Part shown: one piece after another, positions 1 to 64,000 of the stretch | How positions within the stretch are numbered: the stretch's first letter is position 1 | Layout: the number at the start of each line of letters is the position of its first letter | Origin: Verrucomicrobiia bacterium | GTDB lineage: Bacteria; Omnitrophota; Omnitrophia; Omnitrophales; Aquincolibacteriaceae | Assembly (NCBI GenBank): GCA_035495615.1 | Contig: DATJFP010000088.1 | Coordinates: 41,763-105,762 of the forward strand | Direction of reading: 5' to 3' | DNA: 64,000 nt | The notes under the pieces: model-generated | What the model was told of the DNA's origin: nothing | What the model saw: only the letters and a program-made list of their open reading frames with translations | Database searches by the model: none | Program-made: the position numbers and the translations under genes

Positions 1-330
1 AGGCGCGCGCGGCCGCGGAGCGCGCGGTTGATGTCGGTCTGCAGCGCGATCTCCCCTTCCCCGAGGGCTCGCAGGAACTGATACGCGTAGGCCATGACGA
101 TGGGATTGTTCTCGTCGACGGCCGCGGGAATCACCAGCTGCCCGCTGCGCAGGAGCGTCGAGATGTGGCGGGCATAAGCGCGGTAGATCGGGCCCGAGTC
201 GAAAAACTGATAGCCGAATTCCCTGGCCAGAGCCCGGGCGGCTGTCGATTTACCGGCCTGCGCGGGACCCGCGATATTGATGCCTTCGGGCGTTTCCAGA
301 ATCTGGACCCACTGGTCGAGCGCGGCGTCG
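1..330 (-). other. Cytidylate-kinase-like P-loop nucleoside-monophosphate kinase domain (N-terminal part) at the window edge, continuing beyond position 1
   Basis: Careful codon-by-codon translation gives LDQWVQILETPEGINIAGPAQAGKSTAARALAREFGYQFFDSGPIYRAYARHISTLL...GEGEIALQTDINRALAGR. Compare the Cmk consensus ITIDGPxGAGKGT...LAxxLGxxxLDSGAxYRA...GEIRTQEV. Walker A is GPAQAGKS. Confidence 0.6.
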
Positions 331-3300
331 CGCTTTTCCTTCGGCAGGAGCTGGAGGAACGCGTTCACTTCGGCGGGCAGGTTCTGCGGCTGGACGCGCA
401 TTTCGGCGCGGCCATAGCGTTCGGCCTTGCGGGAAAGGCGCCAGATCTCCGGCGTTACCGCGCCCGGAGCCAGGTCGCCGATCCGCACCTGGATCGCGCG
501 CGACAGGCGCTGAAGAACGCCGGAATCGGTGTGAAAAACGTATTCGGCGCGGGTGAGCAGCTGCCCGAGGCCTTCCAGCGTCACTTCGCGGAGGTTCAGG
601 GCCTCGGCCGGCATCACCGCGAAATCGCCCAGGCCGTTGTCCGCGGCCCAGCGCAGGTAATTCGCATAAACCGAGAGTTCTTCTTCGGAGGTCTTCGGCG
701 GATCGCGTTTGACGATCCTGGCCAGATCGGCGAGCAGTTCCTGGCGCCGGGCTTCGGCGCTTTGCGGGCCGTGCTGCAGGTTGCGCACCAGCGCGTCTTC
801 GCGGCGGAGCCCGAGGCCGGGCACCACGTCGCGGCGCGAACGTTCGTTCAAGCGTCTCATGCTGCGTTCGATCTCGGGATTGGCCGCGGCGCCTTCCAGG
901 ACTTCGGCGGCGGAAACGCGAGCGATCAAGTGGCCGTCGGCGGATTCCTTGGTGGACGGAAGTCCCGGCACGTTCAAAAGCCCATCGTGCAGGTCTTCGA
1001 TGGCGAACGCCGTGCGCGGCGACTGGACCACGAAAGCGCTGAAATTCACCGAAGCCATGCCCGCGGCCGCGATCGCCTCGACATGCGGCCGCAGTCCGGC
1101 GACATATTCAGGATCGCGGTATTCGATATCCCGAATCACGCCCGCGACCGAGGCGATGTTCTCCGCCAGCGGGCCGCGCGTCTTGTAAATCTCATAGATG
1201 TTGGTCAGGCTGGCCATCGAAGGAAGCGTGACCACCCTTGCGTAATCTTCCGGATTGATCTGCTCGATCAGGCGCCGCATCTGGCGGAGCAGAAGGCGCC
1301 GTTCGGTCGAGGCGCGGCGAAGGGCGATCGAGGCCGTGGACTGCGCGGCTTCGCCCTTGGCGCGTCCCTGCGCTTCCTGGGCGTCCCGGAAAGCTTCTCT
1401 CGCGCGTTCGAGGCGCGGCAGGAGCCCGCGGATCGCGATCTGCGTGGTCATCAGTTTGAGGTGCAGCGAAAGCCGGTCAAGATAGTAAGCCAGGTCGTCG
1501 TCGGAAACCGTATTCTCGAGAAGCGCCTCGGTAACGGAACCGCGCAGCCCGAGCGCGGGCCGGTTTTCCAGCTGAAGCACGAGGCCGGACTGCGTCAGCG
1601 CGTAAAGGATCGCGCGCTGGAACGGCAGGAACGCGGCTTCGGCCTGCTCCTGTCCGAGCTTGGTAGTTTTCATGGTCCATTCGCGTCCGCGCGCGTCCGT
1701 GAAATGCGGGAACAGCGCCAGCACGTCCGGCGTATCCGCGGGCGGGATGCGCGTGATGTTTTTCTGCCAGTACCGCACGAACGACGAGGCGTCGAGCATT
1801 TCCGGAACCTGGTTGCTCGAGGTGTAGCTCACCGCGGCCGCGCCCACCGCCTGCTCGAACAGCTTGACCGTGTCGCGGCCGTAAGCGGCCGAGCGCAGGA
1901 ACGCCATGCCGCGGCGCAGCTCGTCGCCGACCGCGCGCACGACGCGCTGGTAAAGTTCGGGGCCGCGGCGCACGGCGCGCATGAGCGCGATCACGTTTTC
2001 GATGTTGTAGTAGCGGCCGCCCGGCGCTTCCGCGTCTTCGGTCGTGCCCAAAAGCTCCGCGCCCGGCTTGCCGTTCAGCCAATCCGAGTACACGCGGCGG
2101 AAGTCGTCGAGATCGATCTGCTTGATTTCGTAGATGAAACGTTCGACCTGGAAGCGGTAGCGGTCGTCCGCAAGTTCGGCTTCCAGCACGCGGTCGATCG
2201 CGGCCTCGCCGGCATTGACGATGAATTCCGCGAGCGTGATCAGGGAACTCGCCAGGCGCACGTCCGAGCCCGTGATAATCACTTCGTTGTGGCGGAAGAG
2301 GAAGGTGTTGAATTGCTGGCGCTGCTTGGCGGTCATGCCTTGGTAAAGGCGGTCGAGGATCGCGGGGTCCGCCTGCGTGATCGTGATCGGCCCGGGCGCT
2401 TCCGCGGTGCGGGACAAGTCTTCCGCGCGGCGCGAGATGCTGTTGGCGATCAGAAGCTCGCGCAGGTAAGAGCCGAGAAGCTTGGGTTCGCTCGCGCGCC
2501 GGATCTGGTTGGTCCTGCCGTCATAGTCCGTCTTATGGCCCAGGTTGACTTCGCTGTACGGGAAGTGCAGGTGGTACACCATACCTTCGATCGCGGTGCG
2601 GAGAAGCGCGTTCGGATCGAACGTGGTTTGTTCGGGCTGCGCGGTTTCCGAGACTTCGTCGAACACGATCCGCTCAGGCGGCGTCAGGCCTTCCTCTTCG
2701 AACCAGCGCCTCACGTCGTCTTCGGTGAGCGGGCCGGCAACAGGAGCGGCCGGAGCGGGAGCGCCTTCGGCCGCCGGCGTCGCCGGAGCCGGAGCCGCGG
2801 GAACGGGCCCGCGCGTTTTCGACCACTGGAACTGGCTTTCGCCTTTGTACGGGGCGGTCTTGGACGCCACGAGAAATTCTTCGACTTTGGCCGCGCCGCG
2901 TGTCTTGCTGAGCATGAGGGCTTTCAGGAAGCCGGTGATGATACCGCCGGAAACGCTGTCCACGAAGCGGATGTCGGTCTTGGGATCGATGCCCGCGGCC
3001 AGGACTTCCGCATAAATGCCCTCGGCGATCCGGTTGAATTCCGGATCCGTGCGCATGCGTTCTTCGAAATACGGCAGCAGCGCGTCGTAGAAGCGGCGTT
3101 CGCGCACCGCGGCGTCCGCCGTGCCCGCCCGATTCTCGCGTTCCTCGTCCTCGCGGAAGAGGCCGCGCACTTCGCCCACCATGCGTTCCATGACCGGGTA
3201 CGCGTTGCCGAGCTTTTCACGCGACACCTGGATGAGGACGTTTTTCGACTCGTCGAATTCCGCGCCCTGCATCATCTGCTTCGTGATCCAATAGTTTGCG

Positions 3301-6300
3301 CCGTCGCGGGCGAGATAAACATTGACCTTCTTGTCGTCGATCTGATCCACGACGTAAGGCAGCAGGCGGTTGATCGCCACCAGGGCGTGGTAGAAGGTGT
3401 ACTTGCCCCTGTTCGCCGGGTCATAGGCCTCGCGGATCGCGTTCTTCAGGTAAGAGATCCTGGAATCCAGCAGGTAGCGGCGGACGTCTTCGGAAGCGCC
3501 GGTCCCCGCGATTTGAGCTTTGAGCTCCGCGGCTTTCTCATCGAGCTTTTTCAGGATTTCGTTTGCATCGTAGGCTTGAACTTCAGCGGTGGGCTTGTAA
3601 AAGGCATTGAGGCGCATTTCGGGACGCAGGACGGGGCCGGACAAATCGATCTCCTGCGCCGGAGGCCCGCGGCGCGTGAATCTCTTGGCCGCGGCCTGGT
3701 TCACGAACGCGGCATTGGCGCGGCGCAGCGTGCGGTAGTTGTCGAACTGTTCTTCCTGGCTGCTCGGCGCGTGCACGCCGTTGGCGGCCGCGAACGTGGC
3801 GCGGTCCGGCGACTGCCAGGAACGGCCGAGGTCGAGCGTCTTTCTCATACTGCCGGAAATCAGCGCGCGATAGATCAGGCTGCGGAGCGAACCGTACTGC
3901 GTGCCGTACGCCTTTTCGGTCGACGCGGGGCCGACGACGATGGTGCTCAGGAATTCCTGCATGCCCACGGCGTTGTAATCGCGGCCGCCGAGCAGCGCTC
4001 TCGCCTGCTCGTCGGACAGGCCGTAATCTCTCACGATCTGAGCGCGCGTGACGCCGGGTTTCAGCTGCAGCGCGACGGGCTGCAGGCCTTCGTTCAGGTA
4101 GTTCCACAGGAATGCGAGCGCGCGCAGGCGCGGGTCGTCGGGATATCTCGGGCCGGCTTCGCCTGCCGGGCGGTTCGTGGCATGGAGCGTTTCGGTCAGC
4201 CACTCGTAGAACGCGGGGCCGTTACGCTCGTCGATCGCTTCGATCGCGGGCTCGACCGGGATGCCGGTGCCGCGCAGCATTTCGGTGCGAAGGCGCAGTC
4301 CCGAATTGCCCCAGATCGCCATGACGTCGTTCTGGAATTCGGGGCTTGGATTTTCCCTGTCCGTGTGGCCGGTCACGCGTCCGGCAATGATGTCGAAATG
4401 CAGTTCCACCTGGTCGAGGACCTGTTTGCGCACGGGCCAGGGCAAATCGCCTTTCAGGACGAGAAGCAGCGGCAGCGTCGACGGGGCTTCGGTCTTGAGG
4501 GGCTTGGGAGCCGGAGCCGGCACGGTTCCCCGCGTCTTGTCGCCCTTGGTGCCATCGGCCCAGCGCACGCCGTTGCGGTTGTCCAGCGTCTTGACCTGTT
4601 TGAGCGAGGTGGACGCCAGGCCCCGCAGCGTCGGGAAATCCTGGTCCGTACGGAAAGCGGCGCCCACGGAAATCGTGAACTCCGGCATGTTCTGCAGCGG
4701 CTCGGCGCGCAGGTATCTTCCCTGCACCTTGAGTTCCCTGTTCCAGTCTTCCAGCTTGCGGGCGAGCGCGGCCGCGAGCGGCACGTTCTTGCCTTTGTCG
4801 AAAACGATGAGCGCGCGGCCGCGGTTGACCGCGATCGGATAACCCACGGTGGTCTTGATCAAGTCACGCGTCTTGTCGTCGAGCGAGCGGAAATCCTGCG
4901 CGCTCTCGGCAAGGCCGAAACGGCCGTGCGTGCCGAACGAAATTTCGGCGCGCAGCCTTTCGAGGAAACGGGCGGCAAGCGCCTTGTCGAGCGGCCGGTC
5001 ATTCGTGCCGGTGATCAGCAGCCAGGATTCGTCGGGGCCGCGGCGGATCTGGCGGGCCGCGAGCTTGGGACCGTCCGCGTCGCGGAAAACATCTTCTTTC
5101 AGGATGTCGTCGATCGCGCGGTTCATGACGATGCGCACCATGCCGGCGAACTTGTACGTGCGGCCTTCGAAGGCCGTGTGGTACTGCGTGAGGAAGTCGA
5201 TGTCGACGGTGGCCAGCGCGAACTGTGTGTTCTGCTCGATCAGCTGCCCGATGAGGCGTTCGCCGTCGCGCTGCCCCATGGCCGCTTCGGAAGTCGTCAT
5301 GATCGGCGTATCGTCGCTGATTTCGGTGGCGGTTCTCCAGGTCTCGCGCTGTTCCAGCTTCGTGGCATCCAGGAAATAAACCGGGGGCAATTCGGAATAA
5401 CGGCGGTTGCCGGCCGCGTCCCACAAGCCCAGCGTATCGTAGTTTTCCTGCCCGCGGACGAGAATCATTTCGGAGTTGAGGAAGGCATCGGCCACGTCGC
5501 CCGCGATACCGCGGTCCCCGTCGTGGCGCTCGGTGCCGGAAATGTTGCGGAGATCGAGGCCGTAAGTGGCCGGGCCGTGATCGGACAGCACGAAGCGGCC
5601 TTCCAGCTTGTGGCGGCGCAGGTGCGCGAGCGCCGGATGTTCGAGAGCGGTCTCGATGTCGCGGACCGTGAGGGCGCGGCCCACGGGCACGGCTTTGGCC
5701 ACGCCGAAAATCGTCAGGCCCTGGTTGTCGTCGAGCCATTTCTGCACCGCGAGGAGGTCCTGCACGCCTTTAGGATCGCGCGGGTTCACGTTTCCGAAAA
5801 CAAAAGTCGCCTTGGCGAAGCTTGAAAGCTGCGGAATCGCCGTGATCGCCGGAGCCGGCGCGTCCAGCACCGCGGTGATCGCCTGCGCCTGCGCGTTCGC
5901 GGCTTCGTCATGTCCGGCTTCTTTGAGCGCCATTTCCACGATGCGGTTGTGCAGCGTCACGTATTCCGGAGCGCTGAGCGTGGTGCGGAATTCACGGCCG
6001 CCCAGGAAAGGCGGCTTCCACTGGCGCACGCGGGCGGCAAAATCTTTCACGTAAGTGCGCGTCGCTTCGTTCTGGATGCCGCGCGCGTCCAGAGCCGCGT
6101 CGAGGAAATCGTCCATTCTCGCGTCGGCGGTGACAAAATCCGTGATCGGCGCGCCGGGACGATAGTCTCCGGGCACCTGCGTCAGAAGCATCTGGGTCCT
6201 GTTTCCGGGTTCGTAATGCGGGGCGTCCACGCTCTCGACTTTGTCCAGGTTGCCGAGGAAAAGATCCATCATGTCCAGCACGACTTCGGCCAGGGTGCGG

Positions 6301-9300
6301 TCGCGCGTGACCACTTGCTGCCCGCCGCCCGTCGCGGCCTGAGGAGCGCCGTAACCTCCGGCGGCCTGAACGCCGTATCCGCCCGCCGCAGCCGGGGCCC
6401 CGCCTTCCGCCTGGGGCGCGCCGTATCCGGGCGCGGCAGCCTGGCCGCCTGCCTGGGGCTGTGCCCCTGCGGCGGCATAACCGCCCACAGGCGCGCCTTC
6501 TATCGGCTCGGACGTGGCCGCTCCGTAACCGGGAGTGGCGGCCGCGGCTCTCGCGGCCCCCGCCCTGACTTCCCTCTCTATAATAGGAAGGAAGCCCAGC
6601 CTGGAAACTTCATCCGCCAGGTCCAGCGTCGCCTGGTAAGCGACCGCGTCGAGGGACCGGATCTCGCCCAAGTTGGCATTCGGTTCTTTTTCGCGCAGCA
6701 GCTGGATCGCGCGCACGCCGCGCTTGATCTGATCCAGGTTGATCTGGCTGTTGGCCAGGAAACGGCGCGCGCCGTACTTGTCCAAAAGCCGGTCCGCGGC
6801 TTCGAACGATTCGGCGTAAAGATAAAGGTCTTCCACCAGGTGCCGGAGGCCGGCCGCGGGCTTGGCGCCTTCGAAGAAGGTCTTGAGTTTGCGCCCGCCC
6901 CTGCCGAGGTCGCCTTCGATCTCGAAATCAAATTGCAGCATGAAGCGCAGGATTCTGAGCGCCAGGCGCGGGTTCAGGTCCGCATGGCCCGCATCCGGAT
7001 AATTGACCCGCAGGACGCCTTCGCGGAGATCTTCGCGGCCCGAGAAGCTGTCGTGGATAATGTAGTCGCTTCCTTCTTTCCACAGCGCAAGACGGTTGAT
7101 GGTCAGTTCCGGCACTTCGGTAAGGGCCCCGACGTTGGGCGGCGTTTCATGGACGCGGCCCGTCGTGGCGTCGATGACGCCCGTCACGTGGATGGGCAGC
7201 CGGCGCCCGTCCGTGTGGACCATGACCGCGCGGCCTTCGAGCACTTCCTGCGCGGTGAGGTCCTGCGAAATCGTGCCGTCGAGCGCGCGGCCCTTGAATT
7301 TCTGGGCCAGGACGCCTGCCGCGGGCATGGCCGCGTCAAACAGCAGCCGCTCGCGGAACTGGTTGATGAGGTAAGCGCGGAAGGCCAGCATCACGATCTT
7401 GTCCGCGTCTTCGCGCGTCAGCGGGCTCTTCGCCTGACGCTGGGATTCGTAGACGTCGCGGATCTGCCGGCGCAGCTTGAGATTGAAGGCCGGGTCCGAG
7501 GCCTTGGCCGCTTCATAGGCTTCTTTGTAACGCTTGTAGTCCGGATACTCTTCCAGGATTTTTTCGTACAGGCGCTGCTGGTCTTCCTTGATCTCGACGT
7601 GATTGGCGTGCTTGATCTCGCCGATGAGCTTGGCATCCTGCGGAAGTTCTTTCAGCCAGGCCAGCTCCGTCTCGCGGGCATTGAGCCGGGCGACGGCTGC
7701 GTCGTCGAGGCGGACCTGGAGCAGCACGTCGACTTCGTCGCTGCGCTTTTCCTGCCCTCCGAGCTCGTTACGCACGATGCCGCCGAACGCCACGACCGCG
7801 GGATTGTTGACCCCGTCGAGGAACGCGCGGAGCGCCCCGTTCTGCGTGAGCTGGTTCGGGGCCAGAGTCTCGCGAAGCTCCGCCCTTTGCTGCACGGCCG
7901 TCACGGCCGCGGCCAGCCGCGGGTTGTTCAATTCGGGCGCGTCACGGAGAAGCGGAACCACGTGATGGCGGACGAAAATGCCGAGTTCCCGGAGCGCGAC
8001 CGGCTTGAACCGGCGCGCGCCGCTGAGGGCATCTTCCACGACCGTAAGCGCCGCGTTTGCGAAATAAGCGTCGCCCACGGCGGCGCGGACGTCGTTGATG
8101 CTTTGCACCGGCGCGTCTGGAATAATTTCCGTGCTGAGGCTCGAGAAAGGCGTGAGGCCGCTTTCGATCCGCGACACCACATCGCGGAACGCTTCCCGAT
8201 CTTGGAGCGGCTTCAGCGCCCGCGTCAGCCTCTCGCTTCCGAGCTCCGGGCGGCTCTGGATCAGTTTTTTCAGATGTTTCACGATGAAGCTCAGCTTCGC
8301 GTCTGGAAGATTGTGGAGCCGCGGCTCTTCGAGCATGAGCTGCACCGTCTGCATAAAGGCCAGGTCGCCCATGTCCTTGCGGAAATCATCCACGAATTTC
8401 CAGGCCGCGTCATACTCAAAGTCAGGATAAAAGGAGCGGTCCCGGATGCCGTCCGCCAGCTTTTTCGCGGCCGCGGCAAGATGCGTGTCCGGCGTTTCGG
8501 CCGTGAGCTCGGCCGGCACGGGCTTGTCCGCGAGATCGGGACGCCGCGCAAGCAAGGGACGCAGGTGTTCTTCTTCGAGCCTCTGGTACAGCACGGGAGC
8601 AAAGCTCTTGACCCGGTCTTCGAGAATGGCGTCCAGCGCGCCGCGGAAATAAGCGTCGCCGGCAAGGATGGCGGCCAGCGCGGCGTGATAGGTTTCGTCG
8701 CCCAGGTCTTTTCCGACGGCCTCGATGCGTTCTCTGCGGACCTCCGGGCCCAAGTCCCCCGGCGCACCAAAGCCGGTGCCGGCCACCGCGTCGAAGATCC
8801 GCGTGATCGCGCGTTCGAGCGGCGTCTTGCCGTAGCGCGAGCCTTCTTCGTAGACGCGGCGGAAATTCGTGACGGCGTTGTCAAGCCTGTCGTTCAGCAG
8901 CATGGGCCGGCGGGTAAGCATGCGGCGAACATGGAGATTAAGCAATTCAGCCACGATGCGCGGCGGCAGATCGTAGTGGCCGGCTTCTTCCACGATCGCG
9001 ATTACGGCTTCGCGGAAGAGCACGTCTTTGGCCTCGCGGCGGACGCTCTCGATCATTTGTTCGCGCATCAAGTCACGGTCCTGGGCTGCCTGCACCGCGA
9101 TCAGGATTTTGCGCACCGTCGCATAAACCGGCGGCAGTTCGGGCGCCGCGGGCGCTTTTTCCGGAACCTTTTCGAGTTTCGACGCGGCCGGGACCTTCTT
9201 CACGAAACCCTCGTAAAACCGCTGGAACGTCTCGGGGAACTTCTCGCCTTTTCCGAAATTGCGCAGCAGGCCTCCGATGATCGGAACGCCCGCGTATTCT

Positions 9301-12300
9301 TCGCTCTTATGGAAGAGCTGGTCGAAGCCGTCGGTCATGTACGTGCCCAGGTCCGTGTCCGGGCCGATGAGGCCGCGGTCGAACTGGAAGATGGCCTTGA
9401 TCTCGGCCGGCTTGTGCTTGGGAGAGGTTTCGAACCGCACACGGACGGTCTTGGCATCCACCTGCGCGACCGTGACCTTGTAGCCGGGATAATTTTTCCA
9501 GGCGTAGACAACTGGCTCTTCGAGCTTCACTTCCACGGGAATGATCTCGTCACGGGACGGCACCACTGACGGCGCCGCGTGCGCTTCCACTTCAGGCACT
9601 TCTTCTTCGGCGGCAACGCCCACGAGATACGTGCGCAGCGTCGTTCCCAGGATTTGGCCGCGCTGGGCTTCATCCGCGACAAAAGGCGCGAGCGACCAGA
9701 CTTTCGTGCTGCTCCTGCGGATGCCGATGAGTGCGGCCGCGCGGCGGGCGGTATCGCCGGCGGCAAGGCCGCGGCGGCTCGCGATTTCCGTGACCAAGGC
9801 TTCGCGTCCGTTGAGCCCGGCCCTTTCGAGGGCTTTCAGCTTTTCGGCAAAATCCGCGGCGGTCGCCGGTTCGGTCTGTTCTTTCAGGAGCGCGGCCAGG
9901 ACCTCGTCCACTTCCTTGAGAAGCGCGTCCGCCGCTTCCGGTGTGGGAGGCACTTCCGCGAGCGCGGCGATGAGAAGATCCACATTGTCCACGTAGCGCC
10001 GGGTGCCCGGATTGAAATAGCTGCCAAAGAAATCGTCGCGGAGCACCGCGGGATCGTGCACGCGCAGTTCCGTGCGCGCGAAACTCCATTCGCGGCGCGT
10101 CTCGTCTTCCTCGTCGCCGAATTCGCGCGCGGTGTCCATGGCGTCGATGACTTCGTGCACGGCGCCGACCGCGTCGGCGTCCAGGCCCGGCGTTTCTTCG
10201 ACTTCCGGCAGCGCTTCCGGCGTGAGGCCGGTGGTCGCGGGCGCGTAACGGCGGGCGGCCCAGCGGATAGCCTTTGCAGACAGGACAAAAAGAAGCACGG
10301 TCAGCGTGCCCGCCACCATCATGGTATGGAACGCCATGAAGTACCACGGGAAGCGGACTTCGTTGGAAAAGGCAAAGCCGGGCGGCGGCAGCGCGGTCAC
10401 CATGCCGTCACCGATGGAAATCGCGGATCCCACCGGGCTCATCGCGAACGGCGGGATGCCATAGATAAGGAAGACGACGGTCAGGCCCATGGTGATAAGG
10501 CCCATGGCGATGCTGACGCCTTTGGTCCAGGATTTATTTTTCCACAGGATGCCCGAGAACCAGGATGCGAGAGGGCCCATCATGAAGGCCACGCCGATCG
10601 GGAAGAACCACAGGAACCAGTGATAGTCGAGAAGCAGCGGCAGGATCGGCCCGAGAGCGCCGACCGCGGCAATGCGGAAGGCGGTCGTGACCGACCACCA
10701 GAGCAGCCTTCCCCGCTCGCGGGAAATGTCGCGGCGGATCAGGTCCGCGCGGCCCGGCGTCAGGCGCAGGGCTTCGTCGTAGGTTTCGCGGATGCCGCGC
10801 GTCACGAAGAAATTGTCCGCCAGTCCTCTCAGGCTAATGGGGATGGTAAAAAAGTACAAGTTGATCCGGAAATCAATGAGCCTGAAAAATCCGCGTAAGA
10901 GGTCCACCGCCCACATGAGGTGCATGGCCCGCAAGACAGGCTCCGGCCCGTACCATTCCATGAGCGCGCGCATCACCACGAAAACAATGCCGACCCCGAG
11001 GCCGATGAACCATCCGAACGGCAGGACCGTGGAGAAAAACGCGGCCATGCCCACTTTGGCGACGATCCATTGCGAGACGCCCGGAATGGCGCCGATCATC
11101 AGGATGCCGAGCATGGCGTGAAGGACGAGGCGGTACCAGCCGGTCCGCGCCGCCTGCCGGACTTTCGTGTCGCGCTCGATCATCGTCTCCGCCTGTTTTT
11201 CGGGCGTGGTTTCTTTCGTGGGATCGATCTCGTGGCGGAAATAGCGCGCGCCCCAGAAGCCGGTCAGGATCGCGGAAAGAATGCCCGTCAGCAGCGCGGC
11301 GCCGAAGACCGCGAGCGCGCCGAAGCCGAGGAGGAAATGCCCGATGAGGAAGACCGAGAAGAGACCCAGGCCGAACGCGAACGAGGTGCCGAACTCTTCG
11401 AAGTAATGCGCGAGCGGCAGTTCCGGCGATTCCGTGCCCGTCGATTTCCAGACCGGCTTGGCCTGCGCGGCCAGCATTTCGAAACGCACGGCGTTGGCGT
11501 GGTCGCCGCGGATGCGGGCCAGGCGCGCCTGCTGCTTGTAATGGGACACGAGCGTATAGTTGGCATAGAACTGGCGGAAGCCTTCGGCATTCGCGTCTTC
11601 GGTGAGGAACAACTTGTTCAGATAAATCAGCGTGGACATCACGGTCTCGGCCACTTCGATGGGCACGTCCGTGAAAAGGTAATTGCGCCATTCGCGGAAC
11701 ATCACGGTCGAGACGACGAGTACTGCGAGCGCCGGCAGGAAGACGGCCGGCGTGATGGGCAGAAGCCCGATCGCGAGCGGGATTGCGACGAACGCGCGCC
11801 ACACGTGTTTCGGGATGCCGAAGGTCCTATCGCGGATGCCCAGGTAAATCAGGATGAGCGTCGCGACAACGCCCAGGATCGGCGCGGTCCACAGGAGCGC
11901 GGTGAGCGACAGCCCCATAAACGGCACGAAGGCAAGGAGAATGGGCACGGCGAGCGCCAGGTATCTCAAGAACCCGGGCAGCCGGAACGTCCTCAGGAAC
12001 GGGAGCCGCACCGTGATCGGCCGCGGGCCGTTGCGCACCGCCCAGAAGAAGATGGCGGCGCCGAAGAACAGGGCGAAAAACAGAAGCGGCAGCGTGACTG
12101 AAGCAAAGATGCCGAGCGTCAGCGTAGCCGCGCTCAGGAATTTAAATCCGACGATGAGCGCGGCGATCATGCCGCCGATCGAGAACATGATGCCGAGCCC
12201 GTTGTAGAGGCTGCCATAGCGGCGGTCGAAAATCCGGTCCGCTTCCGAACGCATCTCTTCCTGGTCCTGCAGCCGGATATGCGCCGGCGCGTCTTCGGCG

Positions 12301-15300
12301 TTCGCATCCACGAACTGGTTCATGAGGCGTTCCCAGAGCGGCGCGACAAATTTCGGCGCAATGAGCGTGATCATGACCTGGAGGAAGATCGTGACGGCGT
12401 AAAGGGCGTAGAAGACTTCGGAAACGCCCGGGATCATGACGCTGATGAAGCCGATGAAGAGCAGCCGCTTCCAGATCGGCTCGCCGATGATGCCGCGCAT
12501 GACGAGGTTGTTCGGGTAGCGCGAGTATTCACTCGTGTTCCAGTGGCCGAGGAAACGCAGCGCCACGTTCGTCACGTCGAAACGTTTCCAGATGCTGACT
12601 TCGCGTTTGTGTTCGTCCGGGAAGTGCGCGGGCGTGCCTTCGGTGATCGGAACGTCGGTGAGCAGCGTGGCCGCGACCGGCAGCATGACGTTGCGCTCGG
12701 TGTCGGGCTCGGCTTCGTAGATGTTCGCGGACGATTCTTTTTCGTCGTGCGATTCCCAGATTTCCGGGTCCGCGGGATAGTCTTTCATCATTTCCGGGAT
12801 GAGGCCGTCCATGACGTCGGAACGCATGCCGAATTTACCGAACGCGCGGCCGCGTCCTTCGGTCGCGAACAGGACCACCTGGAAGAAACGCAGGGTGGCC
12901 TGGGCCACGCCCTTCAGGAAGGTGTACTGCGCGTCGCCCCAGTTCGAGTACTCGATCCACGGCTGGTACATTTTGTACTTCGCGTTGTTTTCCGAGTGCG
13001 ACATCTTCTGCACCGTGCGCAGCGCCGTATCGCGCGGCCACACGTTGTCTTTGTCCGAGATCAGGTGGTTCTTGATGCTGTTGACCGGGTCGCCGATGTT
13101 CAGCGGATTGCCGCGGTATTCGCCGTAATAGAGCTGGCCGTGGGCATTGCGGCGGAAGTAATCGCGGCCGGTCATGTCCGGCCCCGTGTCGCCGTGCGTG
13201 AGGTAGCGGTTCAGGTTGTAATACGACCACGGCTTTCTCACCTGCGACTGGCGCGGGAACACGTAGAACTTGTCTTTGCCGAAATCGCGCCACAACTCGT
13301 AGGCCAGGCGCGCCGTGCGCTGCTCGCGCGGGTCGCTGAGCGCGAGGAGGCGCGACATGTCGCCGTTGGCCGCGGCCCAGCCCGCGTCCAGGATGCGCTG
13401 GATCTGCGGCCACTGGCCGTCGGAAGTACCGCCGTCGAAAATGACGCGCATGTTGTGAAGCGGGTCCGGATCGTCCGGGTCCGCGGTGTCGAGAATGCCC
13501 TGCATGCTCTTGCGCGCGCTGTCCATCACGATATCGAGTTCGGTGATGCGCGCGACGTAGGTGATCGCGCTCTGGTCGATTTCTTTTTTGCCGACTTCAG
13601 GCAGCCCGCGCTCCATGCTGCCGAACGAGAACATCCAGGTCACGAGGCTGAAGCCCAGCGTGATGATGATGCGCAGAAGATAGAAGGTCGCGATCACGGA
13701 AAAGAGGTTGGCGCCCAGGATCAGGTAGCCGGAGAAAATGCCGCCCTTGATCAGCGTCAGCGCCGTGTCGATGACGAGCGGGTTCTGGCTGAACATGTAA
13801 CCGAACACGTACCACAGCGTGCCGAAGAGAATGCCGGAATGGAAGAGCTGCCAGAGCGTGGCCTTGCCGAACTTGCCCACGGAGGCCGGGACGTGCAGCG
13901 TGAACAGGTGCCAGCCGAAAATCGAGATCCTTCTTTCCACGTTCGGGCCCGGAAAGTCGTTGGTCCTGCCCCAGATCGACTGCGGGACCAGCAGGTCGAT
14001 GAGCGCGCCGGTAAGCGTCGGGATAAATCCCGCGGAAACCATTTCGCCCGCGAGCAGGATCGCCAGGCCATACACGATGGCGGCCAGCGGCAGGAAGGCG
14101 GGCAGCAGGAGTTGAATGATCAGGACCGCGGCGCCCGTGATGCCGATGATCGAAAATTTCGCGACCTGCGGCCGGTAATCCGCGTCGATGACCGAAAGCA
14201 GCCGGTAGGCCAGGAAGGCCGCGGACAACAGGCCTCCGAGCAGAAGGACAGCCGGCACCAGGAATTGCGCGGCGAAATAACCGATGAGGCCCAGTGTGAG
14301 CCCGGTGAGCACGCCCATGACCGTAAGGCGCTTGCCGATGTTCGCGTACGGATTATTTTTGGCGGCTTCGCGCCAGGCCACGCCCACGCGGTAGAACGGC
14401 TTGCGCAGCGTGGAAAGGCTGAAGAGCTGCATCACAAAGCGCGCGAGCACAAGCCCCAGGATGACCAGCGCATGCGTGGCCAGTGTCCCCGGCTTGTTCA
14501 GGTCGTACAGGCTGCGGAAAAAGCCCCAGACGCCCGAACGTTCTTCTTCGGGCAGGAAGCGCTGCAGGCGGCGTTCGATCTCCTGCCGGTGCGCTTTGTT
14601 GACGCTGCGCTCGGCATACGTAATGAAAAGTTCTTCGGCGTCCGAACGCATTTCCTCGCCCGGAGGCAGGTCGCCGCGGGTCTCGCGCAGCACCTGCAGG
14701 ATACCCACCCTGCGGCGCACGTCGCCGCGGATGTCCATCAGCAGCAGGAGTTCGGTCTGCGTGAGCGCGGGAATCGAGTCGGGAACCGTCGTCGGATCGG
14801 TCGCCTGCTGGAAGTAACGGCCCGGATAAAGAATGTTGATCTGGGCCTGGGCGCTCACGATGCGCAGACGCTGGTGCGCTTCCATCACGTCATCGACAAG
14901 CAGCCGGATGTCGTTGGGCAGGAGTTCGCCGCGGCGGATTCTGTCGACCAGCGCGGCCACGATGGCCGGGTCGGTCAACGAGCGGCCGCCGAGCCAGTAG
15001 CGGGCGCGGCCGAGATTCTCGGTATCCAGCCGCGAAAGCTGCTGGCTGACGATGCGCGTGAGCTGCTGGGTCACCATTTCGTTCAGTTCGCGGTCGGTCA
15101 CGTAAGGAGTCACGGGCCGCTCGGCCAGACCAATCTTCAGCCACACGTCCGCGAGATAAAGCGCGTGATCGATCGGGAATTCGTACCAGTGCATGGCGAC
15201 AATGGGATCGCGGTTGAAGTCCGCGAGATCGGCGCGGGCCCGCTGAAGCAGGACGCCGCCGACCGTCGGATCGACGAGCGATACCGCGATGGCCTGGGTA

Positions 15301-18300
15301 ACGGCCGCTTCCCGCTTCGCGCGTTCCTGCCGGATGATGAAATCCGCGGGATTGCGCTCGAAATCCGTGACCGCCCTCTGGGCCGCTTCGAGCTGGGGAC
15401 GCAGCGATGCGTCCGCGGCCGCGAGCGGCGTGAGACGCGTGACTTCGGCCTGAAGGCGCGTGCGTTCGGCATTGATGACCTGGATCGGAACGGTTTGATG
15501 GTTGTCCCGCGCGATCTGCCGCAGCCGCTGCGTGCTGAGCTGCTGAATTTCGCGCGCCATCCTTACCCACGCCAGCAAATCCTCGAGCCTGACGCCGGCG
15601 TTGCGGGTATTGTCCGCCATCCGGTAGGCCTGGTCGTCGGTGACCGGATAGCCGGCTTCGTTGAGCGCGGTCTGGAGCTGACGCGCGCTGTCGAGCACGA
15701 TCTGCAGGTCCTGCACGTCGCGCAGGATGACCGCGTCCACGCTGAAACCCAGGCGGTTGACGACCTGCTGGCGCTGATCGGGATCGGTGAATCCCCACGT
15801 GTCGTAAAGGCGCTGCGAAAAAGCAGTGATGCGCGAGCGGTGATAAAGCGGCAGGCGTTCCCGCGGGTCGCGGGGCAGGTTATAGACCTGGCGGTAGATG
15901 CGCTCCACCTCGTTCTGGATGGTGACGTATTGCATCACGACGTCGTCGACGGAGCGGCCCTGTTCGATCATGACGTTCACGTAGTAGCTGACGTCGAATT
16001 GACCGAGCGAAGCCGGGTAGCCGCGGTCGCGGATGTCGGGGCGCTGCAGGTAGCGCTGGTACGATTCCTGGATCTTCTGGGCTAAGGTTTCCGGAGTCTC
16101 TCCCGCCGGAATGCGGCCGCGCAGCGCCGTGCGCTGGTCCGCGCGCAATGTCCAAAGGTCGCGGACGGCCTGCGTTTCGCGGTAGGTTCTGTTGCGCAGA
16201 ACCTCCGCCTCGCGCTGACGCTGCGGCATGCGCGCAATCAAGTCGAGGAGCGGCCCGTTGGTGGAAAGGCGCGGCTCAAGCAGCAGGTTGAAAATTTCCC
16301 CGCGGCCCGGACGGACGTACTGCGAGACTTCCTGGTCCGGGCCGAATTGCAGGTACACCTGGTGGCCGAATCCCGAGGCAAAGGTCTGGTCCGCCATGCT
16401 GAGACGCGCGATGAGTTCGCGCTGCGCGGCCTCGCGGTAGTTCGGCGACAGCGCCTGGAATCCGGGCATCCGCATGATGCGCGTCCAGGCCGCGGACACG
16501 CGGTCGGTCGTGGCCTGGTCCGGCACTTCATGGAAGATGTTGGCCCAGGTCCACAGCAGGCGGCGCTCCATGTTGCCCTGCGGCCCGAGGTCGCGGTAGC
16601 TGGAGTCGCCGCGCGCCACGACTTCGAAGAAGCGCCGCATCTGGAAAATCTGCACGGGGTTCATGGGCTCGCTGGCGGCCCTGCCCTCGCCTTCGCGGCG
16701 GAAACGCTGCACGGCCGAGCTGATGTTGAGCGCGTCGATGAAGACGTGCAGGTATTCGTAAGAAGCCTTCTGGATGTTGAGCACGTCCTGGAAATATTCG
16801 ACGATCCACTGGCGGTCGCGGCCGAGCTCGTGCATGCGCACGACAAAACCGAGGCGCTGCCACGGGTCCATGACCGGGAACTGGTCGGCGGCCGCATCCC
16901 CGTAGGTGCGGCGGATTTCCTCGATGGCCAGCCTTTCCTGCTCCATGACGAAGCCGTCGTCGCGCAGGAGGCCGGCGATGATGTGGACGCTGGCTTCTTC
17001 GCTGTCGGAAACGATCCGGGAACGGACGAGCGTGATCCACGACGAGAGGTCGGCGAGTTCCAGGCGCTGGTGCACGCCGCCCTGGCGGTGATAGCGCATG
17101 TACACGGCCTGCAGCAGCATTTCCGTGCGGCCGCGGTCCATGAAGAACTGCCGCGCCTGGTCGATGTCCGCGAACTGGAATGGCTGGCCGGAAAGGCTGT
17201 AGCTGCGCATCTGGCCGCGCTGGTCGCGCAGGAACTGCGTGGCGAGCTGCACGGCGTCGCCGGGCAGCACCATTTGCTGGCTGAGACCTTCCCGAATGTC
17301 GCGGTCCGGATTGCCGAGGATCAGGTCGACCAGGCTGGGGTTTTCGGCGGAGCCTACCAGGTCGTCGTCGGTCACCCACGCCGGGCGCGGCGCGGTGCCG
17401 GCGCGCCAGGCCTGCAGCTCGGTGACCAGGCCGGGCCGCGTCGTGAAGCCGGAATCGTTCTGGGCCGAGAGGCGCCGGACGTTCTGGGCGAACTGGACGA
17501 GCTTGAAGAAATCCTCGATCGTGAAGCGGGTGCCGAGAAGCTGGGCGTAGGAGCGGTCCGTCCCCTCTTCGGGGATCTGATAAGTGCGGTAATAATAAAG
17601 GTAGAAGTACTTGACCTCACCGTCGGTCAGGCCGCCGTTGCCGCGTCCGGGCCAATGATCGCGCGCGGCGCTCTGGACGCGGAGAAGATCGGTCATGGTC
17701 TGCGTGATGTCCGCGGCCGGGAGGTCGATCCTGCGGTTGACTTCCTCGATCATGCGCACGCGGGAATCGAAAAGGCCCCACATGCGGCCGCGGTCGGCGG
17801 GGCTCATGGCGCGCAGCGCGGCGTCCGAAGCAAAAGGAGCGACCAGCGTGCCGAGGTTGATGCCCTGGTAATACTGCACCAGCTGCGGGCGCAGGTTGAA
17901 GATCATGTGCGCCAGATTGCGAGTATGCGCCGTGAACCGCTGCACGTCGGAAAGCGGCGCTCCCGTCGTCACGAAGTTCTCCTTGCGCGCTTCGATGGAC
18001 AGAAACGCGGTATAACCGATGAGGAAGTTCCAGCCGTCGTCCGAGCGGTAAAAGCTGTTCAGTCCCGTGATGGAAGCGCCGCGCGTGCGGGCCGCGGCCG
18101 CGTCGCCGGTATCGTTGAAGAGCTGCAGCTGCCCGACCGTGCGGTAGAAATCAAGGCGCGCGGACGGATTGGCGTCGATGGCGGGCAGGACGCGCAGGAC
18201 GTCGTCGACAATGCCGCTCGTCGCGCGCCAGCTCGCCTGGTAATCGACGAGATATTCCGTGCGGAACTGCACCCAGCCGAGCACCGCGCCGAGCGTGCGG

Positions 18301-21300
18301 GGATCGCTGGCAAAATTTTCACCGACCGTGAGCCGGTTGTCGCCGCGGCCTTCGAGGCGGAAATTCAGGAGCCGGTCGGCCTCGCGGAGAGCTTCGGCGC
18401 GGCGCGTCGGATCGCGGAACACCCACTGCAGCCGGGGAACGCGCAGGCGCACCTTTTCCATGTAACGCGTGAAGAGTTCGTCCCAATGCCGCTGGATCTG
18501 CGCGTTGTTCCAGCCCGGCTGGACGCGGGCTTCAAGCGCGGCGCCGGCAAGGAAACCGTTCAGGAGGCCGCTCGCCTGCTGGTCCGAGAAAAGACGGCGG
18601 TCGACGCGTCCGTCTTTGCCGATGTAACCGGTCAGGCGCGGCAGTTTGCCTTCGCCGAACGCGTCCGCGCCGAGAATCGCTTCATAGTACTGCTGGGCGT
18701 TGCGGAGCGCGGTGACGAGGCGGTCGTTGTTGGCGAGATAATAGTCGATCTGGCGCGTGCGCGATTCCGAAGCTTCCAGCGTCAGGGACGGCAGGCGCAG
18801 TTCAGGGCCGTCCGCGGTGGTCGGCGGAGGCGCGATCTGAGGCGCCCCTCCGAACGGCGCCCCTGCCCTCGCGGGCGGAGCGGCAACGACGCCGCGGACT
18901 TCGACGTCCGCGCCCGGCGGAATGCGGTTGGCCGTGCGCCAGGCGGAAAGCGCGTCGCGGTGCAGCATGGCGAAAGCGTCCAGCCGCGACCGTTCGCGCA
19001 AAAAGGCCATTTGCGATTCGCCCTGGCGGCCGATCAGGCCGTTCAGGCTCCTCAGGTGATTGGCCATCACGTACGTGCGTACGGCCGTGCCGCCGCCGTC
19101 CTGCGAATCAAAAGGCCCGTTGGGTCCCTGGCCCTGGAAATTGCGGATCCACGTGGCGACGGCTTCGGGATGCTGGCTCGCGAATGCCGCGACCGGCGTG
19201 ACGGTCAGATGGTCCATGCGCGGAGTGCCCGATTGCGAGCGGAACGCGCTGTTGCCCATGTTCGGATCGAAAGCGCCGAACGGACCGGAAACCGCGGACG
19301 GGCTGAAAACGCCAGGGCGCCCGTTCTGCCTTGCGTCGTCCATCATGGCGCGGAAATAATTGGCCTGCATTTCGCGGAATCCCGGAATGTTCATCTGCGC
19401 CCAGATCGGGGCGTTGTAGCTCATGCCGGACGCGCCGCCGGTGGATGTCGTCGCGACGCGCGCGGTCGAGCCTCCGGCGAAACGGTAATCCGAGGCCGTG
19501 AACGTGGGCGTCAGCCCCGTGAAAGCGCGCGAGTCGACGTCGAAGAGCGTCACGATGAGCGCGATGTCGGCGGAATCTTCGGCGAAAAGATCGGTGCGGA
19601 GATTCTCGCTCAGCGTGACGCGCTGAAGGTCCGCGCGCGGCATGAACGTCACGCGCGCCGAAGTGTGGAACAGGTGCCGGTCGCCGTTCAGCATGGCGCG
19701 GTAGCCTTCCCGCTGGGCGTTGATCGCCGCGATCGCCTGGTCGCGCAGGTCGGTCAATTCGCGCGGGATTTCTTCGCCCGCGGCGCGCAGGCGGGCGATT
19801 TCGCGGATCAGACTGCCGGCATAGCGCGCGAGCGACGCGGTGAGGTGGGCATTGTCGACGAACGAGATGTCGCCGCTTTGCGGGCGCGGGTCCGCGCGGT
19901 CGAGGTGAAGCCCGGGGATCAGCCCGTTCCAGCTCGACTGCGGGTTGCCCTGCAGGCGGACAAGCGTTTGCAAAATGAGCCGGGATTGCGCGGCCGCACG
20001 GGCGCGGTCTTCGGGCGCCACGCGGCTGTTCACGTCGCGCGCCTGGACGTGGCCGTAATATTCGAGAAGCGCGCCGATTTCGGTGGGCTGCGTGGTCTGA
20101 CGCGGCGCGGTCTGGTCCGGGCCGTAAACTGAATACGGGAAACCGGTCCTGGGATCGATGACCATGGAGCGGTCGCCGCTGCGGGCATCGAGGACGTCGT
20201 CGAACTGATCCACCAGTCGCTGCACGTCCGCGGCATCGGGAGCCGGTCCAGCCGGGCCTGCGGGTCCCGCGGGCCCCGTGTCCGTATCCATCTGTCCAAA
20301 GATCAACAAGACTAAAGGAAGCGCCATCATGCCGGCCGAGCCTGCATCCTGCACCGGCGGGCGGAGCGGCGCGAGAATCGGCGCGGCCCTGACGCCTGTC
20401 ATGGGATCCACGTCCACCTGGCGGGCGAGTTCGTGAATCGCGGCGGTCGTCAGTTCCGGCGGCATTTCCCGGCCGGAGTTGAGCACGCCGCGGAGCGCGA
20501 CGACTGAGGGTTTGATCGTGGAAACGTCTTCGCCGTTTTCTTCCATGCGGTCCGTGGCATGGGAGACGTTGCCCATCATGACGAGCGATTGGGCCCTGCC
20601 GAAATCGCGCAGGCGGTCTTCCGGCGCGCGCGCGTTGCGGGCCTGCGCCAGAACGCGTTCGGCGGCGTCCCGGTCTGCCCCCGCGTCCAGACGGTCGACG
20701 CTCGCGCTCATGGACTGATAAACCTGGATTTCCTTCGAGCTCCATCCGGACCGCGAGAGGTCGCCGACTTCGGTATGCACGCCGACGACGCCGAGAACAG
20801 TCGCGCTGAAGCGCATCACCGAGTCCGCCACCGTGATTCCGGTTTTGTCCTGAGCCCAGCCCAGGATGTCATGGCCGACGTTGATCGCGTGATGCTCGAC
20901 GAACGTGACGGGCGAAGCAACGGCGTTGGTGACGTCGACGTTATCGCCGCGGATCTGCGTGAAGACCCAGGAAGTGCCCTTGCCGATGTATTGCGCGAGG
21001 CCGTAATCGTGGACATTGCCCTGGGCGTCGGGATGACCGCCGGCCAGCACCGCGATTTCCGCGCCGACCGTCAGCATCATGCCGAAGGTACGGATGAATT
21101 GCAGCCAGAACTTTCCGGATGACAGGGTCCGGAACAAGCCAATGGCAGGCGCGTACGCGAAGCGCTGTGCGAGCGTCGGAATGATTACGGTCGGAGGCGC
21201 GCGGGGCGCGGCAGGCGGCACCGCCTCGACGGGCCGAGGTTCGTCGGCCATGCCGAGCAGCGCGCGAAGAACGCGCATTTCCGAGTCCACGCTGTAACGG

Positions 21301-24300
21301 ATGAACGGTTCGAGCGCTTCGAGCGAACGGTAGATGTCCGCCTTCTGTTCCGTGGAGATGCCGCTGTCGTCCTGCGACGCCTTCAGCATGAAATTCCGCA
21401 CCGCGCCGTAATCGAGCGATTCCAATCCTTTGAGCGCGGGCATCTGCGCGAGCAGGAGGCCGTCCAGGTACTGGTTCGAGAAGGACCGCGCGAAATTCGG
21501 AATCGTGAGGACCATGGACAGGAAAGCCGTATTAAGGAAGCCGGAAACCGTGAAGGCATGGACAAACGCCTGCACCGCGATGCCGATGATCGGAATGCCC
21601 GCCGTGCTGACCGTAAGATACGAGCCGACAAAACCCAGGAGGCTCGCGCCCGCGATGCCCGCGGGAAGGGCAAAGGAAATCAGGGCGAGGCCGAGCGCGC
21701 CGATGAGGGCCATCATGGTCCTCTTCTGGATGAATGTCAGGGCCGGGAAGACGAGCGGCTTCAAAATCAATTTTTGGACGACGCGGTAAACCGTGTTGTA
21801 CCAGCGATTGCCGTACTGGAGTCCGTTCAGGACGGACACCACCGGCTTCCAGCGCAGGAACAGGTGGTAAATCCCCTTCTCGGCCAGGCCGCCTTTGCGC
21901 CAGTCCGTGAACTGGCGGTCGTAACCCGCCTTGTTGGCGGCAAGCATGGCGCCGGCCAGCGCGTGGATCGACGAAGAACGGTCCATGGCTTCGACCGCGC
22001 TGATGATCGTATAGCCGCGGATCGTGAGCCCGCCGCGGAAAAATCCGAAAATGATCGCGCGGCGGAAATAACCGTAGAAGAACTGGTCCAGGAGGTGCGG
22101 GCCGGCCATGACAAACCAGCGCGCGATGCGGTATCCCCGGTACAGGAATCTGCCCCAGAACGTCTTGGGCTGCTCATCCGGGCCTTCGTGCGGCTGCTGG
22201 TCCGCGCGTTTGTAATGCGCTTCGAATTCTTTTTCAAGCTCCGAGTAGATGAACTGCCACTTCTTCACGTCCGGATCGTTGTAATCGAAGCCCGTGGCGC
22301 GCGCCAGGTCTTTCAAGTCTTCTTCCGAGTAGCCGAATTCCGCGCGGATGCGCAAAATGATCCGTTCCCGGTCCGGATTCACGCCGAGCTTGAGCATGCC
22401 CTGGATGTCGGGCGGCTTGCGCTCGTAGCGGCGAAGGACAGCCTGGATCGCGGTTTCGAGCGCGGCCGACTGCGTCCGCAGTTCCGCGCGCGGCATCGTC
22501 TCGTTGACGCGAAGGCCGGAACGCATGCCGGTAAAGATGCCCTGCAAAAATTCGCGGCGGCCGAAATCTCCGGCCTGGGCCATTTCAAGGGCGTTCTTGC
22601 CGAACCACAGCGCCCCCATGCCCATCCCCATGCCCTTCTTTTCCATGTTGCGTTCCTGCTCGAGGGTCTGCTCGTAAATCCTTTCGTATTCGTCGCGCCA
22701 GAAGCTGAAGTAAAGGCCCTGGTAATAGCTGTTGTCCGGAAGTTCGGCCTTGAACTGGTCGTACTCGGTCTGGAATTCGGGACGGACGAAAGAGCCGTCG
22801 GGGTTTTCGACATTCACGCCCTGCAGCGCTTTGAGGCGGCGGAAGGCGCGGCGCATGAAACGTTCGCGCAGGTCGGCGATGTCGGCGCGGCGTCCGATGC
22901 GGTTGATCGCGCGCACCATCTCCAGGCCTTCGCGCAGCACTTCGCCCACGTTACGGTCCCGCTGGTCGGAGCGGTAGCCGAGCGTCAAGATCGAGTTCAC
23001 GTAAGCGCGGACGCGCGGGTTCGAGTAATACATCTCCGGCGTGATGTTTTCCGGGATGTTCGGGTCGGTCGGGAAAAGCGTCCGGTAGAAGCCGCGCGAC
23101 AATTCACGGGCCCAGTCGAACGCGTGCTTGGTCTGCAGGGTGTCGTTCTGCGGGTTACGCAGTTCGAAAAGGAGCTGGCGGGGCTGCGTCGCGTCCGCGC
23201 GGTTGAAGCGCGTCGGATTCGCGGCGCCATCCGCGGGAACACGCGCGCGGCGGCCGTAGTCGATGAAAATGTCTTTCAGCAGCGCGACGCGGCCGAGTTC
23301 GTTGCGGTGGTCGGCTCTTGCCGCGGAGATGCGCTGGTTTCTCGCGGCCCCGTCGGCGCCCGTGATGAGCCGCGCCCTTTCGATGATGGCGTTCAGAAGC
23401 GCGCTCACTTCACCTTTGGTGATCTGCGGCAATTCGTCGAAGGACGGTTCGTCCGGCAGGACCGGCTGACGCAGCCCGAGCGCGCGGTTGCGGATGTTGG
23501 CCAGCGAAGCGACCGCGTTCAGCAGCTGGTTCAAATGGTTTTTCCCGCTCGAGGGATCCGTCTTGATCCTCTCGGGGTCGGCTTCGATGTAATCGACGGC
23601 CGCCTGCAGGCGTTTGCGGAAATTCACGACGGCGTCGCGGTTGTTGGTGTCCGCGGGCGTTTCGCGGATCACGTCCGCGGCCAGGGCGAGCAGCATGCCC
23701 ATGTTGAACGGCGCCGCTTCCATCTGTTCCTTGATGAGTTCGCGCTCCTTTTTCTTGGTGGGGTCGAGGCGCGGATTGCGTTCGACGCGCAGGACGCGTT
23801 CCTCTTCGGGAACATCCGACCAGTTCGTCCATTCTTCGTCGCCGCTTGTCCGCAGGCGGTAGATGTAGCGCTGGGCCAGCTCGTCGTTCTGCAATTCGTG
23901 CGCGATGCGCAGGTCGAGCTTCATCGTGTTGTAGTCGTAGCCGAGCGCCGAGAAATCTTCTTCGATCCTGGAGACGATCGACTGGTCGCGGAAATACGGG
24001 TCGGCGATGTTCAGCCTGCGGCCGTAAAGACGCTCGAGGTCCGGGAGCATCTCGCGGATGTTGCGCAGGCGGCCGTGGAAGAAGTCTTTGAACGCCTGCG
24101 TGACGCGGCGGTCCCCGCCCTCGCCTTCGAAAACCGGGATGTTCCGCTTGTCGGCGATCTCGCGCGTGCTGATCACCCACGCCATGCGCATGTTGACCCA
24201 GTACTGAAGAACCATCTGGCTCGTCCACTGCACCAGGTCGCCGCGCAGACGGCGCGTGACGCGGCGGACCCTTTCGTTGTTGCCGCTCAGGATGTCGAGC

Positions 24301-27300
24301 AGGTCTTTTTCGAGCAGGCCCGCCTCGCCCAGGATCGGAAAATACTGCGCGCCCTGGCTTTCGACGATGGCGAGCGCGGCTTCGAACGCGCGGCGGTCGC
24401 CGGCATTGCCGCGTTCGATCATGTCGAGCAGCTGAAGGGTTCTTCCGATTTCGGCCCCAAACGGATGCGGGAGCCTGCCGACACGGACGCGCTCGCGCAG
24501 CCACGCTTCCAGCGCGTTGTACTGGTTCTGCGCCTGGACGTTGTTGGGAATGAGCTGGCCGCCGCGGTCGATCGTAAAAATGGTCTGGGCATTGCCGGTC
24601 ATGAATTGCGGCACGTACAATTCGAAGAATTCGCGGCCGAAGACGTTTTCGTACATCTGAGCGAACCCGTCGTTGCTGATGTCGTACGGCGCCGGCCGTC
24701 CGTCGCGCGGCTGCTGGTCAGGAAGCTGGGCCCGGTAGAGGTCGAAGAAGTCCGCGTTGGTCTGGCGCAGGGCCGCGTCTCTTTCCGCCAGATTGCGGAT
24801 GTTTTTAGCGCGGCTGTATTCGGGGGTCAGGAACAGCATGTCCCCGAGTTTTTTGCTCATCTGGTTGTAAAGCGGCTCCTTGGTCTGGTCCACGCGCGCG
24901 GCGACAGGCTGCGGCGGCGGATACGGCGTGGCGACCCAGCCTTCGCTGAAATTGTACAGGCGCGGCTGGTCCTGACCGAGCTGTTCGAGCAGCGTCTTGA
25001 ACTGCTGTTCGTGCGGCTGCAGCGCGGTGGCTGTTGTGGGCGGCGGTGTCGCGCGCCCGCGGAACATGTGGAAGACCTGGCGCAGGCGCGTGATCTGCGA
25101 CTGGCCGGGTTCGCGGCCTATGGCTTCCAGGCCCGTGCGGTAATTCTGCTGAAGCTGCTGGTACGTCGTGGTGGTAAGCGTTTCGCGGCCCTGCGGCCCG
25201 AGGATCGTGAGATTCTGGCCCGACGTATTCCACACGATCACGGCGCGGTTTTCCGCGAGGCTGGAGATGAACGTGTCCCGATCGATGTAAGAATAAGCCG
25301 TCCTGGCAAGGTTGCCTGCGACGTTCAAAAGAAGGTTCGGCTTGAGCTGGTCTTTCAGCTGGTCCACGGCGGCCTTGAAGCCGATGGCCGCGTCGCGGGC
25401 GATCGCTTCTTCATCCTGCGGCTGGAAAAGCGTGAGGCCCAGGATGATTTCGGGCGAAGGCCGGATGTAAGGCACGTCGTTTCTCTGGAAGAGTTCGTAC
25501 TGGTTCGAGGCAATGATCTGCAGGGCCTTGTTGCGCGTCGGCGTGTCGTACAGCGAGTCGCGGGCGCCGCCGCGCACCCGCAGGGACGCGAGGCTGGCCA
25601 GCTTATAAGTATTAAGGAAGTCCAGGTCGTGGTTCGCGTACACCATCCGGGTCATGGCCACCCTGTAAGCTTCTTCGCGCAGGAAGTCGACGAGTGATTG
25701 TTCCGACTCGATGCGCGCGGCTTCCTGGGGCGCGCGGTAGTACACCGTCGAGGAACCCAGCTGCGCGGAATTGATGAACGTGGAATAACGCGTGACGCGC
25801 GGGGCGCCGTGCACGGCCAGGCTCCGGACCTGATAAGCCCGGTAGAACGTGTCCGCTCCCGACAGATGCCACCACGGCAGGAGCGCGGCGACCGGCGTTT
25901 CGGTGACTTCGGACATGATCACGTCGCGGATCCTCTGGGCCCTTTGCCCGGCGAGGTCTCTGACGGCTTCGCTCAGGATAAAGCCCATGTAGCTGGAGCG
26001 CGAAACCTTGGAAGCGAGGTTCAGGACTTCCCACTGCTGGTCGAGCTGGCCGCGCTCGTCCTTGTCGCTTTCCAGGTCACTCAGGAAGATCCGGCGGAAA
26101 GACTGGAAATCCGTTTCGTTCAGGCGGCGGAGAACCGTCCGCAGATTGCGGCCATCGCGCCCTTTGGCGGACGCGACCATCGACTGCAGGAGCAGGATGC
26201 GTCCCACGCGCTGGTTGCGCGTGATGTCCGTGGCATTGTCGGCGGAAAGGTTCATGCGGGCGAACAGGCCTTCGAATGTTTTCTTGAGCCAGTCGTATTC
26301 GTCGAAGCTGCGCGGATCGTTCCGGTGCAGCGCGGCCACTTTGTCCTGGTTGTCCGCTTCATGCCGCAGCAGGCGTGTACGCAATTGCCGGCTCTCGAGA
26401 CGGATGCGGTTGGCCGGAGCTCCGGTCACGCCGCTCGGAATCACGCCTAAAGCGCGGAGCAGGTTCTGTTCCGGGTTGCGGCCGTCTTCGTTGCGGAAGA
26501 CCGGGAAATTACGGATGGGGTCGATCGCGGTCGGATAGACCGACTTGTCATCGTCCAGGTAAAACTCCTTCAGGAACTGGCGGACGAGGTTGAGTTCGAT
26601 AAGATCCGCGGTCTGGGTGAAAGTATCGTCGGCCTCCACGGTGAAGCTCCGGCGGTTGTTCCCCTGCGTGATCCAGTGATTGACGCGTCCCGCCTCCGGC
26701 AGCGTGGGCATGTGGCTGACCTGGCGCACGGCCGTGGCTGTCACCGGCGTTTCCGGCGAGCGGTTGGCAAGGAATTGCTCGCGTGCCGTTTCCGGCTCAC
26801 GCCTCGGTTCCGGGCGCAAAAAGCCCAGGCCCGGCGGCGGCGGAAGAAGATCAAAACGCGGCATCAAAAGTTCCGGATCGATCTCCGGCAGCATGATGTC
26901 CGGCAGCGGAGGCGGCTCGATCGGGCGCGGACGAAGGAGTTCGTCGAGCGACGGATCGAATTCCAGCGGCGGCGCATTCGGGTCGATCGGGCCCGGGCGC
27001 AGCATGATGTCCGGATCAAAATCAAGGAGATCGGGTTCCACGTCTCCCGGCTGTCCCGGCGTGGGCGTTGCGGCCTGCTGGGCCGCGCGCTTGGCGCGCT
27101 CCTTATTCCAGATGTAGCCGCCCGCGATCACGGCCGCGACGCCCACGACGGCGCCCGCGATGATGATGTTGCGGCGGTTGACTCCCCGCTGGCGCTTGGC
27201 CGCGGCTTCGTCCGCCGCCTGCCTTTCCTTGGTCGATCGGGCCATGTACTCGAGCCCGTGCCGGATGGCTTCGATCTTGTCCGCGGCTTTGGGATGGATC

Positions 27301-30300
27301 GGAATTCCCTCGTCGCGGGCCGTTTCCTCGAACTCCTTGATGCCGGCCTCGATCGCGGTCTTCGCGTCCTCGATGGCCTGCAGGTGCTCGGGATAATCTT
27401 CCTCGTCGAGTTCCATGTCTTCATCTTCGATCAAGGCCTTGTGCTCGGCCAGAAGCTTGTTGTACGGCTTCACCGCTTTTTCCATCAGGATCTGTGTAAC
27501 CTCGCGCACCCGTCCTTTTTTAACTTCCGCTTCCTTTTGCTTGGCCACGCCGATGTTGCGGTGGATCTGCTCACGCGTCGTCCTGATCTCGTCGATGCGC
27601 GCGGTCAGAGGATGGTCCGGCTGCTCGAGGCGCGGCAGCTTCGCGAAGATCGTCTGCGACTCCTCGGCAAGCTCGAAAAGGGCGATCATGTTGTTGACCG
27701 CATCGGCCGCTTCGTTCACCGCGGCCCGCTCATGATCTTCGATGGGCTCCGCGGTTCCTTCCTTGTCGCCGAGCGCCCGCGCCAGGTTGTAATAAGTCTC
27801 GTAATGTTCGTAGAGGGTCGCGCGCTGGTCGGCCGCTTCCGCCGTATCCGCGAAAAGCTGCGGCATAAAACCCTGCTCGCGCAGCGCCTGCAGGTACATG
27901 GCTTCGAGGCCGGGGACCTGGGCTTCCATGGCGCGCAGATCCCGCACTTTGATGAACCACATGGCATAGAGTTCCGAAAAGAGGAAGTTCCCGCCCAGGC
28001 GGTGCGACGAAGTCTCGGCGCGCAATTCAGGGCGGGCAATGCCGCTGACCGCGCCGGGGTCGATGCTTTTGAGCTTTCCGTCGTCGTCCAGGATGAGATT
28101 GCGCCAGACGTCATCGATATCCACGATGCGTTTGTCGTTTCTCAGTTTGACGGTCGCGGCAAGAGCGCGGTGGCGGCGCACGTCCGCCTGGAAGACGGCC
28201 TGGAAAACCGCGGTCTTCTGAGCGGGTTCGATATCCCCGCTCGCGGCGACAGCCTGGAGGATGCGGGCCATGTCCGGGCCCTTGTAATCCTGTTCCACGG
28301 TAAGCTTGCCCGGTTCCTCGGAAACCTGCCGCGTCGGAACGAAGAATTCGCCCAGCACGGCCTGGTTGGCGAGACTGAGGCGCGCCTTCGTGTCGTCGAG
28401 GCTGACGGCCTCGTATTCTTTGGTCACTTTCGTCGGATGGGCTTCGTCGTCGGCGCTCAGCTTGGCGTGGAACCCGGACTTGATGCTGACCGGCAAGGTC
28501 GCTGCCACCTGACGGAGGATGGCCACGACTTCCGCGGGAAGCGGCGCGTTGTTGCCGCGCTCTTCCTTGATGGCATTGTTCAGCGCGCCTTCGATCTTAT
28601 TGAGGACGTTTTCCGCGTGCTCGAGTTTCGGCCGGTCGCCTTTCACGAGATTGGCGTAGGCAATGACGAGTTCGCGCAGGCGCCGGGCCGAGAGGTCGCG
28701 TCCCGTGCCTTCCCAGTTTGCGCGGTTTCCATCAAACCGTTCCCGCTGAGGCACGGACAAACGCGCGAGCATGCGTGCCTGCTGGCGGAGGATGTCGTCG
28801 ATGTCGAGGAAGGCCTGCAGGAATTCGTCCAGATAGGTGCGCAGCGCGGCTTCGTCTTTGGCCGCAATGACGGCCTGAACGTTGGCCAATTTGTTCCGTT
28901 CGCTCCAGACCGCGCCCGCGGCTTCCAGGCGCGACTGCAGGACATCCGGAAAGTTCTTCTTTTCGACTTCGATCTTTTTCTTTCCCGCGAGTTCCTTGAG
29001 CTCGGCCGCCATGTCGCCCAGGATTTTTTTATTTTCCGTCTTGTCCAGGTCCGCGAGGATGCCGTCGACGTCGGCCGGCGTCGCGGCCGAGGTGATGCGG
29101 TCGGTGAATTGGCGTACCAGCGCGGTGCGGGTGTCGTCCTCCTGCCGTTTCTGGTCTTCGAGAGCGCGCTGGCGGGCCTGGGCCTGCTGCACGAGGCGCT
29201 CCTCGACTTCCGCCGGAAGCTTGGCCGCCCGGATTTCTTTGAGCACGGCGGTGATGTTGTCGAGCGTCGCGCCTTCGATTTTCTTTTCCAGGTTTTTGGT
29301 CTTACGGTGGATGTTGATTTCTTCTTCCAGTTCCTGCTGGGCGCCTGTCGAAAGCGCGCTCTTGCGGACTTCGTCCAGGATGCCGTCCAGCACCGCGAGA
29401 TTGGCCACGGTCACGGCCGCGATGCGGCCGCGGAAGGACGCGATCAGCGCGTCCTCGGCCTGCAGTGTTTCGTCAGCGGCCGCGCTCAGCCCGATGCCGG
29501 TTTCTTCGGCCACTACGCCCGGAGGAGGCGTGCTCGGACGGCTCGGCGTCGGCGGAGTGACGCCTGCCGCGCGCGCGAGGTATTCATCGACGACGCTTTC
29601 CAGCGTGGCCTGCTTTCTCCAAACCCGCACAAGACCGTCCTTAATGAATTCTTTCCAGAGATCATGGCCCAGCTTGCGGCGCATGAAGTCCATGAGGACG
29701 GGCCCGTAATGATATTCCGCGGATTCCGGCGCACCCTCTTCGATTTTTCTCTTCAATTTCGTGGCGTGGAGGCTGCGCTTCTGCTCTGACAGCGCGGGGA
29801 AGGTCACGTCCAGCACGACATTGCCGGTCGCCGTTTCCCGCTGAAGGGTTTTGAGTGCCGCATAGACGAAATCGTTGGCCAGCGCTTCCGTGGCATAAAG
29901 CTGGTCCGGAGTGCGCGGGCCGGTCAGCGTGCGGTGCATTTCGTTGAAGATCGCATGGCCGACTTCCTCGATGTGGCGGACAAAGATGTCGGTCAAGCTC
30001 AGGTTCGCGATGTTGAGCGTGATGATGGTCTTCAGCGTCCCCTCTTCGCGGACCATGCGGGCACGGGCCTTCTTGTCTCCGTCATTGCTGGAACGGATGA
30101 CGATCCGGGTGATGGGAACCCGGGTCTTGGGCCCGTAATATTCGCTGCTGAAGCGCGTCAGAAAATCGTTGAGGGTGTAGAGCTTGCCCTTGTAGGGGTA
30201 GACTTTCGCGTACTTCACGATGAAGGCAATGAAATGCGCGCGGTATTTCGCGTTCCACGACGCGTCTTCGGGATTGTGCTTCTGGATCATCTCGACGATC

Positions 30301-33300
30301 TTCGCGCGCACTTCGTCCTGCTCGGCTTCGTCTTCGATGTTTTCCTGCAAGTACCGGTCGATATCGTCCTTGACCTTGTCGGGCGTCATCTTCAACACCT
30401 GGAAAAGATGGTCGGTGAGCGTCCTCACGTTCACTTTACCCCAATTGAGGCGGACGCGCGCCACATTGGCATCCGCGTCATGAATGGCCGTATCGAGATT
30501 GCCTTCGCGCAGCAGGGTCTCGGCCACGGGCTCGCTGAGAATAAGGCCCTTCTTGACCTGTCCCGATTTTCCGTTCGCCGTCAGCCGCAGCAGCTCCACC
30601 TGCATGGGCATCAAAGCGCCGGGCTTTTCCTCCGGGGCCGCCGGCAGCGTGTCTTCGGCTTCGCCCGGTTCCGGCAGGAGTTCTTCTTCGTTTTCCGTGA
30701 CCACGGCAGGCACGGCCACCGGCATTTCGGGGGTCACCGCCGCAACGGGCGCCACTTCGCCCGCTTCGCCGACGATGTCGGCCTGGGCCCGGGCCATGCG
30801 TTCCAGGCTTTCCTGCGTTTCCGTCGGGAGCCCGCTCGCGGCAACGGCGGCAAGAACGCCCGCGGCCGTGTCCGGAGTCATGTTCGTGATCTGCTGTTTG
30901 AGGTCCGCGATCGTGCTCGACATGGCCAGGGACATGCCGCCCTCGGCCTCGGACTTGGTGATGAATTCCCTTCTGGTTTCGTAAGGCCCTTCGAGTTCGC
31001 CCAGGTGCGACACGTAATCGGCGATCTGCCGGTTCACGGCCTCGCGGTCCGCCGCCTCGTACAAGCGCCCGAACTTTCTCTCGATCGCTTTCCGGCGCGC
31101 GTCGATTTGTTCGAGATGCTGCGTCAGGTCGAAATCATCGAGCGAAGCCATGGTCTGGATCTGGTCCAGCAGCGCCTGGCGGTCGAGCGCCTCGTCCAGC
31201 TCCGCGCGGAAGCCGCGGACCGTGCGCAGCACCAGTTTCTTGAAGCTCGCGTCTTTGGCGCGGCGGGCGGCAAGCGCGGCCGCGATCGGATCCTCTTCCG
31301 GCGGCGTCATGCGCAGTTCGGAGCGGCGCTGCTGGCTCTCACGCATTTCCGCCTTGAGGCCGGTAAGCTCTTCCTGCTTGGCCACATAAAGCGCGTCCAG
31401 ATGTTTGAAGCGGTTGTTGTCGGTGGCAAAGGCATTCAACCGTCCCTGGATCTGCTGGTAATGCTCGACGGTAAAGGCCTCGCCGTAATTTTCGCGCATG
31501 GAAGCGGCCGCGGTCCGGATGGACTCGAGATGCTCGGTGAAATCGAAATCGTCGATGTGCTCCATGGACGCGATCCGCGCTTCGAGGACTTCCGTATTCA
31601 AGAGTTCGTTGTCGATGCGTTCCAGGAAATAACCGACGGCGGCAGGGACCAGCGCCGCAATCTGCCGGTCGAGATCCTTGTCGAAGTCCGGCACCTGCAC
31701 CGACATGAGCGCGTCCGGAATCGACGTGTCCGTGCCTTCTTCATTAATATAGCGTTTGGCCGTGACGAGCGCTTCCAGGCGCAGCGGCACCAGGTGGCGC
31801 TGGGCGTCCGCGCCGATCTGCGGGCCGAATTCGTCGATGACAAGATTTTGAGCGGCGACAAATTGTTTGAGGCGGGCCACGGTCACGTCTTCTCCCGCGG
31901 CAAGGGGCTGTCCATAGAACCGGGCCATGATCGCCTTGGCCGGCGTGGGCTTTTTGCCGTGCGTGGCCTGGAACTGCGTCCGCAGCTGCACCAGCCCGTC
32001 CGACAATCTGCCGCGCGCCACGTCCAGGAGGCCGTTGACGCGGTTGGCTTCGATGAGCCGGTTCATGCCCGGCCCTTCGGCGAGAACTTTCCCCGCGGGA
32101 AGAACGGTTCCCACAAGCGTTTTTTGCGACGCCGCTTCTGCGATGGCGCGTTTCACGCGGCCGGCCGCCTCGCGCAAGACGCCGAGTTCCGAGAGGATTT
32201 CCTGCTGAAGGGCGCGGTAAGCTTCGTCGAGAGGTTTATAATTTTCGCGCACCGTAACGAGGCCGCTTTCGTCCTGGGCCGCGTAGGGGTGGTCCGCTGC
32301 GAGTCCTTCGAAGAACTTTTCGAGGACCCGGTCGACTTCCGTGGGATCGTCGGTTTTCGAGGGAAGGTCGTTGAGATTCCGGATCCGGCTCTGAATGCGG
32401 GTCAGCGCGCTATGCAGGTGGCCTTTTTTATCGGGCTGCGATTTGATCCGGGCCAGATTGCCGGCAAGCAGTTCTTCCATCGCCGCTTCCTGGTCCGGAT
32501 GCGTGCGCAGGAAATCCACGATTCCCTTGTTCCCGATAATGTCGGTGAGCCGCGACAGTTCCGCCTCGACGGTGCCGTGCATGTCGCCCTGGACCTGCGC
32601 CAGCATCCCGCTCACTTCAGGCCTGAGGGTTTTCGCGGTTCCGTCCAGCGAGGCCTGCAGCGCGATCTCGTCGAGCCTGGCCGGGGTCATGTCCTGGAGC
32701 GCCTCGTTGTCCATGTGCAGCGCGGTCAATTCCGCCACCACTTTTTTCGAGATCAGAACATGATAAAGGTCGCGGATGTCGGCCGGCATGTCGTCAAAGC
32801 CCTTGCCGCTGGTCGAGGCCCGCATGGCCGCGGCCTTCAGGGCGTCGCCGGTCGTCTCTTCCAGCTTTTTCCCGGTCGCGTCGCCCTGGATGTCTTTCAG
32901 GTACTGGCGGACATTGTCCGCGATGGCATTGCGTTTTTGGGGTGCGAGGACCGTGACCACCTGGGTTTTCAAGTCCGCGGGCACGTTCTTGAGCAGGAGG
33001 AGCATGCGCTCGACCGTGACCACGGCATTTTTCTTCTCGCTGATGTTTTTCATCCAGCTCTGGACTGCGGCGGTCGTGGCCTTGAAAATCGCCGCGGCTT
33101 CATCGGCTTTGAGGGTGAGCTCCTGGCGCAGCGCGTCCGCGCTCTTGATCTTGCCTTCGGCCGTCGGATAATCGCGTCCCGGCTGGGCCTTGGCTTGATC
33201 GAGAAGCGAGAGCACTTCCTGGATTTTGGCCAGCCGGATATCCTCTTCCGTCGGGGCCGCGGCCGATGGAGGCGCCACTTTTCCGGGCGTCTGCAGTCCC

Positions 33301-36300
33301 ACGAAAGAAACGTCATCGTCGTCGGCAAAAGGATTCGCGCGTTCCAGCCTCTTTTCCAACCCGTCTCCGGGGATCGAGGAGGCGTCCCGCGCGGCCTTGG
33401 CCAGCGCGTGCACGGTCTGATCCAAAGGCAGGGTGCGCGTCATCTCAACCAGTTCTTCCATGCCCGGGATCGGCATCACGCGGCCCACGACCGAGATCGT
33501 GGCCAGCGGCTTGCCGGGTTTGTTGGCGAGTGTCGTCGTCCGTATCGTGCTCAAACCGGCAGGCGTGCTCTTGTCGCCGCCGTCGGAATAAACCAGCGCC
33601 CGCGTTCCGGGAGGCACGTCCACCTGGGTGCGGTTGTTGCTGCCCAGCAGAAGAGCATCTCCGGAAAGGAATTCGTCGTGCTTGTGGCGGACGCCCAGAT
33701 AAAGCTCCAGGTTCTCCTGCGTTGTGAAGCGCGGAAGCGTCTCGCCGAAATCTTTGGCCTCCACCTTGCCGTCCGGGAGAATGAAAATGCCGGTGCTGTC
33801 GCCGTAATCGAGACCCAAGCCCGCGTATTTTTTCTTATCCGGATCGGCAATCTGCCGTGTTTCCGGGTATTCCCAGACAAGACGGATCGTGAGGGTGGTC
33901 ATGGCCCGCGAATGAATCTGCCGGGCCCGTTTGGCCTCGGACAAAGCTTCATTGGCCGCATCGACCGCGTCCTCGAGGACTTTCAAGGCGGCCTCGGGCG
34001 TTTGCGCCGCGAGCAGCTTTTCCCGGGTGGCTTCCTTCTCGATGGCGGCGATCACGATAAGCGCGGCCTGCCGCCCGTCCGGCTGCCCTCCGGCACCGTC
34101 CGCCACCGCGATGAGGCCCCGGTCCGGCAGGTTGAGAATGGCGTCTTCGTTGTTCTGGTCCGCCAGCGGTTTATTGATGCGGTACACTGCGGGAGCCGTG
34201 TAAGCCCAGGTCGTAAAACCCGTAGCCTTGCCTTCGATAGCTCTCTTTTTCGCGTCAAAATCATCTCTTACCCAAGGCCTGATCCGCTCCGGAAGCGCTT
34301 CGATCTGGCCTTCGACCGCCGCCAACTCCCCCGCGCTTGAATTCAGCGTCAGCGCGTCGACTGCCGCCCGCACCGGCATGTAACGGCGCCGGTCTTCCTG
34401 GATGCGCTGGGTAATCTGCAGCTTCTTGGCATCGGCCGCGCGGCCGATCTCGTCTTCGAAGCGCTGATAAACGCGCGGCGTGGTTTCTTCTTTGGCGCTC
34501 TCGACGTTTTCGTCGACGATGGCGATGCTGAGGATGTTGATGTCCGCCTTCTGCAAGTCCTGGATAAATTGCCGGAGCCGCTGCTCATCCCTCTTATCCT
34601 TGGCCGCGATCTTTTCTTTCTTGGCCCGTATGGCTTCCTGGACGTCGGCACGCTGCCGCAGCCGCGCATCCGTCAAAATCTTGGCCGCTTCCCCTTCGAC
34701 ATCGGCTTCCGCGACGGTTCTGGGGTCCAGGGCTGTGATCTTGCTAATGGCTTCGAACGCCGCCTCCTCATCCGCGGCAACCCGCGTCCGGATGGCCTCG
34801 TTCTTTTCGGCGAGCCGGGCCTGTTGCAGCCGGGCCGCGGCGTCCTGCGCGCCGTTCAGCCGGTTTTCCAGCGGTGTGACGTCCGAAAACGCATTGAGTG
34901 GGGTCAGCGCATCGACTTTGGGCGTAATGTCCGCTACGATCAGGCCCACGACTTCCCCGATTTCCCGCTTCAAAGCCGCCTGCAGTTCCGTGTCTTCCTT
35001 AATCTGGTCCGCGCGGCTGAGCAGCGCTTCGGCATCCGAAACCTGCGCCGCGGCAACATTCTTGCGGAGGTCTCCCAGGAGCCTGCGTACGTCCGCCGCG
35101 ATGTCGTTGTTCGAGCGCGAACGATCCCCGATCGACTGCCGAGCGGCTTCGAATTCTTCTTTGAGCGATTCTTTGAGATCTTCCCGGTCCGCGACACGCG
35201 CTTCCTGAGCCTGCACGTCCGATTCGTTTTTGACCCGGCGGAGCTGGATCTTGATATCCGCCATCAGGTCGCGGTCGAGGCTCTCGCGCTGCGTGATGGC
35301 CTCTTCCTTGGCTTCCACCTCGCGCAAAAGACGCGCCGCCCGTTCGCCCCGGGCGCCGGTCACGCGCGCCCGCAAGCCCTGCGCGGCGGTAAGGTCGCTG
35401 CGGTCAGTGAGCTGCGCGATCTGCGGTTCGATCGCATCCATGATCTTTTCCGCGGCCGCGTCGATCTCGCCTTTCACCTTGTCTCTCAGTACGGCGCCCG
35501 CGATCTGATCCGCCTGGTCGGCAAGGTCCTGCATGGTGCGGACATAAACGCCGTCGATCGCGGCCGTTTCCGTAATTCTCAGGCGCACCGCGGCGGCGGC
35601 CGTGTCATCGGCCTGGATGCGGCGCTGGATCGCGCCGCTGATGTCATTGGCTTTTTGCGCGAGGCGGTTGGCGCGCTCGGTCTTCGCATTGACGAAACGG
35701 CGGCGCTGCGCCTCGACTTCCTCTTCGGTGCTGAGTTCGCCGAGCCGGTCGAGAGACTCGTCGATGTGAGCGGCGACAAGCACCATTTTGCGTTCGATGA
35801 GCGCCTCGAGAGGGCCGCGCATTTTCGCGTTCTTCAAGCCGGCCAGTTTTTCCGTGACGGCTTCGACGTCCTGCAGCGCGGCCGTTTCCGTGTCAAGGCC
35901 CTGAAGCGCCCCGCGCACGTCCTGGTCGATCGCGCCGTCCTGCCGGATCCGTTCCTGGATCGCGGTTCTTTTCTGCGTGGCAAGATCAAACAGCTCGGGA
36001 ACCGATTCCGCTTCCTGCATCCGCGCTTCCTGCGCGGCAACGTCCTTTTCTTCGTTCAATTCCGTGAGCGCTTCCAGTTTTCCCCGGATGTCGGCCGCTA
36101 CAAGCCCGCGCGACTGCTCGATCGCGGCAACAGTCCTGTCGCGAATGGCCACGGTCACGATTCCCTGCGCCCGGGCTTTCGCGGTCTCAAACGGCTTCAC
36201 CGTTGCCGTGGCCGGCGTTTTGGGAAGGCCGCCGAGGATTTCCCGCGCGGTTTCTTCGTCGCGGCGTCCGCGGTCGCGGATGCGCGTCTTGATGTCGGCG

Positions 36301-39300
36301 GCGAAACCTCCGATGCGCTGACGCTGCCGTTCTTCGGGCAGCCGCGCCACGGCCGCATCGACGTCCGCTTCCGTGCTCTGTTCGTTGGCGGCGAGCGCGT
36401 TCATGGCCGCCTGCGCGTCCCGGATCAGTCTCGAATCTTCTTCTTCACGTTCCCGCAGGAAATCGCGGCGCGCCAAAGCCGCTTGCCGCAATCCTTCAAC
36501 TTCGGGCGATTTGGCGTTCTTCAGCCGGTCTTCCTGGGCGCGGATGTCGTTGACGTCTTCCGCGGCGGCGATTCGTTCCCGGATGTTCTGCACCACGGCA
36601 ACGCGCTTGGCCTCGATCTGCGGCCTCGCTCCTGTTTTCAAATCCTCATAAGGTACGGCTTCTGCCCGCTCGGCATAAGATTCGATGACTCCGAGCGGCA
36701 CGCCGTCTACGCCAAAGCCCGTCACGTCGCCGACCAGCCGTTCCATTGTTCGCTGGTAGTAATCGTAAATCTGGGCTTCCATCTGAGTCCGCTTGGCCTC
36801 GAGCCGCGGGAACACGAAAAGAAGGAGCGCGTGAAGGCTGGGGGTCGATTCGGTTTGAGCCAGGAGGTTCTTTTTCGCGCGCGCGTAGGCGGTTTGTTCC
36901 GCCGCGGCTCCGGCCTCCTGGTATTCTTTCAGCGCGCGGACGAATTCGTAGGAACTCTTCTGGTCCAGGGGCGGCATTTCCGTGGAAGTCAGCATGGCCG
37001 CGGCTTCGGGCACGATCTGGTCCGGCTTGTCGAGCTGTGCCGCCATGGCCGAGATGAGCCGCGATTCGTACTCGGCGAGGGCGGCTTCAGTCGTGCTGAG
37101 GCGGGCGCCGATGCGCGATTGAAGTTCCGAGACAAGAGGCGCGGGACTGTCGGCCGTTCCGGCAAGCGCCGCGGCTTCCTGGCCCAGGCCCTGGAGGCTC
37201 TGGTAATTTTCGTGCGGATCGCCGCGGGTCTGCTCGAGACGCTGGGCAATGTCGCGGAACTTGATCGTGTTATCGACCTGCGGCGTACGAACTTCGCCGG
37301 GCAGCACTTCGAAAAAGGCAATGACCGCCAGGATGGCGTCGAAATTCGCGGCCACATCCCCCATGTGGGGCTGCAGCGCGCCTTGCAGGAGGGTTTGTCC
37401 GCGCGCGGCAATGATGCCCGGAATCTGGGGCCTGTCCGCTTCGGAGGCCGCGCCGCGCTGCGCGTACGTGTCTACCAGGATCTGCGGGCTCATGGCCTGC
37501 GCCGTCGTGGTCTGGATCAGTTGAAACGCCCGGGCCAGCTTCAGGACGTTCAGGGCGTCGTTATTTTCAGGAGAAAATTTCGTGGTGTCCCACGTGATGG
37601 CGGCCAGACGCTCGAAGGAGTCCGCGCGGTTGATTTGCTTGGCCAGCCGGCCGAAGCGGGATTTTTCCGTGCCGCGCCATTTGATCACTCCCCAAATGGC
37701 TCCGGCTCCGGCCGCGAGACCCGCTGCGATTAAAGCGGGCCCGGTAAGATTGGGCGCGTTGACCGTGACGCCTCCTGCTTGTTCCGCCAAATACTGATAA
37801 AGTTCGTAAACGCCGTAAACCGCCACGCCGGCGCCGGTGAGAACTCCCAGGCCGAGCAGAATGCGGTTTCTCCAGACGCGGGCCGTCTCTTCCCGTCTTT
37901 CCAGTTCGGTCTTTCTCGCGCGCGCGCCGTCCTGCTCCGCCGCGGGCAGATCATTGATCACAGCTTCGGTAATATCGGCCGACCGCCGGGCTGCTGCGAC
38001 GGCTGCGCGCGCATCCTCGATCTTCTTGAGAGCGTCGCGCTTTTCCCGGGCCTGGTCCCGCTCGCCGTCGTTTTCGAGATCCGCGAGCACCGCGTCGGTA
38101 ATCTGCGCCGACTGCGTGGCCGTGGCGACCGTACTTCTCGCGGCTGCAAGGCGCGCCGCCTGGATCGCCGTCCTCTTGCCTTCCGCGACTCCGGCGAGCC
38201 TCGCCGCTTCCGTCGTCTGAGCTCCTTCCAGACGCGCCGTCTGCGCGGCCACCTCTTCGATCGTGCTGGCGTCGGTCAATGCCGTCAACTTGCCTTCGAT
38301 GTCCGCCACGATTTGCGTGACTTTGCCGCGGATTTCATCTTCCACCGCCCCGCGAGCGGCCCCGTCTTTGATGCCGGCCGCCAGAGGCAGAAGAGCTTCG
38401 GCGTCGCTTATTTTCGCGGCAGCGGCATCGATCTGTCCGAGCTGTGTCCGGATATCGCGCGCTTTATCCTCGTCACCCCGCAGCCGGTCGCGAATCTGTT
38501 CCACGGCGGCATCCGCCTGGTCTTTCACCTGGATGCGGAGACGTTCCTCCAGACCGTTCACAATGGCGGCGAGCTGATCTTCCGTGGCCGTTTCCAAATC
38601 CAGGGCTCCGATCGCGCGCTTGGCCTCAGCGACCGCGCGGCCGTCCGCTTCGATTCTCGCCTCGATGGCTGCGCGTTTGGCTTCCGCCAATTCCCGCAGC
38701 CGCGCTGCTTCGGGAGTCTTGGCATCTTCGAGGCGTGCGGTCTGCGTCACCACCGATTCGGGAGTGTTGAGTTCGGTGAGGGCATTCAATTTGCTTTCGA
38801 TGTCGGCGACGATCTGCCCGACTTTGCCGTTGATCTGGCTTTCGACACTGCCGCGAAGCGTCGCGTTCTGGATCTGCGCGGCGCGCGTCAGCAGGGCTTC
38901 CGCGTTTTCGATCGTGGCGCTTTCAGGCTGAACCTGCCCGAGATCCGAAAGGATGGCGCCGGCTTTTTCGTTGTCGCTGCGGCCGCGCTCGCGGATCGCG
39001 GCAATCTTGGCATCCGCTTCGTCGCGCACATGATCACGCAGGCGGGCCGGCAGCCCGCTGCGAATGGCTTCAACGGCGTCTTCCGCCGCCGTGTTCACAT
39101 CAATGTCGTCGATCTGGCGCTTGGCTTCGACTATAGCCCGGGCATCGGCCCCGAGCCTGTCGCTGATCGCCTGTTTTTTCTGTCCCGCCAGATCGCGCAG
39201 GCGTCCGGCATCGGCAGCGGCGGCGCCTTCGAGCCGCGCAGCCTGGGCATCCGGGTCAGCCAGCGCATTCAGTTCCGTCATGGCGTTCAACTTGCCTTCG

Positions 39301-42300
39301 ATGTCCGCGACAATCGCGGTAACGCGGGCGTTGATTTCGCCCTCGATCGCGCTCCTCAAGGTTTCTCCCTTGATCTGTTTCGCCCGCGGCAACAAGGCTT
39401 CGGCGGCGTGCACGTTGGCATCGCCCGGAAGGAGGGCCGCAAGATCGCCGCGGATCGCTACTGCTTTTTCATCGTCGCTTCTCAAACGTTCGCGGATGGC
39501 CGAGAGCGCCGCCGCGACATCTTCCGCAATCTGGTCACGCACGCGTTCGGGCACGCGCGTCTCGATGGCTTGGACCTGGGCAGGCGTCGCGGTTTCGGGA
39601 TCGAGCTGGCCGAGGTCCTGTTTGGCCGCCGTGACGGCTTCGCGGTCCGCGGCGATGCGCCTCGTGATGGCGTCCATCTTGCCGCGCGCCAGATCGCGAA
39701 GGCCTGCGGCTTCCGAGGTAAGCGCGTCTTCGAGGCGCTGGACCTGCGTGTCGACTTCGGCCGCCGCGCTCAACTCGGTCAAGGCTTCCAGTTTTCCGCG
39801 GATGTTTTGGACGATCCCGCCCACTTTCGCGTTGATTTCATCCCGCACGGTTTCTCTCAGAGCGGGGTTCTTGATGTCCGCGGTCTCCGTCAAAAGGGCT
39901 TCGGCTTCTTTGACAGCGGCCGTTTCAACCGGCAGCAGTCCAAGCCGCTCACGAATGCTTTGCGCTTTTTGTCCGTCGGTTTCGATGCGCTGGCGGATCG
40001 CAAGCAGGGCCGCCTGCGCTTCGGTGCTCACCTGGCCGCGCAGACGTTCAGCAAGACCGTTCACGACGGCTTCGACATCGGTGGCCGCGGCTTCATTTAT
40101 ATTAAGGCTCGTGATCGCCTGCTTCGCCTGGCTTACGGCGAGCTCGTCCGCCCGGATCCTTCTCTCGATGGCGGCCGATTTTTCTTCCGCAAGCGTGCGC
40201 AGCCGGCCCGCTTCGGACGTGGCCGCGTCTTCCAGCCTCGGCGTAATCGCCGTCACGCTGGCGGGCTCGTTCTGGTCCGTCACGGCATTCAATTTCCCTT
40301 CGATGTCCGCAACGATCGCTTTGACTTTCTGATTGATCTCGCCTTCGACCGCGGAGCGCAGCGTTCCGTCTTTGATCTGCCCGGCGCGGGTCAGCAGCGC
40401 TTCCGCGTCTTTGATCGCCGCCGTATTGGCAATCGCTCCGAGGTCACCCCGGATGGCCGCCGCCTTTTCGGTATCGCCCTGCGTGCGTTCGCGAATCGTG
40501 GCGGCCGCGGCATCCGCTTCGGCCTTGACCTGATCACGCACCCGTTCGGGCACGCGATTGCGAAGGGCTTCTACGTCGTCCACCGCGGCCGTGTCCAGAT
40601 TGAGCGCCGCGATCGCCTGCTTGGCTTCGCGCACGGCGCGTTCGTCCGCGTCGATCCGGTTTTGAATGGCCCTGGATTTCTGCTCCGCCAACTCCCGCAG
40701 CCGGGCCGCTTCCGGCGTCACCGCGCCTTCAAGCCGCGACGTCTGGGCCGTCACTTCTTGGGCCGTGCTGAGTTCCGTCAAGGGCGTCAGCTTCGTTTCG
40801 ATGTCCGCGGCGATCTGGCCGGTCTTGGCATTGATCTCGCCTTCCACGGCCGGACGCAGCACCGCATCTTTGATCTGCGCCGCGCGGGGAAGCAGCGCTT
40901 CCGAATCCGTGAGCTTGGCCGTCGCGGCGGCGATACCCTGCAGGTCCGAACGAATCGCCGCGGCTTTTTCTCCGTCGCCCCGCGTGCGGTCGCGGATCGT
41001 GGCAATGGCCGCGTCCGCTTCGGTCTTCACCTGCTCGCGCACCCGCTGGGGCACCCCATTGCGGAGGGCTTCCACTTCGTCCACCGTGGCCGTGTCCAGA
41101 TTGAGCGCCGCGATCGCCTGCCTGGCGCCGCTCACTGCGAGCGTGTCGGATTCGCCGCGGCCGGAGATGGCCTGAGACTTTTGGCCTGCCAGCTCCCGCA
41201 GCCGGGCCGCTTCCGGCGTCACCGCGCCTTCGAGCCGCGCCGTCTGGGCCGTCACCTGGTCGGCCGTGCTTTCGTCCGTCAAGGCGTTCAACTTTCCTTC
41301 GATGTCCGCGACGATCCGCGTCACGACCGCGTTGATTTCGCCTTCCACGGTCGTCCGCGCGGTCTGGTCCTGAATCTTTGCGGCGCGCTCGAGCAGCGCT
41401 TCCGCGTCTTTGATGTTCGCGGCCGCCGGCACGATCCGTCCGAGATCCGCGGCAAGGGGCCCGCGAAGCGCCGTGTCTTCTTCGCCCCGCTTTAAGTCAT
41501 CCCGCCGCCGTTGAGCCCCTGCCAAAATCACGTCGTAGGCGCTTCTTTCATCCCCGGCGAACGTCACCCCCGTCACAAGCCGTTCCGCTTCATCAAGTTT
41601 CTGCTGCGCCTCGGCCGCTGTGTCCGCAGCCTGGGCTGCGGCAAGCAATCCGACCAGCGAAACAACATTGCCTCGGCGCGTTACCTGCTCTTGTTCGGCT
41701 CGCTTCAAGTCGCGCTGCTTTACGCGCAGGGCTTCGAGGGCTTCGGTATAACGGGCTTCTTCCTGGCCGGCAAATGTGACCTGGCTGCGCAGTGCCGTGA
41801 CGGTCGCGATCGTGGCTTCCGCCTGCGTCGACGAGGTCGGCTCCACGGCCAAAAGAGCCATCAGGTGCCGGACTTTTCCCGAACGTTCGGCTTCCGCATC
41901 TTCGTCCGTCTTGAGACGCTGCGCGGCTTCGCGTGCAAGCCCGAGCGCATCGGTGTACTGCCGCTGTTCATTCCCCTGAAATTGGACGCGGCCTGCAAGG
42001 TCTTCGGCTTCTCGGATCATTTCCTCGGCTTCGGATGCCGTTGCGGCGCGCTGCGCGCCTGTCAGCAGGCTCTGGATGCGGCGCACCGAGGCTTCGCGGT
42101 CCGCGACAAGTGCCCGATGCTCGGCGATGAGTCCGGCCAGCGCGCGCGTGCGAGTGCTTTCAGCGGCGCCTTCCAGCCTTTTTTCCTGGAGGTCGAGGAC
42201 GCCTGTGTCATAAGTGCTCGTGACCTGGGTCCGGATATTGGATTCGATGGCAAGCGCGGTTTGTTCGACTTCCCCTTCGAGCGTCGTGCGCAGGCCTTGA

Positions 42301-45300
42301 TTGCGGACGCGCGCCACGTCCTTCAGCACGGCTTCCGCTTCCGCCAGCGTGGCCGTCGCCGCTTTCACATTCAAATTCGCGAGCGCGTCACGTACGGTCC
42401 TGGCCAGGGTTTCTTCCTGCGCCACGGCTTCCTGGATGGCTTTCTTTTTCTGTCCCGCCAGCGCCTGGAGCCACGGCTGGGCCGCGGGATTGAAACGCCT
42501 TTCCTGCGCCTCGACCGCGCTGACGGCCGCGGTTTCGTCCATCGCGGTCAGCGTTTCCTGGATGTTGTCAATGAGGCTGCCGATCACGCGGCCGACTTCG
42601 CCCTGCCACGCCTGACGCACGCCTTTGTTCTGGATCTGATTGACCCGCTGATAAAGCATTTCCGCGTCGCTGATCTGGGCAGTCGTAAGGTCGAGGCCCT
42701 CGATCGCTTCCATCACGCCTACGGCAATCTCATCGTCTTTGCGGATCCTGTCGCGGATGGCCTGGCGCACGGTCTCGGCTTCTGCGGCAATGCGCGTCTG
42801 GAGAGGTTCCCGCAAAGTCGCGGCCACGGCGTTCACGTCTTCTTCCTTCGCGGTCTTCGGATCGATCTTGCTCAGTTTCCCCAGAACGTCCTGCACGCTC
42901 GCCGCGTCTTCAGTTTCCTGCAGGGCCATGAGATCCAGCACTTCCACGACCTGTTTGTCCCCGCGCACGGCGTCTTGGAGCCGCAGCGGAAGCGCAGTGA
43001 TCGCGGCTTCCACGTCCTGGGAGGCCGCTTGCCCGATCACCATGCTCGTGATGGCGGCGATCGTCTGCGTTTTCATCGCTTCGTCTTTCTGCTCACGGGC
43101 CGTGATCGCGCGGGTCATCTCCTCCACCTTGCTGCTCAGCCTTTTGAGGACGTCTTCCGGAAGGCGGAGGGCCATATCTTCGGGAAGACGGAACATGACG
43201 GCGTTGACCTGAGGCACGGTAGAGGTCTCGACCGGAAGAGCGCCGATCTCGGCAACCAATCCGTCGATAAAGGCGGAGTCGCTCGCCGCCTGGAAACGAT
43301 CATGGACCGCCTTGACGCCGGCCGTGAGATCCGTGCGCAGATTTCCGCGGTAGCCGCGGGTCCGTTCGCTCTGAGCGGCAAGCTCGTCTTCATTTTTGAC
43401 TCCGGCCAGACGCTCGACGACGTTCTGCGCCACCTTCTCCTGCTGCGCGGCCGCGGCCTGTTCGATCTGGTCCCGGTAAGCGCGGCCAGGCGCAAATCCC
43501 AGCAGCCGCAGCCCCTGTTGGACAAAAGCCGAGACGTCGCGCACCGACACCTCGCGCGCGTCGATTTCCCCGATTTGCCGGACAAGGTCTTCCACGGCAC
43601 TATCCATTCTCTGCCGGCTCCGCTGTTCGCGGCTTTCGGCAAGGTCACGCTGTCTTTTCTGTTCACGGGCCTGACGCGCCTGGTCGACCGGCACGGCTTC
43701 GAGTTGTTCGACCGCGGTTTCGCGGGCCTGTTCTTCCGGCTGTGGCACGGGCTTGGGCTGTTCTTCGGCCACTTCGGCCGCGGGAACTGACTGGACCACG
43801 AGCGAATACAGATGCGCAATGTCTTTGTATTCCTGGAGGACGAGCTTGATGACTTCCGTACGCGTCTGCACGGCCATCTCGAAAAGCGCCTGCTTTCTGC
43901 CTTGCGCGGTTTCATCCGCATCGGTCGTCGACTGCTGTTTCAGCGCCTCGAAAAGCGCGCGGATGAGCGCCGGGAGCTGGGCGAGTTTTTCCTGGACGGC
44001 CAGAAGCTGGCGCGCGGTCTGTTCGCTGGACAATTCTTCTTCGCTGGCAAGGCGTAAGGTTTCCAGGGTGTCGCGAAGGCTGTGGAGTCCCTGCACGAAG
44101 TTCGCGCCGTCCTGATAGCCTTCGCTCAGCTTCGAATAAATATCGCGGTAGGCCACACCGATGGCCTGGACCGCGTTGTCTTGGGCCGCCCGCAATTTCT
44201 CATCCAGGCTTCCGAGCGCTTCATCGAGCTGCTGGATGCGTTCGGTGAAACGCACGCGCAGCGCCTCGGCCCGGGTCTGGATTTCAGTGCCTTCATAATA
44301 AGATTCCCGTGACAAGGCAGCCAGCTGCTCCATGACCACGTCCCGAAGCCGCCACAGGGTGTACTGTTCGTTTTCGATGACCCCGGCCGCTTCACGCACC
44401 AGCGGGAATTGCCCCGCGGGCTGCTGCAGCTGGGCCTCAAGCTCTGATATATAGGAAGCGGTGTGCCCGAGCTCCTGGTCCGTTTCGCGTTCGATTGTGT
44501 TCAAACGGCGCGTCAGCACGCCCATGTTATATTCCGCGATTTGCCGGATCTTCTCGTCCGCGGCGGCGCGGACGCGGTCTTTGAGATTCGCGGGTAGGAG
44601 ATCGACCAGCCGGTTGACTTCCGCGGGCGTGCCGACCGGAACCGAGACTTTCGTCTCGATGGCGGCCGTGACTTTTTGCACCTGCAGGTCGTCGAGCTTG
44701 CCCAGGGAAGCGGCGCCGCGCGCAATAACCGCGGCAAGCGCCTGCCTTCTGGATTTCAAAAATTCAATTTCGCTTCGCACGCCGGGATCCACGGCGTCCG
44801 GATTTTTTCCGAAGGCATCTACCTTCGCGTCGAACTGCGCGAGCGTCCTATCCGCTTCCTCCCGGATTTTCCCGATCTGGAGCCGGATCGTGTCGAAGAT
44901 GCTAGTCGTTTCTTCGGTGAGGTTCGGGACGTTCATGAGGCTTTCGGCGACTTCGAGGCTGCGGATCAGCCTCGTCTCTTCCGTTTCGTAGAAAGCGCGG
45001 GCTGCGGTGACTTCGCCCTTCAAGGCCAAAACGCGTTTTTCCGTGAGTTGGATTTTACGCGTCAGTTCCCGGATCCCGGCCTGGGCGTCTTCGGTCACCC
45101 TCTTCAGGGAATCGTCGAGCTCGCGGAGAAGGTCTTCGGGTTCTTCCGTCGTCCTCAATTCCGCGCGCAGGCCGACAGCAAGCTGGGGCATCTGGCGGGC
45201 ATTCCCATTCAAGCTTGCGAGAAGCTGGCTGCGTCCTTCGCTTCCGAGACCCGCAAAATAGGCATCGGGCCGGCCGAGCAGTTCGCCGATCAGGGCCAGG

Positions 45301-48300
45301 ATTTTTCGGACCGCTCCCGCCGACGGAGTCTGCTTGAGTCCCGCCAGCGTCTGTCCCGCTTCCGCGATCGCTTTCTTGGCATCGACCGCCGCGGGCTGCT
45401 GCACGGGTTGGCGGGCCCGCTCGAGCGCACGCGCGATGCCGGGAAGATCGCGGATTTCAGGAGGCAGGGCTTCGAGAGTCTTGGCAATTTCGGCGACTGG
45501 TTCCGGGACCATCTCCGGATCGAGCTCGGGCGTCAGCGAAACATCGAGGGCATGCTGGATATTATTGTAGAGCAGATTCCCTTCTGTCCCCGTGGCCTTG
45601 TCTTCGTAAGAGAGCTTCTTAATAATGTAGTCGCGCAGGTCCGCCATTGCGAGAGCGATCGTGCCGGCCTGAATCTGGCGCGCGGCAAACAGAATCGCGT
45701 GATGGTCATACGTAATGCCCGTCGTATCCGAAACCTTGGGCATGTTCGCGGCGCGGTCTTCTTTCCAAAGGTCCTCATTGCTCATGGCCGCTTCCGGGAA
45801 GGCCTTGTTATGCTGGCGCAGCGATGCTTCCTCAAGCAAATCCAGGACGGCGTTCCGCTGCTGGCCGCCGAGCGCGTTCCAAGCCGCTTCGTCCGACCGG
45901 CGGATCAATTCGATCTGGTCGCGCAGCGCCTGCTGCAACTGCCCGGCCGCCTCTTCCCGCTGGATTTGGGAAGTCCACGCCTGCGGCAATTTATCGAGGA
46001 TCCAACGCTGTACCTGGACCGAATAATCCGTGACTTTCTTTTCCGTGGCCGTGCGCGGAACGGTGAGGCTCATCGGGTCTCCCGGCTGGACTTGCAGCCG
46101 GTCCAGATGCATCAGGAAATGAATGAGCGCGTTCTTTTCCTGCTTCGTCCACGACGTAAGCTCGGAGTTCCACCGCTGAAGCCCCATGAACCGGTTTCTC
46201 GAGAGATCGTAGCGGCGCTTTTCGATTTCCGGACGCGGGCGCTCCACAGCGCCTTCCTGGAACCGCAATTCGCCTTTCAACGCGGCCTGGCCGAGGTCGG
46301 TAACGACGACGCTGATCTGGCCGGGCTGCACCTTGCCGAGCGCTTCCGTGACGGCCGGATCCCTGACCAAGTGCGCATCCACGGGCCCGGAATAATAGTT
46401 GCTGTCGCCGAGCTCCAGCCGGTTCAAACGGTCGGGCTGTTTGAAAAGCCCGCGGGCTTCCGAATCCTGGCTGCGAAGCACCTTCGCAAAAAGGCGCAGC
46501 GCCTGTGTCTTGTCTTCGCCCGTCTGCCACAAAAACTGGTTCGGACCTTTCCGCTCCAGCACGCCGCCGAAACGGTTGACGATCGCGAGGAGACCCTGCT
46601 GGTATTCCGCAGGAATTTCCGCGGCGATTTTCTTACGCATTTCCTCGAGCGCCTGCTCAGGAGTATTGCTTTCGAAGATGCTTTCGACGATCGTCAGGGT
46701 CATGAGGAAAAAGGCGTGCGCGTATTCAGGATCGCGGGCGATGAAATCGGCGGCTTCCTGGCGGAGACCCAGGCTCGCCGCATTCAGAAATTCGCGCGCC
46801 TTGGGCGATTTTTCGATGACCATGTGCCAGGCCGCGAGCTGGAAGCGCGGGTCGCTCAGGCTTTGCTGCTGGGGCGGGAGGAAAGTCTCCACCAGCCGCG
46901 TTTCGAGCGGCATCGGCTTCTGGCTGAGGGCGTCCACGTAAAGCTGCGTTTCCTTGGTGTCGTCGATCTGGCCGTGGATCCGCGGCGCGATCACAAGGAA
47001 AGAATAATCGTTTTCCTTGAGATAGGCCTCGATGCCGGGCGTATGGAAACCACCGGTAATGATCGCCATGATCTGCTGCTTCCCGGATTCCATTTCCCCG
47101 ACCGCTCTCTCGATCAGGATCTTGTCGCGTTTGAGAGCTGCGGAATAATAACGCTCCACGCGGCCAAGATCCTGATCAAGGATCTCCAAAAGGGACGGCA
47201 ATCCATTGGAGAACTGATGTTGCTTTAAGAGCGGTACGAGGAAATTACGGAATGTCTCTGCCTTGAATTCGTCGCGGTATGTGTAGAAAAAGTCTGCGTC
47301 CTGCTTGGTCAGGGTGAAATTGAACATCTTCTGGTAAATCTCGAAAATGCGGAACAGCCGGTCCAGCTGCACTTCCTCTTCGTTGCGGAACAGCTTGTTC
47401 TTGATGTCCCGCTCGAGCGCCTCGATCTCGCTGAAGATCGCGACGTCGATCGAATCGTAGAGCCTCATATATTTAAGGTAGCGCAGGACCTCGTCGTACT
47501 TCTGGGCCAGCTCTTCCTGCCCGGCCCCCTGCGTCGACTGCATGTTCTGGATTTCGACCTGGAGATAGCCGTAATAGTCCGCGCGCTTCATCTTCTTCAT
47601 GCGGAACTGGACCGTGTTGGTCAGAAACTCGGAGAGTTTTTCACGCGTGAGGACGTTTTTCAGGTCGTTGATCAGGTCTTCGATGCTTTTTTCGGCTTTG
47701 TCGAAATCGATTTCTTTTTCGAGATCGATGAGCGAGAGAAGCGAGTGCATGCCCGGATAATCGTAAAGGGCGATGTTTTCTTTGCGGGCCGTTTCCACGA
47801 GATGGCGGACGTAACTCACGAGTTCGTTGCCGCCGGACTGGAAGGCCTGCCGGTAATGCAGCATGTCCCGCAGATCATCGGAGAAAACGAACCGGGAAAC
47901 ATCGTCCATCAGCTTTCCGAGGTCCGCCAGAACTTTTTCGTCTCGGTCTTTGTATTGCAGGGCGTCGAGATAAGCGCGCCTGTTTTCTTCATAGATCTGG
48001 CGGTCTTCCACGCCGTACAGGTTCAGTTCCGGCCGGTCGACGATCGCGAGGTATTCGGGCCCCGTCAAACGGGCTTCTTTCAAAAAGTAATCCGCGACAT
48101 TTTTGCGGGCTTCTTTGTTCGGAAAAAACGAAAAGAGTTCGGTGAAGAGTTCGCCCTCGGCGCCTTCCAGGTTGATCAGTTTAAGACCGTAATTTTTGGC
48201 GAAATAATCAAGGATGCCCGCGATGTTGCGCTGGGCCTCTTCATTTGCATGAGCGTCCTGGATGTGGATGACGATGCGGTCGCGGGAACCCTGGAAGTTT

Positions 48301-48530: not shown

Positions 48531-48704
48531 GAGGATTTGCCGTCCCTATGTTTTGCTGGCCAAATTGACGTGCTAACTTACCGACTACTTAAAAAATTGA
48601 TTTATATTGTTATATTTAAACTATATATCAAAGTTTTTAAACTCACAATAGTATAGACCGAAATAATTGTAAGTTAAATACTTGATAAAAGTTTTTATGA
48701 AGTA

Positions 48705-48733
48705 AGTATAGCCGCCACTTTCTAAATTGTCAA
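48705..48733 (-). promoter_or_regulatory. Candidate sigma70-type promoter for the giant gene: TTGACA, 17-nt spacer, TATACT on the minus strand
   Basis: The minus strand reads ccgaTTGACAatttagaaagtggcggcTATACTtac inside the 266-bp AT-rich gap (48531..48796) between the receiver gene and the giant-gene ATG. The predicted TSS is near 48697, giving a ~165-nt leader. Confidence 0.4.
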
Positions 48734-48779
48734 TCGGAACTTTAGGCAGAAAGGGAGTTTAGCCTGGTTTTAAGGAAAG

Positions 48780-48795
48780 CCCCTACAATAAGGGG
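48780..48795 (-). terminator. Short GC hairpin (CCCCT-acaata-AGGGG) directly after the stop codon of the receiver gene, flanked by T-rich sequence. A possible weak intrinsic terminator or attenuator.
   Basis: The plus strand reads gaaagCCCCTacaatAAGGGGtttattc at 48776..48803. Receiver stop codon (TAA) is at 48799..48797. The U-tract on the minus strand is poor (cuuuccuu). Confidence 0.25.
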
Positions 48796-48796
48796 T

Positions 48797-49228
48797 TTAT
48801 TCTTCGGGATCGTCTTCCGGGGTCTTCTTCGGGGCGAGGTTATCTTCGATGCATTTGACCAGGTCCTTGGTACTGACCGGCTTAGAAAGGGCAGGTTTAA
48901 TGGTAAACGGCCGCCCCCCTACCACTCCGCCGAAGGCTTCGCTTTGCCCCTTGCCCACGGTAGCGGTAAGAAAAACGATGGGGGTGTTATTGATCTTTTC
49001 CGTTTCTCGGATTTCGATGGCCACCTCCGTACCACGCTTGTCCGGCATAATCACGTCCAGAAGAATGAGGTCGGGTTTGAAGTCTTTGGCCGCCTGCAGC
49101 CCCTGGGCGCCTTTGGTCTCCACGCGGACCTCGAACTTTCCGAGGGCTTCCAGGTTTTTTTTGATCATGCTTGCGAATTTTTCTTCATCGTCGATAACAA
49201 GGATTTTTTTCTTTGCCGGGTCTGCCAT
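48797..49228 (-). CDS. Stand-alone response-regulator receiver (CheY-like REC) protein with an acidic C-terminal tail
   Basis: ORF-track translation [17 protein letters not shown]...LILLDVIMPDKRGTEV...VFLTA has the REC hallmarks (DD pair, phospho-acceptor D in LLDVIMP, T and K in the later loops). An 11-bp gap to the downstream kinase suggests an operon. Confidence 0.8.
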   Translation of the reverse strand: MADPAKKKILVIDDEEKFASMIKKNLEALGKFEVRVETKGAQGLQAAKDFKPDLILLDVIMPDKRGTEVAIEIRETEKINNTPIVFLTATVGKGQSEAFGGVVGGRPFTIKPALSKPVSTKDLVKCIEDNLAPKKTPEDDPEE

Positions 49229-49239
49229 GATTCCTCCTG

Positions 49240-50802
49240 TTAAAATTTCAGCGTGACTTTGGCGCCGTTTTTCTTTCGGTTTTCGATTTTTATTTCCCCT
49301 TTGTGCATTTCGACGATGCTTCGAACGACCGAAAGGCCCAAACCGGTGCCGCCGAGTCCGCGGCGCGTCGTAATGAACGGGTCAAAAATCTTGTCTAGAA
49401 TCTCCGCAGGGATGCCCGTTCCTGTATCTTCTATTTCGACCACGACGCGAAATTCTCCAGCAGGAGGATCCAGGCGACGCGTCGTCAAAATAAGGTCGCC
49501 TCCCTGAGGCATCGCGTGAATGGCATTGGAGAACAGGTTAACAAAAACCTGCATCATCCTGTTTTTGTCGAGCGGCAGCGGAGAAACGCCCGAATCGTAT
49601 TTCTTGGAAGTTTGGACTTTATTATTCATCAGCAGGTGCTTGACCAGATTCAGCGATTCATCCATGACTGAATGCAAATCCACGTTTTCCATCATGGGTT
49701 CCACGGGAGCGGCAAAATCCAGGAGACCTTTGATGACAGCGTCGGCCCGGCGCACCGCGTCGATCATGTCCTGCAGGACGCTTGCCTTTTCCTGATCTGC
49801 ATCACCCATCGTCTGCTGTAAATATTCCGCGCCTTGAAGCAGGATCGCCAGGGGGTTTTTGACCTCATGAGCCACGCCCGCGGCTAAGCGGCCCACCGAT
49901 TGCAATTTCTCCGCCTGGATGAGCTGGTCCTGGGTGGAACGCAGACGTTCATTGACCCGTTTCAATTCCATCAGGGCTTCGATGAGCTTCTGCTCGTTCT
50001 TTAATTGCTCCTGAATGGCGTCTTTGAGCTTTTCCTCGACCTTGACCTGGTCCGAGATCTCCCGAAAAAAAAGCATCAGGCCGGCAAGCGTGTTGTTGTC
50101 AAACACCGGATGGACAACGAAGTTCACCGTCAAGGTCCCGCCCTTTTTGTCATAAAAAGAGACCTGATCGGCGGCGCGCAGTTGTCCGTCGCGGAGGGTT
50201 TCCAACATTTCTTTCCCTGGATTCAAAGCCGGCGGTGAAAGGCCTGTATCCGGCATCAGGATCTCCTCGAGGCTGTGGCCGAGAATCTCCTTCACGCTCC
50301 GTCCGAGCATCCGGCACGCAGAAGCATTCGTTTGAACAGCCCTGCCGTTCAGGTCCGTCTCCACGATTCCTTCGGTCACGGCATTCACGATCAAAGCCTT
50401 CCTCAGCTGGCTGCTCAGGAGCGCGATCTGGAGATCTTTCTTGGAAGCGGCATTCTTAAGCCAATGCGCCAGAAGCTCCGCGTCCAGGCTCGCCTTGGGA
50501 AGATAATCGGCAAATCCCATCTGCAGGGCCTGGGCGGCCGCCCGCTCATCATTGTTGCGGATGAGCGCAAGAACAGGGATTTGTTTGGACTCGGAAGAGA
50601 ATTTTTCAACGCGATCGGGACGTCCGGAAAAAAAATCGAAATTGACCAGAATGATGGAAGGCAAAAAACCGCGGATCTTCGACAAGCCCTCTTCGAGGTC
50701 CGCCGCTCTATAAATCTGCAGGCTCGCTATTTTCTGCGATTCCAGCAGCCCTTCCAAAAAGTCGGCATCCTGGGCATTGTTTTCGATGAGAAGGACCTTC
50801 AT
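49240..50802 (-). CDS. Sensor histidine kinase with N-terminal receiver-like domain, PAS domain, HisKA (AHEVKNPLAIL) and HATPase_c (DTGTGI...GGTGLGL)
   Basis: Translation from the ORF track. The H-box, N/G1/G2 boxes and a PAS-like segment are recognisable. Confidence 0.8.
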   Translation of the reverse strand: MKVLLIENNAQDADFLEGLLESQKIASLQIYRAADLEEGLSKIRGFLPSIILVNFDFFSGRPDRVEKFSSESKQIPVLALIRNNDERAAAQALQMGFADYLPKASLDAELLAHWLKNAASKKDLQIALLSSQLRKALIVNAVTEGIVETDLNGRAVQTNASACRMLGRSVKEILGHSLEEILMPDTGLSPPALNPGKEMLETLRDGQLRAADQVSFYDKKGGTLTVNFVVHPVFDNNTLAGLMLFFREISDQVKVEEKLKDAIQEQLKNEQKLIEALMELKRVNERLRSTQDQLIQAEKLQSVGRLAAGVAHEVKNPLAILLQGAEYLQQTMGDADQEKASVLQDMIDAVRRADAVIKGLLDFAAPVEPMMENVDLHSVMDESLNLVKHLLMNNKVQTSKKYDSGVSPLPLDKNRMMQVFVNLFSNAIHAMPQGGDLILTTRRLDPPAGEFRVVVEIEDTGTGIPAEILDKIFDPFITTRRGLGGTGLGLSVVRSIVEMHKGEIKIENRKKNGAKVTLKF

Positions 50803-50877
50803 GACGACACACCGGTCTTCGGGAATAAACCAGATTCAGGAAGGAAATGTTGGGGCGCGGGACGTAGGAAGCGAGGA

Positions 50878-51243
50878 TTACTCTTCCCCAAGATTGCTTC
50901 GCACTTTTTTTAGCAGGTCTTCCGGGCGGTAGGGCTTCACCATGTAGTCCTTGACGCCTTCGAGCTCGAACAGGTCTTTCATCTTATCCTTGGCAGTCAG
51001 GACAATCACGGGAGTCGCCTTGATGGCCTCATTGCGCTTGAGCGTCCTTACGAAAGTGTAGCCGTCCATCTTGGGCATGAGAACATCGACGATGATGAGA
51101 TCGGGATGTTCTTTTTGGACTTGCAGGAGGCCTTCTTCCCCGTCATGAGCCGTCACTACCTGATAGGAACACGCCACCAAACGGTTCTTCAGCAGTTCCA
51201 CGATGTGGGGGTCGTCGTCAATGACTAGGATTTTTTTTGACAT
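50878..51243 (-). CDS. Single-domain response regulator (CheY-like)
   Basis: [18 protein letters not shown]...[14 protein letters not shown]...VIVLTAKD...MVKP are canonical REC motifs. Confidence 0.8.
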
Positions 51244-51326
51244 TCATCCTCAATGCCTTCGCCGGGAGAGGGCCCGATGTCGGCCCCTAAAATATCGGCC
51301 TCTCTCCAGGGAAAATTAAGCGAAGA

Positions 51327-51402
51327 TGGTGGACCTGAGGAGGATCGAACTCCTGACCTCATCGTTGCGAACGATGCGCTCTCCCAGCTGAGCTACAGGC
51401 CC
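51327..51402 (-). tRNA. tRNA-Ala (anticodon CGC) with encoded CCA
   Basis: The reverse complement reads GGGCCTGTAGCTCAGCTGGGAGAGCGCATCGTTCGCAACGATGAGGTCAGGAGTTCGATCCTCCTCAGGTCCACCA. It has a 7-bp acceptor stem with the G3:U70 Ala identity pair, D-loop AGCTGGGA, anticodon loop TTCGCAA, T-loop TTCGATC and a 3' CCA. Confidence 0.85.
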
Positions 51403-51411
51403 ATTGAATTT

Positions 51412-52257
51412 TTAGTCCAGACGCGAAAAGGATTCCGACGCGTTAAGAAACTGGCGGAGCACTTCAAAGACCTTTTCCTGGCCTAATTCATTAAAAATTT
51501 CATGATAAAACCCCTCGAAGATTTGCATCTCTTTGTGGGGTGACTTCACTTTGTCAAAGAAAGCCTTCGTTTTTTCCCGGTCCACGACTTTTTCAAGCCC
51601 AGACATCAGGATGTAAACGGGAAAAGGGAAATCAAATGCCGGTTCGGCATCAATTTTGCGGCCATATGTTATCATTTCCGCCAGCAATCGAACAGAAATT
51701 TTTCGCTTAATGAGCGGGTCCTTTTTGTAGGCCTCGATCTCTTCGGGATTATGCGACAAGTGCGGCGGGTAGACGGGATTGGCATACACGAGCCTCGGGT
51801 GAATCCGGTTGAGCATCGCGTTGAATGCGATCAGAAAGGAAGACAGCTTGAGCCCCAGGCACGGTGACGATAAAATCAAGCACGCAATTTCTTCCGGAAA
51901 CCGCTTCGCCCAATGGACCGCGACAAGCCCGCCGAGGCTGTGCCCGAACAGAATGATCTTACCGTTCACACCGTGGCGTTTTCTCAAAAAATCCCGGAAC
52001 GCGGTGAGGTCGTCCACAAACCGGTCGAGCGAATCAATATAAACCTCGCGTCCCCCTGAACGCCCCATACCCCGCGCGTCGTACATGGCCAGGGATATCT
52101 TCTGCGTTTCGAGATGACGGACAAATTTATGATACCGGCCGCAGTGCTCGCCGTGTCCATGGACGATGATCATGGTCCTCTTGGCGTCGGGATTAGCGTA
52201 ATAGCGGTAAAATAATTTTGTCCCGTCCTGCGCTTGAAAAAAATCCTGCTCTTCCAT
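51412..52257 (-). CDS. Alpha/beta-hydrolase of the lysophospholipase / monoacylglycerol-lipase family
   Basis: Has the HGxGEH oxyanion region (IVHGHGEH) and the nucleophile elbow GHSLGG. Confidence 0.75.
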
Positions 52258-52267
52258 GCCGCTGCTT

Positions 52268-54073
52268 TCAGGAAACGGTCCTGAAAGACTCTCCTTTTTG
52301 ATACATGGCTTCGACCACCGATTGGAACTTTTCCAAAACCGCCTTCCGTTTGATTTTCAGGGTAGGCGTCAGCTCTCCCCCTTCGACGGTCAGGTCCTTT
52401 TCGAGAAGCGTGAAATATTTGATCTGTTCATACCGCGCGAGATTCGCCGTCTTGGCCTTAATATGCTCCTCGGCCCACTGCAGGATCTGGGGATCTTTGA
52501 GGAGTTCCGCCCACGGCCGCTGCAGTCCCAGAGCGGCGGCATGCCCCTCGAATTCGGTGCGGTTAGGGACGATCAGGGCCACAAGATAGTTCCGCTTGTC
52601 GCCGACCACCACGGCCTGGAGGAAGATGCGGTCTGCGGTCAGTGTGTTTTCGATGTTCTGCGGGGAGATATTCTTCCCGCCCGAGGTTACGATGATGTCT
52701 TTTTTCCGATCTGTGATTTTCAAAAAACCTTCCGCATCGATTTCTCCGATATCTCCGGTACGAAACCAGTCTCCGTCAAACACCTGCCGCGTGGCCTCGG
52801 GATTCTTGTAATAACCTTTCATGACGCACGGTCCCTTGGTGAGGATTTCGCCGTCCTCCGCGATTTTGACTTCCACGTTGGGAAGCGGCTTCCCTACGGT
52901 TCCCAATTTGAGCGCATTGGGACAGTTCACCGCAATGACCGGGGAGGTTTCGGTGAGTCCGTATCCTTCCAAAATAACGACGCCGGCTGCGTAAAAAAAT
53001 TCCGCGAGCTCTTTGGAAAGCGGGGCCCCGCCCGAAATAAAAAACCGGATACGCCCTCCGAGCTTGCCGCGCAGTTTATTGAAAACCAGAAGCGCGGCAA
53101 TGCCTCTTTTGAATTTCAAAGCAGGCGAAGGCTGTTTCTTACGCAGGTTGACGGCTGCGTACTCCCGCCCCGTTTTCACGGCCCAGGCAAACAGAGCTTT
53201 GCGGAGCGGCGAGGCATGCTCGATCTTTTCCATGATACGCGCATGCATTTTTTCGTAGAGGCGCGGGACGCTGGCCGCAATCGTCGGTCGCACTTTCATC
53301 ATGTCGTCGGGAACGCTCTGCATACTTTCCGCGTAGGCAATGGCAGCGCCGTGAAAAATCATGAAATAATAGCCGGCAAGGCGCTCGAAGACGTGGCTCA
53401 AGGGCAGAAAAGAAAGCGCGACATCGTCTTCCCGGACTTCGATGACTTCGCTGGCGCCGAGGTAATTCGCCACGAAATTCCGGTGGGTCAGCATGACTCC
53501 TTTCGGAGGGCCCGTGGTGCCGGAAGTATAGATTAGCGTCGCAAGATCTTCGGGCGACGTCTTGTCTATTTCCTGGCGCACCGTGTCGGGCGAGCGTTTT
53601 TTTTCTTCTTCTCCTTTTTTCAGAAAACCGTCGAATCCGGGCCCGTCGAAGAGGACGAGCATCCGGAGCGCCTGGTAGCCCGACAATGCCTCCTGAATGC
53701 GCGCCTGCTGTTCTTGCGTGGAGACAAACAGGACCTCGATACCGGCATTTTCCAGGATGTAACGGATGTCTTTGCAGGAGGAGGTGGGATAAATGGGAAC
53801 CGTGACGGCTCCAAGCGACAAAATACCGAGATCGGCGACAGTCCATTCAGGCCGGTTTTCGGAAAGGATTCCGACGCGGTCCCCTCGGCGCACGCTGGCC
53901 GCATGAAGCGCGAAGGCCGCCGCCTCGACTTTGGCAGCCCATTCCTTCCAGGTCCAGCCCACGTAATCGCCTGAGGGACGGGTCTTATAGAAGAGCGCTT
54001 TTCTGTCCCGGAACCGGTCCACCCGCGCGAGGTAAAGCTGGACCAGGTTGGATGACAACTCCTGATTGTCCAT
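52268..54073 (-). CDS. Long-chain fatty-acid--CoA ligase (AMP-dependent synthetase/ligase, FadD-like)
   Basis: AMP-binding motif YTSGTTGPPKGV, plus GYGLTE and the C-terminal ...RTGDIG... / ...GGKNISP... elements. Confidence 0.8.
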   Translation of the reverse strand: MDNQELSSNLVQLYLARVDRFRDRKALFYKTRPSGDYVGWTWKEWAAKVEAAAFALHAASVRRGDRVGILSENRPEWTVADLGILSLGAVTVPIYPTSSCKDIRYILENAGIEVLFVSTQEQQARIQEALSGYQALRMLVLFDGPGFDGFLKKGEEEKKRSPDTVRQEIDKTSPEDLATLIYTSGTTGPPKGVMLTHRNFVANYLGASEVIEVREDDVALSFLPLSHVFERLAGYYFMIFHGAAIAYAESMQSVPDDMMKVRPTIAASVPRLYEKMHARIMEKIEHASPLRKALFAWAVKTGREYAAVNLRKKQPSPALKFKRGIAALLVFNKLRGKLGGRIRFFISGGAPLSKELAEFFYAAGVVILEGYGLTETSPVIAVNCPNALKLGTVGKPLPNVEVKIAEDGEILTKGPCVMKGYYKNPEATRQVFDGDWFRTGDIGEIDAEGFLKITDRKKDIIVTSGGKNISPQNIENTLTADRIFLQAVVVGDKRNYLVALIVPNRTEFEGHAAALGLQRPWAELLKDPQILQWAEEHIKAKTANLARYEQIKYFTLLEKDLTVEGGELTPTLKIKRKAVLEKFQSVVEAMYQKGESFRTVS

Positions 54074-54116
54074 CGGACCTCCGGAAGATACTGTTGCTGG
54101 CCGCGGACTGGCGGGG

Positions 54117-54818
54117 CTAAAGGGGCTGTTCTTGATCCTGAGATTCTTCGGAGGGGCCCTGGTCGAACGAATCGACGGTTGCCTTGTTCTTTTCGGTTTC
54201 TTGTCCGATCAGACGCATTTTTTCCTGCCGCAGAATCTCATCCACATCCTCAGATTTGACCTCACCCGCGTCCTTCTTCTTTTCTTGGATCTCCTCGAGT
54301 AATTTGCGGTGGATCTTAGCCTGGTCTGTTATTTGTTCGATTTGGGCAATTTGCGCTTGGCGGGCTTGCTTGATTTTCTCATTCGCGCGGATGATTTCGC
54401 TGATCTGCTTTTGAATCCGGATCACCTGGAGGTCGCGGAAAACATTGCTTCCCCCTCCCCCTCCTCCCGACGCGGGAGCTGCATTGACGGATGCCGGCGG
54501 AAGAGCGGCCGCTTTCTGCGATTCGGTGACGCCTTTCGGCGCGGCCTTCATTTTATCAGGAGCCGACCGCGGTGCTTCGTCCTCGGCCACGGCATCCGGA
54601 AGTTGGAAATCGTCGGATGTAACCTGCTGTTTCATGTCTTCGGTCGTCATCTCCAAAACATTCGGGCGGGTCAATTCGGCATCATCGGAAGGCATCGAAA
54701 GGCTGCTGGAAGACTGGGACAGGGAATCGGATTTCTGCTTTTCCTGTTTTTTCCCGAAAGTAAAACCCAAACTCAAACACACCGAGAGAGTTACAACAAG
54801 GAACTGCCGGTGAAGCAT
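54117..54818 (-). CDS. Secreted coiled-coil / low-complexity hypothetical protein (signal peptide, then S/Q/E-rich, GGGGGG, heptad-like C-terminus)
   Basis: The N-terminus MLHRQFLVVTLSVCLSLGFTFG looks like a signal peptide. No enzymatic motifs were found. Confidence 0.5.
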   Translation of the reverse strand: MLHRQFLVVTLSVCLSLGFTFGKKQEKQKSDSLSQSSSSLSMPSDDAELTRPNVLEMTTEDMKQQVTSDDFQLPDAVAEDEAPRSAPDKMKAAPKGVTESQKAAALPPASVNAAPASGGGGGGSNVFRDLQVIRIQKQISEIIRANEKIKQARQAQIAQIEQITDQAKIHRKLLEEIQEKKKDAGEVKSEDVDEILRQEKMRLIGQETEKNKATVDSFDQGPSEESQDQEQPL

Positions 54819-54980
54819 ATTTCCCCTTTCGAGCCTATTCCCCGCGTCATGAAACGGGGGCCGCAGATGTTGCTAAAAGTTATCGGCCTTTTATCTTAAG
54901 GATTAAGAGCTGTGCACTCAAATACTAGCATGGAAACTTAAATTTGTCATCCAACCATCAAAAAGGAGCCAAAACTATCA

Positions 54981-57014
54981 TCATTCAGCCAAAAGTTGTT
55001 TAATTTCATTAATTTGCGCACGCGCCACTTCTTCCCCGGCCTTGATGAATTTCTGAGGATAATAGAACTGGGCCCAGTGAGCATCCGGAACCATGGGATG
55101 CAGGAGGATGTCCGCCTTCTTGCCCCAGACTTCAGCCATCTCGAATTCCATGAATTGGATCGTATTCATGATGACGTTGAAAATGTTATCGGAATAGCGT
55201 TTGTGAAAGCGGTCGACCTGGTTAGTAACCGCTTTGTCCCAGAAATTCTTATTGGCCACCATCTCCATGCGCTTGCGGTACTTTTCCTGCTGAATTTTGT
55301 GCTTTTCCGCCCAATCCATCGGGCTGGGCAGCACGTTCACGCCGATGATTTTTTTGACGCCTAATTTGCTCAAAACGCGCACGGGTAACGGGTCGATCAC
55401 CCCACCGTCGATCAAAAGCTGGCCTTCGTGCTGGAACGGCCTGAAGATGCCGGGAATCGAAACGCTGGCGCGGATCGCATCCGTGACTTTGCCCGCCCGG
55501 AAAATGACTTCTTCAGCCGTAAATAAGTTCGTTGCCGTGACCCGCAGCGGAATTTTGAGGTCCTGAAACGTCTTGTCGCCCAGATAGGGCGCCAAAAAAT
55601 GGTGCAGCTTCTGTCCTTTGAAAAAGCCATGATGAGCGATCGACAAATCCGCAAACCCGAAGATTTTGAAAAAGGCCGTTTTCTTGTCGATGCCGAAAGC
55701 AAATTCTTCGAGCTGATCCGCATTGTATCCGGCCGCCCAGATCGCACCGACAAGCGCGCCGATGCTCGATCCCGCCACCACGTCGATTTGAATGTTCTCC
55801 TGTTCGAGCACGCGCAAGACTCCGATATGCGCCAGACCGTAGGCCGCGCCGCTTCCCAGGGCCAGCCCGGTCAGATTGCCAGAAAGCTCCTTGGCGAGAT
55901 AACGCAGATTGGCATCATAACGGTCGGCTTGACGATGGCGGTCCGGCACCAGAGAAAAAATGCGCTGCCCCAGAAGTCTTTCCTTTTCTTCAAAAGTAAT
56001 TTCCCTGTTTCCGTTGTCATCTTCGGGAACCAGAACCTTGATTTCGCTGCGGCTGAATCCGAAGGCCTTTTCGAATTCCCCCACGAGCCGGGAAGTTTCC
56101 ACGAGGTCCTGAACTTCCGGCCTTGAATAAAGGTAGATCTCGTCGGATTGTTTGAGCGCGCGGAAAGAAAGGTGCGTGTTGTCCCAGGGAAGCTGCAGCA
56201 ATAGATGGTCATAGCGCGCAGTGAGCGAGCTGAGAAGCGCGGAAAGCCTTTTCTCCTCCCGGTCTCCCGCATTTTCAAAGCCGACATGCAGGTAGTGAAA
56301 TCCGGACGGATGCGGGATCAGAAAATTCCGGAGGTCCGATTCCCGGGAAGGCTCCATCGTAGAGAGCTGATAGGCCGGAATGTTTCCCTTTTTCAGCTGT
56401 TCCGAAACTAAGGGAGAAACCGGCGAAACAAAATCGATGAGCACCACGTCGCCGCGGCCCACCTCCATGAGATTGCGGGCAAAGTCAAACCACAGATGGC
56501 CGTCCTGGGAATTCCTGCCTTTCGCATAAAGCGCGGAAATTTTGACTTCGCGCCGTCGAGTTCCCCCCGCGCTCATGGTCAGACGATGTCCCAAAGACCG
56601 GTTGAGATGCAGCGAAATCGCGGGCATTTCGTTGACCAGCCTGAGAAAGTCTTTTTTTTCCAGCTTGAGGATCAGACCGTCGCTTTTGGCTTCGACAGTG
56701 GCGCTGTGCGGACGCCCGGTCAGAAGCGAGGTTTCTCCGAAGTGGTCCCCGCGGTAAAAATTGAGGAGCGTCTGTTCGGGACGGTCGCCCCTGGGGCGGT
56801 TGAAAAGACGAAACCGGCCGGCGCTCACAACATAGAAGGCATCCGCTTCGGTTCCCTCTTCATAAACGATATCGCCCCTCTTGTATTCCAGAAGGCGCGC
56901 TTTTTTTTCGATGATTTTTTGTTCTGCTGGTGTGAGGGACGAAAAGATGGGGATATCCTCTAAGGAAATCTCCAGCCCAATGTCCATTTTGCGCCCGAAT
57001 TGAAAAAATCCCAT
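54981..57014 (-). CDS. Cyclic-nucleotide-binding domain fused to a patatin-like phospholipase
   Basis: The N-terminal cNMP-binding fold has FGE..LL....R.ATV. The patatin part has GSGAAYGLAHIG (Gly-rich oxyanion), GSSIG (GxSxG nucleophile) and IDGGV (DGG catalytic Asp). Confidence 0.8.
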   Translation of the reverse strand: MGFFQFGRKMDIGLEISLEDIPIFSSLTPAEQKIIEKKARLLEYKRGDIVYEEGTEADAFYVVSAGRFRLFNRPRGDRPEQTLLNFYRGDHFGETSLLTGRPHSATVEAKSDGLILKLEKKDFLRLVNEMPAISLHLNRSLGHRLTMSAGGTRRREVKISALYAKGRNSQDGHLWFDFARNLMEVGRGDVVLIDFVSPVSPLVSEQLKKGNIPAYQLSTMEPSRESDLRNFLIPHPSGFHYLHVGFENAGDREEKRLSALLSSLTARYDHLLLQLPWDNTHLSFRALKQSDEIYLYSRPEVQDLVETSRLVGEFEKAFGFSRSEIKVLVPEDDNGNREITFEEKERLLGQRIFSLVPDRHRQADRYDANLRYLAKELSGNLTGLALGSGAAYGLAHIGVLRVLEQENIQIDVVAGSSIGALVGAIWAAGYNADQLEEFAFGIDKKTAFFKIFGFADLSIAHHGFFKGQKLHHFLAPYLGDKTFQDLKIPLRVTATNLFTAEEVIFRAGKVTDAIRASVSIPGIFRPFQHEGQLLIDGGVIDPLPVRVLSKLGVKKIIGVNVLPSPMDWAEKHKIQQEKYRKRMEMVANKNFWDKAVTNQVDRFHKRYSDNIFNVIMNTIQFMEFEMAEVWGKKADILLHPMVPDAHWAQFYYPQKFIKAGEEVARAQINEIKQLLAE

Positions 57015-57134
57015 AGGCCTCTATTATCGGCTGTTAAGAGGATTGGATTGAACGCCAATGAGGAAGATAGCCGCGGGGAAGACGGGACCCAAGGATGAGT
57101 CCGGAATGGTACGGGATCTAAGGCAAGCGGAATC

Positions 57135-57566
57135 TTAGCTTATGCCGGGAACTTCCTCTGGATCATTGAAATCATTGACCTTGGTTTCAAGCCAGTGATT
57201 GTAAGCATAGTCCAGAACGCGGAACTTATCCACGGGATCCATCATCAGGAAGCGGACGCCCTGATCATAGCCCTGATTACGGCCTTCTGCCGGGCAGGAC
57301 CACATCACCGTTCCGGAGGTACGGACCGGCTTGGGATCATCCGGAATGTCGATTTCCAGGTCTACCAGAGTCCCCTGTTTGAGATGGACATTGGAATTCA
57401 TCTTGATTCCCTCGCGGGACAGGTCTTTGCTTAAGCTGATGCCCTGAACTTCTTCGCTGCCGGGAGTTTTGAATTTAACGCTCATGTAAGCATCGAATCT
57501 TTTAAATTTTCTCCGCTCTTTTTCCATGAGCTCCTCCTTGTTGTTTGTCATCCTGAGGTTCTCCAT
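57135..57566 (-). CDS. PilZ-domain (c-di-GMP-binding) protein
   Basis: Carries RRKFKRFDA (RxxxR) and DLSREGIK (D/NxSxxG) motifs. Confidence 0.65.
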   Translation of the reverse strand: MENLRMTNNKEELMEKERRKFKRFDAYMSVKFKTPGSEEVQGISLSKDLSREGIKMNSNVHLKQGTLVDLEIDIPDDPKPVRTSGTVMWSCPAEGRNQGYDQGVRFLMMDPVDKFRVLDYAYNHWLETKVNDFNDPEEVPGIS

Positions 57567-57744
57567 TTGATCGAGATAGACTTTTATAAGTCGTTAAAAA
57601 AACTGGGCTTACGAATAGCGTTTCCAAAATCAATCCAAATATAACACATGAATTTTTCGTTTACAAGAGCACCAAAAAAAAATCTTGGAGCTTTAACTCG
57701 AAGAATGGAAGGGACTTACAGAGCGGGGAAAGAGTTTCCAGAAA

Positions 57745-58242
57745 TCATCTAAAATTCGTAAATTGCAACGGAATGTCAGCGGTGTCCGTGGATAAGCTAT
57801 GAATAACAGCCTGTAATTCGTCTTTGCTTTTGGAGGTTACCCGGATTTCTTCTCCCTGGATGCTCGCCTGCACCTTGTAGTTGCCGTCTTTGATCTTCTT
57901 GATGATGATTTTTGCTTTGTCCTGCGGGATACCGTTTACGATAGTCGCTTCCTGCCTCAGGGTGCCCTCGAAAGCTTTTTCGGGTTCTTGGAATTGCAGG
58001 GCTTTCACAGAGATCCGGCGTGCCGCCATGCGGGTCTTCAAAATGTCCTGGAGGTTTTTTAATTTCAAATCGTCATCGGCGATCAGGCGGATTTTTTTTT
58101 CAACCTTCAAAAACTCAATGGTACTCTTGCTGCCCCGGAAATCGAACCGGTTACGGAGCTCTTTGACGGCCTGATTGACGGCATTGTCGACCTCTTGGAA
58201 GTCAACCGAGGAAACAATATCGAAGGAAAACTGCGAAGGCAT
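57745..58242 (-). CDS. yajQ: YajQ-family (UPF0234) nucleotide-binding protein
   Basis: Shows the canonical start MPSQFSFDIVSSVDFQEVDNAVNQ and is ~165 aa. Lies 9 bp from the upstream PilZ gene. Confidence 0.75.
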   Translation of the reverse strand: MPSQFSFDIVSSVDFQEVDNAVNQAVKELRNRFDFRGSKSTIEFLKVEKKIRLIADDDLKLKNLQDILKTRMAARRISVKALQFQEPEKAFEGTLRQEATIVNGIPQDKAKIIIKKIKDGNYKVQASIQGEEIRVTSKSKDELQAVIHSLSTDTADIPLQFTNFR

Positions 58243-58251
58243 AGCGGAGCT

Positions 58252-58617
58252 TTACGGAACGTTTTTCTTGGCGAAGGATTCGATCTGTTTTTTCAGGAGA
58301 TTCTGGTTGTCGGTGTCCATGTCTTCGAACTCAATGCCGACATCATAGCGAACCTTGCGGTTACGCGAGTTGCCTACCGGAACGATCCAGACAACCTTCC
58401 CCTTACACTCGATGACTTCTTTTTTGCTCCCGAGATCAAGGCGGACCATGCAGCGGCTGAAACGTTCCAGCGAACGGTTAAGGATCACCGCAACGCCGCC
58501 GACGCCCACGTTCTCCGTCATGGAGCTGAGAGGAACGCCCTCTTCGTCGGAACGAATTTGAATTTCGCAATGCAAATTCATCCGGGGAAATTTTCTTTGA
58601 TCAAAGCCGTCCCACAT
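58252..58617 (-). CDS. PilZ-domain protein
   Basis: Carries QRKFPRMNL (RxxxR) and NVGVGGVAV motifs. Confidence 0.6.
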   Translation of the reverse strand: MWDGFDQRKFPRMNLHCEIQIRSDEEGVPLSSMTENVGVGGVAVILNRSLERFSRCMVRLDLGSKKEVIECKGKVVWIVPVGNSRNRKVRYDVGIEFEDMDTDNQNLLKKQIESFAKKNVP

Positions 58618-58643
58618 GAGCGCCGGGTCCTCTCAAAAGGCTT

Positions 58644-59663
58644 TTAATCCAGGGTCCTGACAAAAGCATCCTGGAATGATTTCGAGGCATTGCCTTTCCG
58701 GAATTTTTCCAAATAGGTCTGAGCCTCGTCCGCGTCGGAAAACCTTCCCAAAAAAACCGAATGATAGACGCGGCCGCTGCGGCTCGAAAGGGCTTTGACA
58801 AATGCCGGGGCGCCGCTGTCTTTAATATCCTGAACAACGCGTTCCGCATCTTGTGCCGTCGCATATGTGGCGACTTGCACGACGTAGCGCTTGCCTGTTT
58901 CAGCCTCGGCTTTCGGAGCATTCGGCTCAGCCTGCGCGGCATTTTCCACCGCAGGAGCTGCGGCGGGCGCGGGCGTTTCCTGTGCGGAAGAGCGTTCTTC
59001 TTCCCCGCGGGCGCGCTCTGCGCGGGAAGCCTTGGCGGGCTTTGCAGCCTGTTTCGTAACGGTCTTTCCCGGGTTTTTCATGGCTCTTTCACGATTCACA
59101 TTCAGCACATGAATTCCGGCGAAAACAGAAATCAGCAGGGCTGCGCCGACGACGCCAAAAAACGCACGCCGTATGGCGGGACGGCGAAAGTCGACGAGTT
59201 TGACCACCTTCCACAGCGACGTGAAAAGGACGATGGCCGCTTTCAAAAGAAATTTTCCGACGGATAGCGCGAACGCCGAGAGATTAGTCCAAAAGGATTG
59301 AGGGATCGAAGGCATTTTGAAAGGCGGCTTTGAGGACTGCGGCTTATTCGCCGCCTTTTGCTGCTTGGATTTTTCCGCTTCTGCGAGCTCTTCAAGGCGG
59401 GCCATGCGGTTGTGATCGCCCTTCGGCTCTTTATTTTCCGGCCTTTGAGTCTGCGGAGCCGGCCCTGAAAAAAGATCTTTGGAAGGCTGTTCTAACGTCG
59501 CGCTTTTCTGGGAAAACCCAAGCCGTTGCATGGGTTTGTTTTGAGGCGGTGTGGACGGCAGCATCGGCGGGCGAAGTTCCCCGTAGAGCTTTTTCTGAAT
59601 GTCGTTCTCGCTTAAAGTGCGTAAACTGCCGTTGCTTTTCTTGCCCTTATTGAACAACCCCAT
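58644..59663 (-). CDS. Membrane-anchored SPOR-domain (peptidoglycan-binding, division-site) protein
   Basis: Has a central transmembrane segment (FALSVGKFLLKAAIVLFTSLW), a Pro/Ala-rich linker and a C-terminal SPOR-like fold (YVVQVATYATAQDAERVVQDIKDSG...RVYHSVFLGRFSDADEAQ). Confidence 0.6.
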   Translation of the reverse strand: MGLFNKGKKSNGSLRTLSENDIQKKLYGELRPPMLPSTPPQNKPMQRLGFSQKSATLEQPSKDLFSGPAPQTQRPENKEPKGDHNRMARLEELAEAEKSKQQKAANKPQSSKPPFKMPSIPQSFWTNLSAFALSVGKFLLKAAIVLFTSLWKVVKLVDFRRPAIRRAFFGVVGAALLISVFAGIHVLNVNRERAMKNPGKTVTKQAAKPAKASRAERARGEEERSSAQETPAPAAAPAVENAAQAEPNAPKAEAETGKRYVVQVATYATAQDAERVVQDIKDSGAPAFVKALSSRSGRVYHSVFLGRFSDADEAQTYLEKFRKGNASKSFQDAFVRTLD

Positions 59664-59680
59664 AAAGAAAGACCGTCCTT

Positions 59681-60178
59681 TTAGAAAGATTCCCCTGATT
59701 TATGGCCGTCCCTCAAGGAAAGGGTAAACTTGAGAAGCTCGATGTCCCCCAGTTGAATCTTGGCGCGCTGCACGAAACCCTTCTTTTGGCAAAGGAGAAT
59801 AGCGCCCTGCATGCGCGACGTCGTCTTGAAGACGAGTTCCTGATAGCCCACTTCCTGGCAAAATTTCAAAGCGCGCTCGAGGAGCTTCTGCCCGATCTGC
59901 TTCTTGCGGTAATCCAACGAAACGAAAAGGCGCCGGAGAAGCGCGATGCGTTCGTCTTCTTTTTTGATGGCGACCGTGCCGATGACTTTGTTGCCGTCTT
60001 CGGCAATGAAAAAAATATCGCCGATATTGCCGTAGGCCTTTTCGATCTGCTCGATATCCGTGATCGGATACGCGCCCTGATCTTCCTTAAACTCGCGCGC
60101 CATGATGGCGGTGATCAGGCCTTTAATCGCTTCCTTGTCATCTTCGCGAAAACGCCGAATGCTGACCGGTTGGCTCAT
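59681..60178 (-). CDS. GNAT-family N-acetyltransferase. The start is called at the internal Met (MSQPVSIRRF...), not the track's upstream extension.
   Basis: Acetyl-CoA-binding motif region RRLFVSLDYRKKQIGQKLL. The upstream 28 codons of track ORF 59681..60262 overlap the C-terminus of the preceding gene in another frame. The ATG lies 1 nt after the TAA stop of the upstream gene (AAATAATATGAGC). Confidence 0.7.
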   Translation of the reverse strand: MSQPVSIRRFREDDKEAIKGLITAIMAREFKEDQGAYPITDIEQIEKAYGNIGDIFFIAEDGNKVIGTVAIKKEDERIALLRRLFVSLDYRKKQIGQKLLERALKFCQEVGYQELVFKTTSRMQGAILLCQKKGFVQRAKIQLGDIELLKFTLSLRDGHKSGESF

Positions 60179-60179
60179 A

Positions 60180-60461
60180 TTATTTCTTGGCTTTTTCGGC
60201 CGGCGCGGCGGCTTTGGCTTTTTCAGCAGGGGCTCCGGCAGCAGGCGCAGCACCCTTCTCACCCGCGGCAGCTTCTTTCGGACCGCCGGCAGATTTCTTC
60301 ACTTTAATCTTGATGGATTTGTACTTTGGCAGGCCGTAAACGGAAGCCTCTCCGCTCCATTTTCCGTCCGCTTCCATTTTTTTGATGCGCTCGTATTTCT
60401 TCAGCACGTTGCGGTGCTTGACGCCGACGCTGTCGACTTTAAGACTCGGATGCTGTGACAT
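60180..60461 (-). CDS. Small Lys/Ala-rich basic protein with a histone-H1 / AlgP-like tail (...KVKKSAGGPKEAAAGEKGAAPAAGAPAEKAKAAAPAEKAKK)
   Basis: 93 aa, pI clearly basic, KAAK/PAEKAK-type tail. The stop codon is 1 nt before the GNAT start. No confident family assignment. Confidence 0.45.
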   Translation of the reverse strand: MSQHPSLKVDSVGVKHRNVLKKYERIKKMEADGKWSGEASVYGLPKYKSIKIKVKKSAGGPKEAAAGEKGAAPAAGAPAEKAKAAAPAEKAKK

Positions 60462-60726
60462 GAACTCTCCTTAGACTAAAAAATTTGGCTAATAGCAGCC
60501 ATGAGTACGGGTTGGCATTTCCGCGGCTCGGCCGCAAATCGGGAACCGCCCGGGACTTCGCATCCCTCTGAAATATCGAGGATTATACTCAATCCCTGCA
60601 CCTTTGGCTAGATGAAATTGATACTCCCAAACCGTCTTCCCGGCTCTCGAAAGTTACTCCGGATGGGGTCATTTGACGCTAAAGAGTGAAATTGCTAGTG
60701 ACGAACCGGCTAAGGACGGCCGGAGA

Positions 60727-61383
60727 TCAATGCGGCATGTTCCGGACGTACGCGTCCTGAGGGACCAGGTTTTGCACCTTTAAATTTTTGAGCAGAGAGG
60801 TTGCCGCGGACCGGCTCTCGAAAGCATTCACGCAGACTTGCAGGCTCTTGCCGCTGGGAATGACAAATCCCTGGTAGCCTTTGGTGGCCAGCTTTTCGAT
60901 ATGCTTTTGCGCCTGGGACTGGCTTTTATAGGTGACGACCTGAATCGTGTATTTGCCATCGGGCTTTGCGGCCGGCGCGGAAGCGGCTGCCGCAGGCGCA
61001 GCTTCGGCAACGGCGGCCGTCGGAGCTTCGGGTTCGGCTTTGGCAGTGGGAGCAGACGCTTCGATGGCCGGCGCAGCCGTCACGACGGCGGCCGGAGGAT
61101 TCGGAATTTGCGTGGCGTCGATAATAACGGTCTGCTGCCCTTCCGGAAGCACCGTCTTGGCGGGCTCAGCATACCGAGGGTGGATCTCACGCCCCGCGAA
61201 CTGCTTCCCTTTTTCCACGCCCATGCAGAAAACGACCGAGCTGAACACCAGCATGGCGATCATGACGATGAGTGCCTGGTCCAGGCGGATGGTGAACCGG
61301 TATTTTTCGAGGAATGCCGGACGTGTAACAGGGGTTATCGTGGATACCGATGCCGGAATTTTAAATAAGTCTGCTTGAAACAT
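60727..61383 (-). CDS. Second membrane-anchored SPOR-domain protein
   Basis: Has a transmembrane segment (LIVMIAMLVFSSVVFCMGV), an Ala/Pro-rich linker and a C-terminal SPOR-like fold (KYTIQVVTYKSQSQAQKHIEKLATKGYQGFV). Confidence 0.6.
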   Translation of the reverse strand: MFQADLFKIPASVSTITPVTRPAFLEKYRFTIRLDQALIVMIAMLVFSSVVFCMGVEKGKQFAGREIHPRYAEPAKTVLPEGQQTVIIDATQIPNPPAAVVTAAPAIEASAPTAKAEPEAPTAAVAEAAPAAAASAPAAKPDGKYTIQVVTYKSQSQAQKHIEKLATKGYQGFVIPSGKSLQVCVNAFESRSAATSLLKNLKVQNLVPQDAYVRNMPH

Positions 61384-61404
61384 AAGGCCTCCCAGTAGGA
61401 ATGA

Positions 61405-62676
61405 TTAGAACGCCTTTATGTTACGGCACAATTCCGCCAGGACATGAGCGCTTTGCCGCACTTTTCTTGCCTGGGTAGCGTAATCGACTTCGACGAGGCC
61501 AAAACGGGGCTTGAATCCGTCTGCCCATTCGAAATTATCCAGAAGCGACCAGTAGAAAAAGCCCATGACGTCCAATCCGTCCTTGCCCGCCCGTTCCAGC
61601 GCGCCCAAATGGGATTTGATGAACGCCTGGCGCTGTTCGTCCTCGTGCGCGCAGATGCCGTTTTCGCAAACCAGAACCGGAAGCCCGTACTGCTTCAGGC
61701 TCATGAGAATGCGGTAAAATCCCTCGGGATAGACTTCCCAGCCCATGGCATTGATTTCCTTGGATTCGCCCGGATGATGCTTTTCATTGCAATCTGAACC
61801 CAGCGGCGTGGGTGCGTCCCCGCCCGCCCTGACGAAATGGCGCGTGTAATAATTCACGCCGATGTAGTCCAACGTGCTCCGTGACGAAATGAATTCGCAG
61901 AAAAGCCCGGGGAAAAACAGGAAGCCATTTGTCAGCGCCTGCAAAAAAAGATGGTTGAAAAACCAGTCGCGCAAAAACGTAAACCACCGGTCTTTCACGC
62001 TCAAAGGATTGCAGGGAGTGAAATCAGACAAATGCTTGGCGATGGAAATCATGGCCCGGGTCCCCAGCGCTTCTTCGTAGTGCTGCTGCATGGCCTCGTA
62101 AGCGCCGACGTGCCCCTGGAGCAAATGGCGGAAAACTTTGACCGCGTCCGGAAAAGTTTTTTTTCCCGGGGGCCACAGTCCCGTGCAATACCCATGAAAA
62201 AGGTAAACCACCGGCTCGTTGATGGTGTTCCAGTAAGTCACGTGGCGGCCCAGGACTTCGGCCACTTTGCGGGCGTATCTTTTGAAATAACGGGGACTTT
62301 CCGGAGAAAGCCAGCCGCCCTTCTCCGCGAGCCATATCGGGTTGGTGAAGTGGTGGAGCGTCACGACCGGTTCGATCCCGAAACGACGCATCTCGAGGAT
62401 CATGTCTTCATAGTGGTGGAAGGCGCTTTCATCCCAGCGGCCTTCTTCCGGTTCGATGCGGCTCCATTCGATGGAAAAGCGGTGAGCATTATGCCCGAGC
62501 TTGGCGATCATCTCGATGTCTTTGCGGTACAGCTCGTATTGGTTGCACGCGAGTTCCGAGCAGGTCCGCACGCGGCCCGCTTTTTCAAAGGCCCACCAGT
62601 CGTTGTTCCGGTTGTTGCCTTCCACCTGGTGGGAGGAAGTCGCGGCGCCCCAGAGAAATAATTTCGATTCGGTCAT
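61405..62676 (-). CDS. Glycoside hydrolase family 1 beta-glucosidase
   Basis: Has the acid/base motif TINEP, the nucleophile motif (V)CENG(I) and the N-terminal GAATSSHQVEG, typical of GH1. Confidence 0.8.
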   Translation of the reverse strand: MTESKLFLWGAATSSHQVEGNNRNNDWWAFEKAGRVRTCSELACNQYELYRKDIEMIAKLGHNAHRFSIEWSRIEPEEGRWDESAFHHYEDMILEMRRFGIEPVVTLHHFTNPIWLAEKGGWLSPESPRYFKRYARKVAEVLGRHVTYWNTINEPVVYLFHGYCTGLWPPGKKTFPDAVKVFRHLLQGHVGAYEAMQQHYEEALGTRAMISIAKHLSDFTPCNPLSVKDRWFTFLRDWFFNHLFLQALTNGFLFFPGLFCEFISSRSTLDYIGVNYYTRHFVRAGGDAPTPLGSDCNEKHHPGESKEINAMGWEVYPEGFYRILMSLKQYGLPVLVCENGICAHEDEQRQAFIKSHLGALERAGKDGLDVMGFFYWSLLDNFEWADGFKPRFGLVEVDYATQARKVRQSAHVLAELCRNIKAF

Positions 62677-62776
62677 GGATCGTTTTCTTTTTGGAGGATT
62701 CAGGAAAGACGTTTCGTACCGATTTCTTCCAGTAAAGATTCGGCCGGTCGCCTTAAAAAATGAAGGATCGAGAAGG

Positions 62777-63412
62777 CTATTCCGCTTTTTTGATCCGCTG
62801 GGGGGGCCACCAGATCAGAAAAGCTTTTCCGACGAGATTGTTGCGGGGGACAAATCCCCAGCTCCGGCTGTCCGCGGAATGCGCGGAGTTGTCGCCCAGG
62901 ACGAAATAACTGTCTTCGGGAACGCGGATGACTTCGTTTTCGAGCCCGAGCCGGCCTTCCTTGACATTGTAATAATAATTCTTGGTGAAGACCTTGTCGT
63001 CGAGGACCTTGCCGTTGATGACGATCTTGCCGTCCTTGATCTCCACCGCTTCGCCAGGCAGTCCGACGAGCCGTTTGACAAAGTCTTTCTTTTTGTCGAG
63101 CGGGTACTTGAAGACAATGATGTCGCCGCGTTCCGGAGGACGGAACCGGTAGCTGATCTTGTCGACGAAAATGCGGTCACCCACAAGGAATGTGGGAATC
63201 ATGGATCCCGTGGGGATCTTGTAGGGACCGAGCAGGAACGTGCGGATCAGGACGGCGAGCACCGCGGCAACCAGGAACGGCTCGCCCCAATTCTTCCATT
63301 TGTCGAAAAGCCATTCTCGCCGGCGCGTCTGGAAACCGCGCCATTCTTCGGCGAGTTTGTGGCGGTAAAGGATGAGAAGACCCAGGGCCGCCAGAGCAAT
63401 CCAAATGATCAT
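62777..63412 (-). CDS. lepB: Signal peptidase I
   Basis: Carries box B (IPTGSMIPT, catalytic Ser), box D (VKRLVGLPGE, catalytic Lys) and box E (GDNSAHSADSRSWG), after an N-terminal transmembrane segment. Confidence 0.85.
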   Translation of the reverse strand: MIIWIALAALGLLILYRHKLAEEWRGFQTRRREWLFDKWKNWGEPFLVAAVLAVLIRTFLLGPYKIPTGSMIPTFLVGDRIFVDKISYRFRPPERGDIIVFKYPLDKKKDFVKRLVGLPGEAVEIKDGKIVINGKVLDDKVFTKNYYYNVKEGRLGLENEVIRVPEDSYFVLGDNSAHSADSRSWGFVPRNNLVGKAFLIWWPPQRIKKAE

Positions 63413-64000
63413 GTGTCCACCTTGAGGACGGTGATAAAGGCTTCCTGAGGCAGATCAATCCGCCCCACCTTCTTCATCCGCTTCTTGCCTTCCTTTTGTT
63501 TTTCCCAGAGCTTGCGCTTGCGTGTGATGTCGCCGCCATAGCACTTGCTGGTCACATTCTTTTTCAGCGGCCCAATCGATTCGCGCGCGATGATCTTGCT
63601 GCCGACTGCGGCCTGGATCACGACCTCGAAGAGCTGCCTTGGGATCACTTCCTTCAATTTCTCGGCCAGTATCTTCCCGCGCTGGTAGGCCCTTTCCCGG
63701 ACCACGATGCTCGAAAGCGCGTCCACGGGCTCGTCATTGATCAAGATGTCGAGCTTCACCAGCTTGGATTCCTGCGGCTTGATGAAATCATAATTCAGCG
63801 AGCCGTAGCCCGACGTCGCAGATTTGATTTTATCATAAAAATCCATGACGACTTCGGCAAAAGGAATTTCGTAGATGAGCATGACACGCGTCTGGTCCAG
63901 ATATTCCGTGCTCTTATAAATTCCGCGCCGGTCCTGGCATAATTGCATGATGATGCCGATGTTGGCAACAGGAATAATAATGTTGGCGCGGATGAAGGGC
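63409..64000 (-). CDS. lepA: Elongation factor 4 (LepA), C-terminal ~195 codons. The 5' part of the gene lies beyond the window end.
   Basis: The C-terminal LepA-specific region (...GGDITRKRKLWEKQKEGKKRMKKVGRIDLPQEAFITVLKV) is present. The reading frame continues open to position 64000 (...PFIRANIIIPVANIGIIMQLCQ). Stop codon overlaps the lepB start. Confidence 0.8.
   Translation of the reverse strand, partial: PFIRANIIIPVANIGIIMQLCQDRRGIYKSTEYLDQTRVMLIYEIPFAEVVMDFYDKIKSATSGYGSLNYDFIKPQESKLVKLDILINDEPVDALSSIVVRERAYQRGKILAEKLKEVIPRQLFEVVIQAAVGSKIIARESIGPLKKNVTSKCYGGDITRKRKLWEKQKEGKKRMKKVGRIDLPQEAFITVLKVDT

Follow-up and report, generated by a model that had tools for sequence, protein, structure and literature searches.

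A giant open reading frame of more than 16,000 codons at a conserved Omnitrophota locus and its predicted membrane-embedded product

Gene neighbourhood and reading frame

The DNA analysed here, referred to as the window, is a single stretch of 64,000 nucleotides. Its upstream 15 kb (48.8-64 kb) carry ordinary bacterial genes, on the minus strand throughout, and the remainder is occupied by one giant minus-strand open reading frame (ORF). Moving outward from this giant gene, the nearest neighbours are a response regulator, a PAS histidine kinase, a second response regulator, tRNA-Ala(CGC), a Hydrolase_4 protein and an AMP-binding, acyl-CoA-ligase-like enzyme, followed by a patatin/cNMP protein, PilZ, DUF520, PilZ, SPOR, GNAT, SPOR, GH1, LepB and LepA. 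The intergenic region 5' of the giant gene is AT-rich and 266 bp long. It holds a promoter-like site, corresponding to the promoter that the initial annotation had placed upstream of the gene and recognised by its match to the consensus (TTGACA-17-TATACT, read from 48733 to 48705), and a terminator-like hairpin (48794-48780) lies 3' of the upstream response-regulator gene. The positions of all features are collected in Table 1.

The minus-strand frame whose codons occupy positions 3k to 3k+2 runs from 48545 to 3, a length of 16,181 codons, without a single TAA, TAG or TGA. The initial annotation had proposed one ORF of more than 16,000 codons in this frame, and a scan for minus-frame stops between positions 1 and 48530 found none. 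Judged from base composition, a stop-free run of such length would arise by chance with a probability of about 1e-196; open stretches in the other frames reach at most 1,940 codons. An in-frame TAG is present at 48548-48546 and the first start codon, ATG 48530, follows 15 nt on, exactly as had been claimed. Homologues of the N-terminal part, hereafter the head, align from residue 1 as counted from this ATG. In every 3-kb slice of the ORF the GC content is 0.73-0.86 at third codon positions (GC3) and 0.34-0.50 at second positions (GC2), a pattern indicating that the gene is coding throughout, and GC3 exceeds both GC1 and GC2 in the minus reading only.

Because it runs off the window edge, the giant ORF is missing from the program-made list of ORFs, which accounts for the absence that the initial annotation had noticed. 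On the plus strand, fifteen ORFs with a length of 250 aa or more begin at positions equal to 0 mod 3, the longest being 1,886 aa; the initial annotation had recognised their shared register but counted fourteen. The plus register contains 21 stops in 48.5 kb, compared with 397 and 608 in the remaining two plus frames, and these 21 coincide exactly with 8 TTA, 1 CTA and 12 TCA sense codons of the giant gene. The fifteen ORFs are therefore antisense shadows, as had been suspected, and the four largest of them have no match in Pfam. Every homology described below (head, PP2C, GT84-like, CMK and modules A-C) lies on the minus strand. Automated ORF lists can omit giant genes at contig edges and give antisense shadows in their stead.

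A protein search with the first 1,200 residues returned 54 matches with up to 63% identity, all confined to the first ~570 residues. Nearly all of the named matches are entitled 'Candidatus Omnitrophota/Omnitrophica hypothetical protein, partial'; counted together with those of the genome scan described below, the named matches belong almost without exception to Omnitrophota or the PVC group. The gene order GNAT-SPOR-PilZ-DUF520-PilZ-patatin-AMP-binding-Hydrolase_4 is found upstream of a head ORF in more than 20 Omnitrophota loci. At 12 related loci tRNA-Ala(CGC) directly precedes the head ORF, and at two others it lies farther 5'. This shared upstream order and tRNA place the giant gene at an orthologous position, and the window locus differs from the related loci only by the inserted trio of response regulator, kinase and response regulator. 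The window holds neither an rRNA gene nor a full marker set; judged by the head homologues and the synteny, the host genome is that of a member of the Omnitrophota.

The giant gene has a GC content of 62-66%, compared with 50-55% in the flank. The higher value is explained by more alanine and arginine, less lysine and a gradually rising GC3, with no abrupt join, and the codon preferences of the gene (GAA, CGC, CTG/CTC) agree with those of its neighbours. None of the 16,181 codons encodes cysteine. The neighbouring genes have 0.63% cysteine, at which rate about 100 residues would be expected in the giant ORF, and head-family ORFs of other genomes average 0.11%. Cysteine content is mentioned in neither of two studies of giant proteins from this phylum (10.1101/2023.11.21.568195 and 10.64898/2026.06.07.730766).

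Table 1. Features of the giant gene and its 5' flank, in order from the upstream side (window coordinates; aa, residues counted from ATG 48530)
Feature	Position	Strand	Residues (aa)	Remarks
tRNA-Ala(CGC)	51327..51402	-		Conserved neighbour upstream of the giant gene
Promoter-like site TTGACA-17-TATACT	48705..48733	-		11/12 consensus match only; ~175 nt 5' of the ATG
Giant ORF	3..48530	-		16,176 codons from ATG 48530; 3' end beyond window position 1
N-terminal hydrophobic helix	48441..48497	-	12-30	Kyte-Doolittle scan; signal anchor or signal peptide
Conserved head domain	46851..48347	-	~62-560	Alpha/beta core split by helical insertion
Helical repeat region	34551..43343	-	~1730-4660	Chunked phmmer, autocorrelation
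Hydrophobic hairpin	37683..37862	-	3557-3575 and 3598-3616	Closes the core repeat array
PP2C-like phosphatase domain	33276..34163	-	~4790-5085	Pfam, NCBIfam, motifs
Module A	20331..22508	-	~8675-9400	Membrane-associated, with hydrophobic hairpin; conserved
Module B	15531..18422	-	~10037-11000	Common to giant Omnitrophota ORFs L039, P0061 and P0062 (6,825 aa)
Polytopic membrane block	10266..14471	-	~11354-12755	~17 hydrophobic helices
GT84/GT2-like glycosyltransferase domain	12501..13133	-	~11800-12010	In a 408-aa loop between two membrane helices
ARMT1-like (damage-control phosphatase) match	5430..5762	-	~14257-14367	Weak
Module C	2112..4328	-	~14735-15473	Common to giant fragment P0058 (4,150 aa)
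Cytidylate-kinase-like P-loop domain, N-terminal part	3..281	-	16084-16176	GPAQAGKST; cut by the window edge

The head domain and the modules of the chain

The first ~570 residues of the predicted protein are a conserved head; in the remainder, stretches specific to the lineage are interspersed with modules that recur in other giant ORFs. The cytidylate-kinase P-loop, PP2C motifs, helical repeats and transmembrane helices named in the initial annotation were each detected in the minus-frame protein. Its picture of membrane modules alternating with enzymatic ones holds approximately, with the qualification that domains can be recognised in only a minor part of the chain; no function can be assigned to ~85% of it.

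Three Arg/Lys residues precede the N-terminal hydrophobic helix, which an AF2 model places at residues 11-26. Head relatives were collected by a pattern scan of one genome per species across 185,579 species, from which 79 loci were kept; every one of these that names a phylum is assigned to Omnitrophota or the PVC group. Long contigs with such loci include JAKLFP010000004.1, DAOPYQ010000003.1 and JAKLIQ010000002.1. Altogether the head family has 202 confirmed places in Omnitrophota genomes, most of them starting ORFs that leave their loci. The head ORF continues past the locus end in 63 of the 79 loci, with up to ~4,000 aa visible, and at one locus (L008) a frameshift accounts for the apparent stop, with no fewer than 2,623 codons beyond it. 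Stand-alone heads of ~490 aa are also found (L072, L076, L078 and L079).

The head sequence has no match in Pfam, NCBIfam or a PDB profile search, its structural model found nothing significant with Foldseek, and an hhalign comparison with PrgY reached a probability of 4%, which is not significant, with the RD...GxxH stretch aligned. The AlphaFold model (pLDDT 78.5, pTM 0.74) consists of an alpha/beta core and a helical insertion of ~300 aa (residues ~190-480), and the best match of the predicted fold is to the TIKI/TraB/erythromycin-esterase hydrolases. D92, H94, E122, R468, G493, G494 and H496 are invariant head residues, five of them (D92, H94, E122, R468 and H496) across 28 sequences. The catalytic site of RRSP is formed by E3900, H3902, E3930 and H4030 together with R4001. 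The same five head residues follow the order of this site at nearly equal spacing, with Asp in place of the first Glu. The evidence that the head is an active TIKI-type hydrolase is good but not conclusive, and we treat this activity as a prediction. A TIKI/TraB-like head is mentioned neither in 10.1101/2023.11.21.568195 nor in 10.64898/2026.06.07.730766.

Behind the head lies a long region of helical repeats. Its core array (residues ~2259-3540, window 37911-41756) consists of ~7.6 tandem units of 167 aa with 40-47% identity, flanked on either side by more diverged copies, and autocorrelation peaks at lag 167. Two units modelled with AF2 (pLDDT 92.6) are all alpha, with three helices of ~28-37 residues per unit. 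Tandem Repeats Finder (TRF) reported no DNA tandem repeat, the 501-nt period being above its limit, and neither Foldseek nor a PDB profile search found a significant or fibre-like match among solved structures. A resemblance to three-helix rods such as staphylococcal Ebh was considered and dropped, as no search match supports it. The hairpin that closes the core array carries Arg/Lys on its outer flanks.

Two enzyme-like domains lie at very different points of the chain. Four Asp motifs of the PP2C-like domain (NNEDA, VADGAGG, YSDGG and DDDDVS) were read by eye. Pfam PP2C_2 just reaches its cut-off of 24 with 24.2 bits and half of the model covered, and NCBIfam Stp1_PP2C_phos scores 35 bits (E 1e-8), far under its equivalog cut-off. 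At the other end, the cytidylate-kinase-like (CMK-like) domain matches Pfam Cytidylate_kin at 36.8 bits over profile positions 1-37, TIGR00017 at 37.6 bits and cytidylate kinases in the PDB, and only the first ~37-56 profile positions fall within the window. In the related giant fragment P0058 the CMK domain is full length and is followed by APH and HD domains, which makes it probable that the giant gene extends well past the window. An ARMT1-like match (Pfam, 19.3 bits, below the cut-off of 25) is a hint only.

Three stretches are recognised only by their recurrence. Module A, with the motifs GPHLLDQFFYG, RAPP, FVEHxAINWGH and GVHTExGD, matches 8 loci by tblastn with 26-40% identity and ~12 loci by profile, where it lies 900-1,900 aa past the head. 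The window gene has ~7,000-8,000 additional residues between head and module A. Module C matches P0058 at 105.6 bits (phmmer), and the order of modules relative to the CMK domain differs between P0058 and the window gene. PDB profile searches with modules A, B and C gave no meaningful match. Protein homologue searches with the membrane block and with module A also gave none; these are weak negatives, since relatives do exist in genome loci.

A hydropathy scan, made without DeepTMHMM, finds ~27 hydrophobic segments in the chain, including the one near the N-terminus. The largest cluster forms the polytopic membrane block, for which only 17 relatives turned up when 1.84 billion representatives were searched exhaustively with HMMER. 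The alignment of its best-conserved stretch (A6) contains DxD, QP, GK(F)G, SHD and R/K-W motifs, and the profile built from it matches 8rf9/8rf0 alone in the PDB, with E 2.3e-19, over Cgs residues 595-780. The window sequence scores 207 bits against a family profile built without it, whereas on its own it has no match in the PDB or Pfam. The glucan-synthase-like module is thus invisible to Pfam and was found only via a profile from rare relatives. In the window it carries the motifs SDKD, YQPW, FGKFG, ESHDEKE, LLTDVPITEG and SIWKRFD.

The GT84 polymerase domain of Cgs is a modified GT2 fold that sits beneath membrane helices, facing the cytoplasm. Its most important residues are D624 and D527, which bind UDP, D739, which serves as catalytic base, and R773, the arginine of the RW motif (PMC10901819). 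The glycosyltransferase-like domain of the giant retains equivalents of D624 (in SDKD) and W774, and Ile replaces R773. An equivalent of D739 (in SHD) is present in the MAFFT alignment and is placed differently by HMMER, and an equivalent of D527 was not located in the domain alignments. With Ile for the RW arginine, the first UDP-binding Asp unplaced and disagreement between the two aligners on the base Asp, the domain could be inactive. No Pfam or PDB match to a cyclase or GH94 domain follows it in the window. Cues to membrane topology conflict, as the N-terminal helix would put head and repeats outside and the charges of the first hairpin suggest the opposite; a whole-chain topology from hydropathy and charge was internally inconsistent and was set aside.

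Interpretation and rival explanations

Most probably the locus holds a single real Omnitrophota gene whose product is a giant protein longer than 16,176 aa, embedded in the membrane and of a kind typical of the phylum. Taking the long plus-strand ORFs (up to 1,886 aa) as the true genes and the minus frame as their shadow would accommodate their length and common frame, but is almost certainly wrong: 21 stops break the plus frame and none the minus frame, the four largest of these ORFs lack a Pfam match, and all homologies as well as the GC3 excess belong to the minus strand. It is also very unlikely that the gene is an assembly artefact in which a chimera, or a collapsed or expanded repeat, joins a head gene of ~600 aa to unrelated GC-rich sequence. 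Such a join would fit the difference in GC between gene and flank, and short-read assemblies of the same organism, which is present in the samples JGI 3300045391 and SRR9009773, do break ~350 nt into the gene (two contigs of less than 3 kb with the neighbouring response regulator). Neither an exact 70-mer nor the last 400 aa had a match in the metagenome contigs, and the genome collection contained no identical head. However, a random or foreign join would not give 48 kb without a stop in one frame, GC3 climbs gradually rather than stepwise, and the codon preferences are those of the neighbours. Orthologous head ORFs moreover continue in 63 of 79 other genomes, up to ~4,000 aa, and other giant ORFs that begin with this head carry, farther downstream, modules found deep inside the window gene.

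The remaining rivals accept the frame and concern its product. The frame could encode a polyprotein, yielding many separate proteins by internal initiation or by proteolysis, for example by the head hydrolase. N-terminal C39/S8 peptidases may cut other giants (West-Roberts et al., 10.1101/2023.11.21.568195), the head carries a hydrolase-like site and also exists as a stand-alone protein of ~490 aa, and module order varies among relatives. We consider this unlikely; an unsystematic look for cleavage sites and internal ribosome-binding sites turned up neither, and a polyprotein would still require one translated ORF and so would refine the main explanation rather than replace it. A secreted or surface fibre resembling the repeat-rich giant adhesins, with incidental enzyme-like matches, is quite improbable. 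The 3,000 aa of helical repeats, the N-terminal hydrophobic helix, the lack of cysteine and the fast-evolving interior would all suit a fibre. Yet the repeats make up less than 20% of the chain, the ~27 hydrophobic helices, with a block of 17 among them, point to an integral membrane protein, and the PP2C, CMK-like and GT-like domains require cytoplasmic substrates. Pfam, in addition, found no adhesin, dockerin, TSP3, Ig-like or beta-helix domain, and Foldseek no fibre-like match for the repeats.

On the preferred reading of one membrane-embedded giant protein, the chain would be inserted in the inner membrane by its N-terminal anchor, several hydrophobic hairpins and the block of ~17 helices. 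The head, adjoining the anchor, would act as a hydrolase of the TIKI/TraB/erythromycin-esterase type through two His, one of them paired with a Glu, and an Arg, and might cut a peptide or ester bond in a substrate, in a partner or in the giant chain itself. The ~3,000 aa of 167-residue repeats may serve as a spacer or scaffold. If Cgs is a guide, the glycosyltransferase-bearing loop inside the polytopic block would face the cytoplasm. If the 12 helices after this loop are real, a cytoplasmic loop would also put the last ~3,400 aa in the cytoplasm, which suits the kinase-like domain. From that side, the PP2C-like and nucleotide-kinase-like modules could regulate or supply the glycosyltransferase. 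The fast-changing interior suggests a role in the cell envelope in contact with other cells, such as has been proposed for other Omnitrophota giants in the literature on the phylum.

We further put forward, as a possible but doubtful extension, that head-bearing ORFs constitute a distinct, vertically inherited class of giants at one locus, marked by tRNA-Ala(CGC) and lipid-remodelling genes. Each member would be a single cysteine-free membrane chain that combines a head of TIKI type, either protease or esterase, with a glycan polymerase that resembles Cgs and perhaps primes itself. Insertion and shuffling of modules and expansion of repeats would rework the interior at such a rate that orthologues keep only the head in common. 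If this is true, conservation of the head alone with a fast interior is what would be expected of a determinant of host or prey contact under diversifying selection. No feature of Omnitrophota is more striking or less understood than their giant genes, the sequence of which is mostly unannotated. The hydrolase-like head marks a large family in a search covering genomes of 185,579 species, and the conserved chromosomal address allows orthologues to be compared and shows the speed at which the interior turns over.

Comparison with known systems

The two enzyme-like domains with Pfam support have free-standing counterparts, in contrast to which they are embedded modules of the giant. Motifs read by eye in the first domain correspond to the metal-binding Asp motifs of PP2C phosphatases (Stp1/SpoIIE-type). 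The P-loop and the helix that follows it are shared with cytidylate kinase, the giant's copy being truncated by the window. Both domains score only at or below the family cut-offs.

The TIKI superfamily includes Tiki, TraB/PrgY, GumN, ChaN, the erythromycin esterases, RRSP and HopBA1, and its alpha/beta core with a parallel sheet is also present in the head model. The head differs from these proteins in having no significant sequence-profile similarity to them, an Asp for the first Glu, a core split by the helical insertion, and fusion to a chain of more than 15,000 aa.

Features that the glycosyltransferase-like domain has in common with Cgs are a DxD-type Asp, the motifs QP, GK(F)G, SHD (as aligned by MAFFT) and TDV...E, and the RW-motif Trp, and like the corresponding domains of Cgs and BcsA it is flanked by membrane helices. 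In contrast to Cgs, neither a cyclase (CY) nor a GH94 phosphorylase domain was found in the window, Ile takes the place of the RW arginine, and a Tyr acceptor loop was not identified. There are also many more membrane helices in the giant, in which the glycosyltransferase-like domain is one module of the chain.

Taken as a whole, the gene belongs to an already described class, the giant proteins of Omnitrophota. The initial annotation had called such genes rare, a view that does not hold, as 5,761 Omnitrophota proteins of at least 10,000 aa have been counted, the largest of 147,155 aa (Nielsen & Lui 2026, 10.64898/2026.06.07.730766). It had also likened the gene to giants of Omnitrophota, Chlorobi and Verrucomicrobia; the resemblance to Omnitrophota is borne out by head homology and synteny, and no homology to giants of the other two groups was seen. 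An earlier account described Omnitrophota ORFs of up to 85,804 aa with many membrane helices, a divergent SecA_DEAD domain in most full-length members, N-terminal C39/S8 peptidases, and 'Archaeovorin' and 'Dockerin' types (West-Roberts et al. 2023, 10.1101/2023.11.21.568195). That account also cites proteomic detection of a 39,678-aa protein of Velamenicoccus archaeovorus, the processing of which was not resolved by the peptides (10.1101/2023.11.21.568195).

Searched in 1,000-aa chunks with E up to 0.5, the 16,176 aa within the window gave no Pfam match to SecA_DEAD, and Pfam found no C39, S8, dockerin, TSP3, NUDIX or methyltransferase domain in them. The Archaeovorin type combines glycosyl transferase, methyltransferase, glycosyl hydrolase, peptidase, SAM and NUDIX domains, of which the window has counterparts only in the cryptic GT-like domain and the hydrolase-like head; the many dockerin and TSP3 repeats of the Dockerin type are likewise missing from its 16,176 aa. 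Other differences from the described giants are the TIKI/TraB-like head, a glycosyltransferase that is Cgs/GT84-like and not of the GT1/starch-synthase type, and the complete lack of cysteine. Some giants lie near genes for type II secretion or sugar import, whereas the neighbours here are lipid-metabolism genes and a tRNA. What the window adds to the two published accounts (10.1101/2023.11.21.568195 and 10.64898/2026.06.07.730766) is the TIKI-like head family, the conserved tRNA-Ala(CGC) locus, the cryptic GT84-like module and the avoidance of cysteine.

The likenesses to the class are nevertheless extensive. The window gene shares with it the phylum, a single ORF of more than 10,000 aa and an N-terminal hydrophobic segment, and its ~27 membrane helices may be set beside a reported mean of 22 in proteins of at least 10,000 aa. 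Of the 5,761 proteins counted by Nielsen & Lui, 94% carry membrane helices or a signal peptide; singletons make up 80% of the sequence clusters, and 137 of the 916 proteins catalogued lack any domain hit (10.64898/2026.06.07.730766). The window sequence is unique in the manner of the singleton clusters and, like those 137, nearly 'Pfam-dark'. Finally, modules of sugar-metabolism, kinase and phosphatase type alternate with long unannotated stretches in the Omnitrophota giants, as they do in the gene described here.

Genes upstream of the giant gene

The giant gene lies downstream of a tRNA-Ala(CGC) gene and a set of partner genes that recur together in other genomes. The partners include three lipid-related genes, encoding a lysophospholipase-like Hydrolase_4 protein, an acyl-CoA-ligase-like AMP-binding enzyme and a cNMP-regulated patatin phospholipase, followed by two PilZ proteins and DUF520. 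A functional link between the lipid-related partners and the giant gene is possible, though putative. The plus-strand ORF opposite the AMP-binding gene has no Pfam match and is probably another antisense shadow.

Features of the giant gene and its upstream region
Feature	Window position	Strand	Remark
Giant gene	3-48530	-	3' end off-window
Response regulator, PAS histidine kinase with receiver domain, second response regulator	48797-51243	-	
tRNA-Ala(CGC)	51327-51402	-	Between Hydrolase_4 and giant gene
Conserved upstream partners	51412-57014	-	Same genes in >20 loci
426-aa ORF	52256-53536	+	Opposite AMP-binding gene

The tRNA-Ala(CGC) gene keeps its place after Hydrolase_4 in 12 related genomes (loci L008, L009, L012, L013, L014, L018, L020, L021, L024, L025, L047 and L048), where it is found approximately 600-1,200 nt upstream of the ORF that starts with the conserved N-terminal head domain; in L027 and L042 it is farther upstream. 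Alanine makes up 12.8% of the giant protein, and 47% of its alanine codons are GCG, the codon read by this tRNA. The position of the tRNA beside an alanine- and GCG-rich giant gene may reflect tRNA supply, an integration landmark or coincidence.

The two response regulators and PAS histidine kinase that separate the tRNA from the giant gene are absent from most orthologous loci, and L048 has a single receiver gene. From this distribution the trio looks like a lineage-specific insertion, and it could regulate the giant gene. An identical response regulator was found in two short-read assemblies, JGI 3300045391 and Logan SRR9009773, which end no more than about 350 nt from the giant-gene start, or before it, an example of how giant genes drop out of fragmented assemblies.

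Composition of the giant gene

Cysteine codons are entirely missing across the full visible length of the giant gene, compared with a cysteine content of 0.63% in neighboring genes and an average of 0.11% in head-family ORFs elsewhere. GC content is approximately 10 percentage points higher in the giant gene (window 1-48000) than in the flank (48000-64000), and GC3 climbs along the gene, starting at 0.73 at the 5' end and reaching 0.86. Despite this difference in GC, the giant gene and its neighbors share the same codon preferences.

Relatives of the head and of the GT84-like module

Four loci (L072, L076, L078 and L079) encode the head domain alone, in proteins of approximately 483-499 aa with 28-32% identity, so in some Omnitrophota the head also occurs as a free protein. 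Two ORFs with the head are present in each of several genomes (L015/L048, L052/L058, L045/L054, L028/L064 and L070/L077, the last pair approximately 29 kb apart on contig PLNN01000019.1), so the family includes not only the syntenic orthologue but also paralogues. P0004, the "complete" homologue of 1,297 aa from L008, terminates at a frameshift (L008 13834-13855), past which the conserved membrane-associated module A is read on in a different frame that stays open for at least 2,623 codons. The frameshift is either an assembly error, coverage being 1.6x, or the mark of a pseudogene.

Among relatives of the glycosyltransferase-like (GT84-like) module, the 1,400-aa P0070 ends in a "Glycoamylase" (PF10091) domain, and P0058, a 4,150-aa fragment, contains HAD, cytidylate kinase, APH and HD domains. 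Their domain content suggests that the module is repeatedly partnered with glucan metabolism and with nucleotide or phosphotransfer chemistry.

Follow-up and report, generated by a model that had tools for sequence, protein, structure and literature searches.

The window analysed here, a stretch of 64,000 nucleotides from an Omnitrophota genome, carries on its minus strand one giant gene with a gene trio directly upstream. From the 5' side, the first features of the locus are:

48797 to 51243, minus strand: gene trio next to the giant gene on its 5' side, for a response regulator, a PAS histidine kinase and a second response regulator (from open reading frames and their translations)
3 to 48530, minus strand: giant open reading frame of at least 16,176 aa, its 5' end complete at the ATG at 48530 and its 3' end past the left edge of the window
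48435 to 48530, minus strand: signal-peptide-like N-terminus, MIDWQTRRAKPWLR / TVALLVALIFIV / HDVVWA↓DGGG
46596 to 48434, minus strand: conserved N-terminal family domain of ~610 aa (BLASTP, 51-64% identity to the related loci L001-L014)

The minus-strand frame runs free of stops from position 48545 to position 3, a total of 16,181 codons with the first ATG at 48530, and its product of at least 16,176 aa exceeds the 10,000 aa by which giant proteins of Omnitrophota genomes are recognised. Its N-terminal 620-720 aa share 47-64% identity with 14 loci (BLASTP), about half of which are titled Candidatus Omnitrophota/Omnitrophica and the others 'uncultured bacterium' MAGs; synteny upstream of the giant gene is kept, and the orthologous locus is present in Omnitrophota MAGs. 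One could ask whether such a frame encodes one protein at all, as it might have arisen by chimeric assembly or encode a polyprotein whose membrane modules are released as separate polypeptides. The GC content of 0.55 in the N-terminal domain rises to 0.64 in the body of the protein, this body has almost no homologues in the 14 related loci, and possible cleavage of giants by C39 or S8 peptidases has been discussed by West-Roberts et al. (10.1101/2023.11.21.568195). However, 16,181 stop-free codons cannot arise by chance, the plus-strand open reading frames over the gene are antisense shadows only, cysteine is absent from the entire frame, which argues for one selective regime, and the modules are collinear with other multi-thousand-residue proteins; moreover, no peptidase domain was found by Pfam in the 16,181 aa within the window. 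We therefore regard a frame that is not one protein as hardly probable at all.

Hydrophobic segments were taken from Kyte-Doolittle (KD, 19-aa) and additive Hessa scans, and all statements on topology made here are scale-based. The most N-terminal segment (48497-48441; KD 2.04, additive Hessa 3.9) had been called an anchor in the preliminary description of this DNA, but by inspection it has instead four K/R in its n-region, the h-region TVALLVALIFIV and a V-W-A↓D site, in agreement with the positive n-region, 10-15-aa h-region and small residues at -3/-1 of Sec (SPase I) substrates. This n-h-c layout with its AXA-type site is conserved in 13 sequences ('M.EWQ..K.WLR..A..TA..F....WA↓DG'), and the segment looks like a cleavable Sec signal peptide rather than an anchor. 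The ~610-aa domain that follows has no match in Pfam, NCBIfam or the PDB sequences. Further along the chain lie the following membrane-related features:

37680 to 37862, minus strand: hydrophobic pair H1/H2, Gly/Ala-rich, with an uncharged loop of 21 aa and 5 and 5 K/R in the outer flanks
27108 to 27167, minus strand: single hydrophobic helix S (IIIAGAVVGVAAVIAGGYIW), K/R clusters on both sides, then a Pro-rich linker
20217 to 22463, minus strand: conserved membrane module M, ~750 aa (BLASTP to L005 and L009)
21498 to 21716, minus strand: three-helix hydrophobic block M1-M3 within module M, 72 continuous hydrophobic residues
13617 to 14474, minus strand: polytopic cluster A, ~9 helices (A1-A9), from the KD and Hessa scans
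12465 to 13598, minus strand: GT-A glycosyltransferase (GT) domain, Cgs GT84/OpgH-like, 380 aa between the clusters (residues 11650-12027)
10272 to 12464, minus strand: polytopic cluster B, ~15 helices (B1-B15), mostly hairpins with K/R-rich flanks

The hydrophobic segments previously listed at ~48.45, ~37.75 and ~27.15 kb and in both clusters were all found by our scans, the proposed total of more than 20 clustered helices agrees with the ~9 of A and ~15 of B, and the general picture of a giant multi-pass membrane protein is supported. Both clusters are present, although B begins at 12464, ~0.35 kb further 5' in the gene than the 12.1 kb given before, and the earlier list left out the conserved M1-M3 block (21.7-21.5 kb), an omission that changes the parity of any topology. 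Among the hydrophobic segments only the clustering is statistically strong: within 1,450 aa there are 23 windows at KD>=1.6 (shuffle mean 4.4, maximum 8, 200 shuffles) and 20 Hessa-positive segments (shuffle mean 4.1, maximum 9). The soluble part holds 7 hydrophobic 19-mers at KD>=1.6 against 11.6 in composition-matched shuffles, and the shuffles give P=0.24 for at least one window at KD 2.39 there. Being no commoner than such shuffles produce, the isolated segments are not significant by hydrophobicity alone, and they draw support from conservation of the N-terminus, from their K/R flanks and from similar anchors recurring in relatives.

These counts would suit a reading in which true membrane embedding is confined to module M and clusters A and B, and H1/H2 and S are buried helices of soluble Ala-rich domains, leaving the protein with fewer membrane stations. 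Consistent with it, H2 (KD 1.78, Hessa 3.05) fails the additive Hessa threshold, and no segments homologous to H1/H2 or S were found among the 14 related loci. S (KD 2.39, Hessa -0.05), however, is uniformly apolar across 20 residues and bracketed by K/R, and its design of a single-pass helix with a Pro-rich linker recurs in the relatives L002 and L008; similarly, H1 (KD 1.83, Hessa 1.76) and H2 stand 21 aa apart, bear small-xxx-small motifs and have symmetric K/R flanks, and a hairpin resembling them is present in the relative L007. On balance we find it unlikely that H1/H2 and S are buried in soluble domains.

Module M is conserved in two relatives by BLASTP, with 36% identity over 793 aa to L005 (E=8e-122) and 32% over 654 aa to L009 (E=4e-86), in both of which it comes directly after the N-terminal domain. 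Its M1-M3 block is strongly conserved in these two relatives, and the module has no match in Pfam or the PDB. Two other hydrophobic patches were considered as TM helices and rejected: p9401 (20345-20289) aligns to polar sequence in relatives, and p3731 contains D and E and has a Hessa sum of 6.8.

The stretch between the two clusters had been taken as a compartment of its own, yet spacer and clusters make up one functional unit. As judged from homology, clusters A and B with the 380-aa domain are one very divergent module of ~1,400 aa, of the glucan-synthase type, homologous to Cgs/NdvB GT84 and OpgH-like. An exhaustive HMMER scan of 1.84e9 proteins with p11570-12769 gave 17 matches, among them P0003, a stand-alone protein of 932 aa (E=1.7e-35), and P0004 (4,150 aa), both collinear with p11700-12774. 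The window is linked to the members of the family profile by phmmer at E=1e-15 to 1e-35, and the profile of window and relatives finds Cgs/NdvB in the PDB (8rf9/8rf0, E=4.6e-24) in an alignment that spans the catalytic core and the TM helices after it; the profile of the window's own subfamily alone still reaches Cgs at E=8.5e-11. NCBIfam MdoH models match the relatives P0009, P0013 and P0006 at 1e-13 to 1e-7, far below the curated cut-offs, and do not match the window's own sequence, on which no Pfam or NCBIfam GT model detects the GT domain either. Word-indexed homologue searches gave nothing useful for the complete TM core or for the isolated GT domain and only P0013 and P0018 for the family profile, and scans of metagenome contigs found no relatives of the module.

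The structural models point in the same direction. AlphaFold2 (AF2) predicts the GT domain as an alpha/beta fold with a pLDDT of 70-88, and Foldseek matches it to membrane-embedded synthases with a GT-A fold (HAS 2.2e-4, Cgs 3.4e-4, BcsA 3.8e-3). The membrane part of the model is poor (mean pLDDT 53.7), so that a polymer channel is not visible in it, and a single-sequence model of cluster B is unusable (pLDDT 51). TM helices flank the GT domain on both sides, a layout common to P0003, P0004 and P0008. Helices A7-A9 belong to the synthase module and A2-A6 are missing from P0005, which matches the A1 region (p11301-11386) and p11515-11708 (A7-A9) and skips what lies between; cluster B is collinear with the C-terminal helices of the stand-alone P0003, and p12289-12428 and p12585-12774 are matched by P0003, P0004, P0002 and P0015. 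The last helix of B is followed by KAIRWAARR. The active-site motifs, all on the minus strand, lie at:

13337 to 13332, minus strand: SD
13058 to 13044, minus strand: DxD (SDKDN)
12965 to 12960, minus strand: QP
12839 to 12834, minus strand: GK
12752 to 12744, minus strand: SHD, catalytic base
12593 to 12588, minus strand: IW in place of RW

Thus SD, DxD, QP, GK, SHD and E..P are kept in the window, and by profile alignment and the residue roles reported for Cgs (PMC10901819) these motifs correspond to Cgs D527, D624/D626 and D739. LSD (p11736-38) and SDKDN (p11830-34) align to D527 and the D624/D626 DxD, and the SHD at p11932-34, invariant across the alignment, matches Cgs D739 and BcsA D343. 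The exception is the arginine of (Q/R)xxRW (Cgs R773, BcsA R382), which is Ile in the window (S-I-W, p11984-86, with the W kept) as well as in the closest relative P0001, and K or R in other relatives; because of this replacement synthase activity may be altered or lost. The SHD..E and RW-type motifs are shared with OpgH/MdoH.

This substitution would suit a reading of the module as a degenerate relic, in which the helices would merely hold a very large and mostly cytoplasmic protein at the inner membrane, and the GT domain would be structural or regulatory and make no polymer. The lack of any match to a curated model, of a GH144 or GH94 partner domain, and the extreme divergence and rarity of a family with 17 matches in 1.84e9 proteins would fit such decay. 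On the other hand, 6 of 7 catalytic or nucleotide-binding motif positions are kept, including both DxD aspartates and the catalytic base, and their conservation across relatives only 25-30% identical points to purifying selection at the active site. We consider a relic distinctly unlikely.

Compared with Cgs/NdvB, the window module has ~16% identity, ~24 helices instead of 6 and the Ile noted above, and forms part of a protein of >16,000 aa with a signal peptide at its start; GH144-like cyclase and GH94 phosphorylase domains are not detectable within the window. Searches for PF10091 and GH94 domains there gave no match, and phmmer and BLASTP with the relatives' PF10091 domains gave nothing as well. 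In the family at large, P0016 carries a fused PF10091 glycoamylase (GH144-like) domain and a PF10091 gene lies 10 bp downstream of P0013, partners that mirror the arrangement of GT84 and GH144-like cyclase in Cgs (PMC10901819) and that may, by analogy, link the module family to beta-1,2-glucan. With OpgH/MdoH the window module has in common the succession of TM helices, GT region and TM helices, OpgH being laid out as cytoplasmic region, TM helices, central cytoplasmic GT region, TM helices and cytoplasmic region (PMC12366229). Given ~24 helices against 6 in Cgs or the 8 predicted in OpgH, some of the clustered helices may have another role. No sequence-level match of the window to BcsA, hyaluronan synthase, chitin synthase or CesA/Csl was found.

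In BcsA, HAS and chitin synthase the helices form a polymer-conducting channel, and in Cgs they do not; passage of the polymer through the membrane has been demonstrated for BcsA and HAS and suggested for OpgH, and in Cgs it takes a path at the inner face. Combining the above, we propose that the chain begins with a conserved Sec-type signal peptide and a 600-aa head domain and would meet the membrane at a Gly/Ala-rich hairpin, a single helix, a conserved three-helix block and two dense clusters. The GT domain would lie on the cytoplasmic face directly beneath the helices, where the retained SD and DxD aspartates would bind an NDP-sugar and the retained SHD aspartate would act as catalytic base, and the module would build a glycan, probably a beta-glucan. 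Its helices may hold the active site in place and also define the route by which the polymer leaves, either through the membrane, similar to OpgH, BcsA and HAS, or along the inner face, similar to Cgs. The data show the open reading frame and its lineage, the hydrophobic segments, the homology and fold of the GT domain and the retained motifs; catalytic activity, product and channel formation of the module are things that we infer.

The arrangement of the helices bears on topology. Nearly all helices of A and B, and also H1/H2, form tight hairpins with K/R-rich outer flanks, so that the chain returns to the same side and the large loops stay cytoplasmic; for the same reason the GT domain, the long loops and the C-terminal nucleotide-handling parts are likely cytoplasmic, as are all soluble domains in Cgs (PMC10901819). 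This does not fit the strictly alternating compartments of the preliminary description, according to which the protein winds back and forth through the membrane and the clusters serve as a channel or transporter core that has nothing to do with catalysis. Single-pass helices after a signal peptide would indeed put the chain on alternating sides, the hydrophobic segments are where that model puts them, and the AF2 membrane part is too poor to exclude a pore. Nonetheless, the clusters matched no transporter or channel family or fold (Pfam, NCBIfam, Foldseek), the spacer is a GT-A domain homologous to Cgs whose flanking helices are collinear with stand-alone synthase homologues, the hairpins carry K/R on both outer sides, and the list behind the model omits the conserved block at 21.7 kb. 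What survives of the idea of a channel-like core is that the synthase superfamily includes polymer-channel enzymes; the clusters, rather than being a transporter in their own right, supply the membrane part of the synthase module, and we judge the alternating model very improbable.

For the glucan-synthase-type reading, the GT domain, which must face the cytoplasm, offers a fixed landmark to orient the rest of the chain. Upstream there is a conflict, in that the signal peptide puts the first 3,500 aa outside, whereas the K/R flanks of H1/H2 and a PP2C-like domain (below) argue for the cytoplasm. By parity and the positive-inside rule we considered three models: in the first, the signal peptide places R1 and R2 outside and S returns the chain to the cytoplasm; in the second, H2 does not span the membrane and R1 and R3 are outside; in the third, R3 is the only part that is not cytoplasmic. 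None of the three agrees with all the constraints set by the signal peptide, the K/R flanks and the PP2C domain, and which of the upstream 9,000 aa would lie outside the cell can be put forward only as a prediction. A similar conflict between predicted localisation and domain type in giants is described by West-Roberts et al. (10.1101/2023.11.21.568195).

Searches of Pfam, NCBIfam and the PDB sequences over the 16,181 aa returned only weak matches, to PP2C, Cmk, nucleotidyltransferase (NTase) and ARMT1:

33276 to 34160, minus strand: PP2C-like phosphatase domain (Pfam PP2C_2 E=6.5e-5, below cut-off)
6906 to 7109, minus strand: CCA-nucleotidyltransferase-like stretch, weak (PDB 3h37 E=0.0086; NCBIfam PRK13299 E=0.0064)
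5430 to 5762, minus strand: ARMT1-like (damage-control phosphatase) stretch, weak (Pfam PF01937 E=0.0018, below cut-off)
171 to 281, minus strand: cytidylate-kinase-like P-loop start (Pfam Cytidylate_kin E=1.8e-8, profile positions 1-37 of 211)

The PP2C-like domain, which also has a partial match to NCBIfam Stp1 PP2C (E=8.3e-8) and contains the motifs NED, ADGAGG, SDGG and DDDVS, sits between the hairpin and helix S, that is, between the second and third membrane passages as had been noted. Likewise the Cmk-like and nucleotidyltransferase-like modules anticipated after the last cluster have their weak matches there, together with the ARMT1-like stretch; the nucleotidyltransferase assignment is a weak hint. 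The cytidylate-kinase-like start is matched by TIGR00017 (E=7.6e-9) and PDB 1q3t too, the rest of such a domain would run near or past the left edge of the window, and in the relative P0004 a complete Cmk domain follows the corresponding synthase module. The helical repeat rod that had been proposed would have to be one without recognisably similar units, since self-BLASTP of the giant protein found no internal repeats at E<1e-6.

Taken together, we suggest that the chain represents the first at least 16,176 residues of a giant Omnitrophota envelope protein, an explanation to which, as a whole and including the glucan-synthase-type module, we would assign a probability of roughly 0.7. Similar to other giants of this phylum it is longer than 10,000 aa, has a signal peptide and many TM helices (as read from the hydrophobicity scales), strings phosphatase, kinase and HAD-type cytoplasmic domains along the chain and consists of divergent domains mostly missed by standard HMMs. 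Many membrane helices had been thought unusual for giant proteins, yet they are common here: of 916 long Omnitrophota proteins, 94% have a signal peptide or TM helices, and one has as many as 147 helices (10.64898/2026.06.07.730766), and all full-length giants of West-Roberts et al. have numerous TM regions (10.1101/2023.11.21.568195). Hence a serpentine topology is not new for these proteins. A divergent SecA_DEAD domain occurs in 'most' full-length giants (10.1101/2023.11.21.568195), whereas SecA_DEAD, dockerin, TSP3, C39 and S8 domains had no match in the 16,181 aa within the window, the C-terminal part lying beyond it. The GT types reported for Omnitrophota giants are GT1, GT5 and starch synthase, and a Cgs/OpgH-type module is not mentioned for them in either study (10.1101/2023.11.21.568195; 10.64898/2026.06.07.730766).

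Giant Omnitrophota proteins represent a large annotation gap, as most of their length gets no match from standard HMMs, and their TM helices have so far been treated only as anchors. Here at least one dense helix block can be recognised as the membrane portion of an enzyme, a Cgs/OpgH-type glycan synthase whose active-site aspartates are intact, which offers a concrete, testable function for ~1,400 residues and suggests that these predators or epibionts make a glucan and do not only degrade one. The family is small (17 representatives in 1.84 billion proteins), and its stand-alone versions of 600-930 aa would suit expression and structural work. More speculatively, the whole protein could be a single-chain factory for envelope glycan that spans both compartments, in which cytoplasmic nucleotidyltransferase-like and Cmk-like modules would feed an expanded Cgs/OpgH-type synthase of ~24 helices, this enzyme would make a glucan polymer and pass it through the bundle of its own helices, and Cys-free, Ala-rich N-terminal rods led by the signal peptide (up to ~7,000 aa) would stand outside the cell as a scaffold for deploying the polymer, for example during attachment to prey or host. 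If true, this would be a new architecture that couples synthesis, export and display of a polysaccharide in one polypeptide, but we think it quite improbable. Upstream of the gene, the same trio of response regulator, PAS histidine kinase and response regulator also precedes the giant gene of L001, and it is possibly co-regulated with the giant gene.

The evidence presented here suggests, at a probability we put at about 0.7, that hydrophobic cluster A (at least its helices A7-A9), cluster B and the soluble spacer between them form one membrane-integrated glycan-synthase module within the giant minus-strand gene (3-48530), rather than the transporter-like core that a preliminary description had suggested for the two clusters. 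The minus-strand frame runs from 48545 to 3 through 16,181 codons with no stop (first ATG at 48530), and since it exits the left end of the window the protein has at least 16,176 aa, with its C-terminus outside. In what follows p numbers are codon indices counted from 48545, the true residue being p minus 5. Kyte-Doolittle (KD, 19-aa window) and additive Hessa scans found hydrophobic segments at all positions where a serpentine topology had been noted from the sequence alone:

p17-35, 48497-48441, minus strand: N-terminal segment (KD/Hessa scans)
p3562-3622, 37862-37680, minus strand: pair H1/H2 (KD/Hessa scans)
p7127-7146, 27167-27108, minus strand: single helix S (KD 2.39, Hessa sum -0.05)
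22463-20217, minus strand: membrane module M, ~750 aa, enclosing M1-M3
21716-21498, minus strand: hydrophobic block M1-M3, 72 residues, not among the segments first noted
p11358-11643, 14474-13617, minus strand: cluster A, about 9 helices (scale scans)
p12028-12758, 12464-10272, minus strand: cluster B, about 15 helices (scale scans)

Helix clustering is far beyond chance, with 1,450 aa holding 23 windows at KD>=1.6 (mean of 200 shuffles 4.4, maximum 8); Hessa-positive segments number 20 (shuffle mean 4.1, maximum 9). The soluble Ala/Leu-rich part holds 7 hydrophobic 19-mers at KD>=1.6 against 11.6 in composition-matched shuffles, and because such 19-mers are no commoner than in shuffles, hydrophobicity by itself does not make H1, H2 and S significant; what supports them is that they are uniformly apolar, that K/R residues are dense in their flanks and that relatives show the same designs. 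A similar hairpin occurs at related locus L007, and at L002 and L008 a Pro-rich linker comes after a single-pass helix. The N-terminus (MIDWQTRRAKPWLR-TVALLVALIFIV-HDVVWA|DGGG), first described as an anchor, looks like a cleavable Sec signal peptide, a better fit given that the n-h-c layout and small -3/-1 residues are kept in 13 sequences. The serpentine observation is confirmed in part, the conserved block M1-M3 having been left out of it and the N-terminus looking less like an anchor, and its interpretation is likewise supported only in part. Module M shares 36% identity with L005 (E=8e-122; counterpart 13043-15340) and 32% with L009 (E=4e-86; 6798-8864), M1-M3 being the best-conserved stretch against both; it matches nothing in Pfam or the PDB and may have three or four helices. 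In relatives it directly follows the N-terminal domain (aa ~1,010-1,790), whereas in the window ~8,000 aa lie between. West-Roberts et al. found many TM regions in every full-length giant (10.1101/2023.11.21.568195), and of 916 long proteins 94% carry a signal peptide or TM helices, a single protein having as many as 147 (10.64898/2026.06.07.730766), so that many-helix and signal peptide plus TM topologies are already documented for Omnitrophota giants and the serpentine form is ordinary for the lineage.

The clusters A/B region had no match in curated libraries or a PDB sequence search, and a word-indexed protein search returned no relatives; an exhaustive HMMER scan with p11570-12769 found only 17 proteins among 1.84 billion representatives. 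The relatives P0003 (stand-alone, 932 aa, E=1.7e-35) and P0004 (4,150 aa) are collinear with p11700-12774 and, likewise P0008 (6,825 aa), consist of helices, a 300-400-aa soluble domain and many further helices, and the spacer aligns to these proteins across a set of invariant positions. A profile of the window and its relatives aligned with the PDB structures of Cgs (8rf9/8rf0) over the catalytic core of GT84 and the TM helices that come after it, and a profile of the window's own subfamily alone still matched at E=8.5e-11. NCBIfam MdoH/OpgH models recognise three of the relatives, with E-values of 1e-13 to 1e-7 that do not reach the models' cut-offs. An AF2 model (15-sequence alignment) was poor overall (pLDDT 53.7), with an alpha/beta spacer at pLDDT 70-88, and in Foldseek it retrieved the membrane synthases HAS, Cgs and BcsA. 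Alignment to Cgs, with residue roles from PMC10901819, placed the motifs as follows:

p11736-38: LSD, Cgs D527 (UDP-coordinating), retained
p11830-34: SDKDN, Cgs D624/D626 (DxD), retained
p11932-34: SHD, Cgs D739 (catalytic base), retained
p11984-86: S-I-W, Cgs R773 (RW motif), I instead of R, likewise in the nearest relative P0001
further motifs: QP, GK and E..P, retained

What sets the module apart from known family members is its ~16% identity to Cgs, its ~24 helices (6 in Cgs, 8 in OpgH), IW instead of RW, the lack of detectable counterparts of the Cgs cyclase/phosphorylase partner domains (no GH144-like or GH94-like domain is detectable within the window) and its embedding in a polypeptide of >16,000 aa. 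The Cgs arrangement of GT84 plus GH144-like cyclase (PMC10901819) is mirrored by two relatives: P0016 carries a fused PF10091 (GH144-like) domain, and at L015 (809-4006) the stand-alone homologue P0013 (625 aa, GT and TM helices) has a PF10091 glycoamylase/GH144-like gene 10 bp downstream and then a large RHS-repeat/YD-shell gene, an arrangement that looks like a split 'mini-Cgs' operon. Both relatives connect the family with beta-1,2-glucan chemistry. The mechanism with most support is a GT-A domain that faces the cytoplasm, clamped beneath a large helix bundle; it would polymerise a glycan, probably a beta-glucan, that would either pass through the bundle (OpgH/BcsA-like) or be retained inside (Cgs-like). 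For Omnitrophota giants the literature lists soluble GT domains such as GT1, GT5 and starch-synthase, and a Cgs/OpgH-type membrane synthase is mentioned in neither paper (10.1101/2023.11.21.568195; 10.64898/2026.06.07.730766).

All soluble domains of Cgs are cytoplasmic (PMC10901819), and with an NDP-sugar substrate the GT domain must be so too. Nearly all cluster A/B helices form pairs with 0-3-residue turns and K/R-rich outer flanks, and KAIRWAARR comes after the last helix of cluster B. Together with the Cgs comparison this puts three parts on the cytoplasmic side, namely the spacer, the long loops and the C-terminal region, with its weak matches of CCA-NTase-like, ARMT1-like and Cmk P-loop type; cluster B must then have an even number of membrane passes. 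The alternating compartments proposed earlier are therefore contradicted for the last 5,000 aa. Upstream, the signal peptide predicts export of region 1 (3,500 aa, essentially without hydrophobic segments), whereas the K/R flanks of H1/H2 (5 per outer flank, 0 in the 21-aa loop) and the PP2C-like domain that follows, its metal-binding motifs intact, argue for a cytoplasmic location and against export. Helix S has K/R on both sides. Each simple global model breaks one constraint (signal peptide, K/R flanks, PP2C-like domain, S or M), so alternation is not established there either, and any specific global topology is doubtful; a like difficulty with such giants is reported by West-Roberts et al. 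(10.1101/2023.11.21.568195).

The first 620-720 aa of the giant share 47-64% identity with long-ORF starts at 14 GTDB loci, about half titled Candidatus Omnitrophota/Omnitrophica and the others 'uncultured bacterium' MAGs, and the upstream genes (patatin-like phospholipase, acyl-CoA synthetase, lysophospholipase) are syntenic in 5/14 (L001, L003, L004, L006, L013), and together these findings identify the gene as an Omnitrophota giant gene that lies at an orthologous locus. In these loci only the head domain and one internal module have counterparts, and none exists for the rest of the body; giant genes share a head and a few cassettes, with bodies otherwise unrelated. Composition also differs between conserved head (46581-48530; GC 0.548, GC3 0.717) and hypervariable body (3-46580; GC 0.637, GC3 0.80), with GC 0.53-0.56 and GC3 0.60-0.70 in the adjoining genes (48600-64000) and GC 0.44-0.55 in related loci. 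Regions 1 and 2 (p40-7120) are 14-15% Ala and ~30% charged, almost without hydrophobic stretches, and BLASTP of the protein (3-48530) against itself found no internal repeats at E<1e-6. Opposite the gene, a plus-strand chain of ORFs (165-41495; 1,037-1,886 aa) in one shared frame is an antisense shadow of the GC-rich coding frame, by which gene callers could be led astray. The frame has no cysteine in 16,181 codons and relatives' partial ORFs (up to 4,055 aa) have 0-3, a near-absence that points to Cys being strongly selected against in the family; the word cysteine does not occur in either giant-gene paper (10.1101/2023.11.21.568195; 10.64898/2026.06.07.730766). The upstream neighbours are:

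48797-51243, minus strand: response regulator, PAS histidine kinase and second response regulator, directly upstream on the giant's strand
51412-57014: lysophospholipase, long-chain acyl-CoA synthetase and cNMP-binding patatin-like phospholipase, lipid-related, their synteny upstream of the giant conserved in several Omnitrophota MAGs

The two-component trio also precedes the giant gene in L001, and is possibly its dedicated regulator.

Follow-up and report, generated by a model that had tools for sequence, protein, structure and literature searches.

The giant open reading frame and its neighbourhood

The window, by which we mean the whole stretch of 64,000 nucleotides analysed, is occupied for most of its length by a single partial open reading frame on the minus strand (1..48530), which begins with an ATG at position 48,530 and leaves the window at its low end. 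The stop-free minus-strand frame runs from 48,545 to base 1, giving 16,181 codons, and continues past the window edge. Counted from the ATG there are at least 16,176 codons without a stop, and the gene is incomplete in the window. Upstream of it is an AT-rich intergenic region (48531..48796, GC 0.33) with a putative sigma-70-like promoter, TTGACA-17-TATACT (48705..48733, minus strand), which is predicted from its consensus match (11/12) and precedes the ATG by about 175 nt.

Beyond this region are 16 co-oriented flank genes (48797..63948, minus strand), identified as open reading frames and by synteny with the related loci L001 and L002. Their products include a response regulator, a histidine kinase, a second response regulator, a hydrolase, an acyl-CoA ligase, a patatin-cNMP protein, PilZ, YajQ, another PilZ, SPOR, GNAT, a second SPOR, GH1, LepB and the C-terminus of LepA; a tRNA-Ala (CGC) gene lies at 51327..51402 on the minus strand. 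No integrase or transposase was found among the open reading frames of this 15.5 kb flank, and no type II secretion or pilus genes. An exact-protein search with LepB gave no match; GH1 was matched on contigs, of which the one listed is 2.7 kb long. The flank genes (GC 0.538; GC1/2/3 0.588/0.370/0.657; effective number of codons, Nc, 47.9) were used as the host baseline, the host genome thus being represented by 15.5 kb on one side of the giant gene.

The predicted protein starts with a hydrophobic segment at residues 12-30 (48441..48497, minus strand; WLRTVALLVALIFIVHDVV; mean Kyte-Doolittle value 2.04), a probable signal or membrane anchor. A conserved N-terminal domain follows (residues ~65-575; 46806..48338, minus strand), which was recognised by homology, has a GC of 0.45 at codon positions 1+2 and a GC3 of about 0.70-0.71, and is rich in K, N, I, F and Y. 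In the closest relatives (L001 and L083) the homology extends to residue ~700-725, and the named homologues come almost exclusively from Omnitrophota MAGs. The core of the domain has a TraB/Tiki/EreA/ChaN-like alpha/beta fold. Within the domain D92, H94, E122, E159, E175, R468 and G493-G494-x-H496 are invariant; these may or may not correspond to the catalytic GxxH, Glu and Arg residues of that superfamily. No significant profile match to the Tiki/TraB superfamily was obtained among 25 members (TraB_PrgY_gumN, E 0.01, and ChaN, E 0.12, in one member each); the window's own domain gave no superfamily profile match and no PDB sequence match, and its Foldseek matches had E values of at least 0.2.

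The remainder is a GC-rich body (1..46988, minus strand; GC 0.636; GC3 0.74-0.87; Nc 43 falling to 36) rich in Ala, Arg, Glu and Gln. It has no cysteine and its K/(K+R) is 0.17-0.38. When all 16,176 residues were scanned, Pfam was almost empty: the only matches were a sub-threshold ARMT1-like one and the N-terminal motif of a P-loop NTPase (residues ~16,084-16,120; 171..281, minus strand), corresponding to the start of the cytidylate kinase profile (E 8.2e-9, 35.9 bits). Module X (residues ~8,684-9,357; 20460..22481, minus strand) was recognised by similarity to relatives' giant genes. By hydropathy, a cluster of ~20 transmembrane-like segments is present at residues 11,354-12,750 (10281..14471, minus strand), part of which resembles a separate gene upstream in the related locus L068. 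This cluster and the N-terminal segment are among 29 hydrophobic 19-residue windows counted by hydropathy (mean Kyte-Doolittle value at least 1.7). An Ala-rich part contains diverged tandem repeats of 501 nt (167 residues; 38197..41444, minus strand) with 60-78% nucleotide identity; these are old rather than recently amplified, and no high-identity tandem arrays were found in the giant gene. The idea that repeats were recently amplified in tandem, or exchange sequence by gene conversion, was accordingly rejected, as these units, confined to one 3-kb stretch, are the only candidates. The long antisense open reading frames that tile the GC-rich region are codon-usage artefacts and not genes.

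Position of the GC step and codon usage

The maximum-likelihood GC changepoint falls at 46989..46990, around codon 514, with GC 0.636 below and 0.531 above. It is the best single step whether the whole window or just the gene is fitted (statistic 16.4, with a per-base variance of ~0.23, which corresponds to a chi-square of roughly 70), so that only the first ~514 codons (1.5 kb) of the gene are at flank-level GC. The first-pass annotation was therefore right that a discontinuity exists inside the gene but had misplaced it, at about 44 kb, and had overstated its size, at ~14 GC points where ~10.5 were measured. No GC change was found at 44 kb. The 4.5 kb previously thought to be at ~54% GC (44,000-48,530, mean 0.583) is not uniform, having 0.606 over 44,000-47,100 and 0.534 over 47,101-48,530, and the ~68% assigned to the interior is that of its highest 1-kb window (0.68), the mean over 1-43,999 being 0.638. 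GC over the flank (48,797-64,000) is 0.532. The next changepoint within 1-47,000, at 21,266, is weak.

Across the boundary GC1 rises by 0.065 and GC2 by 0.11, and GC3 by only 0.04. Positions 1+2 have their own changepoint at codon 514-540 (0.45 to 0.56); they account for ~80% of the step measured locally and for ~52% of the difference between body and flank. The same profile at these positions, a dip to 0.36-0.39 at codons 300-400 followed by values above 0.5 from codon ~500, was seen in all 12 relatives examined. As the step lies in the C-terminal part of the conserved domain and its profile is shared by relatives, the sharp step is protein-encoded and reflects the passage from the conserved N-terminal domain to the Ala/Arg/Glu/Gln-rich body. 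The earlier suggestion that amino-acid bias is its source thus holds. The flank-like GC of the N-terminal domain is a coincidence of two opposite deviations: compared with the flank genes it is lower in GC at positions 1+2 (0.45 against 0.48) and higher in GC3 (0.70 against 0.657).

Synonymous sites behave differently. After control for amino-acid composition neither 47 kb (z 0.68) nor 44 kb (z 1.5) is marked by a step in GC3. Flank codon usage predicts a GC3 of 0.64-0.68 in every segment and 0.70-0.835 was observed; the observed value is higher by 0.05-0.09 up to codon ~5,000 and by 0.12-0.20 further on. The excess covers the whole gene, including the N-terminal domain, and grows gradually from the start rather than in blocks. 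With GC3 controlled for amino acids, the stratified comparison of body with flank gave z 18.7. The first-pass annotation had named a GC3 profile that becomes uniform under such control as the result that would refute its reading; instead, the whole gene lies above the flank expectation. As this excess is present throughout the gene and absent in relatives, amino-acid bias explains no more than roughly half of what separates body from flank.

The whole gene uses the host's already-preferred codons, mostly ending in C or G, more strongly than its neighbours do. Nc falls from 47.9 in the flank to 45.2, 42.7 and then ~36-37 along the gene, which is 7-8.5 below Wright's curve for its GC3 (36-43 against an expected 43-50); codon bias in the giant gene exceeds what base composition predicts, as is looked for under translational selection. 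From flank to body GGG falls from 0.23 to 0.12, CGG from 0.27 to 0.15 and TTG from 0.14 to 0.06 (p at most 3e-5 for each), and AGG also falls, while GAA is kept and CGC, GGC, CAG, TTC and ATC rise. On a logit scale the G-versus-A and C-versus-G preferences are amplified, with slopes of 1.6-2.4. C-versus-T usage moves by a similar amount in all codon families (slope ~0.95, intercept +0.9), as plain GC pressure would give. Selection scaled by a single factor was consequently rejected, as it fits the purine-ending pairs and fails on the pyrimidine-ending ones. The codons ACG, TCG and GCG rise in the body together with GTG; the rise of these three NCG codons is what high-GC genomes show, relatives' N-terminal domains preferring NCC instead.

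The shift in codon usage between relatives' N-terminal domains and their own flanks, which was taken as the proxy for optimal codons in a window containing no ribosomal-protein or other highly expressed genes, predicts the body-versus-flank shift seen here (r 0.73-0.79). The correlation holds within G/C-ending codons (0.60, p 0.001) and within A/T-ending codons (0.61), and in a joint regression the relatives' shift had a coefficient of 0.93, compared with 0.30 for that of a 'high-GC genome'. With the preferred set defined from relatives only, the frequency of preferred codons (Fop) was 0.45 in the flank, where no gene exceeded 0.56, 0.56 in the N-terminal domain, 0.47-0.51 over codons 571-5,125 and 0.56-0.62 beyond.

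Two sequence contexts are depleted in addition. Homopolymer runs of at least 6 occur at 0.35 per kb in the giant gene against 3.0 per kb in the flank genes, and runs fall below a synonymous-shuffle null (z -2.5 for lengths of at least 6, z -3.8 for at least 4). The internal Shine-Dalgarno-like motif GGAGG was observed 21 times where 60 were expected (z -6.2). An excess of off-frame stops (the 'ambush' idea) was rejected as a gene-specific feature, the flank genes showing the same pattern. Avoidance of nonsense-prone codons was also rejected as a driver: TCG rises and Tyr and Trp are still common, so that it accounts neither for the codon pattern nor for the absence of Cys.

Relatives and compositional signature

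In L001 and L002 the corresponding syntenic site is likewise occupied by a giant gene with this first domain, within the shared order SPOR-PilZ-YajQ-PilZ-patatin-ligase-hydrolase-giant gene. Syntenic relatives at 39% and 51% GC carry giant genes of host-like GC, and ~60 syntenic or homologous Omnitrophota loci have no synonymous GC3 excess. GC does not rise in the relatives whose N-terminal domains are nearest to this one (69-79% identity). Codon bias does not increase over the first ~3,900 codons of relatives, so gene length by itself cannot be the cause.

Apart from module X, the interior could not be aligned with the first 10 kb of ~80 relatives' giant genes; Omnitrophota giant-protein interiors are usually unalignable, 80% being singletons at 30% identity. 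Module X lies ~1,000 residues from the start in relatives and ~7,700 residues further along here. It has a GC of 0.626 and a GC3 of 0.814, against 0.511 and 0.588 in the related locus L022, with GC1 8 points and GC2 3.5 points higher, and its K/(K+R) is 0.32 against 0.46-0.55 in relatives. The body as a whole has the lowest K/(K+R) and a near-highest G+A+R+P among 45 giant proteins with this N-terminal domain. Codon selection alone cannot explain these non-synonymous shifts in module X and the body. A word-indexed protein search gave one match for residues 8,690-9,890 and none for residues 11,700-12,800, the matches all being no longer than ~1,540 residues in a collection where very long proteins are perhaps under-represented. 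When residues 300-1,499 were searched against a library of representative proteins only the N-terminal-domain part was matched, and with no representative spanning both this domain and the proximal body the junction is without an independent replicate.

The correlation of GC-normalised tetranucleotide z-scores between body and own flank was 0.76, whereas the best of the relatives' segments reached 0.67 (median 0.29). With a codon fingerprint designed to depend little on GC3, the own flank ranked first or second among 38 Omnitrophota gene sets as the match to the body. The share of GAG is 0.31 in the flank and 0.24-0.28 in the body, against 0.39-0.65 in the flanks of relatives with GC3 above 0.55. 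Of the usual marks of a genomic island, then, atypical GC is present (0.636 against 0.532); the oligonucleotide signature and codon usage are not foreign, the syntenic site in relatives is not empty, and mobility genes are absent from the one flank visible. On these compositional and syntenic grounds the giant gene looks native and vertically inherited, not built from foreign DNA. The tetranucleotide comparison suggested by the first-pass annotation gave no support for foreign origin, and its proposal of a native 5' end carrying foreign modules of higher GC is not supported, given also the host-like codon fingerprint, the conserved synteny and the lack of a GC3 step.

Origin of the excess and comparison with known systems

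We put at slightly better than even the chance that this is a native Omnitrophota giant gene with a membrane-anchored product, in which a protein-encoded step is combined with intensified selection on synonymous sites. Two effects are superimposed, and both are established by the measurements above: the change from a K/N/I/F/Y-rich N-terminal domain to an Ala/Arg/Glu/Gln-rich body, acting almost wholly through codon positions 1 and 2, and a use of host-preferred codons that is stronger than in neighbouring genes and increases with distance from the start. The second would result from intensified synonymous-site selection in one lineage, the target of which may be translational accuracy, processivity and reading-frame integrity, as any error would waste a huge investment; high expression could add to this selection. 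The scarcity of homopolymer runs and Shine-Dalgarno-like motifs is likewise in keeping with synonymous-site selection. More tentatively, and with the balance somewhat against it, selection to keep the frame intact and fully translated may have reshaped this gene, which exceeds 16,000 codons, with the GC island as a by-product. Preferred codons would then rise from the start, homopolymers, Shine-Dalgarno-like motifs and Lys codons would be purged, and some non-synonymous sites would be affected as well.

A local GC-biased process without codon selection, either GC-biased gene conversion or a gene-specific mutational regime, seems unlikely but accounts for several of the observations. It would have pushed a less constrained body towards GC at all three codon positions, the N-terminal domain being held back by constraint, in what would be a recombination-prone, fast-evolving surface-protein gene. 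The uniform third-position T-to-C shift, the rise of NCG codons, the shifts of module X in GC1, GC2 and from K to R, the extreme amino-acid composition of the body within its family of 45 and the retention of a native signature are all consistent with it. Such a process does not predict that GAG fails to rise or that GGG, CGG, TTG and AGG fall, nor an Nc so far under the GC3 prediction; the depletion of Shine-Dalgarno-like motifs and homopolymers is an effect of codon context that a base-composition drive would not produce, and there are no recent internal repeats to serve as conversion partners. It is improbable, too, that recombination with a lineage of higher GC, the most plausible being another Omnitrophota, brought in or replaced the body, which would since have been only partly ameliorated. 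The interior that cannot be aligned and the displacement of module X could be so explained, as could the 11 GC points by which module X exceeds homologues from hosts of similar flank GC and the lack of a GC rise in the closest relatives; higher-GC Omnitrophota exist (L082, 0.60; L043, 0.59), L082 being the second-nearest codon fingerprint, and some giant loci have been suggested to move on mobile cargo (2026 preprint, 10.64898/2026.06.07.730766). Unalignable interiors are, however, normal for such proteins, the GC3 excess is gradual with no synonymous-site boundary at the junction, the own flank is the best tetranucleotide match, and the low GAG share is common to the flank and found in no reference with GC3 above 0.55, all at a conserved syntenic site with no integrase or transposase in the 15.5 kb flank.

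An assembly chimera, joining a 54% GC organism (flank and gene start) to a 64% GC organism within the conserved domain, is very improbable. The window is apparently metagenome-derived, an exact 62-mer from it was absent from a metagenome collection, and no representative protein spans the junction. Against this, the frame is uninterrupted for 16,181 codons, the step at positions 1+2 falls inside the region homologous to L001 and L083 and reproduces their profile, GC3 does not break at the junction, and the tetranucleotide signature and GAA 'dialect' are common to both sides. Amino-acid composition alone, with inert synonymous sites, explains the contribution of positions 1+2 given above and has practically no chance of being the whole cause, having already been refuted by the distance between expected and observed GC3.

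If this more tentative reading of selection on the whole frame is right, the gene would offer an exceptionally clear example from nature of selection that acts against processivity and frameshift errors according to length and position, and this would explain how giant genes stay functional. Bearing on how Omnitrophota cells maintain and translate open reading frames of tens of kilobases, this gene carries measurable sequence-level signs of error avoidance: rising codon bias, depleted homopolymers and Shine-Dalgarno-like motifs and the lack of cysteine. Relatives are mostly without them, the effect being seen in a single lineage, and so provide a natural contrast between selection and GC-biased processes.

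Codon adaptation that depends on position or length under selection against translation errors was reportedly treated by Eyre-Walker in 1996 and in Gilchrist's nonsense-error model. Ribosome drop-off is expected to be selected against more strongly the further along the coding sequence it occurs (Cope, Pak & Gilchrist 2026, PMC13271495). As in such adaptation, bias here is lowest near the start, increases along the gene and then reaches a plateau; unlike it, the course is non-monotonic, the N-terminal domain being more biased than the next ~4,500 codons, relatives of similar length class show no rise, and non-synonymous GC shifts too. Horizontally acquired genomic islands and their amelioration are said to have been described by Lawrence & Ochman in 1997. 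The ~47 kb block resembles these in lying ~10 GC points over its neighbours and in having a tRNA gene at a distance of 2.8 kb, and composition-based island finders would flag it as foreign. This would be wrong here. The block differs from acquired islands in its host-like signature and codon dialect, its conserved syntenic position and its lack of mobility genes and of a synonymous-site boundary. The compositional atypicality of bacterial giant genes was reportedly noted by Reva & Tummler in 2008 (Environ Microbiol 10:768). Oligonucleotide statistics can set giant genes apart from their genome without horizontal acquisition (SeqWord, PMC2528017). Compared with those genes, the deviation here is an excess of GC and codon bias with a host-like GC-normalised signature, and it is missing from ~60 homologous giant genes in relatives.

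Giant genes and very long membrane-associated proteins are known from Omnitrophota (West-Roberts et al. 2023, 10.1101/2023.11.21.568195; Nielsen & Lui 2026, 10.64898/2026.06.07.730766). In term searches of these two papers no discussion of the GC or codon usage of giant genes was found; the first of them (10.1101/2023.11.21.568195) cites Kizina et al. 2022 for high expression of an Omnitrophota giant protein. Unlike the Archaeovorin type (West-Roberts 2023), the present protein has no glycosyltransferase, methyltransferase, glycoside hydrolase, peptidase, NUDIX or SecA_DEAD domain and, unlike dockerin-type giants, no dockerin I or thrombospondin type 3 (TSP3) repeats by Pfam; both statements apply to the first 16,176 residues, and the missing C-terminal part could still hold enzyme domains. 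These absences place it among the 'Pfam-dark' giants, a minority that numbers 137 of the 916 catalogued in 2026 (10.64898/2026.06.07.730766). With at least 10,000 codons, an Omnitrophota genome and signal or transmembrane features, it has each of the properties by which very long membrane-associated proteins are recognised. It is like the other Omnitrophota giant genes in its open reading frame of more than 16,000 residues, its N-terminal anchor and many transmembrane-like segments, its N-terminal region without a Pfam domain, its sequence-unique interior and its old, diverged repeats.

The giant gene and its encoded modules

The giant gene lies on the minus strand in one frame without stops, which opens at 48,545, reaches base 1 and runs off the window; counted from the ATG at 48,530, it has at least 16,176 codons. 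The intergenic region upstream has 33% GC, and a putative sigma-70-type promoter, recognised by its near-consensus match (TTGACA-17-TATACT, 48,705-48,733, minus strand), lies ~175 nt 5' of the ATG. A terminator-like hairpin follows the response-regulator gene upstream. The 16 co-oriented upstream genes are ordinary and include those for response regulators, a histidine kinase, tRNA-Ala, a hydrolase, an acyl-CoA ligase, a patatin-cNMP protein, PilZ, YajQ and SPOR proteins, GH1, LepB and LepA.

The first ~575-700 residues form a domain conserved across Omnitrophota, with 52 matches in a word-indexed protein search and 469 loci in GTDB genomes. With a query comprising its C-terminal half and the proximal body, 1,138 representative proteins reached E ≤ 1e-10, and among the matches listed only the domain part was covered. 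As this domain almost always starts an ORF longer than the 10 kb of downstream sequence fetched, the gene is a member of the known Omnitrophota giant-gene class (10.1101/2023.11.21.568195; 10.64898/2026.06.07.730766). Pfam gave almost no match over the 16,176 residues, and the gene belongs to the 'Pfam-dark' minority of this class. A hydrophobic anchor lies at the N-terminus of the protein, which has ~29 transmembrane-like segments.

No cysteine codon occurs in the 16,176 codons (1-48,530, minus strand), against 0.64% in the flank genes. Most closer relatives have 0-0.15% in their giant ORFs versus 0.2-1.2% in their own flanks, and 44 long proteins sharing this N-terminal domain have a median of 0.03%, with none at all in 20; cysteine scarcity is a trait of the whole family. 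Antisense ORFs between 760 and 1,886 aa long cover the entire gene in the codon-aligned frame (3-47,225, plus strand; e.g. 165-5,825, 21,558-25,697 and 29,934-34,340). They exist because sense TTA, CTA and TCA codons are so scarce (21 of 16,176 here; the flank has 44 of 4,552). Such shadow ORFs do not merit annotation as genes.

A 501-nt (167-aa) repeat array in an Ala-rich region (38,197-41,444, minus strand) shows only 60-78% nucleotide identity and is an old duplication rather than a recent expansion. A module at 20,460-22,481 (minus strand) lies here ~8,690 aa into the protein, versus ~1,000 aa in several relatives (L022 12,920-14,890; L029 2,505-4,217; L024 6,798-8,477; L002 12,743-14,388). 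The ~7,700 aa interposed before it in this lineage are largely Ala/Glu/Arg-rich and also contain a few transmembrane-like segments. Part of the transmembrane-rich region (10,131-13,433, minus strand; aa ~11,750-12,770) resembles, at 27-33% identity, a separate gene at relative locus L068 (1,172-3,247) that sits upstream of the N-terminal-domain gene there, a likeness suggesting that modules are shuffled between giant ORFs and neighbouring genes. Several relatives have the giant ORF annotated as consecutive genes (691+1,160+571+... aa; L001 10,001-18,886), as 1,297+7,903 aa overlapping by 13 nt (L002 13,882-13,894), or with a frameshift (L085, ~1,600); the causes may be genuine splits, programmed frameshifting or errors of assembly.

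Position and source of the GC step

The first-pass annotation had placed a GC break at ~44 kb, with an interior of ~68%. GC does change inside the gene; the coordinates and values were off. The maximum-likelihood changepoint is 46,989 (codon ~514), and there is no break at 44 kb. GC is 0.534 over 47,101-48,530, 0.606 over 44,000-47,100 and 0.638 over 1-43,999, where 0.68 is only the highest 1-kb window. The flank (48,797-64,000) has 0.532.

Codon positions 1 and 2 carry ~80% of the local step, with their own changepoint at codon 514-540. GC1, GC2 and GC3 are 0.588, 0.370 and 0.657 in the flank genes, 0.608, 0.292 and 0.702 in codons 1-480, 0.673, 0.404 and 0.742 in codons 481-1,510, and 0.679, 0.436 and 0.800 in the remainder. 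The position-1+2 profile per 100 codons (roughly 0.5, 0.45, 0.47, 0.37, 0.44, then >0.5) was alike in all 12 relatives examined, so the sharp step is built into the protein and conserved with it. Where the K/N/I/F/Y-rich domain gives way to an Ala/Arg/Glu/Gln-rich body, an ordinary domain boundary shows through amino-acid composition; the amino-acid bias proposed earlier is borne out here. The noted match between the first part of the gene and its flank holds for the first 1.5 kb, as a coincidence: low GC at positions 1 and 2 offsets high GC3.

Synonymous sites and the origin of the body

Expected GC3, obtained by applying flank synonymous usage to the amino acids of each segment, is 0.64-0.68 throughout. 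Observed values are 0.70 (codons 1-480), 0.74 (481-1,510), 0.76 (1,511-7,200), 0.835 (7,201-12,600) and 0.81 beyond. As the excess grows along the gene, GC3 is not uniform after amino-acid control: in 400-codon windows it changes gradually, without blocks, from +0.05-0.09 up to about codon 5,000 to +0.12-0.20. Stratified by amino acid, GC3 showed a step neither between codons 1-480 and 481-1,510, i.e. at 47 kb (z 0.68), nor at 44 kb (z 1.5). Already in the N-terminal part it is above the flank (z 2.7), and in the body far above it (z 18.7).

The suggestion of foreign, GC-richer modules joined to a native 5' end thus finds no boundary at synonymous sites and is not supported. GC-normalised tetranucleotide z-scores of the body correlate as well with its own flank (r 0.76) as with 44-48.5 kb (0.75), compared with a best of 0.67 and a median of 0.29 for relatives' segments. 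A codon fingerprint designed to be largely independent of GC3 ranked the own flank first of 38 Omnitrophota gene sets for codons 571-9,000 and second beyond. GAG share is unusually low in the flank (0.31) and is 0.24-0.28 in the body, versus 0.39-0.59 in flank sets and 0.40-0.65 in giant-gene bodies of relatives with GC3 > 0.55. Together with synteny at two relatives' loci and the absence of mobility genes among the flank genes (one flank, within the window), this speaks against a foreign origin in recent times and against a chimeric assembly, which is highly improbable. A body acquired long ago from another member of the phylum, with a similar codon dialect, would accord with the general unalignability of these giant-protein interiors between lineages; we consider it improbable.

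Relatives and the nature of the synonymous shift

At both syntenic loci the giant gene has host-like GC (L001, 0.42 vs flank 0.38; L002, 0.51 vs 0.52). At ~50 GTDB loci for which both upstream and downstream sequence could be used, GC of the downstream body mostly departs from that of the upstream flank by no more than about 5 points; in a few distant loci the rise is +7 to +10. In 22 loci compared codon by codon, the body matches the upstream genes in GC3 and Nc (GC3 difference -0.09 to +0.07), and the N-terminal domain is mostly 0.05-0.13 above flank GC3. The closest metagenome relatives (79% and 69% domain identity) have ~0.50 GC throughout. The sole alignable interior module (aa ~8,690-9,360) has GC 0.626 and GC3 0.814 here versus 0.511 and 0.588 in L022, whose flank GC is similar, with GC1 8 and GC2 3.5 points higher; body K/(K+R), 0.29, is the lowest of 45 giant proteins with this domain (median 0.51). 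The GC excess is therefore particular to this lineage and not purely synonymous. In a distant relative, NC_groundwater_242 (58% genome GC, as its name implies), the N-terminal domain (L070 10,001-12,128) has GC 0.629 and GC3 0.85, and the 10 kb upstream of it 0.542 GC; a GC-elevated giant gene may exist in this second lineage, but the contig stops 568 nt past the domain.

Nc falls from 47.9 in the flank through 45.2 and 42.7 to ~36-37, well below expectation from GC3 throughout the giant gene. In many families the host's commonest codon is enriched further (TTC, ATC, CAG, CGC, GGC, CCG, CTG); GGG, CGG and TTG fall despite ending in G, and GAA is kept. The conserved domain of relatives departs from their flank genes in the same family-specific manner, and this departure predicts the body-versus-flank shift here (r 0.73-0.79 overall; 0.60-0.61 when G/C-ending and A/T-ending codons are taken separately); entered jointly in a regression, it has a coefficient of 0.93, versus 0.30 for a 'high-GC genome' shift. 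Fop, with preferred codons defined from relatives only, is 0.45 in the flank (every gene ≤0.56), 0.56 in the domain, 0.47-0.51 over codons 571-5,125 and 0.56-0.62 beyond. Homopolymer runs of ≥6 are 8.6-fold rarer than in flank genes (0.35 vs 3.0 per kb) and below a synonymous-shuffle null (z -2.5; ≥4, z -3.8); the reduction in relatives is only ~2-fold, with z near 0. The Shine-Dalgarno-like motif GGAGG occurs internally about a third as often as that null predicts (21 observed, 60 expected; z -6.2), and GAGG gives z -5.0.

The Nc, codon, Fop, homopolymer and GGAGG features would agree with stronger selection at synonymous sites for accurate and processive translation and for an intact reading frame, a reading that we favour by a modest degree only, since beside them stand features of plain GC pressure: a T-to-C shift uniform across codon families, a rise of NCG codons and the non-synonymous shifts in GC1, GC2 and K/(K+R). 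A local GC-biased process, to which these point, is rather unlikely as the explanation.

Compositional atypicality of giant genes is already known (PMC2528017), and a term search of the two Omnitrophota giant-gene papers (10.1101/2023.11.21.568195 and 10.64898/2026.06.07.730766) found no discussion of the GC or codon usage of these genes. Still of interest is the lineage-specific excess of codon bias and GC that spans this whole Pfam-dark giant gene and bears signs of error avoidance. In theory, the selection favoured above should grow stronger with distance along the coding sequence (PMC13271495), and it would be consistent with the high expression reported for one Omnitrophota giant protein (cited in 10.1101/2023.11.21.568195).
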